Part shown: in pieces, positions 1 through 44,578 of the stretch
Position numbering within the stretch: the stretch's first letter is position 1
How the letters are laid out: every line of letters starts with the position of its first letter
Virus record (IMG/VR): IMGVR_UViG_2728369181_000006
Location: 1 to 44,578 of that record
Reading direction: 5' to 3' (one strand)
DNA: 44,578 nucleotides
Source: a virus
Taxonomy: Duplodnaviria > Heunggongvirae > Uroviricota > Caudoviricetes
The notes under the pieces: model-generated
What the model was told of the DNA's origin: nothing
Databases searched by the model: none
What the model saw: the letters and a program-made list of their open reading frames with translations, nothing else
Position numbers and translations under genes: made by a program

Positions 1-1131
1 CTAAGCCGCGTGCTGCGATTCAGGGTTTACAGGCTCTCCGTGGGCTAACACTGCCAGCCCGGCAGCTTTAATATTACGTGCCGCGTTAATGTCGCGATCA
101 TGGTCTGCGCCGCATTCAGGGCAGTGCCATTTACGAACATTAAGAGGCATTTTTTGCATGGTGAAACCGCAGCAACTACAGCATTTTGAGGACGGTAAAT
201 ACTGGTCAATGGCGACCACTGACCGCCCGGCCCATTTGCCTTTGTACTGGAGCTGGCGAACAAGTTCGCTCCAGCCTGCGTCAGCTATTGCTTTAGACAG
301 CTTCGGGTTGCGGATCATGTTTTTCACCTTGAGGGATTCGACGCAAACAACTTGGTTTTCGTTAATCAGTTTGCGGGACAACTTGTGCAGATTGTCCATC
401 CGGCAATCGGCGATTTTCGCGTGGAGTCGGGCGACCTTTAAGCGGGCTTTAATACGGTTTCTTGAGCCTTTTTGCTTCCTGCTTAAACGTCGCTGTAGCA
501 GCGTTAATCGCTTCGCATATTTAGCGGTGTGGCGGGGATTGTCGGTTTTGAATCCGGTATCGGTGACGAATAAATCTTTTAAGCCCACATCAATGCCGAC
601 CGTTTTAGCGGTAACAGGCATTGATACAGGTTCAAACTCACACAGGCAGGAAACAAAGTACCTGCCAGCGCTATCTCTGGAAATGGTAACGGTTGACGGC
701 GCAGATGGTAATTCTCGACTCCAGCGAACATCCAGCGGCGACTTGCTCTTTGCTATATACAACTCGCCGTCACGGTGTTTAAACGCGCTGGCAGTGAACT
801 CAGCCACCTGTTTGTGCCGTTTGCTTTTGAAAGCCGGATATGCAGCTCGTCCGGCAAAGAAGTTAGCAAAGGCGGCTTGTTGGTGGCGCAACGACTGCTG
901 GAGGGGAACGCAGGAAACATCATTCAGCCATATGTATTCAGGCTCTTTTTTGAGCGCCGTAAGGCGAGCGTTGGCCTGTAGATAACCGATCTTTTCTTTT
1001 CGCTCGTAGTACGCATCGGTACGCCAACGAAGGATGGAATTGTAGACGAAGCGCACACAGCCAAACGTCTGAGCTAAAAGCTCAGCCTGCTCAGTTGTCG
1101 GGTAAAACCGGTATTTATATGCGCGTTTCAT
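1..1131 (-). CDS. tnpB: IS200/IS605-family TnpB (OrfB) RNA-guided nuclease/transposase accessory protein, 376 aa
   Basis: Full-length minus-strand ORF with ATG at 1131 and stop at 1-3; N-terminus MKRAYKYRFYPT and C-terminal zinc-finger region CCGFTMQ...HCPECGADHDRDINAARNI are typical of TnpB. No tnpA in window. Confidence 0.85.
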   Translation of the reverse strand: MKRAYKYRFYPTTEQAELLAQTFGCVRFVYNSILRWRTDAYYERKEKIGYLQANARLTALKKEPEYIWLNDVSCVPLQQSLRHQQAAFANFFAGRAAYPAFKSKRHKQVAEFTASAFKHRDGELYIAKSKSPLDVRWSRELPSAPSTVTISRDSAGRYFVSCLCEFEPVSMPVTAKTVGIDVGLKDLFVTDTGFKTDNPRHTAKYAKRLTLLQRRLSRKQKGSRNRIKARLKVARLHAKIADCRMDNLHKLSRKLINENQVVCVESLKVKNMIRNPKLSKAIADAGWSELVRQLQYKGKWAGRSVVAIDQYLPSSKCCSCCGFTMQKMPLNVRKWHCPECGADHDRDINAARNIKAAGLAVLAHGEPVNPESQHAA

Positions 1132-1239
1132 GTGTTCACATACTAAAGAGGAAAATGTGATTATGCAAAGTACAGTTAGTCGGAAAACCGCCTCCTTTCC
1201 TCCCCGGTCTGAAGGCCGAGGTTTCCCGGAGGCATTCTA

Positions 1240-1716
1240 ATGAAACTCATCAGTAACGATCTGCGCGATGGCGATAAGCTGCCGCATCGTCATGTCTTTA
1301 ACGGCATGGGTTACGATGGCGATAATATTTCACCGCATCTGGCGTGGGATGATGTTCCTGTGGGAACGAAAAGTTTTGTTGTCACCTGCTATGACCCGGA
1401 TGCGCCAACCGGCTCCGGCTGGTGGCACTGGGTAGTTGTTAATTTACCCGCTGATACCCGCGTATTACCGCAAGGGTTTGGCTCTGGTCTGGTAGCTATG
1501 CCAGACGGCGTTTTGCAGACGCGTACCGACTTTGGTAAAACCGGGTACGATGGCGCAGCGCCGCCGAAAGGCGAAACCCATCGCTACATTTTTACCGTTC
1601 ACGCGCTGGATGTAGAACGTATTGATGTCGATGAAGGTGCCAGCGGCGCGATGGTCGGGTTTAACGTTCATTTTCACTCTCTGGCGAGTGCCTCGATTAC
1701 TGCGATGTTTAGTTAA
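1240..1716 (+). CDS. ybhB: PEBP-family (YbhB/YbcL-type) kinase-inhibitor-like protein, 158 aa; host gene
   Basis: ATG ORF; PEBP motifs (DPDAPTGSGWWHW, GYDGAAPPKGETHRY); lies immediately outside the lambda att core, as ybhB does at the K-12 lambda attachment site. Confidence 0.8.
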   Translation: MKLISNDLRDGDKLPHRHVFNGMGYDGDNISPHLAWDDVPVGTKSFVVTCYDPDAPTGSGWWHWVVVNLPADTRVLPQGFGSGLVAMPDGVLQTRTDFGKTGYDGAAPPKGETHRYIFTVHALDVERIDVDEGASGAMVGFNVHFHSLASASITAMFS

Positions 1717-1727
1717 TCACTCTGCCA

Positions 1728-1750
1728 GATGGCGCAATGCCATCTGGTAT
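1728..1750 (+). terminator. Putative ybhB terminator hairpin
   Basis: 9-bp inverted repeat ccagatggc/gccatctgg just after the ybhB stop, followed by T-rich sequence. Confidence 0.35.
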
Positions 1751-1806
1751 CACTTAAAGGTATTAAAAACAACTTTTTGTCTTTTTACCTTCCCGTTTCG
1801 CTCAAG

Positions 1807-1821
1807 TTAGTATAAAAAAGC
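1807..1821. repeat. attR: Lambda att core (prophage right junction, attR-type), followed by lambda P-arm-like sequence
   Basis: ttagtataaaaaagc is the reverse complement of the lambda 15-bp core GCTTTTTTATACTAA; identical copy at 43234-43248. Adjacent AT-rich sequence matches the lambda attP P arm as recalled. Confidence 0.85.
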
Positions 1822-2211
1822 TGAACGAGAAACGTAAAATGATATAAATATCAATATATTAAATTAGATTTTGCATAAAAAACAGACTACATAATACTGT
1901 AAAACACAACATATGCAGTCACTATGAATCAACTACTTAGATGGTATTAGTGACCTGTAACAGAGCATTAGCGCAAGGTGATTTTTGTCTTCTTGCGCTA
2001 ATTTTTTGTCATCAAAACCTGTCGCACTCCAGAGACGCACAAAGCCTTGCAATCCAGTGCAAAGATTTGTGTGTTTAAATTTTGTCTAAGCATTCTAGTG
2101 AAAACATAGTAAAATCAGTAACGGCTGGAAATCATTCAATACTCGCACTATCGAAAGTTAACCAGCCAGCCGCAGTATCCTATCATGACAAGTTACTGCG
2201 GCTTTTTATAT

Positions 2212-2499
2212 TTAACGGATCAACAGCCAGACCAGCAGACACACCACCACTGGCACAGCAAAATCCAACAAACTTCCCACATCCCACACGCGTGGATCAA
2301 AACCGCCCCACCACGGCATATTCATACGCTTGCCATGCCCGAACATTTCTATCCAGCGATATTCTGCCTGGGTGTGTTCTCGGGATATAAAAAACACACA
2401 CCCTATTACAGCCCCAGTTATCGGATCATTAAATAAACTCAAAAACAGAAACTGTAGCGATAATGATATTAGCACATGAATGAAATGAGATATGTCCAT
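2212..2499 (-). CDS. Hypothetical small membrane protein (2 predicted TM segments) downstream of tailspike
   Basis: ORF with internal ATG at 2499 (the ORF-track start at 2508 is TTG); hydrophobic stretches. Overlapping plus-strand ORFs exist, so coding status is uncertain. Confidence 0.25.
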   Translation of the reverse strand: MDISHFIHVLISLSLQFLFLSLFNDPITGAVIGCVFFISREHTQAEYRWIEMFGHGKRMNMPWWGGFDPRVWDVGSLLDFAVPVVVCLLVWLLIR

Positions 2500-2501
2500 A
2501 C

Positions 2502-4160
2502 TTACCAACTCAAAAGAATATTTACATCACCTACGCTAATAGGATTTGGTGTGACATTTTGAAATGTTACCCTGACGATATTATCGGAAACAGCAATAGC
2601 ATCTGAAATTATACCTATTGGGAGATCATTCAACACTGTCATTTGTAGAGGAACTTCATTAGATATGATATATCCGGTCAATGTTCTTTGCATTGAGAAC
2701 CTGCCATTTGCTGAAATCGTGCCAACATTCAACGTTGATTTTACTTTCTTTCCTGAATATGTAACACCATTCAAATCTATATGTGAGTTATTTATTAATG
2801 TCAACGCAGAATATCCTGAAAAATCACTATTAGCCCCGGCCTGCCTTACTACAGAGAATTTATCAGCTCGTATTGCAAAGTCACCAGTTGCTTCCGATGC
2901 ATTAATGTTATTGGTAACAACAACACCTCCATCAACACAGTTAATAGCATATGTTGCATTTCCTTTTATCGTTATGTTTCTTAAACTTAAATAAGATGCA
3001 AACTGGCATGTGGCAAAAGCAATTGCTCCATCTGATAGATACCCATCTGAAAATTCAACAGACGAAGAATACCTTGATCCTATACACGATTGAGTTCTCG
3101 GTTTAAAAATAGATCCGCCTTTAATATAACAATCCGCCGCATGCTCAACCTTAAGAGAGTCTTCCCCTGAATTGTAAGAAGTGAATTCTGTGCCCCTCAC
3201 GCTTGCACTGTACACACATTCAAGGGAAATATTAGCATTTGATATATGAACCCCATTAACCCCAAATTGAGATCCAGAGCCAGAAACAAGAACTCCACAA
3301 ACAGAGCCTCCATTTACAATCAAATTGTTTGCATCCCAAACTACGCAACTACCACATTGTGAATCAGGGTAGTATCCACCTCCGATAATGAGTCCGTAAT
3401 CACCATCTGTTTCAACAGCAACATTTTTTATGCTGTATATATTTGATCTAAATTGTATTCCTTTTGTTGTTTTTATTATGGAATTTATTGGTTTTGCCAC
3501 AACCCCGTTAACCGGACCTGAAATTATACCATTGTGACTCATATCCAATGTTAATACATTTCCATCCTTGGAAATTATCATCGCTCCACATGAAATGTCT
3601 CTCCTGCCAGAAAGTATACAATATTTACCAACATGAAAATTATCTGCATTCTGAACAGAAACTTTAAAAATACCAGTCAACACATCATAAGAAACATCAT
3701 ATACATTAACAGGACTATAATCCACACCCAATATATTCAGAGGAATATTATCAAACTCATCATAATGTGAATAACCATCAGGAATGTGAATATACTGCCC
3801 GTATTCTATCTGTGATCTAAGCTGATCGGGATCGTACTTCAGCACATTAGGAAAATAGAACTGCAGAGCGCCGTACGCATCATAAACAGCCATAGAATGG
3901 CCTTGCACAGTTACGAATTTGGCAATCTGTCCGTTATATACCGGATAACCAGCAGCGTTAATGATGATTGGTTGAGAAACAGGAACGTGAGAGCCGTCTT
4001 CGTTCTCTACATAAACCGGAATCTGGTTTTCAGGGTTTACCGGGTCAGTGTCAATTTTACCGATATAAATTTTACCATTGGCTACGGCTTTAAAAGAACG
4101 CGCCATAGTGAAGAGTTGCGAAGGCATACTCACTACAACATTAGCTGTAATGTCTGTCAT
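2502..4160 (-). CDS. Tailspike protein (P22 gp9-like N-terminal head-binding domain, divergent receptor-binding domain), 552 aa
   Basis: N-terminus [11 protein letters not shown]...[34 protein letters not shown] closely matches the P22 gp9 head-binding domain; the remainder is divergent and Gly/Ser/Asn-rich. Confidence 0.85.
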
Positions 4161-4295
4161 TTAATTTGCTCCAGATACAAGGAATCGCCGCAGCATGGCT
4201 ACGGTGAGTATTTGTTTGCTTTTTGCACTACACTTTTTGTGTAGTGCTATCTCTCAAGGCCATAGCCGCTGAGTAGCTACGGTGAATTTTGGGCA

Positions 4296-4319
4296 TAAAA
4301 AAACCCAGCCGAAGCTGGG
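4296..4319 (-). terminator. Rho-independent terminator between ant and tailspike
   Basis: Stem cccagc/gctggg with cgaa loop; on the minus strand it is followed by a run of seven U. Confidence 0.5.
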
Positions 4320-4338
4320 TCGTTGCGTTGGTTATCTG

Positions 4339-5217
4339 TCAGTAGTTATGTACTGAAGGAGGCAATTCTTTATTCTTAAGTCTCATCCATGCGGAAAGAT
4401 TCGTTGGTCCGTCTGGCTCATTGATATCAACATCTCGTGTGTGGTTGATTAAAACGTCTCTCGCCATTCCGATAACATACGAGAACTCATGACCGTAGTC
4501 GTAGCATCTGCCGGAATAGTTCGATTGAATTTGTTTTAATGCCGGATACAGTTCGCGGAATAATGCCTGTGAGCGGTTGGCATAATCCCATAACCATACA
4601 AGGCTGTTTGCTTCTTTTGCAGAAAGCTCGTTGGTTTTCTTCTCTTGTTTGCCGATGAATTCGCCTTCAAGCACTACCCTGTGGATGTACTCTACGGCTT
4701 GCGGGATTTGTTCAATTGAAAGTTCATCAATGCTGTCAATACCAAAACGCTGATGAACCATATTGTATGCATCGTCATAGCGAAGTCCTTTCTTTCCTAC
4801 CAGCATGTTTACTGCATCGCGTAGCGGTGTTCTTTCCTCAACAGTGGTTTTCTTTCCTTTTACATACTCGCCATGTTTGCGAATTGAAGGCAGAACTTCT
4901 GCTGTTACCCACTTGCGGAATTTGTGCGGGACCGAACCTTTATTGACTGCATCGCGGCAGCGCAGAACCAATGTATACATACCTGATTCGCTCACAATGC
5001 TTAGATTCTGCTCACCACCAAGGGTGTAACTTAAAGTTACTCCCTTTTCATCGTCATCAAGTGCAGTAAGCGCCTTGCGTGAGTTAGTCAGGGTTAAAGC
5101 ATCACAAACATCTTTTGCTACAAACCACGGCTCACCGCACTTGTTGATGACGCGGATTTCACTGTCGCCGAATTTGAAGATGGTGAAATCGTTTTGTGCC
5201 TTTGCTATACTTTTCAT
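4339..5217 (-). CDS. ant: Antirepressor Ant (Bro-N/AntA N-terminal domain)
   Basis: Bro-N-like N-terminus ([11 protein letters not shown]...[14 protein letters not shown]); position directly downstream of arc as in P22 immI. Start placed at ATG 5217 with AGGAAA RBS; the ORF-track start at 5283 is GTG. Confidence 0.75.
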
Positions 5218-5218
5218 G

Positions 5219-5290
5219 TCAATATTTCCTAATCCGATTTGTTGATACCGAAGCCCTGACTGTTCCCGCAGTTGGGGCTTCACTGTTTTG
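5219..5290 (+). ncRNA. sar: Candidate Sar-like antisense RNA covering the ant ribosome-binding region
   Basis: Plus-strand hairpin (gaagccc...gggcttc, about 5250-5282) followed by a T-rich tract, about 70 nt downstream of a weak promoter-like -10 tatact at 5206-5211. Geometry matches P22 sar, which is antisense to the ant RBS. Confidence 0.3.
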
Positions 5291-5449
5291 ATTTCTTTGC
5301 CGCATCAAGCATCACTTCTGAAAACGTGCGCTTGCCACTGAATACTCTTTCTCTTCTCAATTTTTCGTTCGTGCCAAATGATTCGCCATGAACAAAATTT
5401 GGTCTTAAAATGGTAATCGCAATCTCTTTGACTACTGCATCCAAGCGAA

Positions 5450-5602
5450 TCACACCGTTACCCCCTCTCTCTTCAGGCTGTCTATCAGGCGCTTGATAAC
5501 CTCTGAGTTAAACGACCTGCACTCTTCCTTTGCCCTGCTACCGATAGCATCCTTTAACGACTGCGGCATCCTTACCAAAATCTTACTTATTTCTTTCTCC
5601 AT
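5450..5602 (-). CDS. arc: Arc-like ribbon-helix-helix repressor, 50 aa
   Basis: Sequence MEKEISKILVRMPQSLKDAIGSRAKEECRSFNSEVIKRLIDSLKREG resembles P22 Arc (GRSVNSEIYQRV...); GGAGGG RBS; divergent from mnt. Confidence 0.75.
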   Translation of the reverse strand: MEKEISKILVRMPQSLKDAIGSRAKEECRSFNSEVIKRLIDSLKREGVTV

Positions 5603-5716
5603 GTTACCCTCCACACAAACAACTCTTTTCGAATACAAAAGATAGCAAAGTGAGTATATCTAGTCAAAATTTTTTTGCATACACTTTGATATCAAATTGA
5701 ATACCAAAGGTGTGAT
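5603..5716. promoter_or_regulatory. Divergent Pant/Pmnt-type promoter-operator region of immI
   Basis: 114-bp AT-rich intergenic region between divergent arc and mnt with inverted repeats (caaagtg ... cactttg); exact operator boundaries not resolved. Confidence 0.5.
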
Positions 5717-5971
5717 ATGGCAAAAGGTGTGTCAATTTCTCCAACTACGGTAAGAATCCCTGAATCTTTACGCGAGGCTCTTGCTGTCAGAGCATCAAAA
5801 AATGGTCGCTCTGTTAACTCCGAGATCGTCATGATTTTGCAAGCCGCGATTGATGAAGAAAAATCACCAAGATCAATAGAAGGTTTTGCTCAACAAGAAT
5901 CTGAAAAATTTAGGGAGGCTCTTCTTAAGACTCTCAGCAGCATGTACGGAGAAGATAAAAAACCCACCTGA
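5717..5971 (+). CDS. mnt: Mnt-like ribbon-helix-helix repressor, 84 aa
   Basis: Arc/Mnt family motif NGRSVNSEIV; size and divergent arrangement with arc-ant as in P22 immI. Confidence 0.75.
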   Translation: MAKGVSISPTTVRIPESLREALAVRASKNGRSVNSEIVMILQAAIDEEKSPRSIEGFAQQESEKFREALLKTLSSMYGEDKKPT

Positions 5972-5985
5972 CGGTGGGTTTTATT
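5957..5985. terminator. Bidirectional rho-independent terminator
   Basis: Sequence aaaaaa cccacc tgac ggtggg ttttatt; serves convergent mnt (+) and the 140-aa gene (-). Confidence 0.65.
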
Positions 5986-6406
5986 AGTGCTTGTATAGCT
6001 TGAACTCCCTGTCGAGCCATAAGACATAAAAAGTGGCTCCTATCTTATAACCAACCATAGGTGCCTTAGAGCAAAATCTGAACGCAATGAAATCCACATC
6101 TTGAGTAACATGCTTAGGAATCGGAGCCTTTATCGCGTTTCTGGCAATTTTTTCCGTCCCAAGCCCGTGTTTATCAGATTTTCGTATCTCATCCCATGAC
6201 ATCTGACTTAACCTGAACAGCCTATCTGCAAATGCTGCCTTTTCATGCTTTTGGCAGCAATCTAGGCAATACCCCTTTTGTAGGTATCTAAGAGAAAATA
6301 CAGGCGGACTTTTGTCTACATCATGAGATTCGTGATGGATAGAGAGGCCAACAGTAGCAGAGCTCTCTTTATCCCTCTGTTTTATTCTTCCCTTAACTCT
6401 AGGCAT
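5984..6406 (-). CDS. Hypothetical 140-aa protein, candidate toxin partner of the Panacea-domain protein
   Basis: ATG 5 nt after the stop of the upstream Panacea-domain gene; basic protein with C-terminus ...GYKIGATFYVLWLDREFKLYKH loosely reminiscent of RelE/ParE-fold toxins. No confident family assignment. Confidence 0.45.
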   Translation of the reverse strand: MPRVKGRIKQRDKESSATVGLSIHHESHDVDKSPPVFSLRYLQKGYCLDCCQKHEKAAFADRLFRLSQMSWDEIRKSDKHGLGTEKIARNAIKAPIPKHVTQDVDFIAFRFCSKAPMVGYKIGATFYVLWLDREFKLYKH

Positions 6407-6411
6407 ACACG

Positions 6412-6861
6412 TCAGTTAATTAACGTTTTGAAAAAACCTTTCATAGAATCAAGTGTGATTTCTTGGCTAACCGCACCCTCAATGTAAGCATCTTTCCATG
6501 GCTGCTCTTCGTGAGTCATATTGCGCAGTTTCCAGGCAGAAAACTGACCATAAACTTTATACACCTCATCCAGCAATTCAATTTCATCTTCACTGAATTT
6601 TTTAGCGTCAAAGTTTTCTGGCGCAAGTAAAGCTCCGTTACCACAGTCCCTATATTTACGATACAATTCAGGAACTACTGGCCCATGCATCCAGGCTTCA
6701 ATTTTCTCATTAAATAGCGGCTTACCCAGAAGAACCAGAGAAAACCCTTGGGCATAATACGTCAACTTCTGAATTTTTAGGTTAGAGATAATGTCGCCAC
6801 TTTCTTCATCGCAATGCGCCAAGAAGTAGTCGGCGACATCAAAACAAGTGAGCATAAACAT
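6412..6861 (-). CDS. Panacea-domain (DUF4065, SocA/PanA-like) putative antitoxin, 149 aa
   Basis: Motif KIQKLTYYAQGFSLVLLGKPLF...EAWMHGPVVPELYRKY matches the DUF4065 signature as recalled; ATG start with GGAGGT RBS. Confidence 0.7.
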   Translation of the reverse strand: MFMLTCFDVADYFLAHCDEESGDIISNLKIQKLTYYAQGFSLVLLGKPLFNEKIEAWMHGPVVPELYRKYRDCGNGALLAPENFDAKKFSEDEIELLDEVYKVYGQFSAWKLRNMTHEEQPWKDAYIEGAVSQEITLDSMKGFFKTLIN

Positions 6862-7229
6862 ACCTCCATCTTGATAGCCGCAGCTATGTATACAACTGTG
6901 TCAAGTTGCATTTAATACCATAACAAAGCTGTCATCAATCCTTCAGAGGCTAACTTACAACCACTTTCTCGACACGTTTAAATCATTACATTTCACATTT
7001 ACTGCATTTTCGCCGAAGTTACCTATAAGGTAATGTCACATTTCCTGCAAGTTTCATGCAATGTTGAAAAGTGAGCTATTCACTTTTCTATGACACCAAA
7101 CACCAAAAATAGCACTTTTTGCTAAATCATTCGTCCAAGTTGTGGATGGTTTGTCGTTGACACGTTTTCACACACCACTCCACTAATAAAGTATCATCTG
7201 GTATCCTGAGCAAAACTAAGGAGGTTGGT

Positions 7230-7724
7230 GTGTCTGATTCTATGAGTTACGCTGTGCTAGTTGCCGCAACTCTATTTCTGGGGATAGGGTTGCAGATTGC
7301 GTGGTTCTTTTTTTCTAGTTTTATTAAACGCAAAAGAATTGAATCAAGGATATCTGAGATTTCTATTGCTATAGGGAAAAATGCTGAAAATCCAGAGAAT
7401 GATGCCTGCGCACTGAATTACCTTAAAGAAAAGTTTTCCCCTGAAAAATTTGAAAATAGAATTACTGATGCTCTTGGATTGGTAATATCAGTAATTCATA
7501 TGCCACTAAGTTTGCTGATAACAGTGTGGTACTTCGCCATGATCGCCGGAAGAATATTTGGTTTCATGAATATAGATCCTGTAGTTCTTTGGGTTCCAAT
7601 GATACTGCAATTGTTGTTAAGCTTTGCTATCTTTATTTTTTCTGTTTTTATAAAAATTGTCTTCGGAAGATACCCCGGAGAAGCGAAGGGATTTAATAAA
7701 GAATTCATAAAAACTATAAAATAA
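7230..7724 (+). CDS. Inner-membrane protein, putative superinfection-exclusion protein (SieA-like by position)
   Basis: GTG start 5 nt after AAGGAGG; three predicted hydrophobic helices; sits between the gp16-like gene and immI, where P22 carries sieA. Confidence 0.4.
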
Positions 7725-7746
7725 ATGCCGTCCTTGGCTTACAGTG

Positions 7747-9573
7747 CTACTGCCGGGTAGCTTCGTTAACTAAGAGCGGGCGCACGGCAGTAGCCGCCTG
7801 ATTTAGCGCTCTTTCATAAGCTGGCGTTCCAGCTTTAGTGTTTGCCAGACGTAAGAGCGCATTCCTTGCTGCTTTGGATTCATACAAGCGCATCATTGCA
7901 CCGAAACCAGCCTCAAGCCCCATTGATATGCCAAGAGTCGTAGTTGCGCCAATCGTCCTTATCCTGTTGGCTTGCGATTGCCCCGTCTGAGTTACTACAT
8001 TTGCGGTGTCTGATCTTGCTGTTTGCTGTAGAACTTCATGAAGAGCATCAAGTTCTTTCATGTGCTTTCCAGAAAAAATAGTGTTGTAAATTTCACCGCC
8101 TGACTGAGATTTCAGCTTATTAACTTCCGTGATGAACTTGGCTGGAGAGTCACCGGCCTTTTCCGCTATTTTGCTGACGTAAGCTGCACGCATAGCATCT
8201 TTCCCTTTATCATCCAATGCGCTCCAGATTCGTTTCACGTCAGATGGTTTTCTGCTTAATACAACAGTATTTATAAGTTCAGGACTGGCTTCACTGCTTG
8301 CCTTGTTGAGCTTGTTAGCAATGTTTTTATTAAGCACCTTATTATAAACGTTTGCATAATCGGAGTTTGCTTTAAGGTATTTTGCTGCGTCTGATGCACC
8401 GAGGTTTTTTGCAACTGCGTTACGAAGGTCTTTTGACATTGCATTCTCTACCATATTGGTAGCTGCTTTTGCCTGGTTGGGGAAGACCATAGCATCCCCC
8501 TGAACATTAGATCTAAATGCTGTTCTGTGCTGACGCAGGAGATCAAACGTAACATCCAAATCAGTTGCAGGGTTTGCTAATTCTTCACGTAGGTTACGCA
8601 AGGATGTAAGCAGGCTTTGATTGGCAGACGTCCCAAGCCGTTCCTGTCTTGCGATCGCTGTATTCAGAGCATTCATGGTATTTGTGGTATCAACTGCGGC
8701 ATTACCCATTTTATTGGTGACGTCATTGATAACAGCGCCAGCGGCATCCTTCCGTCCCCTTAACGTGGTGGTCAGAGATTTCACCACATCATCAGGGTTG
8801 TACTCACCAAAACGGTCAAAATAATTGCTTACCAGCTTACTACGCGTTGCATATTGCTCCGCTCGCTTTGAGCCTGTCCCGAGCAAAGCCCCCTCAGCAT
8901 CCTGAGTAAGTCCGCGAGTGAAAGCATTTTTCGGCGGGATAACATCAGATGTCATTGGTGTCACGCCCATCGATTCTGATGTGGCAATTTTCTTCGCCAC
9001 TTCTGGCGCAATATCACCTTTTATAGCCGTTATTCCACGCCCTATTCCCTTTGCTGCTGCGGAAAGAACACCCTGAGCGGCAAGGTTAACTCCGGCATTT
9101 TTAGCTGCATTTTGTGCGAAATCACCTTTCTGATTTGCGGCCTCTGCCAGTGATCCAATAGCCATGCTTCCTGCCGTTCCAACTCCTGGAACTAAATACC
9201 CGCCAATTGTTTCTCCAGCTTGAGCGTAAGGGTCTGTCGGTCGATCGACTGGACGATAGACATCATCCAATACTTTTGGCCCACCAAGCCCCTGACTGAT
9301 TGCATTAATCAGACTTGCGCCACCCTGCAATACGTCAAATGGTATGTTTACCAGACCACGACCAGCCTGTTCTGCAATTTGCCCTGCACTTTGACCACCA
9401 GTGAGCCAGTCAGTAGCTTTTCCCACCAGAGATTGTTCTTCTGGCTGCGATTGGTTTTGAGTGGATTGATCACCAGAAGACAGCATCTGAGCAATGCGAC
9501 GTGCTCCCTCAGTATCGCCGGCAGCATCAGCATTCCTTAACGCCGTCATCAACTGTTCACGACTATAGGCCAT
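7747..9573 (-). CDS. Ejection (injection) protein, P22 gp16-like, 608 aa
   Basis: Size and position after the gp20-like gene; Ala/Gly-rich; ATG start overlaps the upstream stop. Confidence 0.75.
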
Positions 9574-10859
9574 TACTGCCCTCCGAGATATTTGCTAATT
9601 AATTCGTCATCGGACAATTGCTGTTGAGGTTGGCTATCGCCATAACTTGAGGAAAGAAAACGTTTTGCCGCAGAGTTCAATGATTCACCCTTCTTAACAT
9701 CCATCCCCATGATGTTTCGGTTGCGATCAGATTGTCCTGGGCTGCCATTTGCACTCATCCACTCTGACCTAAACTCGTTGAACTTCGCGTTATTACTTTC
9801 CATTTTTGCCATACCCCTTAACCATCGAGCCATGACCATTGGATTATCCGTTTCGCTTGGAATGCCTTTCCTTGCAAACTCAATATCCTTATCTGATGCA
9901 GGGCCGGGAGGGAGAAGCTTTGTTGCCTGCGCATTGGCTAGTTGGTTGAATCTAATCCGCATATCTCGGAGGTAGTTATCTTGCCCCGTAAGCTTAGTGA
10001 ACATATTTTCAGCGTTACCGAACAAACCAGGAGTTGGCTTCTCCTTCTCAAGCGTGTCAGCAAGCGTTGTCATTGAATCGGCAGCATTACGACTAGCTGC
10101 CGCATCACCTGCTGATTTTTCTATAGCCTTTTCCATGTTCACGGATAGTTTTGGCGCAGCATTAATAAGTTCATCGGCCTTCTTTTGTGCCTGTTGTACT
10201 TCAAAACCGAATTTCTGCTTATCAAGTGCCAGTCTTTCTGCTGCAAGTCCGTGTCCAGTCATTGCTGACTGATAGGAAAGGTTTTGCCCTCTCGCCTGAA
10301 GTGCCTCGCCAGCCTGATTGCTACGGATTGTCTCATTAAGCTGATCGCGTTGATGCTGCACATCAAACTGTTTATCCATAGGCAGAGTGGCAAGGCGGCT
10401 AGCATTTAACAGGCTATTAAACCTGCCCGGATCCTGTTGATAAAGCTGCCATGCATCATCCTTACTCACACCCAGACTTAATAATGCTGCGCTGTTGCTA
10501 TTCAGAGCATTTGCAATTTCATTTGGATTTCCTGTAGATGCAGCAATTGATATTTTATTTAAAGCTGAATTAACAAATGCTGAATGCTCAGCACTCTGAA
10601 TACCTAACTCCTGTTGTATAGCCTGAGTAAACTCAGGGAATTTTCGACGCAGAGAAGCTATTTGTTCAGGAGGCGTTTCATTCATAGCTTTATAGAATTC
10701 CTGCTGTCTGGCATCCTGTCGAATAGCCCGCTGGTTATCTATTCCCTGCGCTATACCTTGCTGTGTCGTGGCAAAGGTTTGAGCTTCTTTCAATCCTTCC
10801 AGTCTGAAGTCAGGAACTAATGACATCAGATTTAATGGGCTGCCAATACTATAAGCCAT
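9573..10859 (-). CDS. Ejection protein, P22 gp20-like, 428 aa
   Basis: Synteny gp7-gp20-gp16; translationally coupled overlaps (ATGA/TAATG). Confidence 0.7.
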
Positions 10860-11572
10860 CAGAATAATCCTCCTAAAAATCCACCAAACATGTTGGTGAA
10901 AGAGTTAACATCCTGAGATGCACCATTACCTAATGATGAGTTAGCGCTGGCTGCCGTCTGCCATGGTAAGGCTTTTTGCGCCCCCCTGATTTGCCCTGAT
11001 TCACCTATAAGTGACGTTAAAACATTTGAATTATTTGCCGATGCCGCACTACCCATACCAGCAGCAGTTAACCCAACATTCGTTAACCCCATTAACTGGT
11101 TATACATATCCTGCTGCTCTGCTGTCTTCATGGAAAGATATTGCTGGCCTAATTGAGGGGCAATAGAAGCCAGCATATTTCCAGTAGCCGTTGACCCAAG
11201 ACCGCCTGTAGCTTCAGCAGATGCAAGCCCACTATAACGAGCCTGATCATTTAGGAGTTTGAATTCTTGCGAATTAAAGTAGTCTCCTAATAATTTGTTT
11301 CGATCAATAGGAATGCCAGCAAGCTTTTGCAAACGCGGTAAAGCTGATTCGCCAACTTCACGATAAGGTTTTCCAAACGCTATCTGCTGCTGATACATTT
11401 GCTCCTGAAGGTTTTGCTGCCTGTCATTAGCTTTTTTGTACTCTTTGCTCGCAGAATTGGCACCTATTCCACCAAGTATCCCGCTGGCAGCATTTGTTAC
11501 ACCTTTAATTGCTCCGCCCATGATATTCCCCCGGATCACGCCACATAATAAAAAAGGCGCTTTCGCGCCCAT
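10859..11572 (-). CDS. Ejection protein, P22 gp7-like (alternative start at 11521)
   Basis: Synteny; Gly/Ala-rich N-terminus; overlaps the upstream gp14-like gene. Confidence 0.65.
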   Translation of the reverse strand: MGAKAPFLLCGVIRGNIMGGAIKGVTNAASGILGGIGANSASKEYKKANDRQQNLQEQMYQQQIAFGKPYREVGESALPRLQKLAGIPIDRNKLLGDYFNSQEFKLLNDQARYSGLASAEATGGLGSTATGNMLASIAPQLGQQYLSMKTAEQQDMYNQLMGLTNVGLTAAGMGSAASANNSNVLTSLIGESGQIRGAQKALPWQTAASANSSLGNGASQDVNSFTNMFGGFLGGLF

Positions 11573-11894
11573 CTACAGTCCTTAGGGTTTGTAACGTTCG
11601 CTCACCAAACCCCATTCTCCTGGCATAGTTGCATACTCTTGGCCTGTCGCTGATTATTACCGCCCGCAATTTATGGTGGCCAAACATTTTAAGAATTGAT
11701 TCACCAGCTTTTCTGCACTCACTCCATCTTCGTTTATCCATTGCAACATGGATGTCATAGAAGCCTGATTGTTTCACTATGGCAAATACGCAACACCCAT
11801 CCCACAAATAATAGTTAGCCCCCGGATCAATCCACGAGCTAACTCCCCACAATCTCATTAATTGTGAGCCAGTAATAGCGTCTATGTTTGTCAT
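11505..11894 (-). CDS. P22 gp14-like virion assembly protein, 129 aa
   Basis: Position between tail needle and gp7 as in P22/Sf6; ATGA overlap with needle gene. Confidence 0.5.
11549..11570 (-). terminator. Terminator-like hairpin embedded in the 3' end of the gp14-like gene
   Basis: Minus strand ggcgc gaaa gcgcc followed by UUUUUUAUU. Confidence 0.3.
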
Positions 11895-12844
11895 TGTTCC
11901 GCAATGATTTTGATGGTTGTGGCGGTAAACGCCGCACCATTCGACTGAATGGTTAACGTACTGCCATTTGTGGCAAGAAAGCCGTCTTTATCCACGCTGA
12001 AAAACGTAGCTAACAGGATGTTATCGGTTGTTGTCGCCGCATTACGACTGCTGACCAACGTGTCAGGAACAGAGCCGGAAAAGGTTAGCTGCATTGACCT
12101 GTTGGCTGTTCCGCTGGGCCACGTCCCGACGATCGACAGCTTGAAGAACAAGGTTTTGTTCTCGTTGAACACAACCATCTTGTTGTTAACGGTGTCGAAG
12201 AATGGTGCCAACGTGCCGGATGACTGCGTGAGCGTTTTCAGCAGGCTAACAAGGTTGGTAGGCGCTGTCGGGATGGTTACAGATACTCCTGAGTAAACAA
12301 CCTCTGATTTCTTGCGCGTGGTGGCATACTCAAGCGCAGATATTCTTGTTGAGTGATCACCAACTGTGCTTTGTAGCGTCGAAATACTTCCTTCTGCCGT
12401 TGTGAGCCTGGTATCAAGTGCGTCGATATCGGTTGTATTCTGAGTTATGCGCGCATCATGGTTTGCTAACTCAGATTCATTGGCAGCAATTCGCGTCTCG
12501 TGATCAGCCAGCTCTGTTTCAGCAGCCGTAATCCTTGTTTCATGATCTGCAAGAGTGCTTTCCGCTGCTGCAATTCTATGTTCATGATTGATGAGAGTTG
12601 CTTCAGCAGCTTCAATTCTGGATTCATGGTCTGCAAGGGTGACATCCTGCTCATCATTCTTCACCTGTGCATCATAAGCCCCCTTCCCTGCTTCGTTGGC
12701 CTTATTCGCCACGTTACCAACATCAGTGCCCTGTGCGATAACGTAAAGCAGATACGACTGCGAGAAGATATTGCGTGGAAGAACTGATGTATCGAGCCGC
12801 GTAGCCTGGATGATTACTGGCTCATTGAGATTCGAATCAGCCAT
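11891..12844 (-). CDS. Tail needle protein (P22 gp26-like) with heptad coiled-coil repeats and C-terminal knob domain, 317 aa
   Basis: N-terminus [43 protein letters not shown] matches P22 gp26; repeated LADHETRI-type heptads; an extra ~140-aa C-terminal domain absent from P22 gp26. Confidence 0.85.
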
Positions 12845-14262
12845 TACTCAATCCTTATCTGGCAGCCAGACAGAGTGACAGGTGACTTCGTGATAACTCG
12901 CAATTTGAAGCCGACATTTTTCCTGATGCGCCCAACTCGCTTCCACAAAACGCGTTTGTCGTAAACGAACGGTTCATTCTGCTCAATCATCTGCTCACGA
13001 CCGTAATTTATGCCGTCAGTGGTTGCAGAGAGGAACAGGCGGTCAGCGTACTGCGCAACGCCAGTTGACGATTCAACCTCAAAGTCGAAAACTCTGGCGT
13101 TATCCGCTTTGAACAACGGAGTAAACAGCAGGTGTTCCTGTTGCTTGTCGTACTGACTGCTGATGTCGAATTGCAATTTCCCGGTCACGGACTCCAGCTT
13201 ATCGCCGCACGTTATCTGATTGCCTTCGTAAATGAAGTCGATAGCGCGGTACACATCATCATACAGTCCTGTTTTCAGCACGCACCATTGCGGACCATTG
13301 GCGCTTGAAGATGCGTCGTACACAAGTACGTGGCGCGGAAGGTGGATAATCAGCAACTCATGCGCATCAAATCGCAGAGACTCCATCACGCCATCAGCCA
13401 GTTCATCAGCAGTGTAGGAGCGGAGGATTTTCTCAATGCTCGCGCTGGCGATTGGTGACACCTGACCGGAGCCGATGATGTATACAGACGGCGCACCCGT
13501 TGCCGGATTGCTGATGAACGCATAGGAATCAGCAAACGGCGTTTTGCAGTAAGTTCCGGCAATGCCTTTCTGCACCATCAGCGATGGCTGTGCGACATAC
13601 AAAGCGGCACCAACGGTGGTTGCCCCAGTCAGGGAGAAATATTCAATCGTCGATGAACCAAAGCAGACGATGAAGTCTCGCCATGTTCCGATGCCGATGA
13701 TGCCGTCAGGCTGCGATTCTGCGCGATATTGTGCGCTGTAGCGGTCAGGGTGTGATTCGTCTTCAAGGTCAGTGATAAACCATGAATCAGTGCCGTCTTT
13801 TGACCACGCATAACGCCCACGTAAGCGCGTAATGTCGCGTACTGAGCCTAACTCATACTGCGTGAATCCGCTGTCTGTAGGCCAGTTTGAGACGGTTTTA
13901 ACCGTGCCATCATAGCGATACTCGACCAGTTGCCCGTTAACGCCAACTGCCTGTGATGTCCTACCATGCGCCATTGATACGCGACCACTTCCGGCAACAT
14001 CACCGACTTCACTTTCGCCTTTGTAGAGCTTGCCACCACACACACGATAAACAGCATTCTGCGCCATGTTGTACTCGACGCCTCGAGATACACCGTTCAC
14101 ATCAGAACGTTTGGCAATGCCCGGGAATGAGCGAAGATATCCGCTGCTGTTGAGGATTTCTTTGGGTGTAGCCAACATATTCACTGGCAGATAGTCGATA
14201 TAGTCGGCGTTTCTAAAGTCTTTGCCGACACCTTTCATAAGCGGAAGTTGCTGAATCGGCAT
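12844..14262 (-). CDS. Tail accessory protein, P22 gp10-like, 472 aa
   Basis: Same length as P22 gp10; synteny gp4-gp10-gp26. Confidence 0.75.
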
Positions 14263-14740
14263 TTATTCGCTCCCGTTATCGCAAGGTTCCTTCCGGTGGA
14301 AGTAATTCCAACCGTTCCACTTCGCCAACTGATTACCGCTACCAACAGGCATACGGTTTGGATAACCGGACTTACATTTAGCAGCTTTTGCTCTGTCCAT
14401 TGCAGACAGTTTGACGAGTCGCTCTTTCCCGTATCTGGCAGTGGTTATAAGTTTTGCTGACGCTTCCAGCGCATAATCTGGAGCAATGCGGCAGGCAAGG
14501 TTGAAAATGACGGCATTTATAGCGTTATTTGATAAGCCGTGCTCATCGCCCGGATCTGGAGCGACATCTGCATCAGCAAAAATGTAGCCAACGTTGATAC
14601 CAGGTGACGCATCACCGCCAAGCCATTCAGCCATCATCATTTCAAGGTCGTTGACGCCGTCTTCCATAGACTGCGGTTCGACATCGGTTAACGTGGCATT
14701 TGATGCCACACCGAGCTTACGTAATGCCGCAAGGACTAAA

Positions 14741-14763
<23 letters not shown>
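14263..14763 (-). CDS. Tail accessory protein, P22 gp4-like, 166 aa
   Basis: [21 protein letters not shown]...LTDVEPQSM closely matches the P22 gp4 N-terminus; the ORF-track N-terminal SQ-repeat extension is not part of the protein. Confidence 0.85.
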
Positions 14764-14995
<232 letters not shown>

Positions 14996-15009
14996 GCTTG
15001 TCTCCAGAT

Positions 15010-15031
15010 AAAAAAGGGAGCCGAAGCTCCC
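15010..15031 (-). terminator. Rho-independent terminator immediately after the coat protein gene
   Basis: Minus strand gggagc uucg gcuccc followed by UUUUUUAU. Confidence 0.55.
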
Positions 15032-15039
15032 TCTGGTTA

Positions 15040-16335
15040 TCACGCGGTCTGGTTAGGCAGACCAACACCAATTGCCTCTGGTCGTACAGCACATGCTGAA
15101 TACCACACAGCAATACGGCACTTACCAGACAGAGTGTTGATATCACCCTGCGTTGCGAAGATGCCGTTAACACCAATGCCAGGAATGCTGAAGGAAGACG
15201 TTTTCATGCCAGCAAACAGTTCATGGGTTACCGGGATAGGCTGAGACAGCAGTCGGATTGAGTCATCAGCCCAGAACACGTTAGCTGTGGTTGTTGCCAC
15301 GTTCAGAACGTTTACCGGAGTGGTATCAGCAAGAGAGGTGTTTACGTTAGCGTAAGCCTTCTCTTCTTTTGTCAGTGACGCGTCATCCAGTGCAATCGGC
15401 TTCGGCGTGATTTCGATGTGAGTACCATCGATCACACGGGTGATTGAGAAAGTCGCATCATCAGTCAGCACGTTCTTCGCCATCTGAGACAGGAATTTCA
15501 CACCAGTGAAGCTGATTTTGTCGCCGCGCTTAAACCCGGTGGTGGAGGATACGGTCACCGTTGCAACACGGTTGTCGACGTTCTCTTTGTTACCATCGGT
15601 ATCAAGGGTGTATGCCTGAGGCTTAAACTTCTGCGCACCAGAAACAGTTACACCAGTAGCGGTTGACTTGGTAACTGCCGGAAGTTTCGGTGAGCGAAGA
15701 ATTTCATCAAAGCCAGCAATCTGACGCTGAATAGTACCGTTGCGATATGCTTCTTCAGGAACGCGCCCGAAGATGTCACCATCTACCAGGTTGCGGCCTG
15801 CTTTGCGGTAATCGTCAGGGTTCAGGAAGTAACTGATGCCCATATCGCGGTTTAGCTCACGGGAGAACATCAGGCGCTCTGCATCAGACACAAAATCCCA
15901 GCCAGACAGGCCAGTAGATGGACCAATTGCTCGGGTATCGTGAACAACAAGTGAGCCCATTTCAGTTGCCTGTTTGGCAATTGCTGACTCAATGTTATTC
16001 GCCAGTTTTTTAGCGGATGCCTGGATGCGGCGACGGTAAGAACGCTCATCACGCAGGTCATCTGCACGAAGCTCGAAGAAATCGTTATCCGGATCGCCCA
16101 TGTTGCATTTCACGGAGAGTTCCAGAATCCCTGTTGCGTTGCCAGTTAAATCCCAGCCAGTCTGGGTTGGCGCTTCCTGCTCAACAGGCATCCACACGGT
16201 GTTGCTTGAACGCTGCATGGATTCTGCCGGAGGGGTGTATTTTGTCACTTTGGACGCCATTGGCGTCAGGTTCTGGACGGTTTCGATGATTTCATCCAGA
16301 GCATACGTGACCAGTTGACCTTCATTTAATGCCAT
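15040..16335 (-). CDS. Major coat protein, P22 gp5-like, 431 aa
   Basis: Size and position after scaffold; P22-like module. Confidence 0.85.
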
Positions 16336-17246
16336 TATCGAATTCCTTTATTCAGTTGCGCCTTGAGCTTGCGGTATGTCTCTACATCCCCTTTGTTTGC
16401 TGCCGCTTCCATCTGCTTTTCAATCGCAGATATATTTGCAGCAACAGCGTGTCCCTGAATGGGTTCATCAGGTAGCGGGGCTTCTGAAACAGGTTTGGCT
16501 CGAGGCTTGAGAGTTAAACGTTCTGACAGTCGAGTGAGTTCAATCAGCGCGGATTGCCCGTCCATCGCCAGCAACTGGCGTGTCTTCTCAGGATTAGCAC
16601 CAAGGTGATACATTAGAGCAGCGGATTTCTCCGGGAAGAGGCGCATGATGTCGGCACCGACTGCTGGCGGCACCAGTTGCATGAATGCGTCCTCTTTCTC
16701 CTGATAGTCAGGGATATTGAGCTTTTCCGCTGCGTCGTAGTGCTTACGGGCTGCCTCGACGTATTGCGCTGATTGCTGGGTGAACTCCTGAGTTTTGCGA
16801 CCCTGCTCGGCGACAGCCTGGCTTCGTGCGTCCATAGCCTTGATCTGCCATTCACTGTTTGCCTGCTGGAAGGCAGCCAGTGCGCGGCTCTGGTCATAGT
16901 CGTACTTAGCCAGTGCATCTTCGGAAAGGTAATCGTTAGGGTCTGGTTGTTTTGGTAACTCAGGGTTCACCCGCAGGTGCTCCGGCAACTCTCCACGCTT
17001 AACCGCTTCCATCTGCTGCTCAAGCTCACGCTGGCGTTTGCGTTCGATGCGGCGACGGGCAAATTCAGCATTAGTTGCCGGGTCTTGTTTTGGTTTCTCA
17101 TCGTCTTTCAGGACAATCTCAAAGCCTTCTTCCTGACCTGCGCTGTCGTTGGCATTATCGACAACTAAGCCATCAGCAGATGCCGCTGCATGATTGCCGG
17201 GCAGGGTTAATTCTTCAGAAGCCTGAATGTCGGTGGTTTGGTCCAT
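16335..17246 (-). CDS. Scaffolding protein, P22 gp8-like, 303 aa
   Basis: Same length as P22 gp8; acidic, helix-rich; between portal and coat. Confidence 0.8.
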
Positions 17247-17259
17247 GATTAACTCTCTC

Positions 17260-19425
17260 TTATTGAGGTGTCTCGGCTACTCCGCCGGAGGGGATTTGAA
17301 CTTGACGCATAAGATTCGCGAAATCCATGCGTTGTGAATGAGTCTGGTCTGCATCTTTAAGAAGCAGCTCAGCGTTAGCACGAGCATCTTTGCTGCGCTG
17401 TTGCTGGAATTGACCTACGAGCTTGAGGTACTCACGCAGTTCTGCCTGCTTGTCGAGGTCCATATTGTTGAAGATTTCTGCAATCTTCGCGGCGTTGAGT
17501 TGGTTTTGGGCTTCAACCTTGGCGGCTTCAACCTGAATCTGCGCCTGTTGGTTCTCTGCCTTGAGCAATTCAGCCTGACCTTGCAGAAGGATACCCTGCG
17601 CCTGAATTTGCTCTGCTGATGGCTGCTGCGGCTGTTGTTGTGCCTGCTGCACCATCTCCATCTCTTCAGGTGTTTCTGGTTTCTTCAGCCCCATCATCAC
17701 CAGTTGCTTGTTCGCGTACTCTCGCATCATCTCGACGCCTTTACCGTCAAGCAGCGTGAAGTATTGCAGCATCAGCATCTGGAACTCTGGAGTACCTTGC
17801 GGAACCTTGGTGAGCAACTCCTGAATCTCTGCGCGGTTCTGTTCCTTCATACTCTGGAAGGATGGTCCTACGTCTGTATAGCACTCATAGCGACCGCGAA
17901 TGTCGTTGAGTGTGACCACATTGCCGGACTGGTAATCGACAACTTGCGCATAGAGTTGAATGTCTTTCTCGCTTCCATCTTCAAGTGTCAGCGTTACATG
18001 ACGAGGAACGTCATAAATATCGTTGACCATTGAGGCATAAATCTCGCCATCACGTCGCATTGCGGTAGCCAGGTTATCCTGAAACACGTATGTCTCAAGG
18101 TCTGCCCGCATGTTAAGTTGATTGACGGTATCGAAAGCGACCTGACCATTTGCCGCCTGCGCATCCACGCCAAGACTAGCCACTTCTTTCACTGCGTTGG
18201 TGGCAGCCTCAAGCATGTAAGCGTTGGCTTGCGGCACTTCAGGGTTTTCCATGTAGGAGATTGGACCAATCGGCAGGTCGTTACCGTTTTCATCAGTCCT
18301 GTTCTGGAGATAGTACGGATAGTCATCATTTCCACCGTACATGTATTCGTAGCCTTCGATTTGCTCAGGGAAGAAGGTCGGTTTCTTCTTCGGTGAACGA
18401 GCAACAATATCGGCGTTGAATGACATGATCATGTTACGAAGGCGTTGACCGTCTTTCGTCAGCCTTACCACTCCTTCGTAGCACTCCTTGTCACCAGCGA
18501 ATGACCATTCGCCATACACTGGAACGATTGGAATATGCTCTCCGGCTATCTTCTCGCGGTCTTTCAGTATCTGCGTGCAGGTGATGATCGACTTATACAC
18601 ACGCCGACGCTTCACCTTGCGCTCTGCTACCTTAATGAATCCACGATTAGCCAGGTCGTCGATGACGTCTTTGATATCCTGCTGGTAATAGCTGACCGGC
18701 TCACCTGTCAGCGGGTCGCGGTAGATGAAGACCTTCTCTTTCTTCTCTTCGACCTCGTAATACTCAGCGACGTAGACGACATCATTCGATACCCACGGAA
18801 ACAGCCATGTGTCGTTCGGATTCTGGAAAGATGGCAGGGTGTCCGGATCAATACCGTAATCCTCTGCGAACTCTTTCCAGCCATTGCGTGACAAGGCGTT
18901 AATCACCGTGCAGTGCTTAGCGTCGCTCTTATCCATCTGCTTGCTATTGGCGTCCCATATGACGTGTGAGCAGGCTTCATGGATTGGAAGGCGTCGAATT
19001 ACCTGATTGTTGCTTGTTGGATCGTTGTCTTCGTACTGCGTGACCAGACGCCATGCACCAACTCCAGACTCTATCTGCTCACGAACGCCAACGTTAACGG
19101 CAATCTTTGCCGTGTTATGGCGCATATCAGTACGATACATCCCCATCAACACATCGGCTGCATCAGGATTAGCGCCGTCTTTGGGTCGGAAGAGAACGTC
19201 GATAGGGTTCCGGCGCATCTCTGCGACCAGTTTCCTGACCACCGGGCGAACAACATCGAATTGTCCGCGATATTGCAGGGTGGTGTAGTTTGATAGCCAG
19301 TCATCCCATTGCGACACTCGGCTAAAATACAGGTCATTTGTCGCCTCGGTTCTGGCTTCATCGCTCGCCATCCAGTCCGCGTCAAACTTACACAGAATGG
19401 AGTTGAGTCTGTTTTCGTCGGCCAT
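17260..19425 (-). CDS. Portal protein, P22 gp1-like, 721 aa
   Basis: Near-collinear match to P22 portal ([11 protein letters not shown]...[11 protein letters not shown]...[18 protein letters not shown]...). Confidence 0.9.
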
Positions 19426-20873
19426 TTAAGTTCTCCGTGCGATGGGCCTGATTGGGGCTGGTGTTTTCTTCTCTTTTGGCTTGTTAATATCGCCATAACG
19501 CTTAGCGTATCGGCGCATCATGTATGCATAGCGTGTGGCATCAAGAAGGTCATCGCGGGTTTTTGCTATACGCCCTTTCTCGTCACGATGGTAATAGTTA
19601 AATTCGTCGAACCAGTCTCGAAGGCCACGGAATACTTTAAATTTACCCAGCTTCATCAGGTCGTACAGTTCGAACAGGCCTGCCTCAACTGATCTAGAAC
19701 CATCAGGCCATTGCGCTGACTCATGAAGCATCTGAAACCCAGCTTCGTGGTAGTACTGCTTCTGCTGAAGTCCTGACCCTTTTTCTGTTTGTAATCCATC
19801 TTGCGGCCATGCTGTGGGTACTTTTAATGCCCATGACTTAACTGAAGACCATGCCTCTGCTGGAGATGTCTGGCTCGCTTTCCATGCTCTGGTCACATAG
19901 TACGTTTCGTTGTCGTTATCGATAACTAATTGCATGTGAGCCTGCGGGTGATCCCAGCCAAAGTCCATGCCATCAATCACCATCCAGTGGGGAGGTATCG
20001 GGAATGGATCACAGGTGATTGTGTCTTCGCTAAAGTCATAAATACGACCATGACCAAGCATAGGAATACCCTTCGTTCGCATGTCTCGTTGATGAGGAGG
20101 AAATGATGAGAGCAAATCCTCTTTCACCTTATCACTAAGGTGTGGAGCATCATCCCAGCCAACATTCATGCACGTTTGCGCCGCAGAGGGGTTATCCATG
20201 AATCCAATAACCAGTTCTGTACGTCCGTTTTCCGGTGTAAATGTCAGTATCCCACGACCACCACGACCTTTGTCTCCGGTAGCTGTACGGGTAAGAACCT
20301 GCGGGTAGATAGTTTCATCTTTTGGCTCTTCGTCGATATGAAACCAGTCAACACTGTCACCCATTAGTGCATGCTGACCTTGCGAGTAAGACCAGAACTG
20401 AATTTTCGAAAGCCGACCTGACTTATGCCTGATATAAGCAGAACGTACTGCATTTGGCGTACCAGTCATTGGTTCTGTATCAACAATCAAATCTCCAGGT
20501 ATCAGACCACCTTCCCAGCCGTCATCTGTTTTTCTGCCCAGCAACGGTGTTTGCAAAAGGTCTCTAATCTTTTCCCCTGAGTAACCTAGACACCAGATTA
20601 GCGGGGCGTGATCAAACTTATACCCCCCCATCCATCAGGGTAGTCACCTATTGCATGGATAGCGTCGATATAGGTGGCGGTATCAGTCTTGCCAACACGG
20701 TTTGCAGCAATTAATGCAACCTGAGAGTATTTACTACTTAGCGAGATGAACTTCTTTTGCCACTCGTATCTGGTATCGAAATAAGTGCGATACCTGTACA
20801 GATGCGAGCGACGTGCTTTTTCCTCCAGCAAGCGTAATAACTCAAGCTTCTGCTCCCGATCCAGATTGTGCAT
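19426..20873 (-). pseudogene. Terminase large subunit, interrupted by a frameshift in a homopolymer run (two overlapping ORFs, 91 aa and 401 aa)
   Basis: Walker A motif ANRVGKTDT in the N-terminal ORF (20598-20873); the reading frame continues in another frame from 20631 (…DGWGG / YKFDHAPLIW…); the junction lies in a C7 (minus-strand G7) run at 20623-20629; one extra G would restore a ~482-aa ORF. Confidence 0.7.
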
Positions 20874-21297
20874 TCTGCAACTCCCTAATGCGACGCTCTA
20901 TCTCTTCATCAGTCATATCGTTGATGGTTATTCGCTGGTCGTGCTGAATCTTGTCACCGAATCGACGCGTAGCAACCTTAGACGCATACCACTTCCTTGC
21001 ATCCACCTGAAGCCTGGCTTTTGCCACTGAACCTGATTCTTCTGATGCTGAGTCTGCGTACATGATGATATCTTCGGCCATTACTTCAGCCTGTATCTCT
21101 CTGGCTCGCGCGTATTGCTCGTGAAACTCATCATGTCGATGAAGCCACGCAAGAACTGTCGCAAGATGAGGAAATTCATCTCGTCTGCAAATCGCCCTCA
21201 GGCTTTCACCCTCCATCAGCAAATTGCATATCTTTTCCGCCAACTCAGGTGAGTACACTGATGGGCGACCAATTTTCTTACCAGTCGCCATATTCAT
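20842..21297 (-). CDS. Terminase small subunit, 151 aa
   Basis: First gene of the packaging/virion operon; overlaps the large terminase start. Confidence 0.75.
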   Translation of the reverse strand: MNMATGKKIGRPSVYSPELAEKICNLLMEGESLRAICRRDEFPHLATVLAWLHRHDEFHEQYARAREIQAEVMAEDIIMYADSASEESGSVAKARLQVDARKWYASKVATRRFGDKIQHDQRITINDMTDEEIERRIRELQNAQSGSGAEA

Positions 21298-21495
21298 CTC
21301 ACTTAATAGTTATTTCAGGTTGAGGACTCTTTCGCGTCTTCAATCAATGACTGCTTCAGTAATTCGAGTGTGCCAATCGCCTCACATAAACTGATTTCAC
21401 CATCGTAATCATGAATGACGCTTTCCATCCGCTCGTATAGCTCTTGAGTAATTGGGAATTTCTTCTCCTTACCAAAATTGATTACGCGGCTCACA

Positions 21496-21738
21496 TCATG
21501 CTCCGGTGGCGAACAGGTCTAACGCTTCCTTCGATTTACGTACCGCTTCGATAGTGCGGGTCGTGATATCTGAATTAGCGCCGCCTGACTGGAAGTGAAT
21601 TTTGAATAGCTCAAGCTTCAACTCGTCAGTACCAATGAATTGAAATGCTTCTTCTGCGGCTGAGTTCTGGTTCATGACCAGTTTGTAAATCTCTAACTGG
21701 AATTTCTGTTCTTCAGTCATGGGAATAATCTCTGCCAT
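21496..21738 (-). CDS. Hypothetical protein, 80 aa
   Basis: ATG with GGAG RBS; between lysis cassette and terminase. Confidence 0.4.
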   Translation of the reverse strand: MAEIIPMTEEQKFQLEIYKLVMNQNSAAEEAFQFIGTDELKLELFKIHFQSGGANSDITTRTIEAVRKSKEALDLFATGA

Positions 21739-22041
21739 TGTTGGCTCCGTTTATCCGTTAAAAGGGATATCAGTTAAGTTATCCCGTGTAGGGTATAAGC
21801 CATTGTCGAGACCACTCATTGAATGGCCTCTGCAATAACCGATGTCTTTCCATCAGTCCGCCACCACAAAGAATCTTTTTTGCCATAAGGCTGGAGGTTC
21901 ATCTTTCAGTGGCTGCCAGTGTTATTTCCCCACTTACTGGCTTGGGTTGTTTCGCGGTACTGCCGTTAATTAGTGACCAGAAATTAACTCCGGTTTCATT
22001 ATCAAGCCCACCCGTAGATAGGCTTTGTAATGCCTACATGG

Positions 22042-22521
22042 TTAAATGATTTGCCAGTCTTCAGCCATCAGGTCGCCAATGGATGGAACCCATGTAGCAA
22101 GGCGGTTCTGTGAGTTTTTCAATACAAGCGTGTCATTGAAAGTTGGCTCGCCAACATATTCGCCAAAGCCATAACCCAACGCAGACGCTAATTTTTCCCC
22201 TTTCACGAGATAAACAAACTGGTCTTTCCCATTCCATCCTACCCGCTGCAAACTTTTGCCCTGTTTTAACGCTTCCATGGCCAGACCGAAACTTAGTCCT
22301 GATACAGGACGATAAGCCTTTTCGAATACTTCTTTTGGACTCCAGCTAACGTAGCCATCAAAGCGATCGGTGTTAGGTTTTCCGCCATCCAGATATTCAA
22401 CCAGATAGCCTTCGTCCTCGCCGTTTTCTCCGGCAGGAAGCTGCCAGCCACGAAAATCGTTATATGCCTGTCTCGTCATCGGAAAGGCGTTAATCAGTTT
22501 TACGCCAATATGCTGGGTCAT
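22042..22521 (-). CDS. DUF2829-like (Tad2-type) protein, 159 aa, possible anti-defence factor
   Basis: C-terminal half LKQGKSLQRVGWNGKDQFVYLVKG...WVPSIGDLMAEDWQII resembles the DUF2829 family as recalled; located in the Rz-to-terminase cargo locus. Confidence 0.45.
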   Translation of the reverse strand: MTQHIGVKLINAFPMTRQAYNDFRGWQLPAGENGEDEGYLVEYLDGGKPNTDRFDGYVSWSPKEVFEKAYRPVSGLSFGLAMEALKQGKSLQRVGWNGKDQFVYLVKGEKLASALGYGFGEYVGEPTFNDTLVLKNSQNRLATWVPSIGDLMAEDWQII

Positions 22522-22545
22522 AAAATTACCTATGGAGTTGGGAAT

Positions 22546-22568
22546 AAAAAACCCCGCGAATGCGAGGC
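22546..22568 (-). terminator. Putative terminator downstream of the lysis cassette
   Basis: Minus strand ccucgc auuc gcgggg (one G-U pair) followed by UUUUUUAUU. Confidence 0.35.
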
Positions 22569-22742
22569 TAAATCCTGGTGTTTGTGATGACTGGCCCTTA
22601 TCTCAACGCAGCCCCTTACTGCGTGCCAGATGCTCAATATCAAGCATCAGCAATGAGATGTTTAATCTGGATTCACTCCAGAAGTGATCACCACCCTGTC
22701 TACAGAGCCAGATGTGAAGGATGATGAGTAAAATTATCGCTA

Positions 22743-23180
22743 TCATCGAAGGCATTGCGTCCTGATGTACTCCTGCAGGTAGTTAACCTGCGCGGTTATC
22801 CTGTCGATTCCACTTCTGAGACGGTAATAATTGAGTTCAGCATCTGCTGTAAGTCTTGGGCTTTCTCCATCGCCCATGCTGCTGGCTCCGGTCGTTGACT
22901 TTGCACAGGTGGCGGCGACTTGCAGGCGCTTACGACCAGCAGAAACATCAGCACGGAGACTTTCGATAGTCGCGTTAGCATCAGCAAGCTCCTTTGTGTA
23001 TCTGGCGTCGAGTTCTGCTACATCACGTTGACGCTTCTGCATGTCAGCGATGATGGATGCGGCCTTATCGCGCTGCTCTTTGTAGGCGATGGCGTTATCA
23101 CGGTAATGATTAACAGCCCATGACAGGCAAACGATGATGCAGATAACCAGAGCGGAGATAATCGCGGTGACTCTGCTCAT
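22743..23180 (-). CDS. Rz: Spanin inner-membrane subunit Rz
   Basis: N-terminal TM segment, coiled-coil; ATGA overlap with R; similar to lambda Rz. Confidence 0.8.
22796..22981 (-). CDS. Rz1: Spanin outer-membrane lipoprotein Rz1 (embedded in Rz, +1 frame)
   Basis: Lipobox LLVVSAC followed by a proline-rich segment; embedded in Rz as in lambda. Confidence 0.7.
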
Positions 23181-23653
23181 ACCTCAATCTCTCTGACCGT
23201 TCCGCCAGCCTCTTTGAATTTTGCGATCAGGCTGTCAGCCTTATGCTCGAACTGACCATAACCAGCGCCCGGCAATGAAGCCCAGATATTGCTGCAACGG
23301 TCGATTGCCTGACGGATATCACCGCGATCAATCATCGGCAAAGCGCCACGCTCTTTAATCTGTTGCAATGCCACAGCGTCCTGACTTTTGGGAGAGAAGT
23401 CTTTCAGGCCAAGCTGCTTACGGTAGGCATCCCACCAACGGGAAAGAAGCTGGTAGCGTCCGGCGGCTGTTGATTTGAGTTTGGGGTTTAGCGTGACAAG
23501 TTTGCGAGGGTGATCGGAGTAATCAGTGAATATCTCTCCGCCAACAATGACGTCATAACCATGATTTCTGGTTTTCTGACGTCCGTTATCAGTTCCCTCT
23601 GACCACGCCAGCATATCGAGGAACGCCTTACGTTGATTATTGATTTCCACCAT
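23177..23653 (-). CDS. R: Endolysin R (lambda-type lytic transglycosylase), 158 aa
   Basis: Near-identical to lambda R as recalled ([39 protein letters not shown]...). Confidence 0.9.
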
Positions 23654-23960
23654 CTTCTACTCCGGCTTTTTTAGCAGCGAAGCGTTTGATAAGCGAACCA
23701 ATCGAGTCAGTACCGATGTAGCCGATGAACACGCTCGTTATATAAGCGAGATTGCTACTTAGTCCGGCGAAGTCGAGAAGGTCACGAATGAACCAGGCGA
23801 TAATGGCGCACATCGTTGCGTCGATTACTGTTTTTGTAAACGCACCGCCATTATATCTGCCGCGAAGGTACGCCATTGCAAACGCAAGGATTGCCCCGAT
23901 GCCTTGTTCCTTTGCCGCGAGAATGGCGGCTAACAGGTCATGTTTTTCTGGCATCTTCAT
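23637..23960 (-). CDS. S: Holin S (lambda S107/S105 dual-start)
   Basis: [39 protein letters not shown]... matches lambda S as recalled; Met1-Lys2-Met3 dual-start motif present. Confidence 0.9.
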
Positions 23961-24255
23961 GTCTTACCCCCAATAAGGGGATTTGCTCTATTTAATTAGG
24001 AATAAGGTCGATTACTGATAGAACAAATCCAGGCTACTGTGTTTAGTAATCAGATTTGTTCGTGACCGATATGCACGGGCAAAACGGCAGGAGGTTGTTA
24101 GCGCAGCCTCTTGCCACCCGCCTTCACGAAGCCAGCCATTGCGCTGGTTTTCTTTTATGCAAAGCACACCGCACCGTAGCCACAGCGGATAAGGTGATTA
24201 TTTTTGTCTGTCTGGTATTTGGTTTGATGTGCTTTCAGAAAGGCCGTGCTTAAAA

Positions 24256-24293
24256 CGCAAAAAGCCCCGAGCTATTAACTCAGGGCTTTATTT
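24256..24293 (-). terminator. tR'-like terminator about 50 nt downstream of pR'
   Basis: Minus strand gcccugag...cucggggc hairpin followed by UUUUUGCGUUUU. Confidence 0.5.
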
Positions 24294-24322
24294 AACGAGT
24301 GCATTTATCCATCGTTGGGTCA

Positions 24323-24351
24323 AATTTACCCAACTTTATTCAAAAAGTCAA
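24323..24351 (-). promoter_or_regulatory. Late promoter pR' (with qut region)
   Basis: Minus strand TTGACT, 17 bp, TAAATT; matches lambda pR' as recalled; immediately downstream of Q. Confidence 0.7.
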
Positions 24352-24393
24352 CATCATGCCGTAAAGATGTTGCCATCCGTGGCAATCATGCCG

Positions 24394-25017
24394 CTAACGT
24401 GTGACCGCATTCAAAATGTTGTCTGCGATTGACTCTTCTTTGTGGCATTGCACCACCAGAGCGTCATACAGTGGCTTAACAGTGCGTGACCAGGTGGGTT
24501 GAGTAAGGTTTGGGATTAGCATCGTTACAGCGCGATATGCGGCGCTTGCTGGCATTCTTGAATAGCCGACACCTTTGCATCTTCCGCATTCTTTCTCGAC
24601 AACTCTCCCCCACCGTTCTGTTTTGGCAATATCAACGGCCCGGCCAGTACCGTGACAATCTCTGCATCTTGCGCCCGGCGTCGCGGCACTACGGCAATAA
24701 TCCGCATAAGCGAATGTTGCGAGCACTTGCAGTACCTTTGCCTTAGTATTTCCTTCAAGCTTTGCAACGCCACGGTATTTCCCCGATACCTTGTGTGCAA
24801 ATTGCATCAGATAGTTGATAGCCTTTTGTTTGTCGTTCTGGCTGAGTTCATGCTTACCGCAGAATGCAGCCATTCCGAATCCGGCTTGTGATTGCGCCAT
24901 CCCCATAGCAGCCATCACATCAGTACCGGAAAGAGAGTCAGAAGCCGTGGCCCGTGGTGAGTCGCTCATCATCGGGCTTTTTGGCGAATGAAATTTAGCT
25001 ACGCTTTCGAGTCTCAT
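24394..25017 (-). CDS. Q: Late antiterminator Q (lambda-type), 207 aa
   Basis: Near-identical to lambda Q as recalled ([44 protein letters not shown]...). Confidence 0.9.
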
Positions 25018-25679
25018 GCGCCTTCTCCCTGTACCTGAATCAATGTGAGGTTTCCGCAGAACACTGCGCCGGTATCGATATACATCTGGTTGGCAAACTT
25101 GAGTGGTTTCACTGCTGGCGTATGACCAAAGATGAACGTGTCCGCGCCTTTGATTTCTTTCACGATCCCGTCTTGTGAGTTGCTGATTCGTTCGCGGTTC
25201 CAGATTACCTGCTGATGATCAACTGGCTTTCCAAACTCGTATTCGTCACAAGGATAATCGGCGTGGCAGATGACATATTTTTTATCTTTGCTCACCAGTT
25301 CGATGATTAACGGAAGTTCATCTGCTTTATGGGCAAGAGCTTTAGCCAGAATTTCTTTGTCGTAATCGAGATTAAAGAACCAGCCACCGCCATTAAGCAG
25401 CCAGTGATTAACGTTTCCACGCTCTGATAAGCCATCAATCATCATTTGCTCATGGTTTCCACGTACAGCTCTGAACCAGGGGAATGTGATTAATTCCAGG
25501 CATTCAACGTTCTCTGCACCACGATCAACCAAATCGCCCACCGAGATAAGCAGGTCTTTTTTGTTGTCGAATCCAATCGTATCCAGTTTGTTCATCAGGT
25601 TCGTGTAGCATCCGTGCAGATCGCCAACTACCCAAATATTTCGGTATTTGCTGCCATCAATTTTTTCGCAATAGCGCAT
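25014..25679 (-). CDS. Ser/Thr protein phosphatase (lambda orf221 PPase)
   Basis: Calcineurin-like metallophosphatase motifs GDLHG, GDLVDRG, GNHE; start at internal ATG 25679 ([23 protein letters not shown]). Confidence 0.85.
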
Positions 25680-25863
25680 CTCTTTCACTCCATCCGCGAT
25701 GAACCATGAGAACGTCGTTGACGATGGCGTGCATTTTCCCGTCTTTATCATCAACGTATTTTCTGACCGTACCGCGACTACATTTCAGTCTGCGTGCTAC
25801 TTCTGTCTGGTTTCCGTATGCTTCAACGAGCATGTCTGGAATGGTTTTTACTGAGAACGTCAT
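25657..25863 (-). CDS. ninH: NinH, 68 aa
   Basis: Matches lambda NinH as recalled ([37 protein letters not shown]...). Confidence 0.8.
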
Positions 25864-26471
25864 GCGGCCTCACTTCTGCTATTTCGCAGGTCTTTGAGTT
25901 TCTGTTGGTACTCTGCCTTGATCGCCTTGCACTCTTCGACAGTCCAGCGATGGCGGCTATGGTTTGATTCGATTTCGTCTACTGCTTCCTGCCCGATGCG
26001 GTTAATCAGTTCGACGCGATACGGAACGAGATTTCCGCTTTTGTGCTGGTTGCACACCACGCATTGCTTGTGAATATTGCGTTCATCAAATCGGAGTTGA
26101 GGTGCCGCAGCAGTTGTCCGGTAATGTCCGGCATCCCACTGAGCAGACGTGAGCGTTCCGCACGAGATACATGGTAAGTCGCGGTCTCTTTCTCTGATGA
26201 AGGCGTTTACGGCTTGTTGGGCTTGTTTAATCCAGTAACTGCGGGGCTTTAAGGCGAGTTTTCGAATCTTAAGTTTATCTTTCTGTTTCTGCTCCTCTCG
26301 TCGCCGTTTCTTCTCTGCTGCTTTTTCCGCTTTTTCGCGTTCTTTGCTTCGTCGTTCGAGTGCTATCTTGGTTCCACACTCTGGAGAGCACCACCACTGA
26401 TTAGCGAATGCAGGGTGAAACCATTCCCGACATTCATCGTTTTTACATCGTCTTCGCGCTGGTTTAGCCAT
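25860..26471 (-). CDS. ninG: NinG (Rap) recombination protein, 203 aa
   Basis: Matches lambda NinG as recalled; Cys-rich; basic KR-rich central region. Confidence 0.8.
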
Positions 26472-26640
26472 CGTCTTCTTCCTCGTACATTGAGCTATTC
26501 GGATCGCTCATCAGTTCTGCGCAGCAGTGCTCACACACGTGAACTTCCAGCACATGCAGCTTCTGACCGCAGTTAGCGCACGTTAAAGCTCACTCGACGC
26601 TTTCTTTCTGGTATTGAATGGATTGGGATGGGCTAAGCAT
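26464..26640 (-). pseudogene. ninF: ninF-like ORF interrupted by an in-frame TGA at codon 17
   Basis: Reads [16 protein letters not shown][45 protein letters not shown]; the Cys-rich segment continues in frame after TGA (minus-strand codon at 26590-26592). Confidence 0.55.
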
Positions 26641-27014
26641 TATTGGATTCTCTGCATCATGAGAAAGACAATCATGGCGGCGCGGAGAGGCGATTCACCG
26701 CAGAAGCAGTAGTCAGGAATATTTCCCCATTCCCAACAACCTTCCTCTAAATCACCTCCTGACCATGCGCACCATTCTTTTTCCGCTGTCATCCACATGG
26801 TGCTAATTTTGTTTTCAGTGATGATCGGATATGCGTCAGCGGCCATATTACATGGGTCGAAATATCCGCAAGGCAAAAACTCACCACCATCAATTCCAGC
26901 CAAGTAAACTTCTTTCTTTTCTGGATCCCAGTCGTAATTGTTTTTTCCTAGCACGATATGCGCGACTTTTAAGTTAATTTCAAAATCACTTAACTGTGAA
27001 TAATCCATTGTCAT
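26640..27014 (-). CDS. Hypothetical Cys/Trp-rich protein between ninE and ninF (NinX position), 124 aa
   Basis: ATG 27014 in ATGA overlap with ninE stop; the identically placed P22 gene is ninX. Confidence 0.45.
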
Positions 27015-27187
27015 TTCCTCGCACGATGTCTTAGCCACCGGATATCCCACAGGTGAGCCGTGTAGTTGAAGGTTTTTACGTCAGATTCTTTTGGGATTGG
27101 CTTGCGTTTATTTCTGGAGCGTTTCGTTGGGAGGTATTTGCAGTTTTCGCAGATTATGTCGGTGATACTTCGTCGCTGTCGTCTCAT
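27011..27187 (-). CDS. ninE: NinE, 58 aa
   Basis: [23 protein letters not shown]...[16 protein letters not shown] matches lambda NinE as recalled. Confidence 0.8.
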
Positions 27188-27594
27188 TCGTACCTCCTGT
27201 CGGTAAATCTGACACCCTGACCAATAGCCCATGCTGTCGTGTACTCAATTAGACTTGCCATACGCTTCACACTCATCTGCGCGCTGCTTTCGCGAATGTT
27301 GACGTATTCGCCTTCAAGGCCGGGCAAAACATCAGCTTCCTGTTTTGTTGCCACTGCATGACCGCTGATCAACAAAACCTTCCATTGTTCTGGTTTTAGC
27401 CATTTATCGCACCATTGAACCTGACGAGCGATATCCGCCAGCATCGCGTGAAATTTTGCGTTCTGGTCAAGGTTGCGCTTGTAGTCAGTAATGCGGATGG
27501 TGACTGGCTTGTCTTTATCGAGTGGTGTTGCGAGGATGGCGTTGATTGCGGCTTGCTGTTGTTGCTTAGTTCGGAGGAAGATTGTTTGCTTCAT
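27184..27594 (-). CDS. ninB: NinB (Orf-family recombination mediator), 136 aa
   Basis: Similar to lambda NinB (…[32 protein letters not shown]…); ATG 27594. Confidence 0.75.
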
Positions 27595-27596
27595 CG

Positions 27597-27866
27597 TTAC
27601 TCCTTCACTTTGACTCCAGCAGCGCGAATCAGTCCTTCGCATTCACTAATTGCGTCGTTATAACCAAATGTGACCCCATCCTCGAAATCGGTAGAAAATG
27701 CCTCACGCTCTCTTTTTCCAGGACACTCAATCTCGATAGCTGCTCGCGATGCCTGCCACGCCTCCCATGCAATCTCGACCTTGATGTGCATAATCTTCAT
27801 CACGTCACTTGAAACGTGATATTTGTTTTTAAACCATTCTTCAAACTGCTTTCTTGAATCGTCCAT
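27597..27866 (-). CDS. Hypothetical nin-region protein, 89 aa
   Basis: ATG 27866 one nt after the upstream stop; unknown function. Confidence 0.4.
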   Translation of the reverse strand: MDDSRKQFEEWFKNKYHVSSDVMKIMHIKVEIAWEAWQASRAAIEIECPGKREREAFSTDFEDGVTFGYNDAISECEGLIRAAGVKVKE

Positions 27867-27867
27867 A

Positions 27868-28089
27868 TCAATCCCCGTTAGTCGTTTCACTCACGAATCC
27901 GACAAAACCAGCCATGTTAATTTGCATGAGTTTTTTCAACACCTTGTCTCTTCGACTCCGTTTTGGTTTTGGCCTGTGGTTGAATCTTTCACAAACTGGA
28001 AGGCTTGATGATTTCCAGTACCTATTACGCCTTGCTCCATCTTCCGCCATATCAGCATGAATAAGGTCTGCGAGTGTGCTCATATTCAT
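27868..28089 (-). CDS. Hypothetical nin-region protein, 73 aa
   Basis: ATG start; basic C-terminal half; unknown function. Confidence 0.35.
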   Translation of the reverse strand: MNMSTLADLIHADMAEDGARRNRYWKSSSLPVCERFNHRPKPKRSRRDKVLKKLMQINMAGFVGFVSETTNGD

Positions 28090-28097
28090 CTCTCCAG

Positions 28098-28280
28098 TTA
28101 CATTGGTTTTGTAATGTTGCTAGTCATCGTTCGAATAACAAAATGCGTAAGTAACCTTGCTTTCCACATGTAAATCTCTTCAAGTCGAGATAAATCTACG
28201 AATACCGGACCTTTGTAATCTGGTCTTGATGCCCTTATGTATGAGCTAATAGTTTGTGCATCTTGCTCGTCCAGATTCAT
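28098..28280 (-). CDS. Hypothetical nin-region protein, 60 aa
   Basis: ATG 28280 with GAGAGGGAAG RBS; overlaps the stop of the upstream micro-ORF. Confidence 0.4.
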   Translation of the reverse strand: MNLDEQDAQTISSYIRASRPDYKGPVFVDLSRLEEIYMWKARLLTHFVIRTMTSNITKPM

Positions 28281-28357
28281 GACTTCCCTCTCCCCCAAAT
28301 AAAAAGGCCTGCGATTACCAGCAGGCCTGTTATTAGCTCAGTGATGTAGATGGTCAT
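28277..28357 (-). CDS. Candidate 26-aa hydrophobic micro-protein (MTIYITELITGLLVIAGLFIWGRGKS)
   Basis: ATG in ATGA overlap with the upstream 89-aa gene stop, GGGAGA RBS, stop overlapping the next ATG; single predicted TM helix; contains the terminator hairpin. Confidence 0.3.
   Translation of the reverse strand: MTIYITELITGLLVIAGLFIWGRGKS
28295..28325 (-). terminator. Rho-independent terminator in the nin region (tR2-like)
   Basis: 8-bp stem aggcctgc/gcaggcct followed on the minus strand by UUUUUUAUUUG. Confidence 0.5.
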
Positions 28358-28623
28358 TGCTTCATCTCCCTTTCCATTTCATCAATGTCAACGTCATCAG
28401 GAAGATGGGAGCAATACGCCGCTATACCATGATGATTTATCTCATACCCTTTGAACGTTACCATCTGGCGCGTAATCTCAACTTCGTTCAGGAATCCGTC
28501 ATCGCATAACTGCCTGGCTATTTTCGATTTGGTCTGGATTATTGGTAGTGCCTGTTCTTTCAAAGCGCATGATATTTGTGCATCCCATGCCTTTTCGAGA
28601 ATGGCTAATTGTTTTTTATTCAT
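28354..28623 (-). CDS. Hypothetical nin-region protein, 89 aa
   Basis: ATGA overlap with helicase stop; unknown function. Confidence 0.4.
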   Translation of the reverse strand: MNKKQLAILEKAWDAQISCALKEQALPIIQTKSKIARQLCDDGFLNEVEITRQMVTFKGYEINHHGIAAYCSHLPDDVDIDEMEREMKQ

Positions 28624-30059
28624 CAGAATCCTCCTTTCTTCTTGGACTGCGGTTCCTCGCGTTCACGGCGGCGCATTTCAGCAGACTGTTGGTCTGTGTC
28701 ATAAATAGCGCCATTTGCCTGAATGCAATACACCGTGCCGGTATTGCCATGACGATTGAGGCGAAGGATTAGTTCGGTTTCACCAGGAGGAACGCTGTCA
28801 TCAAAAGCACCTTCACGATGGATCCCCACCCAATAATCGCAATCCTGTTCAATCTGCCCTGTATCTCGTGAGTCACTTGGTAATGGGCGTTTATTGGTTC
28901 GGCTTTCCAGTGCGCGGTTAAGCTGTGTCAGAAGCACAACAACGCAATCAAGCTCTTTGGCAAGGTTCTTCAGTCCTTTGGTGATCATGCCGTAAGCAAG
29001 GTCGTTGCGATCGGCCTTTTCAGCGGTCATTAGTGTCAGGTAATCGACCAGAATCATGCCAACACATCCTTTTTCTCGCTTGATTCGACGGCTTTCGCTG
29101 ACGATTTGAGCCAGAGATAATCCCGGCGTGTCGTCGATGTAAAGCAGGTCGATTTCACTCAAGCGATTGGCTGTTTCGATCGCCCTGTTGAAGTCACCAT
29201 CGTAATCACCCTGATAGCCGTCATCAGCGTCATTTGTCGCCGGAAGGTAAAAAATATTGGTGTTAACACCTGACTTTTGCCCTACCAGTTTTTCCAGTAT
29301 CTGGTCACCTGGCATTTCAAGGCTGAACATCAGAGCGGGCTTTTTCTCATGCACTGCGCAGTTGATTGCCATCTGGCTGTATAGCGTCGTTTTCCCCATC
29401 TTAGGGCGAGCGCCAATGACAAACAAAGAGCCTTTCACCAGACCTTTCGGTGACAGCATCCTGTCCAGCGATGGGATCCCTGTGCTCATTCCTCGTTGTT
29501 CGCCTGACGGGTCAAAACGCTTCTCAAGGTCGCTAACCCAGTCTTCCATGACCTCACCAAATGAGCGAAGTCCGCGACGCGATCCGGTTTTTGCATGGTC
29601 TGTCAGTTGCGTGAAAATCGCCTGAATAGCTTCGTACTTCTGCGTTGCAGTCATTCCGTTGCGGGAATAGAGCAATTCCGTCGCTTCAGTCATGCGGTTG
29701 ATGGCGTAGCGTTCCATTGCGGTTTCGCGAACCTGCATTGCATAGGCAACGATGTTTGCGGCGCTTGGCGTGTTCTTTGCGATCTCAGCGATATAAGCAA
29801 AACCGCCAACAGACGCCGTTAACGATTTACGCTCCAGTTCATCGAAAAGCGTCAGGCCATCTACTGGCTTTTGCTCCCGGTGCATTCTGGTTATTTCTTC
29901 GAAAAGGATTTTGTGTGGCCGGCTGTAAAATGAGTCAGGCTTCAGCATCGCCAGAACCTTCTGGACGCGCTCACTGCTGTCATCATCCAGAAGCAATCCA
30001 CCAATCACCGCCTGCTCTGCCTCGATGCTATGGGGCGGCGCATAAAAATTATCGGTCAT
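28623..30059 (-). CDS. Replicative DNA helicase, DnaB family (P22 gp12-like)
   Basis: Walker A GARPKMGKTT; DnaB N-terminal signature SIEAEQAVIGGLLLD; start placed at ATG 30059 (the ORF-track start at 30074 is GTG). Confidence 0.85.
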   Translation of the reverse strand: MTDNFYAPPHSIEAEQAVIGGLLLDDDSSERVQKVLAMLKPDSFYSRPHKILFEEITRMHREQKPVDGLTLFDELERKSLTASVGGFAYIAEIAKNTPSAANIVAYAMQVRETAMERYAINRMTEATELLYSRNGMTATQKYEAIQAIFTQLTDHAKTGSRRGLRSFGEVMEDWVSDLEKRFDPSGEQRGMSTGIPSLDRMLSPKGLVKGSLFVIGARPKMGKTTLYSQMAINCAVHEKKPALMFSLEMPGDQILEKLVGQKSGVNTNIFYLPATNDADDGYQGDYDGDFNRAIETANRLSEIDLLYIDDTPGLSLAQIVSESRRIKREKGCVGMILVDYLTLMTAEKADRNDLAYGMITKGLKNLAKELDCVVVLLTQLNRALESRTNKRPLPSDSRDTGQIEQDCDYWVGIHREGAFDDSVPPGETELILRLNRHGNTGTVYCIQANGAIYDTDQQSAEMRRREREEPQSKKKGGF

Positions 30060-30948
30060 CGTGTTCACCCTCACGAACTTTCAGGTAGGTATTGTCGTTA
30101 AGCAGGAAATCAAATCCCTTTTTGTGCCAGACGGTTCCGCGTTGATGGTTTTGGCGCTCTTCGAACATCCATCGGCAATTTTCGCCTACGTAGCTCAAAT
30201 AATTTCTCCAGTCCTGCATCGTGAACCCATGCCCGTCAAGCTGGCGGGTTATCACTCCGGCTTTGCGCCAGAACGTTCGGATCTGGTTTTTACGCTTGTC
30301 ATTCAGTGCGCGGATTCTTGGCGCTTCAGGAAGGATTTCGTGGTAAGCATCGACAACATCCTGACAGCTAACGGAAGGTTTTTTCTTGTCAGACTTTTTT
30401 TCTGCTGTGGCACTCTCTAATACGTCAGTATTAGAGATAATATTATTATATTCTTTATCTGTGGTAATTTGCTGGTAATCTGCTGGTACAGTATTGCTTA
30501 CAGGCATTGGTATTGCTGGCTTTGAGGTGGTAATTTGCTGGTAATCTGCTGGTACAAAATTTGACTGATAATCGTCATATTTCTCTACCGAGAAAACTGA
30601 GAATTTACCGTGTGAAACCCAGTCAATCATGCCGAGTTTTTTGAACTTTCTAAGCAGGTACTGAACGCGATCTGGTTTGAGTCCTGTTTCAAACGCCAGA
30701 GAGTTTCTACCGCCAAGTAGCTTCCCTCTGCCTACCAGAATTTCTCCTGCGTCAGTCATTACATACTCAGGCGTATGCTTTGCTTTGAGGATTAAGTGAA
30801 CCCACAGATGCGCTGCTTCTGCGTCCTTGTAAAATGGCACATCCATAATTTTACGGTGCAGCAAGGCATACCCCTTACCGCTGCTTTGATGCGGTTGTTG
30901 TAGCCTTCTGGCCTCTCTGGCTTCGGCTAGATTAGATATGTTACTCAT
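30049..30948 (-). CDS. Replication initiation protein (O-like, P22 gp18-type), 299 aa, contains origin iterons
   Basis: Position between cII/orf48 and helicase; internal protein repeat [10 protein letters not shown] matches the DNA iterons; AGGAGA RBS. Confidence 0.7.
30461..30556. repeat. ori: Replication-origin iterons inside the O-like gene
   Basis: Two 30-bp copies of gtggtaatttgctggtaatctgctggtaca (30461-30490, 30527-30556), each built from ~11-bp TGGTAATnTGC sub-repeats, next to an AT-rich tract at 30431-30460. Confidence 0.75.
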
Positions 30949-31087
30949 GACCTTTCTCCTTCTGCATCAGCTTCACTTTTTCCAACTCAGCCCGGAATCG
31001 ACCAGGCTGCTTGAAGCTGGACAGGAAGCGATCACGTAGTATGTGTTTGTGAATTTTGTCCTGGTAAGGACTGAGTTGTTTTGTCAT
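30941..31087 (-). CDS. Small ORF (48 aa) between cII and the O-like gene (orf48 position)
   Basis: ATG 31087 with GGAG RBS; stop overlaps the O-like start. Confidence 0.4.
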
Positions 31088-31119
31088 AATGACTCCTGTG
31101 GATTGATCCAGTAATTACC

Positions 31120-31416
31120 TCAGAACTCCATCTGGATTTGTTCAGAACGCTCGGTTGCCGCCGGGCGTTTTTTATTGGTTAGTCCATCAAGCGCATACTT
31201 AAAAGCCCTGCTAATCGGACTGATGTCTGATGCCATTCCGAAAGCACACAAGACCGAAGCAATAAACCTCCAGTCCGTTCTGCTTATCTTCGATTCATGA
31301 CAGCCAATCATCTTTGCCAGACCGCGCTGGGTAAGCGTTGACAGGTTGATGAGTAAATCTGTTTCTGCGCGATCAACGTCACGCTGTGATAGTTTGCTGT
31401 AACTTGTTTGTTCCAT
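31120..31416 (-). CDS. cII: CII-type transcriptional activator (chimeric: divergent N-terminal part, lambda-identical C-terminal 19 aa)
   Basis: C-terminus TNKKRPAATERSEQIQMEF matches lambda CII as recalled; position directly after cro/nutR. Confidence 0.7.
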   Translation of the reverse strand: MEQTSYSKLSQRDVDRAETDLLINLSTLTQRGLAKMIGCHESKISRTDWRFIASVLCAFGMASDISPISRAFKYALDGLTNKKRPAATERSEQIQMEF

Positions 31417-31480
31417 TTCTTACTATTTCCATAGGTAAATAATCACTAATACCCATCTTTCGATGGGTGCTTAATTAGTT

Positions 31481-31516
31481 ACCGCGTTGTCGGCGGTGCA
31501 GATTGATAAAGAGCGG
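31481..31516 (-). promoter_or_regulatory. nutR: nutR (boxA plus boxB hairpin with GACAA-containing loop)
   Basis: Minus strand boxA-like CCGCTCTTTATC and hairpin accgc-cgacaac-gcggt between cro and cII. Confidence 0.45.
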
Positions 31517-31522
31517 TGTTAC

Positions 31523-31732
<210 letters not shown>

Positions 31733-31749
31733 TTAGTACATGCAATTAT

Positions 31750-31813
31750 TATCACCGCTAGAGGTAAAATAGTCAACACGCACGGTGTTAGATATTTATC
31801 CCTTGCGGTGATA
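31750..31813. promoter_or_regulatory. OR: Right operator OR1-OR2-OR3 with divergent promoters PR and PRM
   Basis: Three 17-bp sites: tatcaccgctagaggta (OR1, 31750-31766), caacacgcacggtgtta (OR2, 31774-31790), tatcccttgcggtgata (OR3, 31797-31813). Confidence 0.85.
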
Positions 31814-31820
31814 GATTTAA

Positions 31821-32537
<717 letters not shown>

Positions 32538-32544
32538 CACGTAA

Positions 32545-32982
32545 ATGATTAAAGAACGTATTTCTTATATCATTCCGATTGCGATGGATGAAGGCAACCC
32601 CGTAACTCCAGTTCTTATCTATGAAATGGATAAAGACTCCCATGAAGTGGATCTGTCATTTGGCGCTTTTTTTATCGGCCTTAAGGCTACAAAAAAATAT
32701 TCCATAGGCATTGAGGTTTTCAATGCTCAAGAAATACCGATACCAATTGACACAAAACTGTACTCCAACCATAAGTTTTTTACGGTAGCAGAAGCCAACG
32801 ATGGAGAAACCATCGTATCAACTTCTATGAGAATTAACTTCCCAAGGGTGAAAATTATCAAGCCTGGGATATTCGAAGTTAGAGCATCACTGGTTAATCC
32901 TGAGAAAGGCGAAGTAATTGATGTAAAAAGTTCGTTTTTTGACGTGAAGATAACAGGATCAGTTCGCGATGAGTTTAGATAA
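32545..32982 (+). CDS. Hypothetical 145-aa protein, first gene of a cI-linked cassette at the rexA position
   Basis: ATG 8 nt after cI stop; no recognisable family; predicted soluble. Confidence 0.5.
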   Translation: MIKERISYIIPIAMDEGNPVTPVLIYEMDKDSHEVDLSFGAFFIGLKATKKYSIGIEVFNAQEIPIPIDTKLYSNHKFFTVAEANDGETIVSTSMRINFPRVKIIKPGIFEVRASLVNPEKGEVIDVKSSFFDVKITGSVRDEFR

Positions 32983-33292
32983 CAAGGTTACTCAGCTTCG
33001 TCCAAATCAAAACATATCTCGCCCAATTGGACACTATCCAACTGATGATGCATACTCACGGCATGGTGGCGGCAATGGCGGAGGTGATGATGTGCTTCAA
33101 AGAGTGAAAGAACTCGAAAAAGATGTTCAGCAAATGAAAACCGACCTGGCTGTCATGCGCTCGAATTATGCAACCAAATCAGACGTAAGCGACGCGAAAA
33201 CTTCGATAATTCTATGGGTTGTAGGTGCGGTCGTATCCTCACAACTCATACCAGCAATCCCCAAAATACTTGAAGTGTTTTTCCATAAATAA
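32969..33292 (+). CDS. Hypothetical 107-aa protein with coiled-coil and C-terminal TM helix (XhlA-like architecture), second gene of the cI-linked cassette
   Basis: ATG overlapping the upstream gene by 14 nt; Gly-rich N-terminus, LQRVKELEKDVQQMKTDLAVMRSNYATK coiled coil, hydrophobic tail SIILWVVGAVVSSQLIPAIPKIL. Confidence 0.5.
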   Translation: MSLDNKVTQLRPNQNISRPIGHYPTDDAYSRHGGGNGGGDDVLQRVKELEKDVQQMKTDLAVMRSNYATKSDVSDAKTSIILWVVGAVVSSQLIPAIPKILEVFFHK

Positions 33293-33295
33293 CAA

Positions 33296-33321
33296 CCCGG
33301 CCTCAGTGCCGGGTTTTCTTT
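33296..33321 (+). terminator. Rho-independent terminator ending the cI operon (timm-like)
   Basis: cccggc-ctcagt-gccggg followed by ttttctttg. Confidence 0.6.
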
Positions 33322-33473
33322 GCCTCTCGATCCCCACACCTAATAACACCATAACCAATTGTATTTATTGAAAAATTGATAGATACAACTTGCTAAACAG
33401 TGCAATTCTGATCCCTCACCTACCAAACAATGCACCCCTGCAAAAAATAAATCCATATAAAAAACATACAGAT

Positions 33474-33536
33474 AACCATCTGCGGTGATAAATTATCTCT
33501 GGCGGTGTTGACACATATACCACTAGCGGTGATACT
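33474..33536 (+). promoter_or_regulatory. OL: Left operator OL3-OL2-OL1 with promoter pL
   Basis: Sites aaccatctgcggtgata (33474-33490), tatctctggcggtgttg (33494-33510), taccactagcggtgata (33518-33534); -35 TTGACA 33508-33513 and -10 GATACT 33531-33536 with 17-bp spacer. Confidence 0.85.
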
Positions 33537-33581
33537 AAACACATCAGCAGGAAGCTGGAAGCCAAACGGAACAGATTGGCA

Positions 33582-33616
33582 GGCTCTTTAACTTCGATGG
33601 GGCGCTGACAAAGCGC
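33582..33616 (+). promoter_or_regulatory. nutL: nutL (boxA plus boxB hairpin gcgct-GACAA-agcgc)
   Basis: boxA-like ggctctttaac followed by a 5-bp stem with GACAA pentaloop, the P22-type boxB, matching the P22-type N downstream. Confidence 0.6.
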
Positions 33617-33735
33617 AAACAGATACCAAACGAGATGGGTTTGGCGGTGATGTGAATTGCAGCTGCAACGACAGCAACCAGAAGATCAGCATCTGGCGCA
33701 TCACCACCAAAGCCATTTCACATGAGGAAAACATC

Positions 33736-34077
33736 ATGACGGTAATCGTGTACGGAAAATCAACATTTGTAGGAAATGCCAAAACTCGCCGTCATGAGCG
33801 GCGCAGAAAGCTGGCTATCGAGCGTGATGCTATCTGTAACATCATTGATTCTATCTTCGGCACAGACAGTGAGGAACCTGTTCAGGAAGCCCCAAGAAAG
33901 CGTTTAAGCCTTTCTGAAAAAGCAATATCACTCGGAAGCCTTCGCTGCAAGAAGTCAAAGTCAGAAGAAGTCGAGCGTAAACAGAACCGTATTTACTACC
34001 GCAAGCCACGCAGTGAAATGGGTGTGACTTGTGTTGGTCGCCAGAAAATGAAATTAGGCAGCAAACCACTTATTTGA
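33736..34077 (+). CDS. N: Antiterminator N (P22 gene 24-type), 113 aa
   Basis: Arginine-rich motif GNAKTRRHERRRKLAIER at the N-terminus; C-terminus GVTCVGRQKMKLGSKPLI similar to lambda N; GAGGAA RBS; start at internal ATG 33736. Confidence 0.8.
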   Translation: MTVIVYGKSTFVGNAKTRRHERRRKLAIERDAICNIIDSIFGTDSEEPVQEAPRKRLSLSEKAISLGSLRCKKSKSEEVERKQNRIYYRKPRSEMGVTCVGRQKMKLGSKPLI

Positions 34078-34088
34078 GAGGAATTAAT

Positions 34089-34712
34089 ATGTCATCAATC
34101 CGCTTAACTACGAGAATGAAAGAGAAAATCGCTCGTAACGCTTTAATTAAGTCTGGGGTTTTCACTGAGCTTGAAGAAGTAACAAAGTTAAAGAACCAGC
34201 TTGCACTTGACGCCAGAGTTATTGCGTTTGGCGGTAAAAAGAAAACTGAGGAAGTGGATCAGTTATCATCCAAGTTGGTAGCTATAAGTGAAGAACTTGG
34301 AAAGATGGGATGTTCATTTTACTCATACGATTTTCGTTCTACTTCAATTTATCTGACTGTATCTGGCAGAAGGGTTGGATGGCATTCATATGAGAAAGAC
34401 GGCAACGGCGAAGATATATTTCTCCCTACTCCGATAAAAGATAAATGCATGTTTGACGCAGAGCACGAAATAACAAAAAGGTTTGATGAAATCTGCTCAT
34501 TACAACAAAAACTTGAAGCCAAGAAAAAGGATATCGAATCAAATGTATGGGCTGCTTTAAACTCAGTCACAACAGTTAAGCGACTTATTGAGGTTTGGCC
34601 TGAAAGCAAAGAGTTGCTACCAAAAGAAGCAGATAAAGCAAGTACAGCACTTCCTGCTTTACGGGTAGAAGATTTGAATAAGATGATTGGACTTCCTTCC
34701 GAGGCCGCATAG
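34089..34712 (+). CDS. Hypothetical early protein, 207 aa
   Basis: ATG 34089 with GAGAGGAA RBS directly after N; no recognisable family. Confidence 0.5.
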   Translation: MSSIRLTTRMKEKIARNALIKSGVFTELEEVTKLKNQLALDARVIAFGGKKKTEEVDQLSSKLVAISEELGKMGCSFYSYDFRSTSIYLTVSGRRVGWHSYEKDGNGEDIFLPTPIKDKCMFDAEHEITKRFDEICSLQQKLEAKKKDIESNVWAALNSVTTVKRLIEVWPESKELLPKEADKASTALPALRVEDLNKMIGLPSEAA

Positions 34713-34749
34713 TCGGCCTTTATTTTTGGCATAAACAACAGAGGCTAAC

Positions 34750-35046
34750 ATGGAATTTAAAGGTACTGAAGGTAAGTGGGAAATAATGATGGATGGCGAT
34801 GAGATTAAAATCATCCAGGCAGACTCACTTGAAAATGGCGCAGGCTGGCGTTCGTATATTGCAATCTGTGAGGAAGTTAAATGTATTGAAGATGCCAATC
34901 TAATAGCGGCAGCACCTGACCTTCTCGAAGCACTTCAGTTATTACTTAAGCAATCCAAAAATAGAACAACGACAACATATCCAGAATGGTATGGAGCTGT
35001 TAATAAAGGTCTTGCAGCAATCAGAAAAGCTCTTGGGGATAAGTAA
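34750..35046 (+). CDS. Hypothetical early protein, 98 aa
   Basis: ATG with AGAGG RBS. Confidence 0.45.
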   Translation: MEFKGTEGKWEIMMDGDEIKIIQADSLENGAGWRSYIAICEEVKCIEDANLIAAAPDLLEALQLLLKQSKNRTTTTYPEWYGAVNKGLAAIRKALGDK

Positions 35047-35234
35047 TGAAAGTAAAAATAACTGCTTCTAATACCAGTTTTGTTAGTGTTGGTGATATTA
35101 CAGAAGTAATAACAAACCATGATGGAACCCAAGTTATGTGGTCTGATTTTTGTAAAAGATATGAGCGAGTTAGTTGGTGTAAAAACGTATGGGGAGTCGA
35201 ATACGAAGAATTACCTGAAATGCATGACGAATAA
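35046..35234 (+). CDS. Hypothetical early protein, 62 aa
   Basis: TAATG overlap with upstream gene. Confidence 0.4.
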   Translation: MKVKITASNTSFVSVGDITEVITNHDGTQVMWSDFCKRYERVSWCKNVWGVEYEELPEMHDE

Positions 35235-35328
35235 GCACTGTGTATTCATCCAACGAGTGAATACACGGAGCAATGTCGCTCGTAACTAAACAGGAGCCGA
35301 CTTGTTCTGATTATTGGAAATCTTCTTT

Positions 35329-35355
35329 GCCCTCCAGTGTGAGGGCGATTTTTTA
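35329..35355 (+). terminator. Rho-independent terminator within the early-left operon
   Basis: gccctc-cagtgt-gagggc followed by gattttttat. Confidence 0.55.
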
Positions 35356-35374
35356 TCTGTGAGGATATGAACAG

Positions 35375-35743
35375 ATGTCAAACATCAAAAAATACATCAT
35401 TGATTACGACTGGAAAGCATCAATAGAAATTGAAATCGACCATGACGTAATGACAGAGGAAAAACTTCACCAGATTAATAATTTCTGGTCAGACTCTGAA
35501 TACCGACTCAATAAACACGGCGCTGTATTAAATGCTGTATTAATCATGCTGGCGCAACATGCTCTGCTTATAGCAATTTCGCAAGACTTAAATGCATATG
35601 GTGTTGTTTGTGAGTTCGACTGGGATGATGGAAATGGTCAGGAAGGATGGCCTCCAATGGATGGTAGTGAAGGAATAAGAATTACCGATATCGATACATC
35701 AGGAATATTTGATTCAGATGATATGACTATCAAAGCCGCCTGA
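35375..35743 (+). CDS. Hypothetical early protein with acidic C-terminal region, 122 aa
   Basis: ATG with GAGGA RBS; C-terminus rich in D/E/G. Confidence 0.45.
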   Translation: MSNIKKYIIDYDWKASIEIEIDHDVMTEEKLHQINNFWSDSEYRLNKHGAVLNAVLIMLAQHALLIAISQDLNAYGVVCEFDWDDGNGQEGWPPMDGSEGIRITDIDTSGIFDSDDMTIKAA

Positions 35744-35818
35744 GCGCGGCTTTACCGCATACCAATAATGCTTCACGAGAGGCATTTTCGTTATGCAATC
35801 AAATATAAGGAGTTACCC

Positions 35819-35953
35819 ATGATGCACTTTCAGCTCGCGGGTAGCGGCGTCATGTCCGCTTTCTACCCGCACGAATCTGAATTATCACGCCGAGTTAAAC
35901 AATTAATCAGAGCAGCAAAGAAACAACTGGAGGCGTTATGCGCAATGAAATAG
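35819..35953 (+). CDS. cIII: CIII-like small protein (putative FtsH inhibitor), 44 aa
   Basis: MMHFQLAGSGVM...HESELSRRVKQLIRAAKKQL resembles the lambda CIII amphipathic core; AAGGAG RBS; directly upstream of and overlapping the kil-like gene as in lambda. Confidence 0.35.
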   Translation: MMHFQLAGSGVMSAFYPHESELSRRVKQLIRAAKKQLEALCAMK

Positions 35954-36090
35954 CCATTAATCACCAGATGCTTCGTGCTGCACAGAACAAAGCAGTAATA
36001 GCCCGATTTATTGGTGATTCAAAAATGTGGCTTGAAGCAAATAAAGCGATGAAATCAGCTATCAACCTTCCGTGGTATCGCAGGAAATGA
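35938..36090 (+). CDS. kil: Kil-like small protein, 50 aa
   Basis: …AVIARFIGDSKMWLEANKAM… resembles lambda Kil (…IATFIGDEKMFREA…) as recalled; overlaps the cIII-like stop. Confidence 0.35.
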   Translation: MRNEIAINHQMLRAAQNKAVIARFIGDSKMWLEANKAMKSAINLPWYRRK

Positions 36091-36194
36091 GTTTTACAGA
36101 TAACTGGTCAGACGAAGAATTCATTCGTCAGATGAACAAAATGCTCAATCAGCACAAAGAACAGGAGAAAGATGATGATTCTGACTCTGAATGA
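36087..36194 (+). CDS. Small acidic ORF, 35 aa
   Basis: ATGA overlap with kil-like stop. Confidence 0.25.
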   Translation: MSFTDNWSDEEFIRQMNKMLNQHKEQEKDDDSDSE

Positions 36195-36483
36195 TAAGCG
36201 TGAAATATCGCAAATAATCGCAAGTTTTACTGATGAAGATTACGAACGAATCAACAGTGAAGTTGATCGTCTCTGCAAACGTTGCGACCCAATAAGCGAA
36301 ATGCTTCGCTCATATAAACCAGATGAACACACTAAGGACGCTATCGACTGGCTGGAAGATGATGACTGTAACTATCAGGAAAAAGCCGCTGAATGGTTCT
36401 GGGATGCAATAACCGAAAGAGTTAAGGCTGAATATGCCTTCGCAATATTCAAACGCAGACACATTTATGGAGAAGCAGCATGA
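36172..36483 (+). CDS. Hypothetical protein, 103 aa
   Basis: ATG with AGGAGAAA RBS; stop overlaps recT start. Confidence 0.45.
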   Translation: MMILTLNDKREISQIIASFTDEDYERINSEVDRLCKRCDPISEMLRSYKPDEHTKDAIDWLEDDDCNYQEKAAEWFWDAITERVKAEYAFAIFKRRHIYGEAA

Positions 36484-37391
36484 GCAATATCGTTGAATTC
36501 GTTAAACAGCAGGAGCAGTTATTCTGCGGAGCATTGACTGAACAGACGGTGACATGGGCTAAGGAAAGCCAGTTTGCAATTCAGTATTTCCAGAAAAATG
36601 ATTACCTGGCTAAAACAGCACTGGCAAACCCAACCAGCGCACAGAACGCCATCATCAATGTTGCGGCGATCGGCATCACCTTAAACCCGGCCAGCAAACT
36701 TGCTTATCTAGTTCCGCGAGACGGCATGGTTTGCCTTGATATCAGCTATATGGGATTGCTCCATATTGCAATGGAGTCTGGTGTTATCTCATGGGGTCAG
36801 GCAAAACTTGTTCATGCTAACGATACCTATGAGTCAAACGGGCTTGATAAAGCACCAACCCATAAATACAACGCCTTCGGTGATCGTGGTGATATCGTTG
36901 GCGTTTACTGCACAGTTAAGACGCCAGCAGGTGATTATCTAACGGAAGAGATGAGTCTGGCTGAAATTGAGGCTGTAAGGAAAACAAGCAAGGCAGCATT
37001 CAGCGATAAAGGACCATGGGTAAATCACTGGAATGAGATGGCGCGAAAGACGGTCGTAAAGCGTGCAAGCAAGTATTGGCCTAAGGCATCACGTCTTGAT
37101 AGTGCTATTCACGTACTAAACGAAGAAGAAGGTGTATGGACTGAACCAGTTATGCCGCACAAATCAGAGGAAGATATCCGCGAAGATGAACGGAAACGCC
37201 AGCAGGAAATTATGGAAAAAGCACAACTTCTTTGTGATGAAATGGCTCAGGCTGAAAACATGGATGATTTGAAGCGATATTTTGCAGAAGCATATCGCCT
37301 GACATCTGGAATGAAATTGCAGCAGAACGTACAAGCCATTTACATAGAATGCAAAGCGAAACTGGAGGTTGCCAGTGAGCAAACTGTATGA
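36480..37391 (+). CDS. recT: RecT-family single-strand annealing recombinase, 303 aa
   Basis: RecT signature region (…AQNAIINVAAIGITLNPASKLAYLVPRDG…YMGLLHIAMESG…). Confidence 0.8.
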   Translation: MSNIVEFVKQQEQLFCGALTEQTVTWAKESQFAIQYFQKNDYLAKTALANPTSAQNAIINVAAIGITLNPASKLAYLVPRDGMVCLDISYMGLLHIAMESGVISWGQAKLVHANDTYESNGLDKAPTHKYNAFGDRGDIVGVYCTVKTPAGDYLTEEMSLAEIEAVRKTSKAAFSDKGPWVNHWNEMARKTVVKRASKYWPKASRLDSAIHVLNEEEGVWTEPVMPHKSEEDIREDERKRQQEIMEKAQLLCDEMAQAENMDDLKRYFAEAYRLTSGMKLQQNVQAIYIECKAKLEVASEQTV

Positions 37392-37857
37392 AATTGCCAA
37401 TGAATACGCAAAATTGATGGATTCAGATTTAGAACCAGAGATGATTGCTGACACAATAGAAGGCATGGAAGGAGAATTTACCGATAAAATAGAGCAACTT
37501 CTTTCCGTCATTAAAAATGAATCTGGTTATGCTGAACGCCTCAAGGAAGAGGCAAAGTCACTGAATGAGCGAGCCGCAGTAATTCAAAATAAGATTGACA
37601 GCATCAAATCATATATAGCGTCATCGCTTGAAATGGTTGGCAAGAAAAATATTCGAGCAGGTATTCACCAGGTAACAATCCGCAAACCGTCAGAAACTGT
37701 AGAAATCATCGACTCAAGCGCCCTTCCTCCTGAATACGTTGAGTTTGAAACGACAATTAAAGCCGACAAACTGGCAATCAAACACCAACTAAAAGCAGGA
37801 ATAAATATCCCCGGCGCTCAACTCAAAGTTGGGAAACCTTCACTTCTTATCAAATAA
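37375..37857 (+). CDS. Gp157-family protein (commonly paired with phage recombinases)
   Basis: GTG start 6 nt after GGAGG; coiled-coil protein immediately downstream of recT. Confidence 0.5.
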   Translation: MSKLYEIANEYAKLMDSDLEPEMIADTIEGMEGEFTDKIEQLLSVIKNESGYAERLKEEAKSLNERAAVIQNKIDSIKSYIASSLEMVGKKNIRAGIHQVTIRKPSETVEIIDSSALPPEYVEFETTIKADKLAIKHQLKAGINIPGAQLKVGKPSLLIK

Positions 37858-37868
37858 CGGTATCGACT

Positions 37869-38183
37869 ATGAAAAAGACTCCATGGGAGAAATGGGAAGT
37901 CGATTTCTTGCGCGAAGTGGCGGCGACAATGCCAGTTGAAGTTATCGCTGAAAAACTGGAAAGGACTGAAAAAGCAGTAATGGCGAAAGCAACAAGGATT
38001 GGAGCTGACATTGTTAGCCGACTTCGTGGAAGACGCTGGACAAGAGCCGAAGTATCACTTTTCGGTAAGTTCTCCGCAGAAGAAATAGCAATTGCAACCT
38101 GCCGCTCAATTTATTCAGTAAGAGCTATGCGATACAAGCTAAAAAAACTCGATGAAGAAAGAGCAGGCATACGAATAAATTAA
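37869..38183 (+). CDS. Hypothetical protein, 104 aa
   Basis: ATG ORF; basic; unknown function. Confidence 0.45.
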   Translation: MKKTPWEKWEVDFLREVAATMPVEVIAEKLERTEKAVMAKATRIGADIVSRLRGRRWTRAEVSLFGKFSAEEIAIATCRSIYSVRAMRYKLKKLDEERAGIRIN

Positions 38184-38199
38184 CATGGAGTAATTAACA

Positions 38200-38481
38200 A
38201 TGAAGCTAAACATCGACCTCGGAAAATACGTTATTACTGGAACAAAACACGACCTGATTCTTAATGAAAGAGGAATTATCAAAGAAGGCGAGAATGCAGG
38301 GAAAGAAACACTAAGCCGTATCGGTTATTACAGCAAGTTTGAGCATCTGGTTAAAGAGTTATGCAACCGTGAAATCCTGTTATCTCAGGCGCAGACGCTA
38401 CAGGATATTCAGCAGCATATCGAGACTTTAGGTGTGTCACTTAGCATGGCTATTGACCAGTTCGAGGAGAGTAAATCATGA
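38200..38481 (+). CDS. Hypothetical protein, 93 aa
   Basis: ATG ORF with GGAG RBS. Confidence 0.45.
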
Positions 38482-38642
38482 GAGGACTTGCCTACAATCC
38501 CGGCATTCTTCCGGCAGAAATGATTATTCGCCAACGCGTAAAGCCAATGCCATCGAGAGAGGAATTGCTTAAGAGAAATTCTTTTCCATCAGTGAATCAA
38601 AACAAATATCTGAATGCGATGTGGCGGAGTGGGAAGAAATGA
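38478..38642 (+). CDS. Small ORF, 54 aa
   Basis: ATGA overlaps at both ends, GAGGAGAG RBS. Confidence 0.35.
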
Positions 38643-39235
38643 AACAAATGTCACTAATTGAGATGGATGGATTTCTGAAAGGTAAATGCATCCCACGAGA
38701 TTTAAAGGTTAACGAAACAAACGCTGAATATCTGGTGCGTAAATTTGCTGAAGCGGAGGCCAAGATTTCGGCTCTGTACGAAGACCACCAGAAAGCGATT
38801 GAGTCAATTAAGCAGGCTGATGCAGCTGTTAAGTTGGCACACGAGAAGTTTTCGGCGCTGGCGGCGGAGAATGAGGCGTTGAAGTCGAACCTGATTTACT
38901 GGGGCGGCGAAGATTCAGAGCCCGTCAGAAGCCCGCTTGATTACGCCCATGAAGCCAGGCTGAAATCTGGAGAGGAGTTTGAGATGCAAGTGGCAGCCAG
39001 AATGCCGAACCTAACTTATCGCGTTGTGTCCAGTTCCCGGTTCAAAACAGAAATAGAACTGATTGGCGGATTATTGCCGGAAACACCAGCCACCAACGCT
39101 TTCCTGGCTGAAGTAAGGGCGCAGGGTGTGGAGATGTTCTCTGAGAAATTTGGTGGAGGAACTCTATTATCCAGCATGGTTAAAGAGACCGCCAAAGAGT
39201 TCTCCGCCCAGCTTCGCAAAGGAGGCAACAAGTGA
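38639..39235 (+). CDS. Hypothetical protein, 198 aa
   Basis: ATG 38639 (the ORF-track start at 38621 is GTG); coiled-coil central region. Confidence 0.45.
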
Positions 39236-39777
39236 GTGTAACGGTTGAAAAGATTGATGTGTTGTCATTCGTTATAACCGGTGCAGAGAGACTAGATCCG
39301 GTTCGAGTGATGATTGAAAACTACGAACCTGGAAAGGGAAGAATCACCATCACCTGCTACGGAAAAGCGTGGACTGCGGCTTGGTTTGCTATGGGCGGTG
39401 ATGATGTGCAGACGTTCATTAAGCGAGTTAGCAACGATTATCTAATCGACAATTTCGCCCCCCAACTGCTAAGCACGGTCGACGATGACAACGATGCAAA
39501 TCTGCTTTTCGTGAAGTCAGAAATCATAAAGTTACGAAGAGAGAGAGAAATCGACGCCGTACTGGCTCGCGAAATGTGGGACGAGGCGGAAAACGCCGAT
39601 GACATAAAAGAAAGCTGCTGCTGTTTCGGCGTCGGTAACAAACTACTGAATCTCTTTGGTGATGATCCGTGGTGTGCCAACTGGCCAACGATACCAAACC
39701 CGAAATACCAGTATCTGGAACGCGTACTTAATGCAGTGAGAGACGGTCTTAAGCAAATAGAGAAGGTGGAACCATGA
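39232..39777 (+). CDS. Hypothetical protein, 181 aa
   Basis: GTG start after AGGAGG, GTGA overlap with upstream stop. Confidence 0.45.
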   Translation: MSVTVEKIDVLSFVITGAERLDPVRVMIENYEPGKGRITITCYGKAWTAAWFAMGGDDVQTFIKRVSNDYLIDNFAPQLLSTVDDDNDANLLFVKSEIIKLRREREIDAVLAREMWDEAENADDIKESCCCFGVGNKLLNLFGDDPWCANWPTIPNPKYQYLERVLNAVRDGLKQIEKVEP

Positions 39778-40073
39778 CTGTATGTCTTATTGATAAACGT
39801 CGACGTGGGCAACAAATACCATCTGTTGAAATGCCGAATCACACATGGTTTTGCGTACTTGATATCGATGGCATGGATAAGTTTGTCGACACTCGTCATT
39901 ACTGCGATACCGCAACAGCTACTCCGGCGAAAGCAAAGAAAATGGCTGCTCTGATAGAAAACTGGACTCCACCTGATGGTTGGTGCAATGGGAATGATCG
40001 AGATTGGCATGAAAAAATGAAGGGCTATATCTGCGATTTCTTACGTAAATGCAACGGCTTCAGGGTGATGTGA
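39774..40073 (+). CDS. Hypothetical protein, 99 aa
   Basis: ATG ORF overlapping the upstream stop. Confidence 0.45.
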   Translation: MTVCLIDKRRRGQQIPSVEMPNHTWFCVLDIDGMDKFVDTRHYCDTATATPAKAKKMAALIENWTPPDGWCNGNDRDWHEKMKGYICDFLRKCNGFRVM

Positions 40074-40074
40074 T

Positions 40075-40758
40075 ATGGCCAAAATTAACTATCAGGCACT
40101 GCGTGAAAAGGCAGAGAAAGCAACGTGTGGTGAGTGGTCGCTCGAATATGGAGAGGAGAGATTTGATGCTGGTGATGCGCTAATTCATCGTGAAGTTGTT
40201 GGATATCTTCCCATTTGCAGAATTGAAGGAGCGCATCCTGAAAGCGGTTTCGATGAAGATTTCCAAATGGAACAGCAGGCCAATGCTGAATTCATCGCTG
40301 CAGCCAATCCGGCTACCGTGCTGGAACTACTGGATGAACGGGAAAGAAACCAGCAATACATCAAACGCCGTGACCAGGAGAACGAGGATATTTCGCTAAC
40401 GGTTGGGAAGCTGCGCGTTGAGCTTGAAACAGCAAAATCAAAACTCAACGAGCAGCGTGAATATTATGAGGGAGTAATCGCGGATGGAAGTAAGCGCATA
40501 GCAGAACTGGAAAGCAACGAAGTCCGTGAAGTCGGAAATCAGTTTCTTGTTGTTCGCCATCCTGGGAAAACTCCTGTCATCAAGCACTGCACTGGTGACC
40601 TGGAAGAGTTTCTGCGGAAGTTAATCGAACAAGACCCGTTAGTAACTATCGACATCATTACGAATCGCTATTACGGGATTGGCGGTCAATGGGTTCAGGA
40701 TGCAGTTGAGTATCTGCATATGATGTCTGACGCTGGCATTCGCATCAAAGGAGAGTGA
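40075..40758 (+). CDS. Ead/Ea22-like protein, 227 aa
   Basis: N-terminus MAKINYQALREKAEKATCGEW and central coiled coil are characteristic of the Ead/Ea22 family as recalled. Confidence 0.5.
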   Translation: MAKINYQALREKAEKATCGEWSLEYGEERFDAGDALIHREVVGYLPICRIEGAHPESGFDEDFQMEQQANAEFIAAANPATVLELLDERERNQQYIKRRDQENEDISLTVGKLRVELETAKSKLNEQREYYEGVIADGSKRIAELESNEVREVGNQFLVVRHPGKTPVIKHCTGDLEEFLRKLIEQDPLVTIDIITNRYYGIGGQWVQDAVEYLHMMSDAGIRIKGE

Positions 40759-40759
40759 T

Positions 40760-41287
40760 ATGACCACTATTACCAGAAAAGAACAAAAGCAAGTTCTCAT
40801 AGATACAGCTAATCACGTAATCAACCGTGATAATACTTCACCATATAGCGAAAATCTTAGGGAACTGGCACGAATTGCGCTGGCATCGCTGGAAGCAGAG
40901 CCTATAAGCCAAACTTACAACTTGCCACAAACGCACTTTGAACAGGTTGCTGACCTTTACGAAATGCAATTTGAGGATGGACGCACTTGTACCTTTCACA
41001 CTGATGCGCAAAAGGCTGTGCAATGGCTTCAGGCGTGCGACGGAAACAGGGTTCAGGAATACGTTAAGCTGGAACGATTGCAGAACGCACTGTCTGGCAA
41101 CTCTCCGGTAACTCCGGATGGTTGGGTTATGGTGCCGAAGGAGTTAACCCCGGAAATGATGAGAGCCGTTCAGATTAGAAGTGAGCTTGGAGGGTATGCC
41201 ACTTCCAATCTATCTGGTGCATACAATATGTTTTCTGAGTTCTGGAATGTTGCTGTCTCAGCTGCGCCTAAGGTGGATGATTTATGA
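40760..41287 (+). CDS. Hypothetical protein, 175 aa
   Basis: ATG ORF; contains the common phage motif …VPKELTPEMMRAV…. Confidence 0.45.
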   Translation: MTTITRKEQKQVLIDTANHVINRDNTSPYSENLRELARIALASLEAEPISQTYNLPQTHFEQVADLYEMQFEDGRTCTFHTDAQKAVQWLQACDGNRVQEYVKLERLQNALSGNSPVTPDGWVMVPKELTPEMMRAVQIRSELGGYATSNLSGAYNMFSEFWNVAVSAAPKVDDL

Positions 41288-41586
41288 ATCTATATCGCTG
41301 CCCATTCTGTGGTTCCACTGTGCTTAACATCGGATACTCATTCAATATCAGAGGGAAAATGCGCTATGTGTCATGCAAATGTGGTGCCCAAGGACCAGAA
41401 AAACGAACTAAATCTGAAGCGATTTCTTCATGGAATACTCGAATGAAGGTATGGGTTTATGATCCAGAAACCATATTAAACGCTGAAGAGCGCAGGAGAA
41501 CGGAAGTCTATATTCATAACCTTAATGAAGATGGATTTACACCAGTGCTTGTAAAGGCTACTCCGCAGGAGGTTAACCATGGCTAA
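41284..41586 (+). CDS. Lar-family restriction-alleviation protein with C-terminal extension, 100 aa
   Basis: Lar signature: CPFCGS … CKCGAQGP … EAISSWNTR in the first ~55 aa. Confidence 0.6.
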   Translation: MNLYRCPFCGSTVLNIGYSFNIRGKMRYVSCKCGAQGPEKRTKSEAISSWNTRMKVWVYDPETILNAEERRRTEVYIHNLNEDGFTPVLVKATPQEVNHG

Positions 41587-41649
41587 CCTGCAACTTGACG
41601 TCAAAGGTGAATAACAATCCTCGCACTCGCGGGGATTTCTTTTATCTGA

Positions 41650-41672
41650 ACTCGCTACGGCGAGTTTTGTTT
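41650..41672 (+). terminator. Putative terminator downstream of the Lar-like gene
   Basis: actcgc-tacg-gcgagt followed by tttgttt. Confidence 0.35.
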
Positions 41673-41687
41673 CATGGAGATGATAAA

Positions 41688-41855
41688 TGCACTTCCGAGT
41701 CACAGGTGAATGGAATGGAGAACCATTCAACAGAGTTATCGAAGCAGAGAACATCAACGACTGCTATGACCACTGGATGATATGGGCGCAGATAGCACAT
41801 GCAGACGTAACCAATATTTGTATTGAAGAACTGAAAGAACACCAAGCCGCCTGAT
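41688..41855 (+). CDS. Small ORF, 55 aa, upstream of xis
   Basis: ATG with GGAGA RBS; followed by hairpin agccgcc/ggcggtt plus T-run. Confidence 0.3.
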
Positions 41856-41893
41856 GGCGGTTTTTTCTTGCGTGTAATTGCGGAGACTTTGCG

Positions 41894-42112
41894 ATGTACT
41901 TGACACTTCAGGAGTGGAACGCACGCCAGCGACGCCCAAGAAGCCTTGAAACAGTTCGTCGATGGGTACGCGAGTGCAGGATATTCCCACCACCGGTTAA
42001 GGACGGAAGAGAGTATTTGTTCCACGAATCAGCGGTAAAGGTTGACTTAAATCGACCAGTAACAGGTAGCCTTTTGAAGAGGATCAAAAATGGGAAGAAG
42101 GCGAAGTCATGA
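41894..42112 (+). CDS. xis: Excisionase Xis (lambda-type), 72 aa
   Basis: MYLTLQEWNARQRRPRSLETVRRWVRECRIFPPPVKDGREYLFHESAVKVDLNRP matches lambda Xis as recalled. Confidence 0.9.
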   Translation: MYLTLQEWNARQRRPRSLETVRRWVRECRIFPPPVKDGREYLFHESAVKVDLNRPVTGSLLKRIKNGKKAKS

Positions 42113-43160
42113 GCGCCGGGATTTACCCCCTAATCTTTATATAAGAAACAATGGATATTACTGCTACAGGGACCAAAGGACGGGTAAAGAGTTTGGATTA
42201 GGCCGAGACAGGAGGATAGCAATCACTGAAGCAATACAGGCCAACATTGAGTTATTTTCAGGACACAAACACAAGCCTCTGACAGCGAGAATCAACAGTG
42301 ATAATTCTGTTACGTTACATTCATGGCTTGATCGCTACGAAAAAATCCTCGCCAGCAGAGGAATCAAGCAGAAGACACTTATAAATTACATGAGCAAAAT
42401 TAAAGCAATAAGGAGGGGTCTGCCTGATGCTCCACTTGAAGACATCACCACAAAAGAAATTGCGGCAATGCTCAATGGATACATAGACGAGGGCAAGGCG
42501 GCGTCAGCCAAGTTAATCAGATCAACACTGAGCGATGCATTCCGAGAGGCAATAGCTGAAGGCCATATAACAATAAACCCGGTCGCTGCCACTCGCGCAG
42601 CAAAATCAGAGGTAAGGAGATCAAGACTTACGGCTGACGAATACCTGAAAATTTATCAAGCAGCAGAATCATCACCATGTTGGCTTAGACTTGCAATGGA
42701 ACTGGCTGTTGTTACCGGGCAGCGTGTTGGGGATTTATGCGAAATGAAGTGGTCTGATATCGTAGATGGCTATCTTTATGTCGAGCAAAGCAAAACCGGC
42801 GTAAAAATTGCCATCCCAACAACATTGCATGTTGATGCTCTTGGGATATCAATGAAGGAAACACTTGATAAATGCAAAGAGATTCTTGGCGGAGAAACCA
42901 TAATTGCATCTACTCGTCGTGAACCGCTTTCATCCGGCACAGTATCAAGGTATTTTATGCGCGCACGAAAAGCATCAGGTCTTTCCTTCGAAGGGGATCC
43001 GCCTACCTTTCACGAGTTGCGCAGTTTGTCTGCAAGACTCTATGAGAAGCAGATAAGCGATAAGTTTGCTCAACATCTTCTCGGGCATAAGTCGGACACC
43101 ATGGCATCACAGTATCGTGATGACAGAGGCAGGGAGTGGGACAAAATTGAAATCAAATAA
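42090..43160 (+). CDS. int: Integrase Int (lambda-type tyrosine recombinase), 356 aa
   Basis: MGRRRSHERRDLPPNLYIRNNGYYCYRD… matches lambda Int as recalled; catalytic R…HxxR…Y residues present; overlaps xis. Confidence 0.9.
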   Translation: MGRRRSHERRDLPPNLYIRNNGYYCYRDQRTGKEFGLGRDRRIAITEAIQANIELFSGHKHKPLTARINSDNSVTLHSWLDRYEKILASRGIKQKTLINYMSKIKAIRRGLPDAPLEDITTKEIAAMLNGYIDEGKAASAKLIRSTLSDAFREAIAEGHITINPVAATRAAKSEVRRSRLTADEYLKIYQAAESSPCWLRLAMELAVVTGQRVGDLCEMKWSDIVDGYLYVEQSKTGVKIAIPTTLHVDALGISMKETLDKCKEILGGETIIASTRREPLSSGTVSRYFMRARKASGLSFEGDPPTFHELRSLSARLYEKQISDKFAQHLLGHKSDTMASQYRDDRGREWDKIEIK

Positions 43161-43233
43161 TGATTTTATTTTGACTGATAGTGACCTGTTCGTTGCAACA
43201 AATTGATAAGCAATGCTTTTTTATAATGCCAAC

Positions 43234-43248
43234 TTAGTATAAAAAAGC
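43234..43248. repeat. attL: Lambda att core (prophage left junction, attL-type), preceded by lambda P'-arm sequence
   Basis: ttagtataaaaaagc identical to 1807-1821; 43161-43233 is the reverse complement of the lambda P' arm as recalled. Confidence 0.85.
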
Positions 43249-43294
43249 AGGCTTCAACGGATTCATTTTTCTATTTCATAGCCCGGAGCAACCT

Positions 43295-44578
43295 GTGAAC
43301 ACATTTTCAGTTTCCCGTCTGGCGCTGGCATTGGCTTTTGGCGTGACGCTGACCGCCTGTAGCTCAACACCGCCCGATCAACGTCCTTCTGATCAAACCG
43401 CGCCTGGTACCTCTTCGCGCCCGATTCTGTCGGCAAAAGAAGCGCAGAATTTCGATGCTCAACACTATTTTGCATCCCTGACACCAGGTGCGGCAGCGTG
43501 GAATCCTTCCCCGATTACCCTGCCTGCGCAACCTGACTTTGTTGTCGGCCCGGCGGGTACTCAAGGTGTAACGCATACCACGATTCAGGCGGCGGTAGAT
43601 GCGGCAATTATCAAGCGTACCAACAAGCGCCAGTATATTGCCGTGATGCCTGGTGAGTATCAGGGAACGGTGTATGTCCCTGCCGCTCCGGGTGGAATTA
43701 CTCTGTACGGTACAGGTGAAAAACCGATTGATGTGAAGATTGGGCTTTCCCTTGATGGTGGCATGAGCCCTGCCGACTGGCGTCACGACGTCAACCCGCG
43801 CGGCAAATATATGCCAGGTAAACCGGCGTGGTATATGTACGATAGCTGCCAGAGTAAACGCAGCGACAGTATCGGTGTTCTCTGCTCTGCGGTCTTCTGG
43901 TCACAAAACAATGGCCTGCAACTGCAAAACCTGACCATCGAAAACACGCTGGGCGATAGCGTAGATGCGGGTAACCATCCGGCGGTGGCACTGCGTACTG
44001 ATGGCGACAAAGTGCAGATCAATAACGTCAACATTCTCGGTCGTCAGAACACCTTCTTTGTCACCAACAGCGGTGTGCAGAACCGTCTGGAAACGAATCG
44101 CCAGCCGCGTACGCTGGTGACCAACAGCTATATTGAAGGGGATGTGGATATCGTTTCTGGTCGCGGCGCAGTGGTGTTCGATAACACCGAATTCCGCGTG
44201 GTGAACTCCCGTACCCAGCAAGAAGCGTATGTGTTTGCACCGGCTACGCTGTCCAACATTTACTACGGTTTCCTCGCCGTAAACAGCCGTTTCAATGCTT
44301 CCGGTGATGGCGTGGCGCAACTGGGCCGCTCGCTGGATGTTGATGCCAATACCAACGGTCAGGTAGTGATCCGTGATAGCGCCATCAACGAAGGTTTTAA
44401 CACAGCCAAACCGTGGGCTGATGCGGTGATCTCTAATCGTCCGTTTGCGGGTAACACCGGCAGCGTTGATGATAACGACGAAGTACAGCGCAATCTGAAT
44501 GACACTAACTACAACCGCATGTGGGAATACAATAACCGCGGCGTGGGTAGCAAAGTGGTTGCAGAGGCGAAGAAGTAG
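43295..44578 (+). CDS. ybhC: Host lipoprotein YbhC (pectinesterase-family acyl-CoA thioesterase), 427 aa
   Basis: GTG start; lipoprotein signal LTAC; pectinesterase-like beta-helix region; K-12 neighbour of the lambda attachment site. Confidence 0.8.
   Translation: MNTFSVSRLALALAFGVTLTACSSTPPDQRPSDQTAPGTSSRPILSAKEAQNFDAQHYFASLTPGAAAWNPSPITLPAQPDFVVGPAGTQGVTHTTIQAAVDAAIIKRTNKRQYIAVMPGEYQGTVYVPAAPGGITLYGTGEKPIDVKIGLSLDGGMSPADWRHDVNPRGKYMPGKPAWYMYDSCQSKRSDSIGVLCSAVFWSQNNGLQLQNLTIENTLGDSVDAGNHPAVALRTDGDKVQINNVNILGRQNTFFVTNSGVQNRLETNRQPRTLVTNSYIEGDVDIVSGRGAVVFDNTEFRVVNSRTQQEAYVFAPATLSNIYYGFLAVNSRFNASGDGVAQLGRSLDVDANTNGQVVIRDSAINEGFNTAKPWADAVISNRPFAGNTGSVDDNDEVQRNLNDTNYNRMWEYNNRGVGSKVVAEAKK

Follow-up and report, generated by a model that had tools for sequence, protein, structure and literature searches.

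A lambdoid prophage at the lambda attachment site

The 44,578-nucleotide stretch of viral DNA analysed here (IMG/VR record IMGVR_UViG_2728369181_000006; the window) carries genes resembling those of phage lambda next to others resembling those of P22, which raises the question of whether it holds a natural hybrid of the two, similar to those made in the laboratory, as a sequence-only reading had proposed, or a mosaic of wider origin. Segments were compared by blastn and individual ORFs by tblastn, together with residue differences and Pfam and Rfam searches (coordinates are those of the window, with + or - for the strand). On these comparisons the element is a naturally mosaic, P22-like lambdoid prophage of 41.4 kb, inserted at attλ in an E. 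coli chromosome. It is flanked by ybhB on one side and ybhC on the other, and the host sequence is that of a wild E. coli of B2 type. The lambda att core GCTTTTTTATACTAA is present in exactly two exact copies in the window, at 1807-1821 and 43234-43248, against a chance expectation of 0.01 for 15-bp core matches, and the boundaries 1807-43248 proposed earlier coincide with these cores. The attR core (1807-1821, POB' side) adjoins ybhB and is followed by the lambda attP P arm and the beginning of the b region (1822-2073, -), 98.2% identical to lambda 27473-27742 (98% for the blastn segment 1803-2073). At the other end, the P' arm with the attL core (43161-43248, -) adjoins ybhC and is identical to lambda 27724-27811 at 88 of 88 nt. 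The neighbouring xis (41894-42112, +; Pfam Exc) and int (42090-43160, +; Pfam Arm-DNA-bind_1 and Phage_integrase) encode proteins identical to lambda Xis at 70 of 72 residues (97%) and to lambda Int at 351 of 356 (99%), within a segment (41611-43248) having 97% DNA identity to lambda by blastn. Excision of the prophage by Int and Xis would use the two 15-bp cores. Among P22-like relatives, a lambda-type int, xis and attP are shared with Huey, a Lederbergvirus with lambda-type int and xis (PMC12243541), and the E. coli fECg99.1 prophage also lies at ybhB-ybhC and has lambda-type cI (227/237 aa), cro and int, as well as an O and DnaB-type helicase pair, whereas HK620 and Sf6 have IntS and another attachment site.

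Immunity region and chimeric N

The lambda-like character of cI, cro and the three-site operators was confirmed, the O1 sites being one base off. CI (31824-32537, +; Pfam HTH_3 and Peptidase_S24) is identical to the lambda repressor at 225 of 237 residues (95%), with none of the 12 differences in the helix-turn-helix, and retains the Ala-Gly cleavage site, Ser149 and Lys192; Cro (31523-31723, -; Pfam Cro) matches lambda Cro at 65 of 66 residues (98%). DNA identity to lambda is 92% for cro-OR-cI (31509-32533, blastn) and 90% for the OL segment (33288-33555). Operator read-out and a promoter scan placed OR1-OR2-OR3 with pR and pRM at 31750-31813, and OL3-OL2-OL1 with pL lies at 33474-33534. OR2, OR3, OL2 and OL3 are identical to those of lambda, and OR1 (TACCTCTaGCGGTGATA) and OL1 (TACCACTaGCGGTGATA) each differ by one G-to-A change at position 8, the OR1 variant being common to HK542, HK106 and fECg99.1. 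A CI of lambda specificity acting on tripartite OR and OL would hold pR and pL off, with repression predicted to be lifted either by RecA-stimulated CI cleavage or by the immI antirepressor Ant. We infer homoimmunity with lambda, to be read with the 12 substitutions in CI and the altered OR1 and OL1.

The cII gene (31120-31416, -; Pfam Phage_CII, E 8e-35) is of HK106/HK97 type, its product being 44% identical to lambda cII, and the cII-cro-cI segment (31113-32537) has 89% DNA identity to HK106. In the position of lambda rexA-rexB are two ORFs of 145 and 107 aa (32545-33292, +), ending at the timm terminator (33294-33315 in a terminator scan); they were matched by phrog_5893 and phrog_6324 only, with no match in lambda, P22, Sf6 or HK620, nor in Pfam, PADLOC, NCBIfam or PDB sequences.

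N had been called P22-type, which is correct for its arginine-rich motif and for boxB but not for its C-terminus, which is lambda-type, hence a chimera. The 113-aa protein (33736-34077, +; Pfam N_peptide) resembles P22 gp24 over about its first 70 residues, including the motif GNAKTRRHERRRKLAIERD identical to that of P22, and lambda/HK542 N over about its last 30. According to the phage L genome paper (PMC8022706), the specificity of N and gp24 resides in the N-terminal 75 residues. By sequence read-out, nutL (33582-33616, +) consists of boxA GGCTCTTTA and boxB GCGCTGACAAAGCGC, the latter (33602-33616) identical to the P22 nutL boxB, and nutR (31481-31515, -) of boxA CGCTCTTTA and boxB ACCGCCGACAACGCGGT, with 2 of 37 nt differing from P22 across boxA-boxB. 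Through its P22-type motif, N is predicted to bind the GACAA-loop boxB RNAs of nutL and nutR, so that early terminators would be read through. The chimeric N allele is common in Stx phages (SH2026Stx1, Stx2a phages), where it is 96-97% identical across all 113 aa; that comparison concerns N alone, Stx-converting phages differing in genome size and virion type. Downstream of N lies a gene for an Nmad5-domain protein (34089-34712, +; PF18757, E 4e-70; DNA 97% identical to HK542), and the early-left delayed genes (35375-41780, +) comprise ea10, cIII, kil, RecT and genes for Gp157-like, Ea22-like and Lar-like proteins, with Sf6-like and HK620-like small ORFs.

The closest counterparts of this immunity region are the wild lambda-immunity phages HK106, mEp234, HK542 and HK244 (Degnan et al. 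2007, Mol Microbiol 64:232, PMID 17376085; GenBank EF120457-EF120461). Like the prophage, they have cI, cro and operators of lambda specificity, including the OR1 G-to-A variant, together with other cassettes in place of rexAB and variable N and nut alleles; HK106 likewise pairs lambda immunity with the P22-type boxB GCGCTGACAAAGCGC, and HK542 shares the N C-terminus and the downstream Nmad5 gene (97% DNA). Unlike the prophage, they are HK97-like siphoviruses rather than podoviruses, their rex-position cassettes are hicAB or other ORFs, and the N chimera of the prophage is a different one; the OL1 G-to-A change is an extra one in the prophage.

Replication, nin region, late control and lysis

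The O-like gene and DnaB helicase gene had been assigned to P22, but are HK620 alleles. The module (28623-30948, -) consists of the O initiator (30049-30948), 98% identical in protein sequence to HK620 O, and the helicase (28623-30074; Pfam DnaB and DnaB_C), 99% identical to HK620 P; O has 31% identity to P22 gp12, and the helicase gave no tblastn match to P22 gp18. A repeat search located iterons at 30461-30561, within the O gene, and the HK620-type O would bind these and recruit the phage DnaB-type helicase.

The nin region (25014-28623, -) contains lambda-like ninI, ninH and ninG, a ninX-like ORF, ninE, ninB and four small ORFs. NinG, NinH and NinI have 98-100% protein identity to lambda and ninB is the HK620 allele; Q-ninI-ninH-ninG (24294-26606) has 98% DNA identity to lambda, and the tR2 linker (28276-28357) is conserved, at 99% to lambda and 93% to P22. 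The late antiterminator Q (24394-25017, -; Pfam Antiterm) is identical to lambda Q at 207 of 207 residues. Promoter and terminator scans identified the late promoter pR' (TTGACT/TAAATT) and, after it, a short leader terminator (24261-24351, -), and homology to lambda crosses pR' to about +20, where it ends. By per-ORF tblastn, the lysis cassette (22743-23960, -) encodes the S holin, R endolysin and Rz. S and R have 99% and 98% protein identity to lambda and the S-R segment 93% DNA identity, whereas Rz is 99% identical to Sf6, 90% to P22 and 59% to lambda, and the cassette DNA as a whole is 97% identical to Sf6. Lambda-type lysis is thus upheld for S and R but not for the Sf6/P22-type Rz, and the near-identity to lambda reported for int, xis, att, Q, pR', S, R and several nin genes was reproduced (97-100% protein identity for the gene products). 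Lambda Q acting at pR' would switch on the late genes, namely the lambda/Sf6-type lysis cassette and the virion module. Between the lysis cassette and the terminase genes lies an ORF (22042-22521, -) whose 159-aa product has a Tad2-like domain at its C-terminus (PF11195, E 1.8e-21).

Immunity I region and accessory genes

The mnt-arc-ant region was recognized correctly as P22-type, though it is diverged. The antirepressor gene ant (4339-5217, -; ATG at 5217; Pfam Bro-N and P22AR_C) encodes a protein 55% identical to P22 Ant; arc (5450-5602, -; Pfam Arc, E 1e-11) and the divergent mnt (5717-5971, +; Pfam Arc domain, E 6e-11) each encode one with 35% identity to its P22 counterpart. The sar antisense RNA (5219-5284, +) was detected with Rfam RF00262 (E 5.5e-11; 63.7 bits vs a gathering score of 43), and arc and ant are separated by an additional 57-aa ORF (5280-5453). 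A two-gene accessory cassette (5984-6861, -) encodes a Panacea/SocA-domain antitoxin-like protein (6412-6861; Pfam SocA_Panacea, E 2.8e-24; NCBIfam SocA_antitoxin match below cut-off), then a 140-aa partner (5984-6406) with weak matches to PADLOC NsnC and to the MAG6450 family. The superinfection exclusion gene sieA (7230-7724, +) encodes a protein with 91% identity to P22 SieA over 164 aa.

Virion module and a frameshifted terminase

The whole morphogenesis module had been described as P22-type. The families match, with P22-family Pfam matches for portal, scaffold, coat, gp4, gp10, gp7, gp20 and the tailspike head-binding domain, but protein identities of 73-93% apply to part of it only, and the terminase departs from P22. 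The genes of gp10, gp4, coat, scaffold and portal (12844-19425, -; Phage_stabilise, P22_Tail-4, P22_CoatProtein, Phage-scaffold and P22_portal) encode proteins with 93%, 59%, 73%, 85% and 78% identity to P22, respectively. Next to them are a tail needle gene with an Sf6-type knob (11891-12844, -; 80% protein identity to Sf6), a 129-aa ORF in the gene 14 position (11505-11894, -) and the ejection protein genes (7747-11572, -) for gp7 (10859-11572; 39-44% to P22), gp20 (9573-10859; about 30%) and gp16 (7747-9573; 76%), the Pfam matches across 7747-12844 being P22_gp7, Inj_translocase and Phage_tail_NK. The tailspike (2502-4160, -; Head_binding, E 5e-66; phrog_8280) matches reference phages only over residues 1-113 to 1-133, at 77-90% identity, its receptor-binding part being unrelated to those of P22, Sf6 and HK620 by tblastn. 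Downstream of it is a 98-aa ORF (2212-2508, -) matching phrog_1443 (E 3e-44) and no Pfam family. The late genes would include a P22-family module for a headful-packaging, short-tailed virion.

The small terminase TerS (20842-21297, -) is of Sf6 type (Pfam Sf6_terminase, E 2e-41), with 46% protein identity to TerS of Sf6 and HK620 and no tblastn match to P22 gp3; TerL is 46% identical to P22 gp2. The terL gene (19426-20873, -; Pfam Terminase_6N and Terminase_6C) is frameshifted, a 1-nt deletion at 20623-20630 splitting it into ORFs of 91 and 401 aa. It has 99% DNA identity (1429/1449, one gap) to the intact 482-aa gene of E. coli 2013C-4991, which reads GGGGTGGG where the window has GGGGGGG. 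Because terL is truncated after 91 codons, the prophage as sequenced is probably unable to package its DNA. The deletion lies in a G-rich stretch and could instead reflect a sequencing error. The prophage might also be fully functional, inducible and plaque-forming, the frameshift being an artefact of sequencing or assembly or else being overcome when ribosomes slip by -1 on G GGG GGU. All other essential genes checked match their homologues in length, the regulatory sites are intact, and the lesion lies inside a G run at which a -1 shift restores the frame. We nevertheless find full function rather unlikely. A sister IMG/VR contig, with 7 single-base differences in 21.6 kb and one swapped module, has the identical deletion, although it could share its sample or its sequencing technology with the window. 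Intact relatives read GGGGTGGG at the lesion, so the change is a lost T and not a miscounted homopolymer. G GGG GGU, moreover, is not known as an efficient slippery site.

Mosaic composition and origin

The prophage proved to be a lambdoid mosaic, but not a cross of lambda and P22: lambda-like DNA makes up 19% of it, and P22-like DNA 6% at an identity of at least 90%, or 35% at any detectable level. In blastn comparisons with seven references, about 30% (12.7 kb) gave no match, and the non-lambda parts are nearest to HK620, Sf6, Huey and uncharacterised E. coli P22-like prophages. Joints were mapped at 2073, 9196, 24131-24294, 28620, 31112, 31509 and 33555, and by blastn the junctions suspected at cro/nutR, cII/O and nin are real: lambda homology ends at 31509, 14 nt past the stop codon of cro; the cII end and the O start are covered by a short stretch of conserved linker sequence (31080-31182); and the nin region is a patchwork. 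Many joints sit in short sequences common to very different lambdoid phages (the cro 3' end with boxA, the pL transcript start, cII end/O start, tR2/ninA and tL2), and their position there fits homologous recombination at shared linkers. Mosaic early regions have been described in P22-like phages (PMC2629481).

A direct lambda/P22 hybrid, whether made in the laboratory or the product of a single recent cross in nature, would account for lambda parts that are 92-100% identical and for the P22-type N, nut sites, immI and virion. It is nonetheless extremely improbable: P22-homologous DNA is mostly 73-79% identical, cI DNA is just 92% identical to lambda, neither parent accounts for replication, ninB, cII, terminase, needle, gp7, gp20 or most early-left genes, and the host is a wild B2-type strain. 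Likeness to lambda at 92-100% covers int, xis, attP, cI, cro, OR, OL, Q, pR', S, R, ninE, ninG, ninH, ninI and ea10, but O and P, cII, ninB, Rz, the N arginine-rich motif and the nut sites differ, and lambda head and tail genes, cos and rexAB are absent. The prophage resembles P22 in the genome plan, the N arginine-rich motif, boxB, mnt-arc-sar-ant, sieA, gp10, scaffold, portal, gp16 and coat, but differs from it in integration, immC, replication (31% or undetectable), terminase (TerL 46%, TerS unrelated), gp7, gp20, needle tip, tailspike receptor domain and gtrABC, which the prophage lacks.

A uniform match to one described phage was sought and none was found. Phage records covered at best 48% of either half of the window, and complete E. 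coli genomes at best 56%; none reached 80%. The shortfall among complete genomes, together with the known tendency of repeated lambdoid sequences to cause misassembly, might suggest an assembly chimera of separate lambda-like and P22-like prophages in one genome. We give this explanation almost no weight, since a single pair of att cores brackets an ordinary P22-like size and gene order, and individual joints recur both in cultured phages and across many further contigs. A 52-nt linker running from the cro end to nutR, for one, was found in 40 IMG/VR contigs, 15 of which run on into lambda-type cro and cI. Moreover, the independent sister contig (99.9% identical) is collinear at 99.9% or more wherever the two were compared (about 32 kb of the window), the one exception being the swapped sieA/gene 16 segment, which we count as a recent exchange.

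Virion gene order and families match those of HK620, Sf6, Huey, APC_JM3.2, IME10 and the fECg99.1 and 2013C-4991 prophages, with HK620 also matching in O and helicase (98-99% protein) and Sf6 in the lysis cassette (97% DNA). Each of the E. coli P22-like phages and prophages covers 19-53% of the prophage, differing in the immunity, N, early-left, immI accessory and tailspike modules. The architecture recurs naturally in other E. coli prophages, wild lambda-immunity phages and the sister contig, and is not that of an unusual, laboratory-like hybrid; as far as the sequences compared indicate, it is already well known and the specific combination is new. The element is very probably a natural temperate P22-like prophage, inserted by a lambda-type Int at attλ and built by repeated module exchange among E. 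coli and Shigella lambdoid phages, with terL probably disabled. Its regulation and inducibility are predicted from the sequence, and it would behave as a recently disabled prophage that may still supply its host with immunity, SieA exclusion and accessory genes.

Boundaries and integration site

The window has exactly two copies of the 15-bp common core of lambda (GCTTTTTTATACTAA), one at 1807-1821 and one at 43234-43248, against 0.01 expected by chance, and these copies enclose a stretch of 41.4 kb whose ends coincide with the prophage limits proposed in an earlier sequence-only reading. Several E. coli strains, Nissle 1917 and NU14 among them, matched the left flank (1-1806), which contains an InsQ/TnpB gene and ybhB, at 100% identity; the right flank corresponds by annotation to ybhC. 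The pair of cores, together with the ybhB and ybhC flanks, shows that the prophage occupies attλ, the classical lambda site, in a B2-type E. coli chromosome, in inverted orientation with respect to the standard lambda map and with int on the plus strand.

The complete apparatus of lambda site-specific integration was found, namely an Int with an arm-binding domain, Xis, P and P' arms, a duplicated core and insertion between ybhB and ybhC. The P arm (1803-2073) was 98% identical to lambda, the P' arm and core (88 bp) were identical to it, and the int-xis segment (41611-43248) shared 97% identity, with Int differing at 5 of 356 residues and Xis at 2 of 72.

The flanking InsQ/TnpB-family RNA-guided endonuclease gene (1-1131, minus strand) adjoins ybhB as in Nissle 1917 and NU14, and E. 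coli fECg99.1, a strain with a P22-like prophage, has bioA in its place beside ybhB. Of 5426 complete E. coli genomes, only 342 matched this flank over at least 80% of its length.

Lambda-type immunity region

Local blastn and per-ORF tblastn comparisons against lambda, P22, Sf6 and HK620, combined with the ORF map, revealed the lambdoid gene order att-int-xis-early left-N-pL/OL-cI-OR/pR-cro-cII-O-P-nin-Q-lysis-virion, and a promoter and terminator scan placed pR, pL, pR', the leader terminator, timm and a tR2-like terminator at their expected positions. The int, xis, att, cI, cro, Q, S and R elements, earlier read as lambda-type, were near-identical to lambda in these comparisons.

The cro-OR-cI segment (31509-32533) shared 92% DNA identity with lambda and the OL-pL segment (33288-33555) 90%, and the ea10 product was 98% identical at the protein level. 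CI carried 12 substitutions in 237 residues, none of them in the helix-turn-helix and with the cleavage residues kept, and Cro a single one (V55I). A lambda-type CI recognition helix, Cro and three 17-bp operators at both OR and OL together define lambda immunity, and four of the six operators (OR3, OR2, OL3 and OL2) matched lambda base for base. At operator position 8, OR1 (31759) and OL1 (33525) both have A in place of G. HK542, HK106 and the fECg99.1 prophage share this variant of OR1; none of the three other OL1 sequences examined (lambda, HK542 and HK106) has the OL1 variant. As judged from these sequences, immunity to lambda-immunity phages is expected of the host strain, which also carries SieA.

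Mosaic composition and recombination joints

The prophage had been read as a natural hybrid of lambda and P22-type modules, resembling laboratory lambda-P22 hybrids. Its mosaic nature and main joints held, but the weight given to lambda and P22 as parents did not: 19% of the prophage is lambda-like, and P22 accounts for only 6% at ≥90% identity, its blastn coverage reaching 35% when every detectable match is counted, most of them at 73-79% identity, while Sf6, HK620 and Huey each account for 19-27% at ≥90% identity. Total blastn coverage by the other three Lederbergvirus members compared was 29% (Huey), 25% (Sf6) and 24% (HK620); none of the members compared, P22 included, reaches the whole-genome nucleotide identity of about 70% by which ICTV delimits this genus. 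No single described phage matched the prophage uniformly, as phage records covered at most 48% of either half, and among complete E. coli genomes the best cover was at most 56% of either half.

The cro/nutR and cII/O junctions named previously could both be located. Lambda homology ends at 31509, 14 nt past the cro stop codon, and the cII end/O start (31080-31182) is a linker shared by lambda, P22, Sf6 and HK620, as are the tR2/ninA (28276-28357) and tL2 (35235-35354) linkers, which correspond to the annotated Sf6 boundary sequences bsq6 and bsq4, respectively. On the other side of cI, the OL-pL homology to lambda ends at 33555, the start of the pL transcript, and the leader beyond is P22-like. 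Intragenic joints were found in N near codon 85, in gene 16 at 9196 and in Rz. This distribution fits a process, inferred from the sequences compared, in which recombination would occur at conserved linkers and occasional illegitimate joints would be kept by selection. The 52-nt linker that joins the cro end to nutR was detected in 40 IMG/VR contigs. In a collection with one genome per species, exact-pattern scans with this linker and with the terL frameshift site gave no match. The notion that all 40 represent joints of lambda cro to P22 nutR was rejected, since only 15 of them run into lambda-type cro and cI, the others sharing the linker alone.

A sister contig, IMGVR_UViG_3300045988_055550 (L058), was at least 99.9% identical to the window across the stretches compared, with seven single-base differences over 21.6 kb in two L058 fragments. 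At the positions equivalent to 7194-9196 (about 7.2-9.2 kb), L058 has an HK620-type gene 16 with flanking sequence where the window carries its P22-type sieA and the greater part of gene 16. Between such similar sequences, this replacement points to a module swap that would be very recent, one of its joints lying within gene 16.

Antitermination and secondary immunity

The N gene (33736-34077, plus strand) encodes a 113-aa protein starting MTVIVYGKSTFVGNAKTRRHERRRKLAIERD and matching the Pfam N_peptide family. Antitermination signals are of the gp24 type, with the arginine-rich motif GNAKTRRHERRRKLAIER in N and GACAA-loop boxB elements 3' of both pL and pR, each preceded by boxA. The nutL boxB (33602-33616) was identical to that of P22 and nutR (31481-31515) differed from P22 nutR at 2 of 37 positions. 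The assignment of N to the P22 type thus stands for the arginine-rich motif and boxB but not for the C-terminus: the protein is a natural domain chimera rather than a full-length gp24-like protein, with its first ~70 residues gp24-like and its last ~30 of the lambda/HK542 N type. The nut specificity of N/gp24 has been reported to reside in the N-terminal 75 residues (PMC8022706), so recognition of P22-type boxB is expected for the chimeric N. The chimeric allele was found at 96-97% identity in many Stx-converting (Stx1, Stx2) phages. Directly 3' of N lies a gene for a nucleotide modification associated domain 5 (Nmad5) protein (34089-34712, plus strand), with 97% DNA identity to HK542.

The presence of a P22-type immI, with mnt divergent from arc-ant and located between gene 16/sieA and the tailspike gene, was confirmed, although its proteins have diverged. 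Mnt and Arc contain Arc domains and were 35% identical to P22, Ant combines Bro-N and P22AR_C domains (55%), and an antisense sar RNA across the ant start matched Rfam RF00262 at 63.7 bits, above the gathering threshold. SieA was closer to P22 (91% protein identity). Relative to P22, immI holds inserted extra ORFs.

Replication and lysis genes

The replication genes are P22-type in kind, pairing an O-like initiator with a DnaB-family helicase, but their alleles are those of HK620, being 98-99% identical to HK620 O and P. P22 gp18 had no tblastn match and P22 gp12 matched at only 31% identity, so this is not the P22 replication module itself. Iterons were located inside O (30461-30561). The upstream cII product was 44% identical to lambda CII, and HK106 matched the cII-cro-cI segment at 89% DNA identity.

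The Q-ninI-ninH-ninG segment (24294-26606) was 98% identical to lambda, with Q identical, and S and R shared 99% and 98% protein identity with their lambda counterparts. Rz was 99% identical to Sf6 and 90% to P22 but only 59% to lambda, and the lysis cassette as a whole was closest to Sf6 (97% DNA identity). Between the lysis genes and terS, the small terminase gene, lies an ORF (22042-22521, minus strand) encoding a protein of 159 aa whose C-terminal domain is Tad2-like (Thoeris anti-defence 2-like, PF11195).

Virion module and the terminase lesion

The virion genes follow the P22 order, terS-terL-portal-scaffold-coat-gp4-gp10-needle-(gp14)-gp7-gp20-gp16 plus a head-binding tailspike, and P22-family Pfam models were matched by the portal, scaffold, coat, gp4, gp10, gp7, gp20 and the tailspike head-binding domain. 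The proposal that the whole morphogenesis module is P22-type was upheld for order and families but not for the terminase, gp7, gp20, the needle knob and the receptor part of the tailspike, the last four being non-P22 alleles. At the gene 14 position, a 129-aa ORF (11505-11894, minus strand; phrog_17333) had no detectable similarity to the gp14 (DUF2824) of P22, Sf6 or HK620. TerS was Sf6-type by Pfam (46% identity to Sf6 and HK620 TerS) and TerL was 46% identical to P22 gp2, so the terminase is not that of P22. The terS/terL region (19534-21287) had no megablast match in 50,697 phage records, in which a terminase-region query matched at its edges only; the allele turned up solely in E. coli prophages, such as that of strain 2013C-4991, and in IMG/VR contigs.

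The large terminase gene terL (19426-20873, minus strand) is split into ORFs of 91 aa (20598-20873) and 401 aa (19426-20631), a lesion that the sequence-only reading did not mention. The intact 482-aa homologue in the 2013C-4991 prophage aligned at 99% DNA identity with a single gap, reading GGATGGGGTGGGTAT where the window reads GGATGGGGGGGTAT. At this site (20623-20630), a 1-nt deletion converts GGGGTGGG to GGGGGGG and introduces a stop after 91 codons. Among other IMG/VR contigs, terL was intact in three and carried the same deletion in one, L058. The deletion may be a sequencing error common to the two contigs; its recurrence in L058 argues that it is probably heritable. With this lesion, the prophage is probably packaging-defective and unable to form particles, having probably been inactivated recently by the frameshift. 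A weaker and unlikely alternative is that the G-run lesion turns particle production on and off reversibly.

Accessory cassettes

Two ORFs of 145 and 107 aa (32545-33292, plus strand) occupy the slot between cI and timm where lambda has rexA-rexB. Neither matched Pfam, PADLOC, NCBIfam or PDB sequences, the only matches being in PHROGs. A single-sequence AlphaFold2 model of the 145-aa protein was all-beta, with a mean pLDDT of 57.7, too low for meaningful fold comparison, and the 107-aa sequence has an apparent coiled coil and a hydrophobic C-terminal segment. The full cassette was at least 99% identical in four IMG/VR loci (L018, L025, L038 and L047) and partially present in three others (L010, L020 and L042). 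That the pair forms an undescribed, lysogen-expressed exclusion or abortive-infection system of the RexAB kind, in which a soluble sensor would act with a small membrane effector, seems unlikely.

Within immI, between mnt and sieA (5984-6861, minus strand), a Panacea/SocA-domain protein (149 aa) is followed by a 140-aa partner. The partner had weak similarity to PADLOC NsnC and to the MAG6450 family, and nothing was found for it in a PDB sequence search; the PADLOC and NCBIfam matches of the pair were all sub-threshold. The two proteins are a candidate toxin-antitoxin or defence pair, and the exact junction sequence of their cassette occurred in only two other IMG/VR contigs. The rex-position pair, the Panacea pair, the Tad2-like protein and the Nmad5 protein are candidates for roles in phage defence or counter-defence.

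Relation to other lambdoid phages

The wild lambda-immunity phages (HK106 and others), sequenced by Degnan et al. in 2007, share the conserved cI, cro and operators of this prophage, down to the OR1 variant, and differ in their own rex-position cassettes and N alleles. HK106 also pairs lambda immunity with a P22-type boxB, and Huey is a Lederbergvirus carrying lambda-type int and xis. The P22-like fECg99.1 prophage, likewise at ybhB-ybhC, combines lambda-type cI (227 of 237 residues), cro and int with mnt-arc-ant and an O and DnaB-type helicase pair. Highly mosaic P22-like early regions, with exchange across the lambdoid group, have been described for epsilon34 and its relatives (PMC2629481).

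By sequence comparison, the architecture is not unusual among lambdoid phages and prophages, being of a well-known kind in what appears to be a new combination. Of little import outside annotation, the window offers a clear and well-resolved case of lambdoid modular mosaicism, illustrated by joints in short linkers conserved between very different phages, by the chimeric N and by a sister contig with a swapped module.

Follow-up and report, generated by a model that had tools for sequence, protein, structure and literature searches.

Whether the short interval upstream of ant in a P22-like prophage carries, on the strand opposite to that gene, an antisense RNA of the sar type is the question raised by this locus, which lies in a window of 44,578 nucleotides (the whole stretch of DNA analysed, IMG/VR record IMGVR_UViG_2728369181_000006) representing a P22-like prophage with lambda immunity. 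The sar RNA of phage P22, described by Liao et al. 1987, Wu et al. 1987 and Schaefer and McClure 1997 (as cited in PMC2629481), acts post-transcriptionally, preventing the synthesis of Ant by binding to the ant mRNA at its ribosome-binding site (PMC10732415); Mnt, Arc and sar all belong to the control circuit of immI (PMC2629481), and sar reads have been detected in abundance during infection by P22 (PMC13397905). The corresponding genes of the window are as follows.

4339..5217, minus strand: ant, 292 aa from ATG 5217..5215, with the Shine-Dalgarno (SD) sequence AGGA at 5230-5227, 9 nt upstream; assigned by Pfam and phrog_245
5280..5453, minus strand: orfX, 57 aa, between arc and ant; phrog_17642, E 1.3e-43
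5450..5602, minus strand: arc homologue, 50 aa from ATG 5602; Pfam Arc, E 5e-12; 39% identity to P22 Arc
5717..5971, plus strand: mnt homologue, 84 aa; Pfam Arc domain; 34% identity to P22 Mnt over residues 11-77

The mnt and arc genes are divergent, with ant downstream of arc. The first-pass annotation, made from the sequence alone, had described mnt and arc as intact, which they are, and had suggested a complete P22-type immI circuit. This holds insofar as mnt, arc and ant are all intact ORFs in the expected places, but an extra ORF, orfX, lies between arc and ant, so that the two are not adjacent, and Ant is P22-like only in its C-terminal 171 aa. These departures from the P22 arrangement are small and of a mosaic kind.

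We propose that positions 5218 to about 5289 on the plus strand of the window constitute the sar gene of this prophage, encoding a cis-antisense RNA that would block ant translation, and put the probability of this reading at roughly 0.88. The elements involved are these.

5183..5211, plus strand: Psar-like promoter, with -35 GTGAAA at 5183-5188, a 17-nt spacer ending TGC (TG at 5203-5204) and -10 TATACT at 5206-5211
5218..5289, plus strand: predicted sar RNA of about 67-72 nt; RF00262; 5' end by P22 homology, 3' end between 5284 and the T run at 5286-5289
5218..5246, plus strand: stem-loop I, a 7-bp stem (5218-5224 with 5240-5246) with apical UCCU at 5227-5230; from the fold and covariation
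5250..5289, plus strand: stem-loop II and predicted intrinsic terminator, with stem 5250-5263 / 5268-5281, loop TCCC and T run 5286-5289; from the terminator scan

The identification begins with the Rfam family of sar RNA, RF00262, which matches 5219..5284 on the plus strand at E 5.5e-11, its 63.7 bits exceeding the gathering score of 43. The alignment is not truncated, covering model positions 1-68 of 68, and this is the sole Rfam match above the gathering score in a scan of the whole 44.6-kb window. A transcript start near 5219 had been predicted; the Rfam alignment gives 5219, and the P22 annotation carried over by alignment gives 5218, directly after the complement of the ant ATG (5215-5217), which places the RNA antisense to the ant leader. 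The suggestion that such an RNA would be antisense to the ant ribosome-binding site, as in P22, is borne out by the end-to-end family match and by the presence of the SD sequence inside the predicted RNA. Alignment to P22 sar and Psar, a check named beforehand, succeeded at both levels, since RF00262 aligns at full length and the annotated features of P22 and epsilon34 align as well. Family membership, position, promoter register, sequence and structure are thus all observed directly in the window, and its sar is typical of an RNA family that has already been described and curated, and lies where such genes are usually found.

The hairpin reported on the strand opposite to ant is present at 5250..5281 (plus strand), although the pairing noted earlier (gaagccc…gggcttc) is only the outer 7 bp of a 14-bp stem. 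Its arms, GAAGCCCTGACTGT and GCAGTTGGGGCTTC, form 14 pairs, including three G-U pairs, closed by the 4-nt loop TCCC, and the tail 3' of the stem-loop reads ACTGTTTTGA. The T tract described after the hairpin is also there, but the U run is set off from stem II by four nucleotides (ACTG), which leaves the efficiency of termination and the exact 3' end of the RNA uncertain. The hairpin had been placed about 70 nt downstream of the ant start codon; measured along the plus strand it begins 33 nt and the T run ends 72 nt away from that codon, but in the sense of ant this is upstream, in the 5' leader. According to the terminator scan, 1.6 terminator-like hairpins are expected by chance in the 1.8-kb region, and this count is what would speak for a functionless chance hairpin. 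Such an origin is refuted and we assign it virtually no probability, given the E value of the Rfam match, a fold z score of -7.35, and the rarity of the 32-nt hairpin pattern, which occurs once in the window and in 0 of 100 shuffles even with three mismatches allowed, while exact copies are found in at least 120 viral contigs and the sar region has a match in 710 of 5426 complete E. coli genomes.

The 72-nt plus-strand RNA (5218-5289) folds into two hairpins with -29.7 kcal/mol, compared to -12.05 +/- 2.4 kcal/mol for its shuffles (none of 200 as good), and the minimum free energy and centroid structures are identical. The UCCU at the top of hairpin I (5227-5230) is the complement of the ant SD sequence. 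The minus-strand RNA reaches only about -19 kcal/mol (z -2.6), 10.7 kcal/mol weaker, because G-U pairs of the plus strand become A-C mismatches, and we therefore regard the structure as specific to the sar strand. For this reason, and because no T run follows the stem on that strand, a hairpin acting on the ant (minus) strand was considered and rejected.

Homologues were collected by scanning viral contigs with the hairpin pattern (at least 120 stretches) and adding annotated phages, giving 127 usable loci. Among the matches listed, these 127 loci comprise 28 distinct 5' halves, with at least seven versions of the stem I sequence; every one of the 28 adopts this two-hairpin fold, and its stem I begins immediately after the start codon of ant. 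Across 20 distinct aligned homologues, four of the seven stem I pairs show changes in both partners, and 91% of the stem I cells pair; for the whole structure, 97% of cells are paired, and shifting the 3' partners by 1-3 columns lowers this to 31-51%. These figures are conservative, as MAFFT misaligned stem I in two loci (L035 and L039) whose cells count against the structure. Stem II carries no covariation evidence, being invariant by construction since loci were selected with the hairpin pattern.

The putative promoter lies within ant codons 2-12 and is oriented opposite to ant, apparently convergent with Pant. In the alignment its columns coincide with those of the annotated P22 Psar (L001 1482-1510), a match of sequence only. 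Among the matches listed, 123 loci share its register (-35 xTGxxx, 17 nt ending TGn, TA[TCA][AG]CT, 3 nt, CAT), with -10 variants TATACT, TACACT and TAAGCT, and with spacers and surrounding ant codons that differ; the combination of promoter and stem I type found in the window is the second commonest (32 of these 123 loci). The -35 element GTGAAA is weak, agreeing with the consensus at four of six positions, and the promoter scan returned three promoter-like sites in the 1.8-kb region, which equals the chance expectation, so the case for Psar is made by homology and register, not by the scan. It can also be observed that the extended -10 (TGC TATACT; 5203-5217 region) overlies ant codons 2-5, with the consequence that Ants whose N-terminal domains are unrelated (Bro-N in the window, a different one in P22) share the opening residues M-x-S-I-A. 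The retention of this motif across unrelated N-termini suggests that it is the promoter, not the protein, that has been under selection.

The weakness of the -35, the chance-level promoter scan and the overlap of the -10 with Ant codons, which would make its conservation partly a protein-level effect, are also what could be expected of an inherited but silent relic, that is, a sar present by descent whose promoter is unused or whose RNA no longer controls ant. Under this explanation the conservation would reflect recent acquisition or coding overlap (ant codons 2-5 and the orfX stop), and it could further appeal to the fact that expression in this prophage is argued by analogy with P22, and that RefSeq annotates no ncRNA at an identical site in E. 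coli O104:H4. However, stem I has fully diverged from that of P22 and yet its pairing has been kept through double changes, the S-I-A codons that overlie the -10 persist in Ants whose N-terminal domains are otherwise unrelated, and ant, arc and mnt are all intact. We therefore consider a silent relic unlikely, and prefer to interpret the locus as a working sar gene.

The sar promoter, RNA and terminator are annotated in the P22 record (BK000583), and likewise in that of epsilon34. Aligning both to the window requires no gaps between the -35 and the last base of the hairpin, and TGCTATACT, the CAT and stem-loop II are conserved; stem-loop II of P22 differs from that of the window at one loop base, and that of epsilon34 is identical. 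The window resembles P22 sar in its 5' end abutting the ant ATG, its promoter register, the identical TGCTATACT, its length class, the anti-SD sequence atop hairpin I and the same two-hairpin architecture, for which P22 sar gives -29.5 kcal/mol. The differences are concentrated in stem I, GUCAAUA...UGUUGAU in the window compared to GUUGGU...ACUGAC in P22, and in loop I, and they track the differing ant leader and SD sequence (AGGA in the window, GGAG in P22). The score against RF00262 is accordingly 63.7 bits for the window where P22 scores 97.8, and the 3' tails also differ (ACUGUUUU in the window, AACUUUAC in P22).

Placing the sar 5' end beside the ATG at 5217 fixes the true start of ant at that codon, rather than at the GTG at 5283 used in some records. 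We rejected a 314-aa ORF starting at that GTG (4339..5283), which would place the hairpin inside ant, as its over-extension is the sar region itself; it is further ruled out by the alignment of ATG 5217 with the P22 ant ATG and by the AGGA 9 nt upstream. Kapi1 is among the phage records that start ant at the upstream GTG, so that the annotated gene swallows the sar region.

The protein initiated at ATG 5217 contains Bro-N and P22_AR_C domains (Pfam) and belongs to phrog_245, anti-repressor Ant. Its C-terminal 171 aa, which carry P22_AR_C, are 85% identical to P22 Ant; its N-terminal 121 aa have no BLAST similarity to P22 Ant and contain the Bro-N domain instead. The lambda-type cI that had been proposed as the repressor attached to this circuit is also present.

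31824..32537, plus strand: lambda-type cI repressor, presumed target of Ant, 237 aa; PDB 3bdn match

The match of this ORF to the solved lambda repressor (PDB 3bdn) has an E value of 6.7e-151 and spans residues 2-237. P22 Ant is effective against lambda cI (PMC3064807, where Susskind and Botstein 1975 is cited for this), and the Ant of Phi24B, whose C-terminus resembles that of P22 Ant, failed to lift cI-based immunity (PMC3064807). We infer that the Bro-N-type Ant of the window may inactivate its cI. Adjoining the near-lambda cI we also observed a 98-aa cII-like protein at 31120-31416 (minus strand). Its last 19 or so residues, TNKKRPAATERSEQIQMEF, we take to match lambda cII while the remainder differs, which would represent a mosaic joint within the gene.

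Three further candidate elements lie upstream of arc.

5639..5667, minus strand: candidate Pant-like promoter, TTGACT-17-TATCTT with TG; consensus match only
5641-5652: candidate operator half-site, GATAGCAAAGTG, over the -10 of the Pant-like promoter; from the inverted-repeat search
5682-5699: candidate Arc/Mnt operator, a near-perfect palindrome CACTTTGAT/ATCAAATTG (CACTTTGAT then ATCAAATTG) between the divergent genes

The half-site GATAGCAAAGTG is a copy of the half-site of the palindrome, and may likewise be an operator. A two-way terminator hairpin was found by the terminator scan after mnt, at 5959-5982.

With these elements in place, the regulation of ant in the prophage might proceed as follows. 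The Pant-like site (5667-5639, minus strand) would make an arc-orfX-ant mRNA, while Psar, buried in the first ant codons, would fire in the opposite direction to produce an RNA that starts beside the complement of the ant ATG, crosses the ant leader and ends at the 14-bp hairpin and U run. The UCCU in loop I would contact the SD region of ant in the arc-orfX-ant mRNA, where pairing would begin, extending to a perfect duplex of about 67 bp over the ribosome-binding site and up to ant position -1. Such a duplex would be expected to block translation initiation of Ant, and without Ant synthesis the lambda-type cI of the prophage would escape inactivation. Production of the RNA and repression of ant are here extrapolated from P22 and would need to operate in the same manner in the window. 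A comparable arrangement exists in N15, where a small RNA, CA RNA, silences the antirepressor gene after the start of its transcription (PMC10732415); CA RNA and sar both keep an antirepressor gene silent, although CA RNA comes from a different phage lineage. As Ant can act on heteroimmune repressors, sar would help to keep such prophages from inducing themselves or their neighbours.

The gene that ends at the terminator is orfX in the window but arc in P22, which has no gene in the orfX slot. The start of orfX, a GTG, and the stop of arc overlap by 4 nt, and the final bases of the stem of the sar terminator contain the orfX stop codon. No Pfam family was found for orfX, and among deposited phages it was detected (tblastn) in phiv205-1 only. 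A 12-aa deletion remnant of orfX is present in six related loci, and orfX therefore seems to be dispensable. Among the matches listed, an Arc-like gene abuts the hairpin in 67 of 122 loci, and in about 50 of these 122 the position is held by one of at least seven unrelated small ORFs; those occupying the slot elsewhere include Cys-rich CxxC...CxxC proteins of 60-67 aa and ORFs of 73, 74 and 89 aa. These arc-side neighbours (loci L003-L131, at the equivalent of window 5282-5500) reassort freely with all ant-side (stem I) types, which agrees with the high genetic flux attributed to the 'ant moron' of epsilon34 (PMC2629481) and with the 'boundary sequence' of CUS-3.

This reassortment raises the question of whether the 32-bp hairpin is mainly a recombination boundary sequence at which arc-side and ant-side modules are exchanged, or else a one-way insulator that stops stray plus-strand transcription from entering arc and mnt, the antisense RNA being incidental in either case. 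The CUS-3 record does label the stretch 'bsq2; boundary sequence', every stem I type occurs with every kind of neighbour (Arc, orfX or one of at least six further small ORFs, among the loci listed), and both flanks are much less conserved than the hairpin. However, a boundary role is compatible with sar function and leaves the promoter register, the anti-SD sequence in loop I and the covariation in stem I unexplained, and both the P22 RNA and its repression of ant have been reported experimentally, according to literature cited in PMC2629481 and PMC10732415. We thus consider it very improbable that recombination or insulation is the main role of the hairpin, and retain its interpretation as the terminator hairpin of sar. 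A more inclusive proposal, which we put forward only tentatively and consider rather doubtful, is that the hairpin doubles as a recombination joint and the slot between arc and hairpin serves as a cargo site for small genes swapped among P22-like phages (orfX in the present case), co-transcribed with ant under Arc/Mnt control, some of which might modulate immunity or the Ant/sar circuit.

The RNA is widespread among relatives of this prophage. Matches to RF00262 were found in nine of the ten related annotated regions compared (eight phage records and the O104:H4 chromosome), and P22-like phages with an annotated or Rfam-detectable sar include epsilon34, CUS-3, Kapi1, EC.P3, phiv205-1 and Emek. 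EC.P3 and Kapi1 have the stem I type in common with the window, and phiv205-1 has orfX in common with it, while the arc-side neighbours, tailspikes and cargo genes vary from phage to phage, as described for the mosaic 'ant moron' (PMC2629481). The prophage of E. coli O104:H4 2011C-3493 gives the same Rfam alignment as the window, and the 171 bp around sar are 100% identical there, in O104:H4 strains and in several other E. coli, as they are in strain S10; the sar region of the window and its immediate flanks are thus identical in the O104:H4 outbreak lineage. In locus L007 (RefSeq NC_018658.1, O104:H4 2011C-3493), neither a sar ncRNA nor orfX is annotated in region 2568-2801, which is identical to the corresponding part of the window. 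Since sar is unlisted by RefSeq at this identical site, the case is one of an annotation gap and not of a discovery: the immI region of the window holds a regulatory RNA gene that had not been annotated, and the find matters mostly for annotation, with no new biology implied.

In its wider setting, immI lies within the late operon of the window, flanked on one side by the ejection-protein/sieA genes and on the other by the tailspike gene, some of these being assigned by position. SieA (7230-7724) shares 89% identity with its P22 counterpart across the portion compared. A 552-aa ORF after ant (2502-4160, minus strand) lies where related records annotate the tailspike, and a 608-aa ORF (7747-9573, minus strand) lies at the position of the DNA-transfer/ejection protein gene in P22-like records, an assignment by placement only. 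Between immI and sieA we observed a gene pair, both on the minus strand, at 5984-6406 and 6412-6861, in which a gene for a Panacea/SocA-like antitoxin-domain protein (149 aa, PF13274, E 2.8e-24) is followed by one for a 140-aa protein (phrog_8366); the pair probably represents toxin-antitoxin cargo carried by the ant moron. Similar genes are found in epsilon34 and Emek at the position that this pair occupies in the window.

Follow-up and report, generated by a model that had tools for sequence, protein, structure and literature searches.

The gene at positions 7230 to 7724 of the window, a 44,578-nt stretch of viral DNA, is identified from its sequence as a sieA gene of type A, a superinfection exclusion gene of an already known kind, which supports the original prediction of a membrane protein that may block DNA entry of superinfecting phages. 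It belongs to a P22-like prophage of Escherichia coli, and we regard it as highly probable (about 0.9) that its product acts like SieA of phage P22. Homology, size, predicted topology, a conserved motif and genomic position, as far as sequence can tell, all correspond to type A SieA. The features on which this identification is based, together with those of the surrounding prophage, are listed in Table 1.

The original prediction had put the protein forward as a SieA-type candidate to be compared with P22 SieA. In that comparison, 150 of 164 residues were identical (91%, gapless, E=7e-113), with the alignment beginning at residue 1, and the profile of PHROG 7745 ("superinfection exclusion SieA-like") matched residues 1-164 over all 164 of its positions (E=2e-107). 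At the DNA level, the gene was 94.9% identical to P22 sieA over 546 bp (window 7199-7744), ruling out a chance ORF at 7230-7724. A megablast search of phage records with positions 6862-7746 matched 47 records, at least 30 of which were P22 and its close relatives, with 94.9% identity and with the matched feature annotated as sieA. The gene has a G+C content of 35%, compared with 46% for the whole window. Its differences from P22 sieA comprise 14 non-synonymous and 11 synonymous changes, giving a dN/dS of 0.34 (Nei-Gojobori); the 14 replacements are mostly conservative and include K53E and Y60C, plus N153K within the motif window. Both the ratio and the conservative nature of the changes fit purifying selection on the gene.

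Alleles of this kind are not new in E. coli. Of 5426 complete E. coli genomes, 35 had a type A sieA with an identity of at least 95%, mostly of 98-99%, and RefSeq alleles 98-99% identical in DNA are annotated as "superinfection exclusion protein A" (e.g. WP_106832615.1), a name that the NCBI PGAP pipeline already gives to near-identical alleles. The value of the gene as a discovery is small: it is closely orthologous to one of the classic genes for prophage exclusion, and type A had been described from P22-like prophages of E. coli in 2024. There is some value for annotation: the avian pathogenic strain BEN2908 has a SieA 100% identical to that of the window (WP_061335900.1), the identity including the Panacea module and the spacer, and this protein is still labelled "hypothetical protein" in RefSeq.

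Table 1. Coordinates of sieA, its parts and upstream elements, and of neighbouring genes (positions in the window unless another locus is named)
Feature	Position	Strand	Remarks
IS605-family OrfB/TnpB gene	1-1131	-	
PEBP-family (ybhB-type) gene	1240-1716		
Tailspike gene	2502-4160		P22 head-binding domain
ant, antirepressor gene	4339-5283	-	Bro-N and P22_AR_C domains
arc-like gene	5450-5638	-	Arc-family
mnt-like gene	5717-5971	+	Arc/Mnt-fold repressor
Partner protein gene	5984-6406	-	140 aa; phrog_8366; weak matches to MAG6450 family and PADLOC NsnC
SocA/Panacea-domain protein gene	6412-6861	-	149 aa; Pfam E=2.8e-24; partner gene 5 bp after
Nearly invariant non-coding segment	6985-7232	+	248 bp; upstream of sieA, ends with the GTG
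Best promoter candidate, TTCACA-N19-TATCAT	7167-7197	+	relaxed scan; 10/12 matches; long spacer
Leader, Shine-Dalgarno sequence and GTG	7199-7232	+	34 bp; common to P22 sieA and prophages with other cargo
Shine-Dalgarno sequence AAGGAGGT	7218-7225	+	4 nt before GTG; strong
sieA (type A) CDS	7230-7724	+	164 aa; GTG start; from ORF listing, P22 identity and PHROG 7745
Hydrophobic segment 1	7251-7319	+	about aa 8-30; peak 2.13; followed by KRKR
Hydrophobic segment 2	7470-7553	+	about aa 81-108; peak 2.17
Hydrophobic segment 3	7581-7667	+	about aa 118-146; peak 2.51
SieA motif FxRYPxEAxxFNK	7662-7700	+	aa 145-157; intact; read from translation
Gene 16 (ejection protein) homologue	7747-9573	-	608 aa; 77% to P22 gp16 over 561 aa; PHROG 770
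Gene 20 (ejection protein) homologue	9573-10859	-	428 aa; 30% to P22 gp20 over 161 aa; PHROG 917
Lambda-type integrase gene	42090-43160		
Pectinesterase-like (ybhC-type) gene	43295-44578		beside integrase
129-aa cargo ORF	L003:5247-5636 (E. coli PA45B); L006:2236-2625 (phage Emek orf129)		same GTG

The prediction of a 164-aa protein with three hydrophobic helices agreed with both the ORF listing and a Kyte-Doolittle scan with a 19-residue window, which gave three hydrophobic segments with peaks of 2.1-2.5. The loop formed by residues 31-80 contains 10 K/R residues. Because KRKR follows the first segment and the C-terminus is rich in K/R, residues 31-80 and 147-164 are predicted by the positive-inside rule to be cytoplasmic, and the protein would thus have three transmembrane helices, with its N-terminus outside and both residues 31-80 and the C-terminal motif in the cytoplasm. 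The motif, located at residues 145-157 of P22 SieA, is common to all three SieA types and is likewise predicted to be cytoplasmic in the published work (Leavitt et al., mBio 2024, PMC10883804). Exposure to the periplasm would be limited to about 7 residues at the N-terminus and to the short loop joining helices 2 and 3 (109-118, about 10 residues); with so little of SieA in the periplasm, its contact with the DNA conduit of an incoming phage, if direct, would more likely take place within the bilayer or at the cytoplasmic face. The N-terminal extension characteristic of types B and C is absent from the window protein, which is therefore assigned to type A.

The element carrying the gene is recognizable as a P22-like prophage integrated into an E. 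coli chromosome at ybhB/ybhC, the flanking ybhB- and ybhC-type genes suggesting integration at the lambda attB region. The window also encodes a cI-like repressor and an N-like antiterminator, and its virion genes are about 96-97% like those of the E. coli phages IME10 and APC_JM3.2. The early-left region contains, immediately after the N-like antiterminator gene, a gene at 34029-34712 (+) for a 227-aa protein with a full-length match (E=5.5e-70) to Nmad5 (nucleotide modification associated domain 5). As predicted, sieA is on the strand opposite to the virion genes, the homologues of genes 16 and 20 being on the minus strand and sieA on the plus strand, and it lies between the gene 16 homologue and the mnt/arc/ant genes with the tailspike gene. 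Its predicted placement between the gp16-like gene and immI was right in that this is the position of sieA in P22, where the orientation relative to gene 16 is also the same; however, the gene is not directly beside immI, as the Panacea pair intervenes. This minus-strand two-gene operon (5984-6861), between sieA and immI, resembles a toxin-antitoxin pair of the PanA/PanT type.

The properties expected of the window protein follow from those published for P22 SieA. When P22 sieA was present in the chromosome as a single copy, together with 85 bp of upstream sequence, plating of P22 fell at least 10^7-fold, lysogenisation fell 10^5-fold and K+ efflux was abolished (Leavitt et al., mBio 2024, PMC10883804), and the block by P22 SieA is therefore at DNA injection. 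The same chromosomal gene had little or no effect on cell growth, and SieA-FLAG of P22 fractionated with the inner membrane only (PMC10883804). The P22-like phages L, MG40, MG178 and LP7 are excluded, while Det7, Felix-O1, ES18, 9NA and SP6 are not affected, and in E. coli SieA is active against CUS-3 but only weakly so against HK620 (PMC10883804). In E. coli, P22-like prophages are known to have sieA of either type A or type B at the gene 16-side position (PMC10883804). By homology with P22 SieA, the window protein would insert into the inner membrane via its three transmembrane helices; its gene would be expressed at a low level from the prophage, using its own promoter just upstream; and it would block DNA delivery by superinfecting P22-like phages, leaving unrelated phages unaffected. 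We infer both that this allele does the same as P22 SieA and where its promoter is located. A lysogen with this prophage would be expected to resist P22-like phages, for example those of the CUS-3 type, and this bears on the typing of E. coli with phages as well as on phage therapy.

A variant of this explanation, rather than a replacement for it, is that the protein is a genuine SieA whose range of targets among P22-like phages has shifted. Either the 14 amino acid differences from P22 SieA or the E. coli setting might cause such a shift. Constraint among type A alleles is not very strong, at a dN/dS of 0.34-0.55, exclusion is known to depend on the type of ejection proteins, HK620 being able to escape in part, and the ejection proteins of the resident prophage are themselves unusual, with a rare gp20 and a divergent gp16 C-terminus that has Thr at the P22 P546 escape site. 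However, type A SieA of P22 and type B SieA of HS1, although only 24% identical, were indistinguishable in specificity against five ejection-protein sets (PMC10883804), so that an allele 91% identical to that of P22 is unlikely to differ much, and we consider a shifted range to be rather improbable.

Escape from SieA needs changes in the C-terminal parts of the ejection proteins, namely G532W and P546S in gp16 and T338I, T341I, A348T and G350D in gp20 (PMC10883804). In the window, the stretch of gp16 most divergent from P22, at about residues 533-565, spans the SieA-escape sites; G532 of P22 gp16 is kept as G531, and P546, the residue changed in P546S, corresponds to Thr545. The window gp20, of a type different from P22 gp20, is a rare sequence type, the closest sequenced phages being Emek and ST-35 (86% over the C-terminal 70%), and it falls outside the ejection-protein sets tested against SieA. 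Strain BEN2908 differs here from the window, with gp16 and gp20 of 612 and 469 aa compared with 608 and 428 aa. Among complete RefSeq E. coli genomes, none matched the whole sieA-16-20 stretch, the best being elppa4 with 97.6% identity over 85%.

The start of SieA is uncertain in the literature, with lengths of 162 or 164 aa given (PMC10883804). We found that two unrelated ORFs, in different prophages, open in frame at the same GTG, which supports the GTG at 7230 as the true start of sieA. The Shine-Dalgarno sequence AAGGAGGT is unchanged in P22 and in every related locus aligned. Homology with P22 begins at 7199, 31 nt 5' of the GTG, and homology with E. coli PA45B and phage Emek stops at 7232. 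A leader hairpin hiding the ribosome-binding site and the GTG, formed by pairing of ACACACCA (7170-7177) with TGGTGTGT (7226-7233), was considered and rejected, as the fold of 7165-7260 showed no stability beyond that of shuffled sequences (z=+0.44) and the 5' arm would fall upstream of the likely transcription start.

The upstream spacer (6862-7229) was correctly described in the prediction as 368 bp long and AT-rich, with 38% G+C compared with 46% for the window. The TTGACA proposed there as a promoter element is indeed located at 7157-7162, but it could not be accepted as the -35 element of sieA, as no -10 hexamer with A2/T6 lies 15-20 bp downstream. A consensus promoter scan of 6800-7800, in which about 2.9 sites are expected by chance, gave no plus-strand sigma-70-type site in the spacer. 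The best candidate in a relaxed scan consists of TTCACA (7167-7172) and TATCAT (7192-7197), separated by a non-optimal 19-bp spacer. In P22, the annotated putative PsieA is TTGGTA-N19-TTTCAT and ends right before GGTATCCTG; TATCAT of the window ends two bases before GGTATCCTG, so that the candidate is equivalent to the putative P22 promoter in both position and N19 spacing. The P22 hexamers themselves are not conserved in the window, and by our own count the window candidate matches the consensus at 10 of 12 positions, compared with 8 of 12 for P22. Since the upstream sequence differs from that of P22, expression of sieA must depend on different upstream sequence, and TTCACA-N19-TATCAT is likely to be the sieA promoter. 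If weak, such a promoter would fit the low level at which sieA is reported to be transcribed in lysogens of P22.

These observations also bear on whether sieA might be intact but silent or decaying, recombination having replaced the P22 promoter region so that no exclusion is expressed. In favour of such a state are the loss of P22 homology 31 nt upstream of the GTG, the replacement of the hexamers annotated in P22 and the missing standard sigma-70 match in the spacer, but we consider it very unlikely, for the ORF is full length, with motif and Shine-Dalgarno sequence intact and with signs of purifying selection; 87 E. coli genomes keep the upstream segment at 96-100% identity, in every case directly in front of a cargo ORF that opens at this GTG; and the candidate TTCACA-N19-TATCAT, at the position of the putative P22 promoter, is closer to the consensus. 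The points that count against a sieA acting as in P22 are that the putative P22 PsieA is not kept, that the proteins differ at 14 positions, that the standard promoter scan was negative, that the spacer of the candidate is non-optimal, and that the protein is recognised by no NCBIfam or PADLOC model and is labelled hypothetical in BEN2908.

No SieA family model covering the protein was found in Pfam, NCBIfam or PADLOC, and no sequence relative was found in the PDB at E values up to 1. A partial match to Pfam DUF6161 (16.4 bits, compared with a gathering threshold of 27; E=0.0065) was treated as a chance match. That the protein is instead a membrane protein with another role (holin-like, an abortive-infection toxin or a transporter fragment), resembling SieA by position alone, might be argued from this sub-threshold match and from the lack of a curated Pfam, NCBIfam or PADLOC family, but is effectively refuted by the 91% identity to an experimentally characterised protein, the DUF6161 match being reproduced with neither P22 SieA nor HS1 SieA and chromosomal P22 sieA barely affecting growth (PMC10883804).

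The identification as type A sieA can be placed against the known systems. P22 SieA (BK000583, DAA00996.1; 495-bp CDS) likewise has 164 aa, a three-helix hydropathy profile, the motif and the same Shine-Dalgarno sequence, leader and GTG; it differs from the window in its 14 substitutions, in its host, which is Salmonella rather than E. coli, and in the sequence upstream of -31, which is unrelated. A protein of prophage HS1 in E. coli HS (L008:2287-2925), taken from its position and homology to be the published type B SieA, is 28% identical to the window protein over 148 aa (E=7e-23) and keeps the motif. It is encoded beside gene 16 as in the window and its published exclusion phenotype is the same as that of P22 SieA, but it is extended at the N-terminus, where one more transmembrane segment is predicted. 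Beyond the SieA family, T4 Imm is a membrane-associated phage protein that blocks DNA entry by related phages. HK97 gp15, Lactococcus Sie2009 and Streptococcus Ltp are also membrane-associated and block DNA entry by related phages (PMC10883804). These four proteins are functional analogues, with a sequence relationship to SieA neither detected nor claimed, and their targets are long-tailed phages, with a tape-measure conduit, whereas SieA acts on P22-like podophages, with a conduit of gp7, gp20 and gp16.

The non-coding segment immediately upstream of sieA (6985-7232) is unusually conserved: 87 of 5426 E. coli genomes carry it at 96-100% identity, as do five phage records, two of Salmonella phage Emek and one each of phiv205-1, EC.P3 and E212. 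In contrast to this far better conserved spacer, the Panacea genes of Emek and phiv205-1 reach only about 83% identity to that of the window. The segment contains a 17-nt direct repeat, ATTTCACATTTaCTGCA, at 6990 and 7033, a perfect 9-bp hairpin, GAAAAGTGA-N5-TCACTTTTC, at 7066-7088 and, read directly from the sequence, a palindrome, TTACCT-ATA-AGGTAA, near 7021-7035. A non-coding RNA or small protein in the spacer was rejected as an explanation, as the conserved spacer gave no Rfam match at permissive thresholds and no ORF of at least 30 aa lies wholly inside it; the sole Rfam match in 5400-7800, sroH at 5960-5982, scored 18 bits compared with a cut-off of 80 and appears to be a chance terminator-like match. 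The segment probably carries divergent promoters and operators that serve the cargo gene on one side and the Panacea operon on the other, and its conservation may reflect either constraint or recent recombination.

In the window, as in BEN2908 and the Res13 strains, the leader with its Shine-Dalgarno sequence and GTG opens sieA; PA45B, Emek and about 34 E. coli genomes have the same leader and Shine-Dalgarno sequence in front of a non-homologous 129-aa ORF that begins at this GTG, and identity between the loci with sieA and those with the 129-aa cargo ends exactly after the GTG. The 129-aa protein has a signal-peptide-like N-terminus (MRQFLAAMFLFISFGATA/EC), belongs to phrog_2651 and is described in the Emek record as similar to Sf6 gene 38. 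This Sf6 gene 38-like protein may be an alternative periplasmic exclusion factor. It is conceivable, although we hold this only tentatively, that positions 6985-7232 constitute a portable moron "socket" for alternative exclusion cargos, comprising promoter, operators, leader, Shine-Dalgarno sequence and GTG and perhaps co-regulated with the divergent Panacea operon; if so, the 129-aa ORF would encode a periplasmic exclusion factor not yet characterised. The novel leads from this locus are limited to that possible socket with its alternative cargo and to the secreted 129-aa protein, likewise uncharacterised, found in place of sieA in many prophages, and the minor new points are the GTG shared by two cargos, the changed promoter region with a similar -35/N19/-10 arrangement, and the unusual conservation of the upstream segment.

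The left neighbours of sieA also differ between the two phages, being orf59a and an unannotated HExxH ORF in P22 and the putative Panacea toxin-antitoxin pair in the window. The unannotated ORF, located between orf59a and sieA at about 3157-3501 of BK000583 on the minus (late-gene) strand, encodes about 114-121 aa; its ATG abuts the sieA leader, and an HExxH motif (IAHECAH) was read from it by eye. The equivalent of this ORF in RefSeq E. coli FDAARGOS_1251 is annotated as a hypothetical protein.

Follow-up and report, generated by a model that had tools for sequence, protein, structure and literature searches.

A stem-loop directly past the major capsid gene is already known from several phages, being annotated in P22, L and HK97 and having an analog in lambda. 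The curated P22 record (BK000583) carries a stem-loop directly past gene 5 and itself remarks on the similar location of the lambda and HK97 stem-loops, and the phage L cII-101 record has a terminator annotated at the matching site past its coat gene. In the HK97 record a putative terminator (5192..5213) lies 7 nt past the major head gene (gene 5), where the sequence reads GGGCGGG-GAAA-CCCGCCC-UUUU, and others flank the major tail gene; past gene E of lambda the sequence is UGGCCC-UUCG-GGGCCA-UUGUUUCUCU. The P22 late operon is served by a single late promoter, and phages L and P22 diverge at the end of gene 5 (PMC8022706). For the phage L element two roles have been proposed, either partial termination or the arrest of spurious transcripts that are not under gp23/gp24 antitermination (PMC8022706). 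A search of the literature for RNA data from P22-like or lambda late operons that span the capsid-gene hairpin gave nothing usable.

Two other systems bear on what such an element might do. In T7, the incomplete terminator T-phi lies directly past gene 10, which encodes the major capsid protein, and capsid mRNA exceeds the downstream mRNA. The balancing of T7 expression by inefficient terminators is cited in an ONT-cappable-seq preprint. T-phi acts on T7 RNA polymerase and its efficiency has been measured, whereas the element described here would meet the host polymerase together with Q and is known from its sequence. Intercistronic stem-loops, such as the REP element in malE-malF and those of malEFG and other operons, stabilise the mRNA upstream of them. 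Like the present element, REP-type sequences are stable hairpins at the 3' end of a more highly expressed upstream cistron, but they have no U-tract and do not terminate, whereas here the U-tract is conserved.

The DNA analysed, referred to as the window, is the complete 44,578-nucleotide stretch of IMG/VR record IMGVR_UViG_2728369181_000006. It represents a P22-like E. coli prophage whose late genes, including that for the coat protein, lie on the minus strand. The features at the end of the coat gene are the following:

15040..16335, minus strand: coat (major capsid) gene, 431 codons including the stop; Pfam P22_CoatProtein, E 2.8e-166
15013..15034, minus strand: hairpin 1, AGAGGGAGC / UUCG / GCUCCCUUU, recognised from sequence, fold, relatives and covariation
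15015..15008, minus strand: U-tract UUUUUUAU, directly 3' of the GC core of hairpin 1
14741..15005, minus strand: next cistron, an 84-aa ORF with an (EP)n repeat; full-length match to phrog_1175, E 4.8e-37

The coat gene ends in a double in-frame stop, TGA (15042..15040) followed by TAA (15039..15037), and the coding strand continues in the order GCG TGA TAA CC AGAGGGAGC UUCG GCUCCCUUU UUUAU CUGGAGACAAGC AUG. The GC core of hairpin 1 is formed by GGGAGC (15031..15026), the loop UUCG (15025..15022) and GCUCCC (15021..15016), and is closed by a C(UUCG)G tetraloop. The stem is lengthened by AGA (15034..15032), which pairs with the first three U residues to give nine pairs, six in the core and three in the extension. 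With its UUUAU tail the element covers 15034..15008, starting 5 nt 3' of the TGA-TAA stops. In a 61-nt context it folds at -18.9 kcal/mol (z = -2.26), and the 6-bp core by itself is worth -10.8 kcal/mol, a value taken from the identical core hairpin in the loci L098 and L099. Intrinsic terminators combine a GC-rich stem of about 5-10 bp and a short loop with a U-tract directly 3' of the stem on the transcribed strand, here UUUUUUAU, and judged by this structure hairpin 1 is a terminator-type element of the canonical intrinsic (Rho-independent) kind. It sits in the untranslated spacer past the stop codon, directly after the major capsid gene and ahead of the head-completion genes, but its distance from the stop is only 5-8 nt, 5 nt to the foot of the stem and 8 nt to the GC core. 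The original prediction of a GC stem and U-run between the coat stop and the next ribosome binding site is borne out, since the GC core and UUUUUUAU are followed by GGAG, and the positions that it gave, 15010-15031, are exactly those of the core hairpin with its T6 run. A bidirectional terminator, as in the phage L annotation, was rejected for the window, the plus-strand tail being TCTGGTTA and not called by the scan. Pairing of the hairpin foot with the downstream Shine-Dalgarno sequence (CCAGA/UCUGG) was also rejected, as it is not conserved among relatives.

With P22 and L the window shares a stem-loop 5-8 nt past the coat stop and before a small orf69/orf186-type gene, together with the hairpin architecture, a homologous coat gene and a single-promoter antiterminated late operon. 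The coat protein has 73% amino acid identity to P22 gp5 and 99% to the coat proteins of phages Dewey, IME10 and CurroJimenez, of which Dewey and IME10 have the same hairpin. The stem of the window, GGGAGC/GCUCCC, is longer than the GGGGC/GCCCC of P22 and L by one compensatory G-C to A-U pair. Moreover, its U6 is unbroken and makes a better terminator on paper than the UUUCUUUAU of P22, the U-tracts of lambda, P22 and L all being interrupted. The gene that follows differs from that in P22 and L, being phrog_1175 with its EP repeat. In HK97 and lambda, as in the window, a Q-dependent late operon contains a GC hairpin whose tetraloop is UUCG or GAAA and which has a T-rich tail. Their head-gene modules differ, the coat-protein search having missed the major capsid genes of both, and their hairpins are analogous by position, without sequence homology to that of the window.

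The phrog_1175 gene begins directly beyond hairpin 1, with its Shine-Dalgarno sequence GGAG at 15005..15002 and ATG at 14995. Just 3' of hairpin 1, at about 15010-15016, there is a mosaic junction. In loci L004-L083, relatives that do not differ in coat gene or hairpin have one or the other of two unrelated genes next to it, each starting right past GCTCCCTTTT. Within the phrog_1175 gene a perfect hexanucleotide repeat, GAGCCA on the coding strand (14811-14850, 6.7 copies), encodes the (EP)n tract, and close IMG/VR relatives have between 0-1 and 13 copies of it, with a protein of 74 to 100 aa. The gp4 ORF that follows (14263-14856, minus strand, 197 aa) is annotated at the same length in phage Dewey. 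Its Pfam and PHROG matches start at residue 32-33, the first 30 or so codons crossing the hexamer repeat in another frame (QSQSQS...). The ORF is probably over-extended, with the true start likely to be near 14760, overlapping the end of the 84-aa ORF as in P22.

The post-coat stem-loop is conserved across the family with its structure maintained. Among 69 close IMG/VR relatives the stem of hairpin 1 is invariant, and variation is seen in the loop (TTCG, TTCT, TTAG) and in the T-run (T5-T7, TTTTCT, GTTTTT). Further afield, 11 of 12 phages with P22-type coat proteins (24-99% coat identity) have a GC hairpin with a T-rich tail directly past the coat stop, the sole exception being Ralstonia phage Firinga; the stem sequences differ in the distant Sortsne, Kc166B, AH02 and a Manatee Spring virus. 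A prophage set of 36 loci from different species was assembled by means of a four-sequence coat alignment, a nine-sequence one being too divergent. A terminator-like hairpin past the coat stop is present at 33 of these loci, starting between -1 and 21 nt from the stop (median 7), and a T-rich tail is kept in 33/36. Prophages L113 and L116 retain the hairpin and have lost the T-run, and one further locus has no hairpin altogether. The element lies within 25 nt of the coat stop in 11/12 phages and 33/36 prophages. The rest of the sense strand in the same 315 kb gives a background of 1.06e-4 hits per nt, or 0.0069 per 65-nt window, and the single post-coat 65-nt window contains half of all sense-strand hits; the enrichment corresponds to a binomial P of 3e-68, which is nominal and ignores relatedness. 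Covariation was scored over six stem pairs in an in-register alignment of 31 distinct sequences. In this alignment 95% of cells are paired, three of the six pairs show double (compensatory) changes, and the score was reached by none of 500 shuffles. Among the compensatory changes are an exchange of G-C for A-U in the GGGAGC group, of which the window is a member, and one of C-G for U-A in a prophage of Xenorhabdus. As judged from these comparisons, hairpin 1 is clearly under selection across P22-type head modules.

A chance inverted repeat without function would agree with a loose consensus scan, which found 23 sites in 19 kb where 17 are expected and is not discriminating. A strict scan, with a minimum of 5 G-C pairs and of 6 T residues per 8 nt, speaks against this. 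Along the 19.4 kb of late-operon sense strand it returned four sites (22569, 15033, 11570 and 5981), where 100 dinucleotide shuffles lead one to expect 0.06 +/- 0.24, and with the positional enrichment and the covariation it leaves the chance explanation refuted. The elements that frame hairpin 1 within the operon are:

24394..25017, minus strand: Q antiterminator gene; Pfam Antiterm, E 1.8e-57, 206/207 aa identical to lambda Q
24252..24351, minus strand: PR'/qut and short leader; TTGACT at 24351, 95.9% DNA identity to lambda 43886-44609
22550..22569, minus strand: terminator-like hairpin inside the late operon, past the lysis genes and ahead of a Tad2-like ORF
5959..5982, minus strand: terminator-like hairpin past the accessory ORFs that follow gene 16, ahead of the immI/ant region

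Canonical terminator-type sequences punctuate the late operon at about 24270, 22569, 15034, 11570 and 5982. The Tad2-like (Thoeris anti-defence 2) ORF, at 22042-22521 (minus strand) between the lysis cassette and the small terminase gene, is preceded by the strong terminator-like hairpin at 22569..22550, a moron-like arrangement inside the late operon. Towards its far end lie an ORF with a SocA/Panacea antitoxin domain (6412..6861, minus strand) and a 140-aa ORF (5984..6406), followed by the hairpin at 5982..5959. A P22-type sar antisense RNA (Rfam RF00262, 63.7 bits; 5219..5284, plus strand) marks the immI/ant region. This was the sole Rfam hit at the gathering threshold over the whole window, with neither hairpin 1 nor that at 11570 (hairpin 2) matched, and at E <= 1 the 11400-15200 region gave no match.

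The organisation upstream is that of a Q-antiterminated late operon, with Q, PR'/qut and a promoter-proximal terminator preceding the late genes. The short leader ends in a hairpin and T-run (24289..24252), presumed to be tR'. The 6S leader of lambda has here been replaced by a much shorter one, and similarity to lambda returns upstream of the holin gene (window 23900-25017). Pfam identifies among the late genes those for portal (17260..19425), scaffold (16335..17246), gp4, gp10, an Sf6-type tail needle and gp7. The large terminase (TerL) gene is split into ORFs of 91 aa (20598-20873) and 401 aa (19426-20631), both on the minus strand, by a single-base difference in a G-run at about 20630, where the window has G7; E. 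coli PapM-32-1 contains a 99.9%-identical prophage in which the run is G8 and the 482-aa TerL is intact. The G7 reflects either an error in sequencing or a frameshift that inactivates the gene and may be prone to slippage.

This context constrains what hairpin 1 can do. Lambda Q forms a nozzle on the RNA-exit channel and precludes formation of terminator hairpins (PMC9388147), so genuine late transcription should largely ignore hairpin 1. The essential genes from gp4 through to the tailspike are all downstream of it, and with only 12 nt from the U-tract to the ATG there is no space for a promoter; read-through is therefore required. Moreover, at 8-9 bp from a stop codon the lambda terminator tR2 was repressed almost completely in E. 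coli in vivo, and it attained its maximum of about 0.9 only beyond 30 bp, the terminating ribosome blocking the folding of the hairpin (PMC4824070). All 33 homologous prophage hairpins fall within this repressed-to-intermediate zone, and since tR2 near a stop codon is almost fully repressed, real attenuation may be negligible. The portal and terminase genes, whose products are needed in few copies, precede hairpin 1 on a shared transcript. Most of the stoichiometry must therefore be determined at translation initiation, and a terminator past the coat gene cannot set it by itself. The original prediction, that attenuation at this site sets high scaffold and coat against lower downstream expression, thus survives in part. 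It has the anatomy right, the element is selected, and partial termination has been published for phage L (PMC8022706), which makes it the first of the two published hypotheses. Its scope is limited by Q antitermination, ribosome proximity and the upstream position of low-copy genes, and the operon context argues that attenuation is at most partial.

A second hairpin lies further along the operon, in the following setting:

11505..11894, minus strand: 129-aa gene at the gp14 position; full-length match to phrog_17333, E 1.1e-71, overlapping the gp7 start by 17 nt
11546..11570, minus strand: hairpin 2, GGGCGC / GAAA / GCGCCU, then UUUUUAUUA; codons 109-116, G R E S A F F I
10859..11521, minus strand: gp7-like DNA ejection protein gene; Pfam P22_gp7, phrog_598, PGAP start, ATG at 11521

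The core of hairpin 2 (11570..11555) has five GC pairs, one G-U pair and a GAAA loop, and runs into a T6 run (11555..11550) of which the first U closes the stem as the G-U pair, giving both the stem and the U-tract of an intrinsic terminator. The original prediction had a similar hairpin at 11549-11570 at the end of the gp14-like gene. The hairpin is present as described, but it is intragenic, lying within the ORF 41 nt before the stop codon and 34 nt upstream of the gp7 ATG. An intergenic position past gp14 was rejected in that the ORF reads through the hairpin and a 129-aa product is supported by PGAP, by PHROG and by homologue C-termini. In E. coli HB37 and OkiPb01711 this ORF is likewise called by PGAP, with gp7 starting at 11521, and the C-terminus beyond the hairpin, GRSN*, is conserved in distant homologues. 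By BLASTP the 129-aa protein has no similarity to P22 gp14. The gp14-position gene and the gp7 N-terminus (11300-11900) constitute a rare module, with no DNA match in 50,697 phage records and found in only 2 of 5,426 complete E. coli genomes, whereas the flanking coat module is common.

Hairpin 2 is present in all 26 IMG/VR homologues examined (L139-L164, 67-100% identity) and recurs in Citrobacter, Rahnella and Pantoea prophages, with compensatory variants in the latter two genera. One variant, GGGAGC...GCUCCU, keeps the pairing at the price of changing R110 to S and A113 to S, and another, GGGUGC, changes R110 to C and gives a U-G pair. Synonymous sites were analysed in 27 unique ORF sequences, comparing codons 109-116 with the other 80 degenerate conserved codons. 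Mean synonymous-codon entropy is 0.05 bit in the hairpin and 1.17 bit elsewhere (Mann-Whitney p = 1.6e-5), and the two phenylalanine codons are TTT TTT in 27/27 sequences, never TTC, whereas Phe96 is TTT in 11 and TTC in 16. The strict scan and this suppression of synonymous change reject a chance origin, and the synonymous constraint with the compensatory amino acid changes is the one mildly new result. The hairpin is absent from Murrayvirus, Kosakonia and Aeromonas homologues (29-45% identity) and from the gp14 of P22, L and Dewey. It is therefore not an ancestral trait of gp14-position genes but a clade-specific nucleic-acid element within coding sequence.

Other uses of this site were considered and found no support. 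A programmed frameshift would need the hairpin downstream of the T-run, where it is in fact upstream, together with a conserved extended product, and the +1 frame stays open for only 17 codons ahead of the normal gp7 ATG, for which a separate Shine-Dalgarno sequence is present. An alternative start at the upstream ATG 11572 is missing in relatives that have GAC instead of GAT. For terminators in the later part of a coding region, translation reduces termination to about 40% or abolishes it (PMC4824070), so hairpin 2, if it terminates, would do so mainly on untranslated or non-antiterminated RNA. It is probably a second element of the hairpin 1 type, placed ahead of the ejection-protein genes and expected to be gated by translation even more strongly. 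We tentatively suggest, as a possibility short of a probable one, that both hairpins are conditional terminators, silent when the polymerase is Q-loaded and ribosome-coupled and active otherwise, with hairpin 2 a selected intragenic intrinsic terminator, kept by purifying selection at synonymous sites and by compensating amino acid replacements, that polices RNA synthesis lacking translation or antitermination before the ejection genes.

For hairpin 1 itself, the explanation that we judge on balance to be probable is a deliberately leaky intrinsic terminator and 3'-end hairpin, which would modestly raise coat-proximal mRNA and stop polymerases that lack Q or a ribosome. It would mark the 3' boundary of the procapsid block (terminase, portal, scaffold and coat) within a single Q-antiterminated operon. 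During lytic growth most polymerases, carrying a lambda-type Q, are expected to pass it, and a ribosome terminating at the coat stop would cover the foot of its stem; because both allow read-through, hairpin 1 may be leaky by design. The minority of stopped transcripts, along with decay intermediates trimmed back to the hairpin, would have a UUCG-capped 3' end that protects coat-proximal mRNA, leaving scaffold and coat message modestly above that of the head-completion and ejection genes. A polymerase without Q, or without a trailing ribosome, would terminate efficiently. The structure of hairpin 1, its position, its conservation with covariation, the Q/PR' setting and the lack of space for an intergenic promoter are shown by the sequences; that termination or stabilisation takes place there, and the size of the effect, we infer. 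Against a leaky terminator is the observation that hairpin 2 does not follow the gene of an abundant protein. A rival is that the internal terminators act mainly as insulators, stopping non-Q polymerases that leak through tR' or initiate spuriously in the prophage, with little effect on late transcription. Production of late proteins in lysogens, or prematurely, would thereby be avoided, the membrane-active ejection proteins being an example. Such a role was proposed for phage L by Casjens and co-authors (PMC8022706). It fits with the terminators that punctuate the operon, with hairpin 2 directly ahead of gp7/20/16, with the conserved U-tracts and with the expectation that Q and ribosome proximity would silence the sites for coupled, antiterminated complexes. 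However, it leaves unexplained why the post-capsid position recurs for the most abundant structural genes in unrelated head modules, in lambda and HK97 and in virulent phages such as Sortsne, and the most dangerous genes, holin and endolysin, are upstream of the terminator sites; as the whole explanation, insulation appears rather unlikely.

The opposite simplification, in which hairpin 1 does not terminate at all and serves as a barrier to 3'-to-5' exonucleases or as a processing boundary that lengthens the half-life of the scaffold-coat message, is less likely still. The malEFG intercistronic stem-loops operate in this way, hairpin 1 has the hyperstable C(UUCG)G tetraloop, and the hairpin is conserved more than the U-tract in lambda, P22, L113 and L116, where interrupted U-tracts or loss of the T-run fit a hairpin-only role. 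A Q-modified polymerase should also not terminate (PMC9388147). Yet a contiguous U-run is kept at 33 of the 36 loci, hairpin 2 preserves its U-tract at synonymous sites and the window has a perfect U6, none of which a decay barrier needs, and this conservation argues for a capacity to terminate. It is most improbable that the GGGGC/GGGAGC-TTCG hairpin is a recombination linker, that is, a shared module-boundary sequence that promotes mosaic exchange, or simply a hitch-hiking by-product. The two unrelated genes that begin right past GCTCCCTTTT among close relatives would suit such a role, as would the divergence of L and P22 at the end of gene 5 (PMC8022706), but distant phages have different hairpin sequences at the same place and their stems show compensatory changes, so it is structure that is kept and not sequence identity.

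The curators of HK97, P22 and L have annotated the post-capsid feature since 2000-2003, and to this the comparative set now adds clear selection. Q antitermination and the nearby terminating ribosome both constrain the popular view that such elements set stoichiometry by attenuation, and the set assembled here is a ready design for testing the role of terminators within an operon. Hairpin 2 is of consequence for annotation in that it does not mark the end of a gene. As a candidate natural translation-gated intragenic terminator it would, if this is true, provide a clean natural example of a conserved element of that kind inside a phage structural gene.

Follow-up and report, generated by a model that had tools for sequence, protein, structure and literature searches.

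The large terminase gene of a P22-like Escherichia coli prophage is split in a seven-guanine tract, probably by a recent one-nucleotide deletion

Introduction

Large terminase subunits (TerL) of the P22 gp2 type carry an ATPase domain with Walker A and Walker B motifs followed by a nuclease domain, and are encoded between an Sf6-type small terminase gene and a P22-type portal gene. In P22 gene 2 mutants, procapsids and unpackaged concatemers accumulate. The terL gene analysed here, on a 44,578-nt stretch of DNA (hereafter the window), has the same domain order, the same two motifs and the same nuclease domain, and occupies the same slot; its closest orthologue in a sequenced phage is SGPHI_0010 of Sodalis phage phiSG1. 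While all homologues compared are single open reading frames (ORFs), the window gene is interrupted after residue 84 by a one-nucleotide deletion.

A large terminase gene in out-of-frame parts is also found in Streptomyces phage Hau3 and prophage StrepC.1, for which translational bypass is the candidate mechanism; the Hau3-type split is associated with a rare UUA codon and a short insert of non-coding sequence, and 3 of 100 ter genes show it (PMC10732093). In contrast, the split in the window is a plain homopolymer deletion with neither UUA codon nor insert, and bypass of the Hau3 type was rejected on these differing features. In the thymidine kinase gene of herpes simplex virus (HSV), one G more or less in a run of seven inactivates the gene, and rare, low-level frameshifting on the run can restore the frame and rescue the mutants (PMC5009743). 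The HSV case is eukaryotic, drug-selected and experimentally shown, whereas selection or rescue at terL would be hypothetical.

Results

The window terL consists of two overlapping minus-strand ORFs that meet in a run of seven G on the coding strand (C7 on the plus strand, 20623-20629), the sole G/C run of seven or more nucleotides in the window. The N-terminal ORF (20598-20873, minus strand, 91 aa) contains the Walker A P-loop (AANRVGKT) and has the C-terminus AANRVGKTDTATYIDAIHAIGDYPDGWGGISLITPR-stop. Its tail, AANRVGKTDTATYIDAIHAIGDYPDGWGG-ISLITPR-stop, passes from native to out-of-frame sequence, the fragment as a whole comprising 84 native residues (strand 1, P-loop and helix 1) and 7 out-of-frame residues (ISLITPR), with translation ending 8 codons after the frameshift at a TAA (20598-20600). 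Both broken products are on record, the 91-aa one as an exact match (WP_249545718.1). The C-terminal ORF (19426-20631, minus strand, 401 aa) lies in the -1 frame, starts at an incidental in-frame ATG with the N-terminus MGGYKFDHAPLIW, and carries the rest of the ATPase core, the Walker B motif (DWFHIDEE, or with the preceding residue VDWFHIDEE, including the catalytic Glu) and the RNaseH-like nuclease domain, so that the two ATPase motifs are divided between the fragments. The stretch on which -1 frameshifting would occur reads GGAUGGGGGGGUAUAAG.

Adding one G to the tract in silico yields a continuous 482-aa large terminase that matches Pfam Terminase_6N (E=2.3e-14) and Terminase_6C (E=6.1e-21), residues 273-480 of which match the P22 gp2 nuclease domain (PDB 4DKW, E=1.9e-80). 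The repaired protein aligns end to end, junction included, with hundreds of single-ORF terminases and is identical to a recorded E. coli protein, which argues that the split is not a chance pattern. A first-pass annotation had described two overlapping ORFs with Walker A in the N-terminal part, placed the switch point in the C7 run and predicted a 482-aa protein from eight G; the sequence bears out each of these elements, and the insertion of a G reproduces the predicted product. An active P22 gp2-type TerL is encoded by one ORF; here the frame is lost at 20623-20629 and runs into the stop at 20598-20600, and the window gene is a disrupted member (pseudogene) of this family.

The position of the break was examined on an AlphaFold (AF2) model of the repaired TerL (48 homologues; mean pLDDT of 84, and ~95 around the site). 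In the model strand 1 spans residues 51-56, the P-loop and helix 1 span 57-75, an ordered loop spans 76-91 and strand 2 spans 92-97, with Walker B on the strand formed by 177-181. The junction (83/84) falls in the ordered loop, between the Walker A helix and strand 2, and the frameshift thus severs the ATPase core: strand 1, the P-loop and helix 1 (residues 1-84) come to lie on one fragment, and the other ATPase strands, Walker B and the nuclease domain on the second.

Both genes adjoining terL are intact, and its location between a small terminase gene and a portal gene is that of the P22 gp2 type. The Sf6-type small terminase gene (20842-21297, minus strand; Pfam PF20901, E=2.4e-41) overlaps the start of terL by 32 nt, and the identical small terminase protein adjoins intact terL genes with eight G (G8). 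The P22-type portal gene (17260-19425, minus strand, 721 aa) starts 1 nt past the terL stop, and relatives encode the same 721-aa product with a PF16510 match. The prophage in the window is P22-like and essentially complete; it sits in an E. coli chromosome at the lambda attachment site, between ybhB (1240-1716) and ybhC (from 43295 onward), and has a lambda-type integrase gene at 42090-43160. Full-length late genes encode the portal (721 aa), scaffold (303 aa), coat (431 aa), gp4 adaptor, gp10 (472 aa), Sf6-type needle (317 aa), the product of a 129-aa ORF described below, gp7 (237 aa), gp20 (428 aa), a gp16-type DNA transfer protein (608 aa) and a tailspike with a head-binding domain (552 aa). 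The holin, endolysin, Rz, Q antiterminator, NinG, DnaB-type helicase and integrase genes appear intact as well. The terminase is the only visibly broken gene among the virion, lysis, replication and integration genes tested, and the initial view of an otherwise intact virion module holds, every other late gene tested being full length.

Several further features of the prophage and its flanks were recorded. An InsQ/TnpB-family RNA-guided endonuclease gene (1-1131, minus strand) adjoins ybhB in place of bioA, as in CFT073-like strains, and the left flank that includes it is 99.9% identical to CFT073, marking the host as a CFT073-like E. coli. A gene located between the lysis cassette and the terminase genes (22042-22521, minus strand) encodes a 159-aa protein in which a domain resembling Tad2 (Thoeris anti-defence 2) is recognised (E=1.8e-21); the cargo of relatives at this position differs (Rha, KilA-N, trypsin-like or gp49-like). 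A SocA/Panacea-domain antitoxin-like gene (149 aa) and the adjoining gene for a 140-aa phrog_8366 protein (5984-6861, minus strand) may form a toxin-antitoxin pair, and a SieA-like superinfection exclusion gene (164 aa; 7230-7724, plus strand) is found in the immI/moron region that separates gp16 from the tailspike. A 129-aa ORF (11505-11894, minus strand) has no Pfam match and corresponds over its full length to phrog_17333; in relatives a DUF2824 (gp14-like) gene takes this place, and several gene callers leave the ORF uncalled in related contigs, giving a gap of ~320 nt in ERZ652083 and GCA_041268505.1. The gp16-type product, encoded after gp20, is listed at 706 aa in the G7 relatives ERZ652083 and ERZ28648478, as against 608 aa in the window (7747-9573), indicating that the distal ejection-protein module differs among otherwise near-identical prophages.

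Orthologues of terL are single ORFs at 44 genome loci and in more than 4000 database proteins. Across 48 homologues W82 and G84 never change, whereas residue 83 can be E, S, D, T, K, N, C, A or G, and the homopolymer is therefore not conserved. SGPHI_0010 of phiSG1 is continuous across the junction (76-78% aa identity), and in the DNA alignment with it the window is short by exactly one base, inside the tract; a one-base gap also falls exactly in the tract in comparison with five close intact alleles. A search of genome contigs gave only relatives with at most 84% aa identity, which read through the junction without a break and vary at codon 83. With the gene as query, Megablast against sequenced phages matched only a ~110-nt stretch at the 3' end (86% identity), indicating that a close phage genome is absent among sequenced phages. 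The first-pass annotation had allowed that intact orthologues might also have a junction here; none of the orthologues examined has one. Ancient pseudogenisation as in Sodalis genomes, the best phage match being phiSG1, was ruled out since the host is E. coli and the mutation very recent.

The closest alleles differ in the state of the tract. Most close intact alleles (Salmonella Luke, ERR2071991, E. coli ET151, 2013C-4991 and GCA_050762735.1) encode W82-G83-G84 as TGG GGT GGG, followed by TAT (G4TG3). Alleles of the G8 state, reading TGG GGG GGG TAT, are present in at least five E. coli assemblies (PapM-32-1, GCA_041268505.1, GCA_040579925.1, GCA_964049275.1 and GCA_041156185.1) and show 0-1 other differences from the window gene in 1449 nt. 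That of PapM-32-1 (NZ_CP049204.1), found also in GCA_041268505.1 and others, does not differ from the window at any of the 1448 nt, nor in the small terminase gene, its one additional G giving the full 482-aa protein. The PapM-32-1 genome is a Unicycler hybrid assembly of Illumina and ONT data (PMC7643976), which makes its G8 call credible. The exact repaired protein, WP_097477649.1 in PapM-32-1, is encoded on 102 E. coli contigs, and the representative of its cluster (P0001) differs from it at S386P and N464Y. Comparison of these alleles gives a history in which G4TG3 became G8 through a synonymous T>G change (GGT>GGG) and G8 became G7 through the loss of one G. Synonymous to nonsynonymous differences from G4TG3 alleles (10:2, 14:2 and 15:5) point to purifying selection on the gene until it broke. 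The prophage of GCA_041268505.1 has its whole context in common with the window over ~20 kb, where it is separated from the G7 prophage by one SNP private to GCA_041268505.1, the additional G and the copy number of a hexanucleotide repeat. This near-identity shows that G7 is very young, and G7 copies have accumulated no secondary damage.

The G7 allele occurs, identical over all 1448 nt, in at least eight other public records (GCA_001571585.1, JGI 3300045988, which is also in IMG/VR, ERZ652083, ERZ28648478, ERZ28649860, SRR8085986, ERR3329164 and ERR4034343), the sources of which include an NCBI isolate assembly, SPAdes-type metagenome contigs, JGI, ENA and Logan. Outside terL the G7 contigs are not quite identical (up to 5 SNPs and the hexanucleotide-repeat copy number) and hence are not one dataset recycled. 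Two viral-contig searches returned only the JGI 3300045988 contig, and pattern searches of metagenome contigs, with a gapped tract pattern and a flanking pattern, gave no G7 match.

The G7 copy in ERR3329164 has different upstream genes and differs from the window at 40 positions in 4.1 kb, and it shares the portal haplotype (SNPs 18988 to 17961) of PapM-32-1, a G8 strain. Both tract lengths, G7 and G8, are therefore found with both portal haplogroups. Such a four-gamete pattern requires either recurrent slippage or recombination, and with G7 on two flanks the allele could still be moving between genomes. A search over ~20 kb for marker SNPs uniting the G7 contigs against G8 found none, so that single and recurrent origins of G7 leave the same picture here. 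The predicted N-terminal product of a +1 variant (...DGWGGV) is on record from one Logan assembly, where it is known as a protein only; the predicted G6 product was sought on record and not found. E. coli indel rates increase exponentially with homopolymer run length (PMC8510543), and this, together with the two flanks and the recorded +1 product, leads us to regard the G8 run as a slippage hotspot.

Could the strain be truly G8, with an intact terminase, and G7 be an error of sequencing or assembly? Homopolymers are classic error sites, the G8 parent is recorded roughly ten times as often (102 public contigs, compared with 3-8 for the broken fragments), and one G7 contig has a coverage of only ~9x. 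An artefact would be expected to be confined to one assembly or platform, whereas the identical G7 recurs in at least eight NCBI, JGI, ENA and Logan records from several assembly pipelines, on contigs that differ elsewhere, making an artefact very unlikely as a general explanation; that no other tested gene of the window is broken speaks against a generally error-prone assembly. We consider error improbable for the window itself, and of the three options in the first-pass annotation, error finds no support as a general account, while a genuine inactivating mutation is favoured by the repeated G7 and the documented G8 parent. The remaining option, a phase-variable tract, survives in part. A contingency switch that turns the infectivity of the prophage reversibly off and on would fit the length polymorphism (G7 and G8 with 0-1 other differences), the occurrence of both states on each of two portal haplogroups, the exact +1 product in one Logan assembly and the freedom of G7 copies from secondary damage. 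However, recombination in highly mosaic phages also yields the four-gamete pattern, and a tract kept across lineages by selection is not what the alleles show: the run arose from a single synonymous change, most close alleles are G4TG3, and distant orthologues, with E, S, D, T, K, N, C or A at residue 83, have no run at all. The hotspot part of this option therefore stands; since the tract is a recent synonymous accident missing in most alleles, there is no sign of selection maintaining it, and adaptive phase variation is very unlikely.

The other two readings would have the split gene function as it is. In one, -1 ribosomal frameshifting on G GGG GGU, or slippage of RNA polymerase, keeps the G7 phage viable. 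The N-terminal frame does contain a heptamer of the X XXY YYZ form, a -1 slip on it would restore the exact wild-type protein, HSV thymidine kinase G-run mutants provide a precedent (PMC5009743), and viability would also account for G7 on two backgrounds. The match to a slippery site is formal only, however: the 92 nt downstream contain no stimulatory structure, being no better folded than shuffled sequences (MFE of -22.8 against a shuffle mean of -20.7; z=-0.62; 45 of 200 shuffles as good), and neither the heptamer nor the two-ORF layout is conserved in any orthologue, all of which are single ORFs with a variable codon 83 and no G run. Programmed -1 frameshifting was rejected on these grounds. 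Moreover G7 is a very recent derivative of an intact gene. Frameshifting on it may provide some low-level rescue, which would then be adventitious and probably amount to far less than 1%, and functional recoding in either form is highly improbable. In the other, both fragments (91 and 401 aa) are produced and come together as an active enzyme; no native residue is missing from the pair, and the break lies in a loop. Against this, a single ATPase fold is cut, with strand 1 and the P-loop on one piece and the rest of the fold on the other, none of more than 4000 homologues has such a layout, and the 401-aa ORF starts at an incidental ATG, leaving a reassembled enzyme with a negligible likelihood.

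Discussion

We favour a genuine, heritable one-nucleotide deletion in terL of a P22-like E. coli prophage at the lambda attachment site, to which we assign a probability of roughly 85%. As the alleles show, an ancestral TGG GGT GGG became an uninterrupted G8 run through a synonymous GGT>GGG change, and the G8 allele spread into several prophage mosaics. One G was probably lost by slipped-strand mispairing during replication, as suggested by the exponential dependence of E. coli indel rates on homopolymer length. The incomplete ATPase would block DNA packaging by the terminase, and an induced prophage would be expected to replicate, build procapsids and lyse the cell while releasing no filled heads, unless a G7>G8 reversion or a -1 decoding slip on the G run, both of them rare, intervenes. 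What is established about terminases points to the same lack of packaging, as does the phenotype of P22 gene 2 mutants. As the late genes are silent in the lysogen, the mutation would be neutral to it and may represent an early step of prophage decay.

The prophage is thus likely packaging-defective and one slip away from reversion. A stronger version, in which the G7/G8(/G9) run acts as a de facto reversible switch, either by changes in the DNA itself or by leaky -1 decoding of G GGG GGU, for which HSV thymidine kinase is the model, is improbable. If it were true, G7 prophages would remain transmissible at low frequency, and the switch would explain why an 'inactivated' allele is found undecayed on two prophage backgrounds and in many human-gut and other samples.

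Under the deletion that we favour, the event is ordinary early prophage decay by slippage and not a new mechanism, and both this kind of event and the G7 allele itself are already present in public data. The prophage should be scored as packaging-defective (terL pseudogene) despite its otherwise complete appearance, which matters when one predicts which prophages of E. coli genomes and gut metagenomes are inducible and infectious. The locus also offers a clean natural example of how a silent GGT>GGG change creates a mutational liability (the G8 run) that leads to the knockout of an essential phage gene, possibly more than once; its appeal lies in the documented two-step route and in the G7/G8 polymorphism within natural populations.

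Finally, two features outside terL were noted in this prophage group. In the related prophage of E. coli ET151 (NZ_CP100996.1) the lambda-family holin gene (314-636) is flagged as frameshifted by RefSeq while the terminase is intact, a further case of single-gene decay in the group. In the window, a perfect hexanucleotide tandem repeat (TCTGGC x 6.7, 14811-14850) lies inside a small minus-strand ORF (14741-15043) between coat and gp4. Its copy number varies in near-identical prophages, with 6 nt fewer in ERZ652083, ERZ28648478 and a third contig (L070) and 18 nt more in GCA_041268505.1, so that the repeat is a second, in-frame slippage-prone locus of the prophage; the products of this ORF range from 76 to 90 aa across near-identical prophages.

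Follow-up and report, generated by a model that had tools for sequence, protein, structure and literature searches.

A two-gene cassette between cI and the immunity terminator of a P22-like phage, a candidate sensor and membrane-effector exclusion system

The window, by which we mean the whole stretch of 44,578 nucleotides that was analysed, belongs to a P22-like phage with a lambda-type cI; a sar RNA was located at 5219-5284. The order of its immunity region is the same as in the annotated phage HK544 and is given, with the features discussed below, in Table 1. The repressor, which we take to be close to lambda cI, is followed by two small genes, here called A and B. In HK544 a different two-gene cargo of no assigned function is found before the equivalent Timm terminator.

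Table 1. Features of the immunity region and of the A-B cassette (positions in the window).
Feature	Position	Strand	Basis or remark
cro	31523-31723	-	immunity region, beside OR
pR-like promoter in the OR region, between cro and cI	31748-31776	-	promoter scan: TTGACT-17-GATAAT, 10/12 matches
cI repressor, 237 aa, HTH_3 and Peptidase_S24	31824-32537	+	PF00717, E 5e-28; PF01381, E 4e-11; phrog_4
Gene A, 145 aa, soluble, predicted eight-strand beta-sandwich	32545-32982	+	phrog_5893, E 3e-64
Gene B, 107 aa, predicted tail-anchored coiled-coil membrane protein	32969-33292	+	phrog_6324, 6136, 3556
Variable N-terminal peptide of B, residues 1-32	32969-33064	+	co-varies with the type of A
GGGNGGG hinge, B residues 33-39, nearly invariant	33065-33085	+	alignments; left junction of the effector swap
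Swappable sub-cassette, coiled-coil/TM half of B	33075-33300	+	replaced in otherwise identical prophages
Coiled coil, B residues 42-78	33092-33202	+	helix predicted in the A-B fusion model
YATKSD beta-layer motif within the coiled coil	33167-33184	+	consensus from PMC4786415
Single C-terminal TM helix, B residues 79-97, then a short basic tail	33203-33259	+	Kyte-Doolittle 19-mer 1.96
Intrinsic terminator, Timm equivalent, closing the cI-A-B unit	hairpin 33294-33315, to 33323 with the T-run	+	8-bp stem, 6 GC pairs
pL-like promoter, OL operators just upstream; starts the N operon	33508-33536	+	TTGACA-17-GATACT, 10/12 matches
N	33736-34077	+	PF25694, E 7e-26

An earlier note on this DNA had placed the two genes directly after cI with a gap of 8 nt, had described them as translationally coupled by an overlap of 14 nt and had drawn a terminator just before OL/pL, at the position of lambda rexA-rexB. 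The adjacency to cI was borne out, but the spacing between cI and A was found to be 7 nt. The reading frames of A and B do share 14 nt, and the terminator lies where the note had it: UUUUCUUU is found directly 3' of the GC-rich hairpin, which has a dG of -14.3 kcal/mol (z -2.7 against shuffled sequences), and the stretch is homologous with, and 89% identical to, the HK544 stretch bearing the annotated Timm. The pair thus lies between cI and the Timm equivalent, which is the rexA-rexB position.

A terminator scan of the + strand returned no terminator-like site between cI and A and none inside A/B, so co-transcription of the pair with cI is the natural reading. The promoter pRM, which would drive a cI-A-B transcript, must be located within 31777-31823. 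Since A and B stand between cI and the immunity terminator, they would be transcribed along with cI in lysogens, starting at pRM/pRE, and on this layout the pair is probably expressed in the lysogenic state.

The resemblance to lambda RexA/RexB is one of place and composition. Both pairs are located after cI and ahead of the immunity terminator and OL/pL, both are placed with the repressor, and both combine one soluble protein with one membrane protein. The sequences differ: Pfam, NCBIfam and PADLOC searches with A and B (E<=1-10) gave no match to RexA, RexB or any other family, in agreement with the earlier note, which had seen no likeness to the Rex proteins. RexB has four TM helices, whereas B has one hydrophobic segment (residues 79-97) and is not polytopic. 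BstA of the Salmonella prophage BTP1 is likewise a cargo directly downstream of a prophage repressor; it has been described as an abortive-infection protein which apparently shares the repressor promoter, and the cI-N interval has been described in the BstA literature as a mosaic hotspot. Unlike the A-B pair, BstA is a single protein, found at phage DNA replication sites and equipped with a DNA-based self-immunity element, and its sequence is unrelated to those of A and B.

The PHROG matches, the dN/dS of A and the presence of homologues across several genera confirmed both A and B as true genes and not fortuitous ORFs. For A, a dN/dS of 0.115 was obtained against the epsilon34 homologue. The GC content of gene A is 37.9%, compared with 46.2% for the whole window, as expected for an acquired cargo.

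The earlier note had called A a soluble protein of 145 aa with no recognisable family. Its length and solubility were upheld, no hydrophobic TM-like segment being detected in a Kyte-Doolittle scan; the statement on family needs amending. A confident prediction gave A the fold of an eight-strand beta-sandwich, in which no catalytic signature was seen, and A is, by this model, a cytoplasmic protein with a generic binding fold; one of its strands, EKIAFxxP, is conserved. Comparison of the A profile with PDB sequences gave weak pilin and Ig-like matches only. Among viral folds, A was best matched by small proteins of no assigned function, the first of them from the Anoxybacillus phage A403 (BFVD TM-score 0.65-0.69), and the Firmicute relatives reached via this match belong to Pfam DUF6941 (PF22091).

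Profile-profile comparison and fold together identify A as a remote DUF6941 relative. The alignment of the A family with DUF6941 by hhalign covered 114 columns with a probability of 98.5% (E 4e-15); the DUF6941 proteins of A403 and of the Staphylococcus phage StB12 score 56 bits with the A-family HMM, and phrog_5893 also matches the A403 protein (E 2e-6). The PF22091 model itself gave no match to A of the window and recognised no more than 2 of the 68 enterobacterial members of the family, weakly (E>=0.002). The gene that follows DUF6941, too, encodes a coiled-coil protein which has a TM helix at its C-terminus. Since DUF6941 has no assigned function, the link adds phylogenetic breadth to the family of A and not a mechanism.

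Protein B conformed to its earlier description as a protein of 107 aa with a Gly-rich N-terminal region, a coiled coil and one C-terminal TM helix, an architecture like that of XhlA and DUF1640 proteins. Its homologues formed 89 clusters, and its matches to the three PHROGs of Table 1 ranged from E 2e-17 (phrog_6324) to 5e-12. The hinge lies within an extended, nearly invariant pattern of the family, H/Y-GGGNGGG-D-ML-R, and its coding sequence, CATGGTGGnGGnAATGGnGGnGGT, is kept across B types. In the dominant B type, residues Y67, A68, T69, K70 and D72 are invariant. The TM stretch of this type, SIILWVVGAVV..QLIPAIP, is conserved across genera, which suggests that the helix is more than a passive anchor. 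Most B variants have few residues past the TM helix, and nearly all of the mass of A and B is predicted to be cytoplasmic.

Just before the TM helix B carries N-Y-A-T-K-x-D, similar to the beta-layer sequence of DUF1640 and DUF3782 proteins. Hartmann et al. (2016, PMC4786415) defined the beta-layer motif found in trimeric coiled coils by the consensus [aliphatic]-A-T-K-[polar]-[DE], and reported it also in DUF1640 membrane proteins. In B, however, a Tyr replaces the aliphatic residue, and the 123-aa type and other B variants do not have the motif; B gave no match to Pfam DUF1640 or DUF3782. The best PDB match of the B profile was the Tcar0761 beta-layer construct 5apz (E 2.7e-4), and the other matches were likewise to coiled-coil constructs. 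From the motif and these matches, it is reasonable to suppose that B forms a trimeric parallel coiled coil.

XhlA (PF10779), from the Bacillus prophage PBSX and related phages, also consists of a coiled coil followed by one C-terminal TM helix, in about 70-160 aa. B of the window gave no match to PF10779 at E<=1. A single member of the 33 in the B family, the 123-aa E. coli variant, did match, with 21.6 bits (E 2.4e-4) against a gathering threshold of 34.7 bits; membership of B in the XhlA family was rejected as the match is sub-threshold. To our knowledge XhlA has neither a glycine hinge nor an A-type partner.

The 123-aa variant is labelled at NCBI as 'hemolysin XhlA family'. We rejected 'haemolysin' as a naming artefact; the label presumably arose by confusion of the small XhlA family of phages with a haemolysin of Xenorhabdus to which it is unrelated. 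The same name has been given in Mannheimia lambda-like phages to a gene with an XhlA domain and one TM helix which adjoins cI. Taken at face value, the label would make the pair an agent of lysogenic conversion, altering host physiology or virulence in a way unrelated to phages, as a membrane-active haemolysin or as a modifier of the envelope or the O-antigen. We regard such a role as quite improbable: besides the origin of the label, neither protein would be exported, given the tail anchor of B and the lack of a signal peptide in A, and the similarity of A to Wzt is no better than its similarity to generic Ig-like domains.

The architecture shared with XhlA bears more directly on another possibility, that the pair serves the life cycle of its own phage. 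B, already in place in the lysogen membrane, would then partner or regulate the holin in the manner of XhlA, and A would be its cytoplasmic regulator, the two tuning lysis timing or the lytic commitment after induction, as recently proposed for RexA/RexB. The sub-threshold match of the 123-aa variant points in this direction, as does a weak match of the A403 partner protein to a holin-annotated PHROG (E 2.4e-4). Lysis of PBSX requires XhlA together with the holin XhlB and the endolysin XlyA, and a recent report states, in its title and abstract, that Rex assists the switch. XhlA, however, is encoded in the late lysis cassette beside holin and endolysin, whereas B is encoded in the repressor operon, which is turned off upon induction; the lysis genes of the window, located by the ORF map and not by annotation, are about 10 kb from A-B. 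The chromosomal islets described below carry the pair with no phage lysis genes nearby. We consider a role of this kind rather unlikely, although it is the strongest alternative to the exclusion reading given below.

Whether the pair is conserved after cI elsewhere had been raised in the earlier note, and the answer was strongly positive and extended beyond lambdoid phages. Among the loci matched by the A-family HMM, a downstream partner with a C-terminal TM helix was present in 75 of 75, and the partner gene was coupled or overlapping in all of them except one pair, separated by 23 nt. The repressors upstream of the pair are of at least four unrelated types: a lambda-type cI in E. coli, a gp46-type repressor in epsilon34, a 130-aa Rac-type repressor accompanied by YdaS/YdaT in Kluyvera and a 226-aa S24 repressor in Pantoea. 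Further repressor types were found before distant relatives of A (20-25% identity), the partners of which have the same architecture in 137-195 aa.

In A403 the pair is located in the lysogeny module, between the repressor/ImmA genes and the integrase; GGDYML and SIATKDYV occur in the partner, which has a TM helix at its C-terminus. In StB12 the pair follows the endolysin gene, a site which we take to be the usual staphylococcal conversion locus. Low-GC two-gene islets containing the pair were found in the chromosomes of S. delphini and Mammaliicoccus; in S. delphini the GC content of the pair is 27.7% and that of the flanks 38-39%. Across phyla, A and B have been passed on together as one unit. 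In E. coli the cassette is rare, A being found in 16 of 5426 complete genomes (E. coli LR-60 and E2348/69 are natural lysogens with the pair), and the deposited phages with the cassette are epsilon34, g341c and NM-3 only. The Kluyvera type of A gave no match in a scan of viral contigs.

B-type effectors are not confined to A as a partner. They also occur, in overlapping genes at prophage cargo positions, with an unrelated Zn-ribbon-like protein of about 113-129 aa with paired CxxC, and sometimes they stand alone with no partner gene.

A small coupled two-gene unit in which the soluble protein comes first, which is mobile, of low GC and found in isolated islets, and which encodes in B a protein of a potentially toxic kind, might be a toxin-antitoxin-like addiction module. 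B would be the membrane toxin and A the protein antitoxin, the pair would stabilise the prophage or islet, and phage defence would be secondary. At one locus (L053), however, a frameshifted A stands beside an intact B, an arrangement that would be lethal if A had to neutralise a constitutively toxic B; this is a single locus and the frameshift may be a sequencing or assembly error. In addition, A has no DNA-binding domain for autoregulation and no TA family was matched. Addiction as the function of the pair seems to us a slim prospect.

The carriers of the pair are mostly P22-like and lambdoid phages, which must cross the inner membrane, and B is a predicted membrane protein probably present in lysogens. 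The membrane-tethered pair could therefore act by non-abortive superinfection exclusion, blocking DNA entry or the ejection-protein channel at the inner membrane with an outcome like that of P22 SieA or HK97 gp15. In P22, sieA/immI lies between the ejection-protein and tailspike genes, and a B-like pair was found between putative ejection-protein and tailspike genes, assigned by reading the sequences, in a P22-like prophage of Xenorhabdus. The almost wholly cytoplasmic mass predicted for A-B argues against a block at entry, as does the presence of the pair in phages of Gram-positive hosts, which enter the cell by very different routes; no Pfam similarity to the SieA, SieB or Imm families was found. 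We hold this mode of action to be unlikely. HepS and the SieA literature were also considered and judged unrelated to A-B.

The variation of the pair is not uniform along B. Over 27 distinct pairs, the identity of A correlated with that of the B N-terminal peptide with a Mantel rho of 0.75, and much more weakly, with a rho of 0.43, with that of the coiled-coil/TM half. Some pairs of loci have A at 97-100% and the B N-terminus at 100% identity, yet the B C-terminus at 40%; in others A is at 30% and the B N-terminus at 8-31%, yet the B C-terminus is at 80-82%. One A type precedes at least four unrelated TM types of B.

The same break was visible at the nucleotide level between the window and the E. 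coli prophage L010: the two are 100% identical from 31824 to approximately 33075, about 40% identical to approximately 33300, and 95-100% identical thereafter. The fall in identity occurs at the glycine hinge.

Because A co-varies with the N-terminal peptide of B, we infer that residues 1-32 of B bind A, the two making up a co-adapted interaction module, whereas the coiled-coil/TM half would be an exchangeable effector. In an AlphaFold2 model of a fused A-(GGGGS)6-B, computed as a monomer from a 17-row paired alignment, the B N-terminus was disordered (pLDDT ~40) and did not dock confidently on A. The replacement of the coiled-coil/TM half alone could also reflect matching to different holin types, as would suit a role in the phage's own lysis.

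Judging from position and architecture only, the most likely reading, to which we assign a probability of roughly 0.4, is that A and B are the sensor and the membrane effector of an exclusion system. The earlier note had proposed the pair as a candidate of this sort. At the cytoplasmic side of the membrane, A would bind the N-terminal peptide of B and would serve as the specificity or sensor subunit, recognising a product of the superinfecting phage. B, the effector, would then be released or re-arranged, would oligomerise and would perturb the inner membrane, by depolarisation or by premature holin-like permeabilisation. Infection would be stopped before progeny are made, so that the pair, encoded by the prophage, would exclude phages by an abortive mechanism.

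This exclusion reading is consistent with the recognised cargo slot (rexAB, bstA, the mosaic hotspot), with the mobility and modularity of the pair and with its probable expression in lysogens. Guilt by location is nevertheless weak, since such slots carry non-defence genes too. XhlA proteins, the sole studied proteins with the architecture of B, act in lysis, and a non-defence role for B is for that reason possible as well.

Some side observations touch on the same question. The binding fold of A lacks an enzyme signature, effectors of the B type occur with an alternative partner, and XhlA-type proteins act at the membrane with holins, all of which would suit exclusion. The E. coli copies of A are 99-100% identical, unlike what is expected of a fast-evolving sensor, and this speaks against it. 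PADLOC-DB v2.0.0 gave no match for A and B of the window or for their enterobacterial relatives; low-scoring PADLOC matches of the Firmicute partners were read as coiled-coil noise.

There is a substantial chance that the pair, a repressor-operon cargo of one soluble and one membrane component, represents a new defence family. A more specific proposal, which we put forward tentatively and with the odds somewhat against it, is that A-B is a new two-gene anti-phage family, located in the lysogeny operons of prophages of Enterobacterales and Bacillota, in which a beta-sandwich sensor of the DUF6941 type would be clipped to the N-terminal peptide of B, and B would be a tail-anchored, probably trimeric effector exchangeable at the glycine hinge; such a family would be unlike Rex, BstA and all catalogued systems.

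A full-text literature search, which included accession numbers and PHROG ids and had most subscription journals outside its coverage, returned no functional study of A-B. The gene pair itself is already known from epsilon34: the genome paper of 2008 noted genes 44 and 45 downstream of the repressor as 'like rexA and rexB' and without database matches. New with respect to the papers found are the DUF6941 link and the fold of A, the beta-layer and hinge architecture of B, the conservation of the pair across phyla and the effector swap delimited by the hinge.

BstA and, classically, rexAB reside in the cI-pL interval; of the phage-exclusion systems that are still unsolved, rexAB is the oldest. 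A third, unrelated pair of a soluble and a membrane protein in the rexAB slot offers an experimentally easy handle on the protection of hosts by prophages. If the defence reading is true, it would provide a first function for DUF6941 and for many small prophage proteins of Gram-negative bacteria mislabelled 'hemolysin XhlA'. The A-B cassette is shorter than 800 bp and can be cloned directly.

B-like proteins, resembling the 107-aa coiled-coil product of gene B with its single C-terminal TM helix, were also found apart from gene A, which encodes the 145-aa soluble protein directly behind cI. The betaproteobacterial chromosomal proteins share the KTDxAVxxSNYATKxD-plus-TM end of B, and in one of them heptad-like 'VLKTDV' repeats extend over a long stretch; these loci have neither an A partner nor a phage context. 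The sequences of the neighbouring ORFs apparently place the lone Trabulsiella gene within a prophage tail/baseplate cluster.

In three prophages the B-like coiled-coil/TM protein is paired with a different partner of approximately 113-129 aa, which is unrelated to A, contains two CxxC pairs and belongs to phrog_4293, a PHROG of unknown function; the gene starts overlap within these pairs. The Xenorhabdus pair, in L071, is read, from sequence, as flanked by putative tailspike and ejection-protein genes.

In Mannheimia haemolytica lambda-like phages, a 161-aa, one-TM, XhlA-domain gene directly adjoins cI, and no A-type gene appears in the same listing; the authors regarded the XhlA-domain gene as a possible virulence haemolysin (PMC4553209, Table 2). 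The lambda-immunity phage HK544 carries other cargo before the immunity terminator, Timm: its proteins, of 92 aa and 182 aa, resemble ECs2991/ECs2992 and differ from A and B, and no match was obtained for the pair in Pfam or PADLOC.

Features of the window and of the comparison loci (L-numbers; coordinates within each locus)
Feature	Location	Strand	Remarks
sar RNA	window 5219-5284	+	Rfam RF00262, 63.7 bits
N reading frame	window 33652-34077	+	open from GTG at 33652
Four genes downstream of N	window 34089-35743	+	phrog_1965, phrog_1273, phrog_10407, phrog_646; each of unknown function
HK544 two-gene cargo	L104 (EF120455.1) 1182-2021		between cI and same Timm terminator
Decayed A copy	L053 3944-4437		IMG/VR prophage; A frameshifted, B intact
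Decayed B-type partner	L109 3906-4310		one S. delphini genome; premature stop
B-like chromosomal proteins	L068 2509-3177; L084; L065		betaproteobacteria: Caballeronia, Pseudoduganella, Collimonas
Lone B-like gene	L061 2863-3294		Trabulsiella; apparently prophage tail/baseplate gene cluster
B-like + CxxC-partner pairs	L085 2505-3216; L071 2664-3285; L067 2478-3210		Salmonella diarizonae, Xenorhabdus, Providencia prophages

The sar RNA match identifies a P22-type immI (ant/sar) region in the window, which is a P22-like mosaic combining this region with a lambda-type cI region. The early-left operon is largely uncharacterised, all four genes downstream of N falling in unknown-function PHROGs. The Pfam N_peptide match begins at an ATG (33736) inside the N frame, and this codon is likely the true start of N.

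Follow-up and report, generated by a model that had tools for sequence, protein, structure and literature searches.

Here we have analysed a short interval on the + strand of a phage genome, positions 35238 to 35355, and we read it, with a probability of about 85%, as the phage's own copy of the lambda small-RNA gene PreS (LPR1) together with a hairpin that bounds it upstream. The window throughout is the whole 44,578-nt stretch that was analysed (IMG/VR record IMGVR_UViG_2728369181_000006). The original prediction had described the interval as a strong hairpin plus an intrinsic terminator, possible processing or regulatory sites that partition an N-dependent early-left operon, and the finding corrects the annotation. 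The feature is already known, with the exception of the upstream hairpin.

Both structures are present as drawn. At the core of the hairpin is a perfect 9-bp inverted repeat (GTGTATTCA at 35240-35248 and TGAATACAC at 35258-35266, with 9 nt between the arms) that is followed by no T-run, as had been stated. Folded as RNA, the full element (35238..35268, +), which we list as the hp1 allele of the upstream hairpin, has 12 pairs (35238-35249 with 35257-35268), two of them G.U, around a 7-nt loop at -14.5 kcal/mol. The terminator scan also recovers the canonical terminator 60 nt past the hairpin, with a stem at 35327-35348 (8 pairs, 5 of them G-C, and a 6-nt loop) and TTTTTT at 35349-35354. A search for perfect 9-bp inverted repeats that allowed loops of 3-12 nt gave 10 matches in the window (8 places) against 2.3 +/- 2.2 in dinucleotide shuffles of it; with about two per shuffle, a single such repeat is therefore unremarkable alone. 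The background of the terminator scan is likewise high (27 terminator-like sites in the window, 13.3 +/- 3.8 in shuffles), and the 151-nt region holding both structures folds with z = -3.45. What raises the hairpin and the terminator above chance is conservation together with published function.

The 88 nt at 35268..35355 (+) correspond to the complement of 34011..33924 in lambda J02459 and are identical to it at 88 of 88 positions, where the preprint describing the RNA asks for at least 92% identity. Lambda homology begins at 35235, the exact match to J02459 spans 35249-35521, and 35235-35380 is matched by 327 phage records, mostly at 95-99% identity (lambda itself, 99.3%). In lambda, the sRNA LPR1, since renamed PreS, is encoded between ral and ea10 and ends 3' at tL2a; it shows strong enrichment on Hfq and gives a band of ~88 nt plus a stronger, processed form of ~68 nt. 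Lysogens lack it, and it is made in lytic growth only, where it can be seen within 10 min of induction (Silverman et al., bioRxiv 2024, doi 10.1101/2024.10.31.621285). We set the ends of PreS on the window with the preprint's primers for cloning, deletion and in-vitro transcription (P810, P968/P969 and P1103/P1104), which put the 5' end for cloning and in-vitro transcription at G35268 (GAGCAATGTCGC...), the 3' end of the in-vitro template at A35355 and the full PreS deletion at 35268-35354, all on the + strand. Folding predicts a 5' stem-loop at 35275..35301 (+; GUCGCUC / GAGCCGAC), and from the published sizes the ~68-nt form would start near 35287-35288, in the A/U-rich loop of this stem-loop.

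From its sequence, the element at 35327..35354 (+; stem-loop 35327-35348, T6 35349-35354) has the GC-rich hairpin and directly following U-run of an intrinsic terminator, and the record of phage O276 (MH547045) labels the identical stem-loop 'Transcription terminator tL2a'. By coordinate transfer the T-run corresponds to lambda 33930-33925, in agreement with both MH547045 and the preprint. Rfam 15, searched over 35000-35600, returned no family at its gathering threshold and none that could be assigned at E up to 10, the best score being that of RyhB (18.3 bits, where 55 are required), which rests on the terminator only; PreS is absent from Rfam 15, and a literature search for an earlier name of PreS in EHEC prophages found nothing. 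Judged by sequence, the window copy is PreS/LPR1 in every respect that we tried. This changes how the proposed partition of the operon by the two sites is to be seen. The hairpin may well be processing-related, as had been suggested, because its end is exactly the reported 5' end of the sRNA; the terminator, on the other hand, is probably less a partition of the operon than the 3' end and Hfq-binding module of an sRNA, since the 60-nt spacer and the terminator together make up the PreS gene.

The part of PreS that pairs with its targets is found intact in the window. The seed, as placed by the preprint's primers and the dnaN duplex, covers 35302..35329 (+), and the primer sequences P838/839, P888/889 and P970/971 locate on the + strand the published seed deletion (35303-35319), the mutation M1 affecting dnaN pairing (CTG, 35307-35309) and the mutation M2 affecting alaS pairing (GAA, 35317-35319). 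Against the E. coli K-12 MG1655 dnaN leader (positions -48..-16, taken from the dnaA-dnaN junction), the seed forms a duplex of -28.3 kcal/mol that none of 1000 shuffled seeds equalled; it includes two perfectly paired stretches, one of 12 nt (35318-35329) and one of 11 nt (35303-35313, which holds the CTG of M1). It was the seed-only run that gave this signal; full-length PreS against dnaN, at -46.6 kcal/mol, did no better than shuffles. We also considered that trimming to 68 nt might free the seed and rejected this, as the unpaired probability of block 1 rises only from 0.37 to 0.46, a change that is too small.

In lambda, the seed sits in an unpaired region, and PreS acts on dnaN, whose ribosome-binding site it opens so that translation rises, and on alaS, which it represses, with compensatory mutations confirming both effects; spontaneous phage production falls 2-fold in the seed deletion and 4-fold in the full deletion in an Hfq-dependent manner, phage DNA is reduced in the seed mutant, and plaques are also reduced in the deletions (Silverman et al., 2024). 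PreS function in general rests on this one preprint, and by sequence identity it probably carries over to the window copy. During lytic growth, the N-antiterminated pL transcript would traverse the 35268-35355 region, and an 88-nt RNA with its end at tL2a would accumulate from it and then be trimmed to ~68 nt. Hfq would bind PreS through the terminator hairpin and U-tail, and the single-stranded seed (35302-35329) would pair with the host dnaN leader and open its ribosome-binding site, so that more beta clamp could support phage DNA replication; PreS would also repress alaS. N-modified RNA polymerase should pass tL2a, which counts against a U-tailed 3' end forming there.

The operon context is that of a lambdoid early-left operon. 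A pL-type promoter within lambda-like OL operators (TTGACA-17-GATACT, 33508..33536, +; promoter scan and sequence) lies 1.7 kb upstream of the PreS locus and is presumably the source of the transcript that bears it. It is followed on the same strand by a nutL site, read from the sequence, with boxA GCTCTTTAAC at 33583-33592 and a boxB hairpin GCGCTGACAAAGCGC at 33602-33616, which we take to be of the P22 type, and by an N-like antiterminator gene at 33736..34077 (PF25694 N_peptide, E = 1.5e-25; phrog_271). With pL, nutL and N all upstream on the + strand, the label of an N-dependent early-left operon was right. A lambda-like cro (31523-31723, -) and a lambda-like cI (31824-32537) also lie upstream. 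Directly after N, in the position of the lambda ral/sieB region of the pL operon, is a gene for an Nmad5 protein (nucleotide-modification-associated domain 5, PF18757; ORF finder and Pfam, 34029-34712, +), whose listed ORF starts at TTG and overlaps N, so that the true start may be further downstream. There follow a terminator-like hairpin (34701-34720, +; terminator scan), a 98-aa ORF (phrog_1273; 34750-35046, +) and a 62-aa ORF (phrog_10407; 35046..35234, +), both with no Pfam match, the latter ending in a TAA stop (35232-35234) with 3 nt between it and the hairpin.

The next gene after PreS, as in lambda, is ea10 (DUF2528; 35375..35743, +), which starts 20 nt past PreS on the sense strand, and past ea10 are cIII, kil and a RecT recombinase. 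The cIII leader holds a second conserved hairpin plus TTTTCGTT, at 35767-35792 (+), which by coordinate transfer is lambda 33512-33487, a site that we take to be tL2b. The genome is strongly mosaic: a sar RNA, the P22 immI antisense RNA, is found far away at 5219-5284 (+; RF00262, 63.7 bits), and this and the P22-like nutL/N stand alongside lambda-like cI, cro and OL/pL.

Comparison of PreS loci places the hairpin firmly beside the sRNA. Our set comprised 117 IMG/VR loci with the seed 27-mer and a further 66 with a pattern requiring non-hp1 sequence before PreS, and hairpins were counted over the 181 loci whose sequence extended 60 nt or more upstream and 110 nt or more downstream. In 180 of these a hairpin stands immediately 5' of AGCAATG, and the single exception is the IS903-interrupted copy of O276/HK022. 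Exactly two alleles occur among the 181. The first, hp1, is CUGUGUAUUCAUUC-CAAC-GAGUGAAUACACGG, with 14 bp at -18.8 kcal/mol; the second, hp2, is UAUAGCAGAUU-UACG/UGCG/CACG-AGUCUGCUAUG, with 11 bp at about -14.5 kcal/mol. Eight of 11 positions of the 3' arm differ between them, with the 5' arm changed to match, and both keep a common register of ACGAG, then 11 nt, then AGCAATG. The alleles were folded separately because MAFFT aligned hp2 out of register with hp1. The window's own hairpin is without one loop T that is present in all other copies seen, and has a stem of 12 instead of 14 bp. Among single-site variants, those of loci L083, L119, L061 and L147 are wobble-compatible or better paired and those of L027, L063 and L174 are mismatched, and the few variants in the PreS body (such as G35275A and C35297T) are not compensatory. 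Neither hp1 nor hp2 was found in IMG/VR without PreS following. One viral contig (L176, IMGVR_UViG_2681813004_000020) has two identical hp2-PreS cassettes 2.2 kb apart, at offsets 1157 and 3398 of its - strand.

Outside this unit the flanks diverge. Homology among the phages stops precisely where the hairpin begins on its 5' side, and again at the T-run of tL2a. We clustered the flanking sequences of the 174 loci that also had 80 nt to either side of the module, and obtained about 17 clusters upstream and 9 downstream, in 44 combinations, around a PreS body that is 93-100% identical to that of the window. Many unrelated upstream ORFs end in GAATAA right before GCACTGTG (AACAGAATAAACACTGCACTG in the lambda type). 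The window has an insertion of two ORFs (about 34744-35234) that parts the PreS hairpin from a terminator-like element at 34701-34729, which in mEpX1-type phages is only ~25 nt upstream of the hairpin, and the insertion junctions have the GAATAA motif in common. On the other side, ea10 is missing in many phages, and the T-run of tL2a there joins the cIII leader directly. The alignments thus present the hairpin and PreS as a self-contained cassette of about 120 nt between mosaic flanks, which recurs with hardly any change in hundreds of lambdoid, Stx-converting and P22-like phages. Exact seed matches also turned up in assemblies of Pseudoxanthomonas, Shewanella, Pseudomonas, the Bacillus group, Kitasatospora, Bradyrhizobium and others (L185-L205), and these are almost certainly lambda DNA contamination, several of them on low-coverage contigs of ~48.4-48.5 kb. 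The genuine hosts seen in the contig scan were Escherichia and Shimwellia, so the host range is not widened.

A mosaic junction that coincides with the 5' boundary of the hairpin, around a common GAATAA motif, could also be expected if the hairpin acted at the DNA level, either as a palindrome bound by a protein or as a recombination 'linker' that favours mosaic exchange at the edge of the module, and the insertion of IS903 inside the hairpin in HK022/O276 would fit as well. We nonetheless regard such an element as very unlikely. Two alleles with unrelated arms are hard to reconcile with a binding site that is read by sequence; the linkage of the hairpin to PreS is strict, and its register relative to the 5' end of the sRNA does not change; and the non-Watson-Crick pairs are all G.U on the transcribed strand, where they would be A.C on the other. 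That all wobbles are G.U on the + strand points to sense RNA and not to DNA. The loop of hp2, moreover, is of the UNCG type, a stabilising motif specific to RNA. These features suggest that the hairpin is selected as a structure in the sense-strand RNA.

Another account of the interval is that of plain punctuation, in which tL2a is an operon-internal terminator that, with an incidental hairpin, limits N-independent transcription of the distal pL operon, and nothing between the two is functional. Roughly two 9-bp inverted repeats per window are expected by chance, and tL2a is classically one of the lambda left-operon tL2 termination sites, as far as the preprint relays earlier work on it and the O276 record annotates it (Silverman et al., 2024; MH547045). 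This account is nevertheless highly improbable, as it leaves unexplained a 60-nt spacer conserved at 93-100% in ~180 loci with mosaic flanks, the complementarity of that spacer to the dnaN leader far above chance, and a hairpin whose structure outlasts a complete change of stem sequence, and it conflicts with the lambda experiments, in which the sRNA is bound by Hfq, its targets are validated and its loss has phenotypes (doi 10.1101/2024.10.31.621285).

Taking the interval as PreS with its boundary hairpin, we turn to how the 5' end of the sRNA arises. G35268 is both the last paired base of the hairpin and the +1 of PreS in the preprint. The text of the preprint is silent on the hairpin and on promoter versus processing, and it holds no nucleotide-resolution mapping of the 5' end (Silverman et al., 2024); for this reason, the coincidence of hairpin base and '+1' could partly reflect a boundary drawn by its authors. 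That silence leaves room for PreS to be a primary transcript, started at a promoter of its own; the hairpin, overlapped by that promoter, would then be a feature of DNA or promoter context, or a leftover terminator for transcription arriving from upstream. Many Hfq sRNAs are primary transcripts, and the cassette is autonomous across many genomic contexts. At its threshold, however, our scan gave no promoter-like site anywhere from 33536 to 36093 on the + strand, and no pair of -35/-10 hexamers at a sigma-70 spacing of 16-18 bp was found upstream of +1. The would-be -10 falls in the 3' arm, where 8 of 11 positions differ between the alleles (TGAATACACGG against TCTGCTATGTG, neither resembling TATAAT), the would-be -35 region upstream of the hairpin is unrelated among contexts, and the timing of expression in lambda, within 10 minutes post induction and none in lysogens, fits a pL product. 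A promoter of its own is thus unlikely for PreS. Because no promoter-like site is seen, and because the would-be -10 lies in an allele-variable arm, we favour processing over initiation as the probable origin of the PreS 5' end, and we infer that the hairpin is a boundary or processing element at the RNA level.

In the processing model that we propose, the hairpin would most likely stay on the upstream mRNA once PreS is released from the operon transcript, where it would cap and stabilise the 3' end of the upstream fragment. It would also insulate the fold of PreS from the variable genes upstream, perhaps position the cut, and act with PreS as a portable cassette in mosaic lambdoid genomes. 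Going a step further, it is possible, though we hold this tentatively and at less than even odds, that the hairpin is a sequence-independent structural signal that directs the 5' cut of PreS and then serves as a protective 3' cap for the RNA upstream. If true, this would provide for clean excision of an Hfq sRNA from an antiterminated transcript, whatever genes recombination sets beside it. As for the nuclease, the stems (12 bp in the window, 14 in hp1 and 11 in hp2) are shorter than the ~20 bp, or two helical turns, of a canonical E. coli RNase III substrate, the junction ACACG|GAGCAAUG is unlike the usual A/U-rich RNase E site, and a literature search for sites of processing, by RNase III or otherwise, in the ral-ea10 interval found nothing. 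In phage O276 (L003, MH547045, 1517-2440), and also in HK022, an IS903 lies inside the 5' arm of the hairpin with PreS intact; these copies are a natural hairpin knockout that could be used to probe the role of the hairpin. The conserved, sequence-swappable hairpin abutting the 5' end of PreS offers a handle on how that end forms in an N-antiterminated transcript.

The same stretch could in principle encode a small protein. A 29-aa ORF at 35273-35362 (MSLVTKQEPTCSDYWKSSLPSSVRAIFYL) starts with ATG in 178 of 179 copies, has GGAG just upstream and stays open through the terminator in all contexts, and ribosomes translating through the terminator might tune read-through in the manner of attenuators or dual-function RNAs. 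We give this the poorest odds of the readings weighed here. The GGAG, half of which is taken up in the hairpin, leaves only 2 nt before the ATG and reads UGAG in hp2; one copy has an ATA start; codon 22, in the terminator loop, varies non-synonymously (S, N, D, K, Y, G, R, E); and the C-terminus runs from 23 to >60 aa with the length of the T-run and the downstream context. We have rejected the ORF because the variation follows RNA structure and not the reading frame, and because its C-terminus is not conserved.

The closest known system is lambda PreS/LPR1 itself, with the same 88 nt, strand, position in the pL operon, tL2a terminator, dnaN seed and downstream ea10. The window phage is a different mosaic, however, with P22-type nutL/N, a sar RNA elsewhere in the genome and RecT in place of Bet/Exo; the gene upstream of PreS is the 62-aa ORF here and ral in lambda, and the loop of the window's upstream hairpin is 1 nt shorter. 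LPR2 has been proposed as a sponge of PreS (doi 10.1101/2024.10.31.621285), and when we searched the window, allowing up to 3 mismatches, with the preprint's northern-probe sequences for LPR2 and for the lambda 6S RNA, neither was matched. Should the two RNAs be truly absent, PreS has been kept here without those proposed partners. The terminator is identical in sequence to lambda tL2a, of the tL2 cluster of the leftward operon, whose classical description is that of a termination site only.

Beyond lambda, PreS may be likened in its mode of working to DicF. This Hfq-dependent sRNA lies between protein genes in the repressor-controlled dicB operon of the Qin (Kim) prophage, is freed from the operon transcript by processing, and ends at an intrinsic terminator. 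DicF differs from PreS in that the two have no sequence or Rfam match and that DicF targets ftsZ and others, and we know of no equivalent conserved hairpin abutting the 5' end of DicF. For the hairpin, the role suggested here resembles that of the RNase III sites of the T7 early mRNA, which are cut 3' of a hairpin so that the stem-loop stays upstream as a 3' protective cap; in both, the downstream RNA starts just past the hairpin, although the T7 sites have stems of ~20 bp with internal loops and the stem of the PreS hairpin has 11-14 bp. For the sRNA, the nearest general type is that of the processed, operon- or 3'UTR-derived Hfq sRNAs such as CpxQ, SroC and s-SodF. Like them, PreS has its terminator in common with an mRNA, is probably cut out endonucleolytically and is abundant in a shorter form; unlike them, with their place at the end of an operon, it lies in the middle of one that is antiterminated, and the genes continue past its terminator.

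Follow-up and report, generated by a model that had tools for sequence, protein, structure and literature searches.

Does a small reading frame close to the integrase gene of a λ-att prophage encode a restriction-alleviation protein of the Lar family, and what is to be made of the long C-terminal part that follows its Lar domain? The frame lies at 41284-41586 of the phage DNA analysed here, a stretch of 44,578 nucleotides that we refer to as the window. The original prediction, made from the sequence alone, proposed an anti-restriction function, and suggested that the tail behind the Lar signature may alter specificity.

The gene and its immediate surroundings

The features on which the following rests are listed by coordinate, strand and type.

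40760..41287, plus strand: ORF175 (matches to PHROG families of unknown function only; no Pfam match)
41270..41287, plus strand: translation-initiation region (read from the sequence)
41284..41586, plus strand: Lar-family coding sequence of Sf6 gp20 type, with an ATG start and 100 codons plus stop (open reading frame list and sequence)
41290..41445, plus strand: N-terminal Lar zinc-ribbon domain, residues 3-54 (limits of the HMM match)
41446..41583, plus strand: subfamily-specific, cysteine-free C-terminal tail, residues 55-100 (pLDDT, conservation, dN/dS)
41616..41677, plus strand: two tandem terminator-like hairpins with T-runs (terminator scan)
41894..42112: xis
42090..43160: int

The Lar-like gene has a strong Shine-Dalgarno sequence, AAGGTGGA, at 41270-41277, followed by the ATG at 41284. 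This start codon overlaps the stop codon of ORF175 in an ATGA at 41284-41287, and such an overlap suggests that translation of the Lar-like gene is coupled to that of ORF175. ORF175 itself has a mosaic look, in that different PHROG families of unknown function are matched by its N-terminal portion and by its C-terminal portion (motif VPKELTPEMM).

Directly 3’ of the Lar-like gene, the terminator scan located hairpins at 41616-41637 and 41648-41667. These twin hairpins fall within a block of 97% homology to λ that starts at 41611, and they are nearly identical in Sf6, E. coli LSC52 and λ, with different genes on one or both sides. In Sf6 and LSC52 they stand downstream of the homologous gene, and the λ copy is found between ea8.5 and orf55. 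Judged by this distribution, the hairpins look like a conserved mosaic boundary or joint, and they may serve as an early-left terminator.

Assignment to the Lar family

The signature motifs said to occupy the first ~55 residues, with a tail behind them, are indeed present in the 100-aa protein: CPFCGS spans residues 6-11, CKCGAQGP 31-38 and EAISSWNTR 45-53, and 46-47 further residues come after them. The Lar assignment was borne out by the profile TIGR03655 (NCBIfam), which scored 59.0 bits (curated cut-off 39.6 bits, E = 4e-16) over its whole 55-position model (1-55), and also by PF14354 (Pfam), at 36.5 bits (curated cut-off 28.6 bits, E = 6e-09). Both matches are confined to about residues 2-54, and that to PHROG 599, annotated as ‘Lar-like restriction alleviation protein’, spans residues 1-99. 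We regard membership of the Lar family as close to certain.

By these matches, residues 3-54 are identified as a Lar-family zinc ribbon with four cysteines, followed by the helix EAIxxWNxR. The putative zinc ligands C6, C9, C31 and C33 (CPFC ... CKC) are invariant in 19 homologues. The second cysteine pair is a CxC, versus a CxxC in Rac Lar, and a CxC second knuckle was also found in 26 of the 100 family members sampled among the matches listed. The helix motif EAISSWNTR closes the domain, and short members, when aligned, show almost no variation at A46, W50, N51 and R53. In the AlphaFold2 model, the domain is built from strands at residues 15-21, 24-30 and 36-38 and a helix at 43-53. With 100 aa and a folded tail, the protein lies outside the size of a single-domain Lar protein (~55-70 aa); however, size does not define the family, since 30 of the 100 sampled members among the matches listed are also long.

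Conservation, selection and predicted fold of the tail

AlphaFold2, supplied with an alignment of 19 sequences, returned a mean pLDDT of 81, with a peak over residues 51-90 where block means reach 88-95. Within the tail it predicts a strand at residues 57-59, a helix at 67-83 and a second strand at 88-90. The tail is kept, at equal protein length, in Enterobacter and metagenome homologues that are 53-70% identical, and Y59, T63, E69, T73, Y76, I77, G84 and F85 are invariant across the 19 sequences; an alignment of six tail sequences has 20 invariant columns. When the genes from the window, Sf6, E. ludwigii and E. kobei were compared codon by codon, using values where synonymous change was not saturated, the tail gave dN/dS values of 0.24-0.42 and the zinc ribbon lower ones of 0.07-0.16. 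These values point to purifying selection on both parts of the protein, which appears to be somewhat less strict on the tail than on the zinc ribbon. In our view, the tail very probably belongs to the protein as a genuine, folded part.

Two variants were seen among the database clusters. One of 75 aa with 147 member sequences (P0005) starts at M26 and has no first knuckle (CPFC), which may reflect a truncation of the allele or a wrongly called start. The other (P0006, 128 aa) has ~30 additional C-terminal residues containing CRFCG and is possibly a fusion to the start of a following zinc-ribbon gene.

Search for relatives of the tail

A profile of the tail only, with 46 positions and built from six sequences, was searched exhaustively against 1.84 billion cluster representatives. 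Within the Sf6 gp20 subfamily it matched three representatives, and no stand-alone family homologous to the tail was found by this search, although a profile this short and shallow may let very remote relatives escape. Furthermore, the tail matched nothing in Pfam, PDB or BFVD, nor did hhalign relate it to the Lar domain. The remaining matches of the profile were made up of multiple stretches in long proteins, of which the two inspected were an ankyrin-repeat protein and a tandem-repeat protein. The match to the former arises because NEDGFTPVLVKA resembles the DxxGxTPLxxAA turn. The tail was rejected as a set of ankyrin repeats, which are ~33 residues long and arranged in tandem, as it contains this single short motif and has no Pfam ankyrin match. 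It was likewise rejected as a degenerate second Lar domain, for it contains zero cysteines and shows no profile similarity.

The search also returned a chimera of 74 aa (P0040), in which the 33 N-terminal residues of λ N run on, without a change of frame, into the 24 residues that end the tail. The chimera indicates that in some genome the entire early-left operon between N and the Lar-like gene has been deleted. As the exhaustive search yielded the subfamily, this chimera and the multi-stretch matches, the tail as a stand-alone protein, or as a module fused to other domains, was rejected. As judged by sequence and by fold searches, the tail module is restricted to a narrow subfamily in prophages of Escherichia, Shigella and Enterobacter, with Sf6 gp20 as its prototype.

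C-terminal additions across the Lar family

A profile of the Lar domain retrieved 1512 proteins, of which we sampled the 100 matches listed outside the Sf6 gp20 subfamily; this sample is the top-scoring slice of the matches and may be biased. Among the matches listed, 67 of the 100 are short, their Lar domain being followed by fewer than 20 residues, and three are intermediate. A C-terminal part of at least 30 residues is carried by 21, of which 18 contain further CxxC motifs and typically end in ...NYCPNCGAKVV, an ending that from its sequence looks like a second zinc ribbon. The final nine are tandem Lar domains. A cysteine-free tail of the Sf6 gp20 type was seen in none of the 100 sampled members among the matches listed. 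Several individual proteins (P0026, P0027, P0041, P0048, P0056 and others) are tandem Lar duplications, or Lar domains with a second zinc-ribbon-like segment. Like the window protein, the other long Lar proteins have an N-terminal Lar domain followed by 36-55 residues, for a total of ~96-120 aa; unlike it, their C-terminal part is cysteine-rich or a second Lar domain, and gives no match to the tail profile.

C-terminal extensions are thus common in the Lar family, and diverse additions are carried by about a third of the sampled members among the matches listed. The sequences suggest a family more diverse in architecture than its name and its 55-position models imply. These counts divide the original prediction in two. 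To call the extension unusual was justified in comparison with the short Rac Lar (64 aa, with a disordered end), and the tail is specific to its subfamily; for extensions as such the word was too strong, given the 21 sampled members with at least 30 additional residues and the nine tandem proteins among the matches listed. What can be added is a modest point, namely that the tail is a conserved orphan module in a family that commonly diversifies its C-terminus.

Relatives already in the databases

The gene is already known, and stands in RefSeq under the very name that had been proposed for it. The copy in E. coli LSC52 is 100% identical in DNA and encodes WP_094192474.1, which PGAP annotates as ‘Lar family restriction alleviation protein’. 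At the protein level there is 97% identity to the product of gene 20 in Shigella phage Sf6 (NP_958196.1, annotated as ‘Lar-like restriction alleviation protein’), and the gene has been in that phage since its genome was sequenced. Four Stx1a-converting phages have a homologue at 94%, and a search of 5426 complete E. coli genomes showed the same DNA, at no less than 95% identity, in 154 of them. Sf6 gp20 and WP_094192474.1 share with the window protein their length, their two-part architecture and the downstream twin hairpins, and their genes likewise come after an Ea22-like gene, in the early-left region. Sf6 has an int and attP of HK620 type and different flanking genes, whereas the window prophage has λ int and xis, and yet the protein is essentially unchanged. 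Our literature search found no published work on a protein of the Sf6 gp20 type or on its function.

Prophage context and mosaicism

The λ att core GCTTTTTTATACTAA is present in two exact copies, at 1807-1821 and 43234-43248 (0.01 expected by chance), which delimit a complete prophage of ~41.4 kb. The host reading frame that follows int, at 43295-44578, is by eye presumably ybhC-like, which would fit the λ attB locus. Four gene products of the prophage, those of int, xis, orf55 and ea10, share 97-99% identity with their λ counterparts. A match to sar RNA (RF00262 in Rfam, the antisense RNA of P22 immI/ant) at 5219-5284 on the plus strand, with 63.7 bits against a gathering score of 43, marks the prophage as a P22-like/λ-like hybrid.

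The predicted location, distal in the early-left operon and just before xis and int, was found as described: the Lar-like gene lies upstream of orf55, xis and int, on the same plus strand as the early-left genes that precede it (cI-like repressor, N-like antiterminator, cIII, ea10 and Ea22-like). From the annotated LSC52 homologue we infer that kil and RecT also belong to this upstream operon. Two reading frames on the plus strand, 32545-32982 (145 aa) and 32969-33292 (107 aa), lie between the cI-like and N-like genes, at the position of λ rexA and rexB; they matched PHROG families of unknown function only and gave no PADLOC match, and are candidates for exclusion or defence genes expressed by the prophage.

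Nucleotide homology to λ stops at 40761, where the Ea22-like gene ends, and is found again from 41611 onwards. The 849 bp in between (40762-41610) consist of ORF175 and the Lar-like gene, and this break in homology indicates that the insert replaces the ea8.5 segment of λ. Among genomes, the upstream neighbour of the Lar-like gene may be an ASCH, DUF550, DUF551, Ea22-like, pyrophosphohydrolase or hypothetical gene, and the downstream neighbour orf55, Sf6 gene 19 or a DUF4752 gene. A conserved partner gene was consequently rejected, as both neighbours vary. A prophage of Enterobacter ludwigii has the homologue at the same operon position. In Enterobacter kobei, the homologue (4001-4297 of L006 and 283-579 of L007) is located between nin-type genes and the small terminase subunit, with replication and nin-type neighbours (λ P-like, RuvC-like and HNH), and not beside xis and int. 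The location in E. kobei means that the early-left operon position is not a fixed property of the Lar-like gene, and together with the varying neighbours it points to a self-contained mosaic cassette without a fixed partner.

Proposed function and competing explanations

The explanation that accounts best for these observations overall, to which we assign a probability of about 0.5, is that of a two-part Lar-family accessory protein of a λ-att prophage, with a proposed action on type I restriction-modification like that of Rac Lar. Once the phage has infected a cell or the prophage has been induced, transcription of the Lar-like gene would proceed from pL with N-type antitermination. If Rac Lar is a guide, the zinc ribbon would then act on a type I restriction-modification enzyme, such that unmodified phage DNA would be methylated rather than cleaved. 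The protein may in this manner stand in for λ ral, the absence of which from the prophage makes a role as a type I countermeasure plausible. The tail is probably not catalytic, and would most likely add a surface for stabilisation, oligomerisation or partner binding. Where King & Murray 1995 is cited in PMC10286901 and PMC11482910, Rac Lar is described as alleviating restriction and enhancing modification. The identity of the window protein to this single tested member, ~34% over 53 residues, is low, and it is the sole basis for an anti-restriction function; behind the ‘Lar family’ label itself stands one experiment, done on a protein of 64 aa. That restriction alleviation is the actual function may, on this analogy, be given slightly less than an even chance.

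We must however take into account that the ‘Lar’ name may be a label for the fold alone. The protein could instead be a factor that counters host defence or takes part in host takeover, aimed not at type I systems but, for instance, at a type IV system or another immunity system, with the tail providing recognition. The tail is conserved, under selection and structurally confident, yet unique to its subfamily, and the many different C-terminal additions in the Lar family suggest a modular scaffold; both would suit such a factor, as would the movement of the gene as a mosaic cassette between phage regions. Furthermore, the Lar homologue of phage Bas63 matters in a host-dependent way, and the authors of that study were unable to trace this to type I systems (PMC11482910). 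Against this, nothing indicates a specific alternative target, PADLOC, Pfam and fold searches having given nothing, and, with ral missing, the simplest role is that of a type I countermeasure. We therefore consider this alternative unlikely, if worth keeping in mind. A narrower form, in which the tail is a new specificity or effector module that retargets the Lar ribbon to a different host defence or enables a dimer, is doubtful. Were the tail to retarget the ribbon, proteins of the Sf6 gp20 type would constitute an anti-defence subfamily with a function of its own, aimed perhaps at a different type I family, at a type IV system or at some further defence. More generally, the Lar ribbon would then serve as a modular scaffold, with diversity arising from what is added at its C-terminus.

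A different activity is suggested by Rac Lar itself, which is identical to RalR and has been reported as a non-specific DNase (endonuclease) toxin held in check by the sRNA antitoxin RalA (PMC4041452), and whose close Rac-type relatives are named RalR toxin by NCBI. By the same token, the window protein might be a DNase toxin of the RalR kind and form a type I toxin-antitoxin pair with a small antisense RNA that restrains it. A RalA-type antitoxin was nevertheless not found: BLAST for a RalA homologue gave only chance 10-11-mers in the window (E > 1), complementarity in trans of at least 12 nt to the Lar-like mRNA was limited to one chance 12-mer, and Rfam had no match around the gene. The inverted repeats there are weak and short, the longest measuring 21 nt at 76% complementarity. 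Moreover, the gene is coupled within a long phage operon, has no promoter of its own, and its product is just 34% identical to RalR. A toxin is improbable. The least credible alternative is that the tail is an artefact, produced by read-through, by a frameshift fusion of two genes or by untranslated sequence that is open by chance. Databases do contain a 47-aa protein consisting of the tail alone (P0028), as well as forms truncated at the N-terminus (P0005, 75 aa). However, at least 19 sequences, with identities as low as 53%, contain both parts in full and without a break in frame, synonymous change in the tail is far above non-synonymous change, AlphaFold confidence peaks there, and not one stand-alone homologue of the tail was present among the 1.84 billion representatives. 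The homologues, dN/dS and AlphaFold confidence effectively refute a read-through or fusion product. We retain the two-part accessory protein, with its proposed action on type I systems, as the preferred explanation.

Comparison with known systems

Within λ, two genes invite comparison. λ Ral (66 aa) is, like the window gene, encoded in the pL operon, and the phenotype proposed for the window gene is that of λ Ral; however, ral adjoins N, in another part of the operon, and the proteins have no sequence similarity. BLASTP against all six-frame reading frames of at least 30 aa in the window (E <= 0.01) returned no homologue of λ Ral. λ Ea8.5, of a family that is a homeodomain/zinc-finger hybrid, occupies the same slot between ea22 and orf55-xis-int and is similar in size, and it has no homologue anywhere in the window; the Lar-like protein resembles it neither in sequence nor in fold. 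Homology of the Lar-like protein to either λ protein was rejected on these grounds.

The closest known system is that of the Rac prophage. Rac Lar (RalR; b1348, 64 aa, from MG1655) is the founder of TIGR03655/PF14354 and its sole member to have been studied experimentally, and the identity over 53 residues given above extends over features common to both proteins, as each has a four-cysteine zinc ribbon with CPFCG and a helix of the form E-A-h-x-x-W-N-x-R. A model of the Rac type, made with 43 short family members, has the same order of hairpin and then helix as the window protein, with residues 56-64 disordered (pLDDT <50). The difference therefore lies at the C-terminus, where Rac Lar ends 11 residues past WNKR in a segment predicted to be disordered, and the window protein has its folded tail of 46 residues. 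RalA has been reported as the sRNA antitoxin of Rac Lar, whereas the window is without a RalA-like sRNA. In gene order the two agree: in the Rac operon, recT-ralR-rcbA-xis-int, the Lar gene stands two genes upstream of xis-int, in the same place as the gene studied here.
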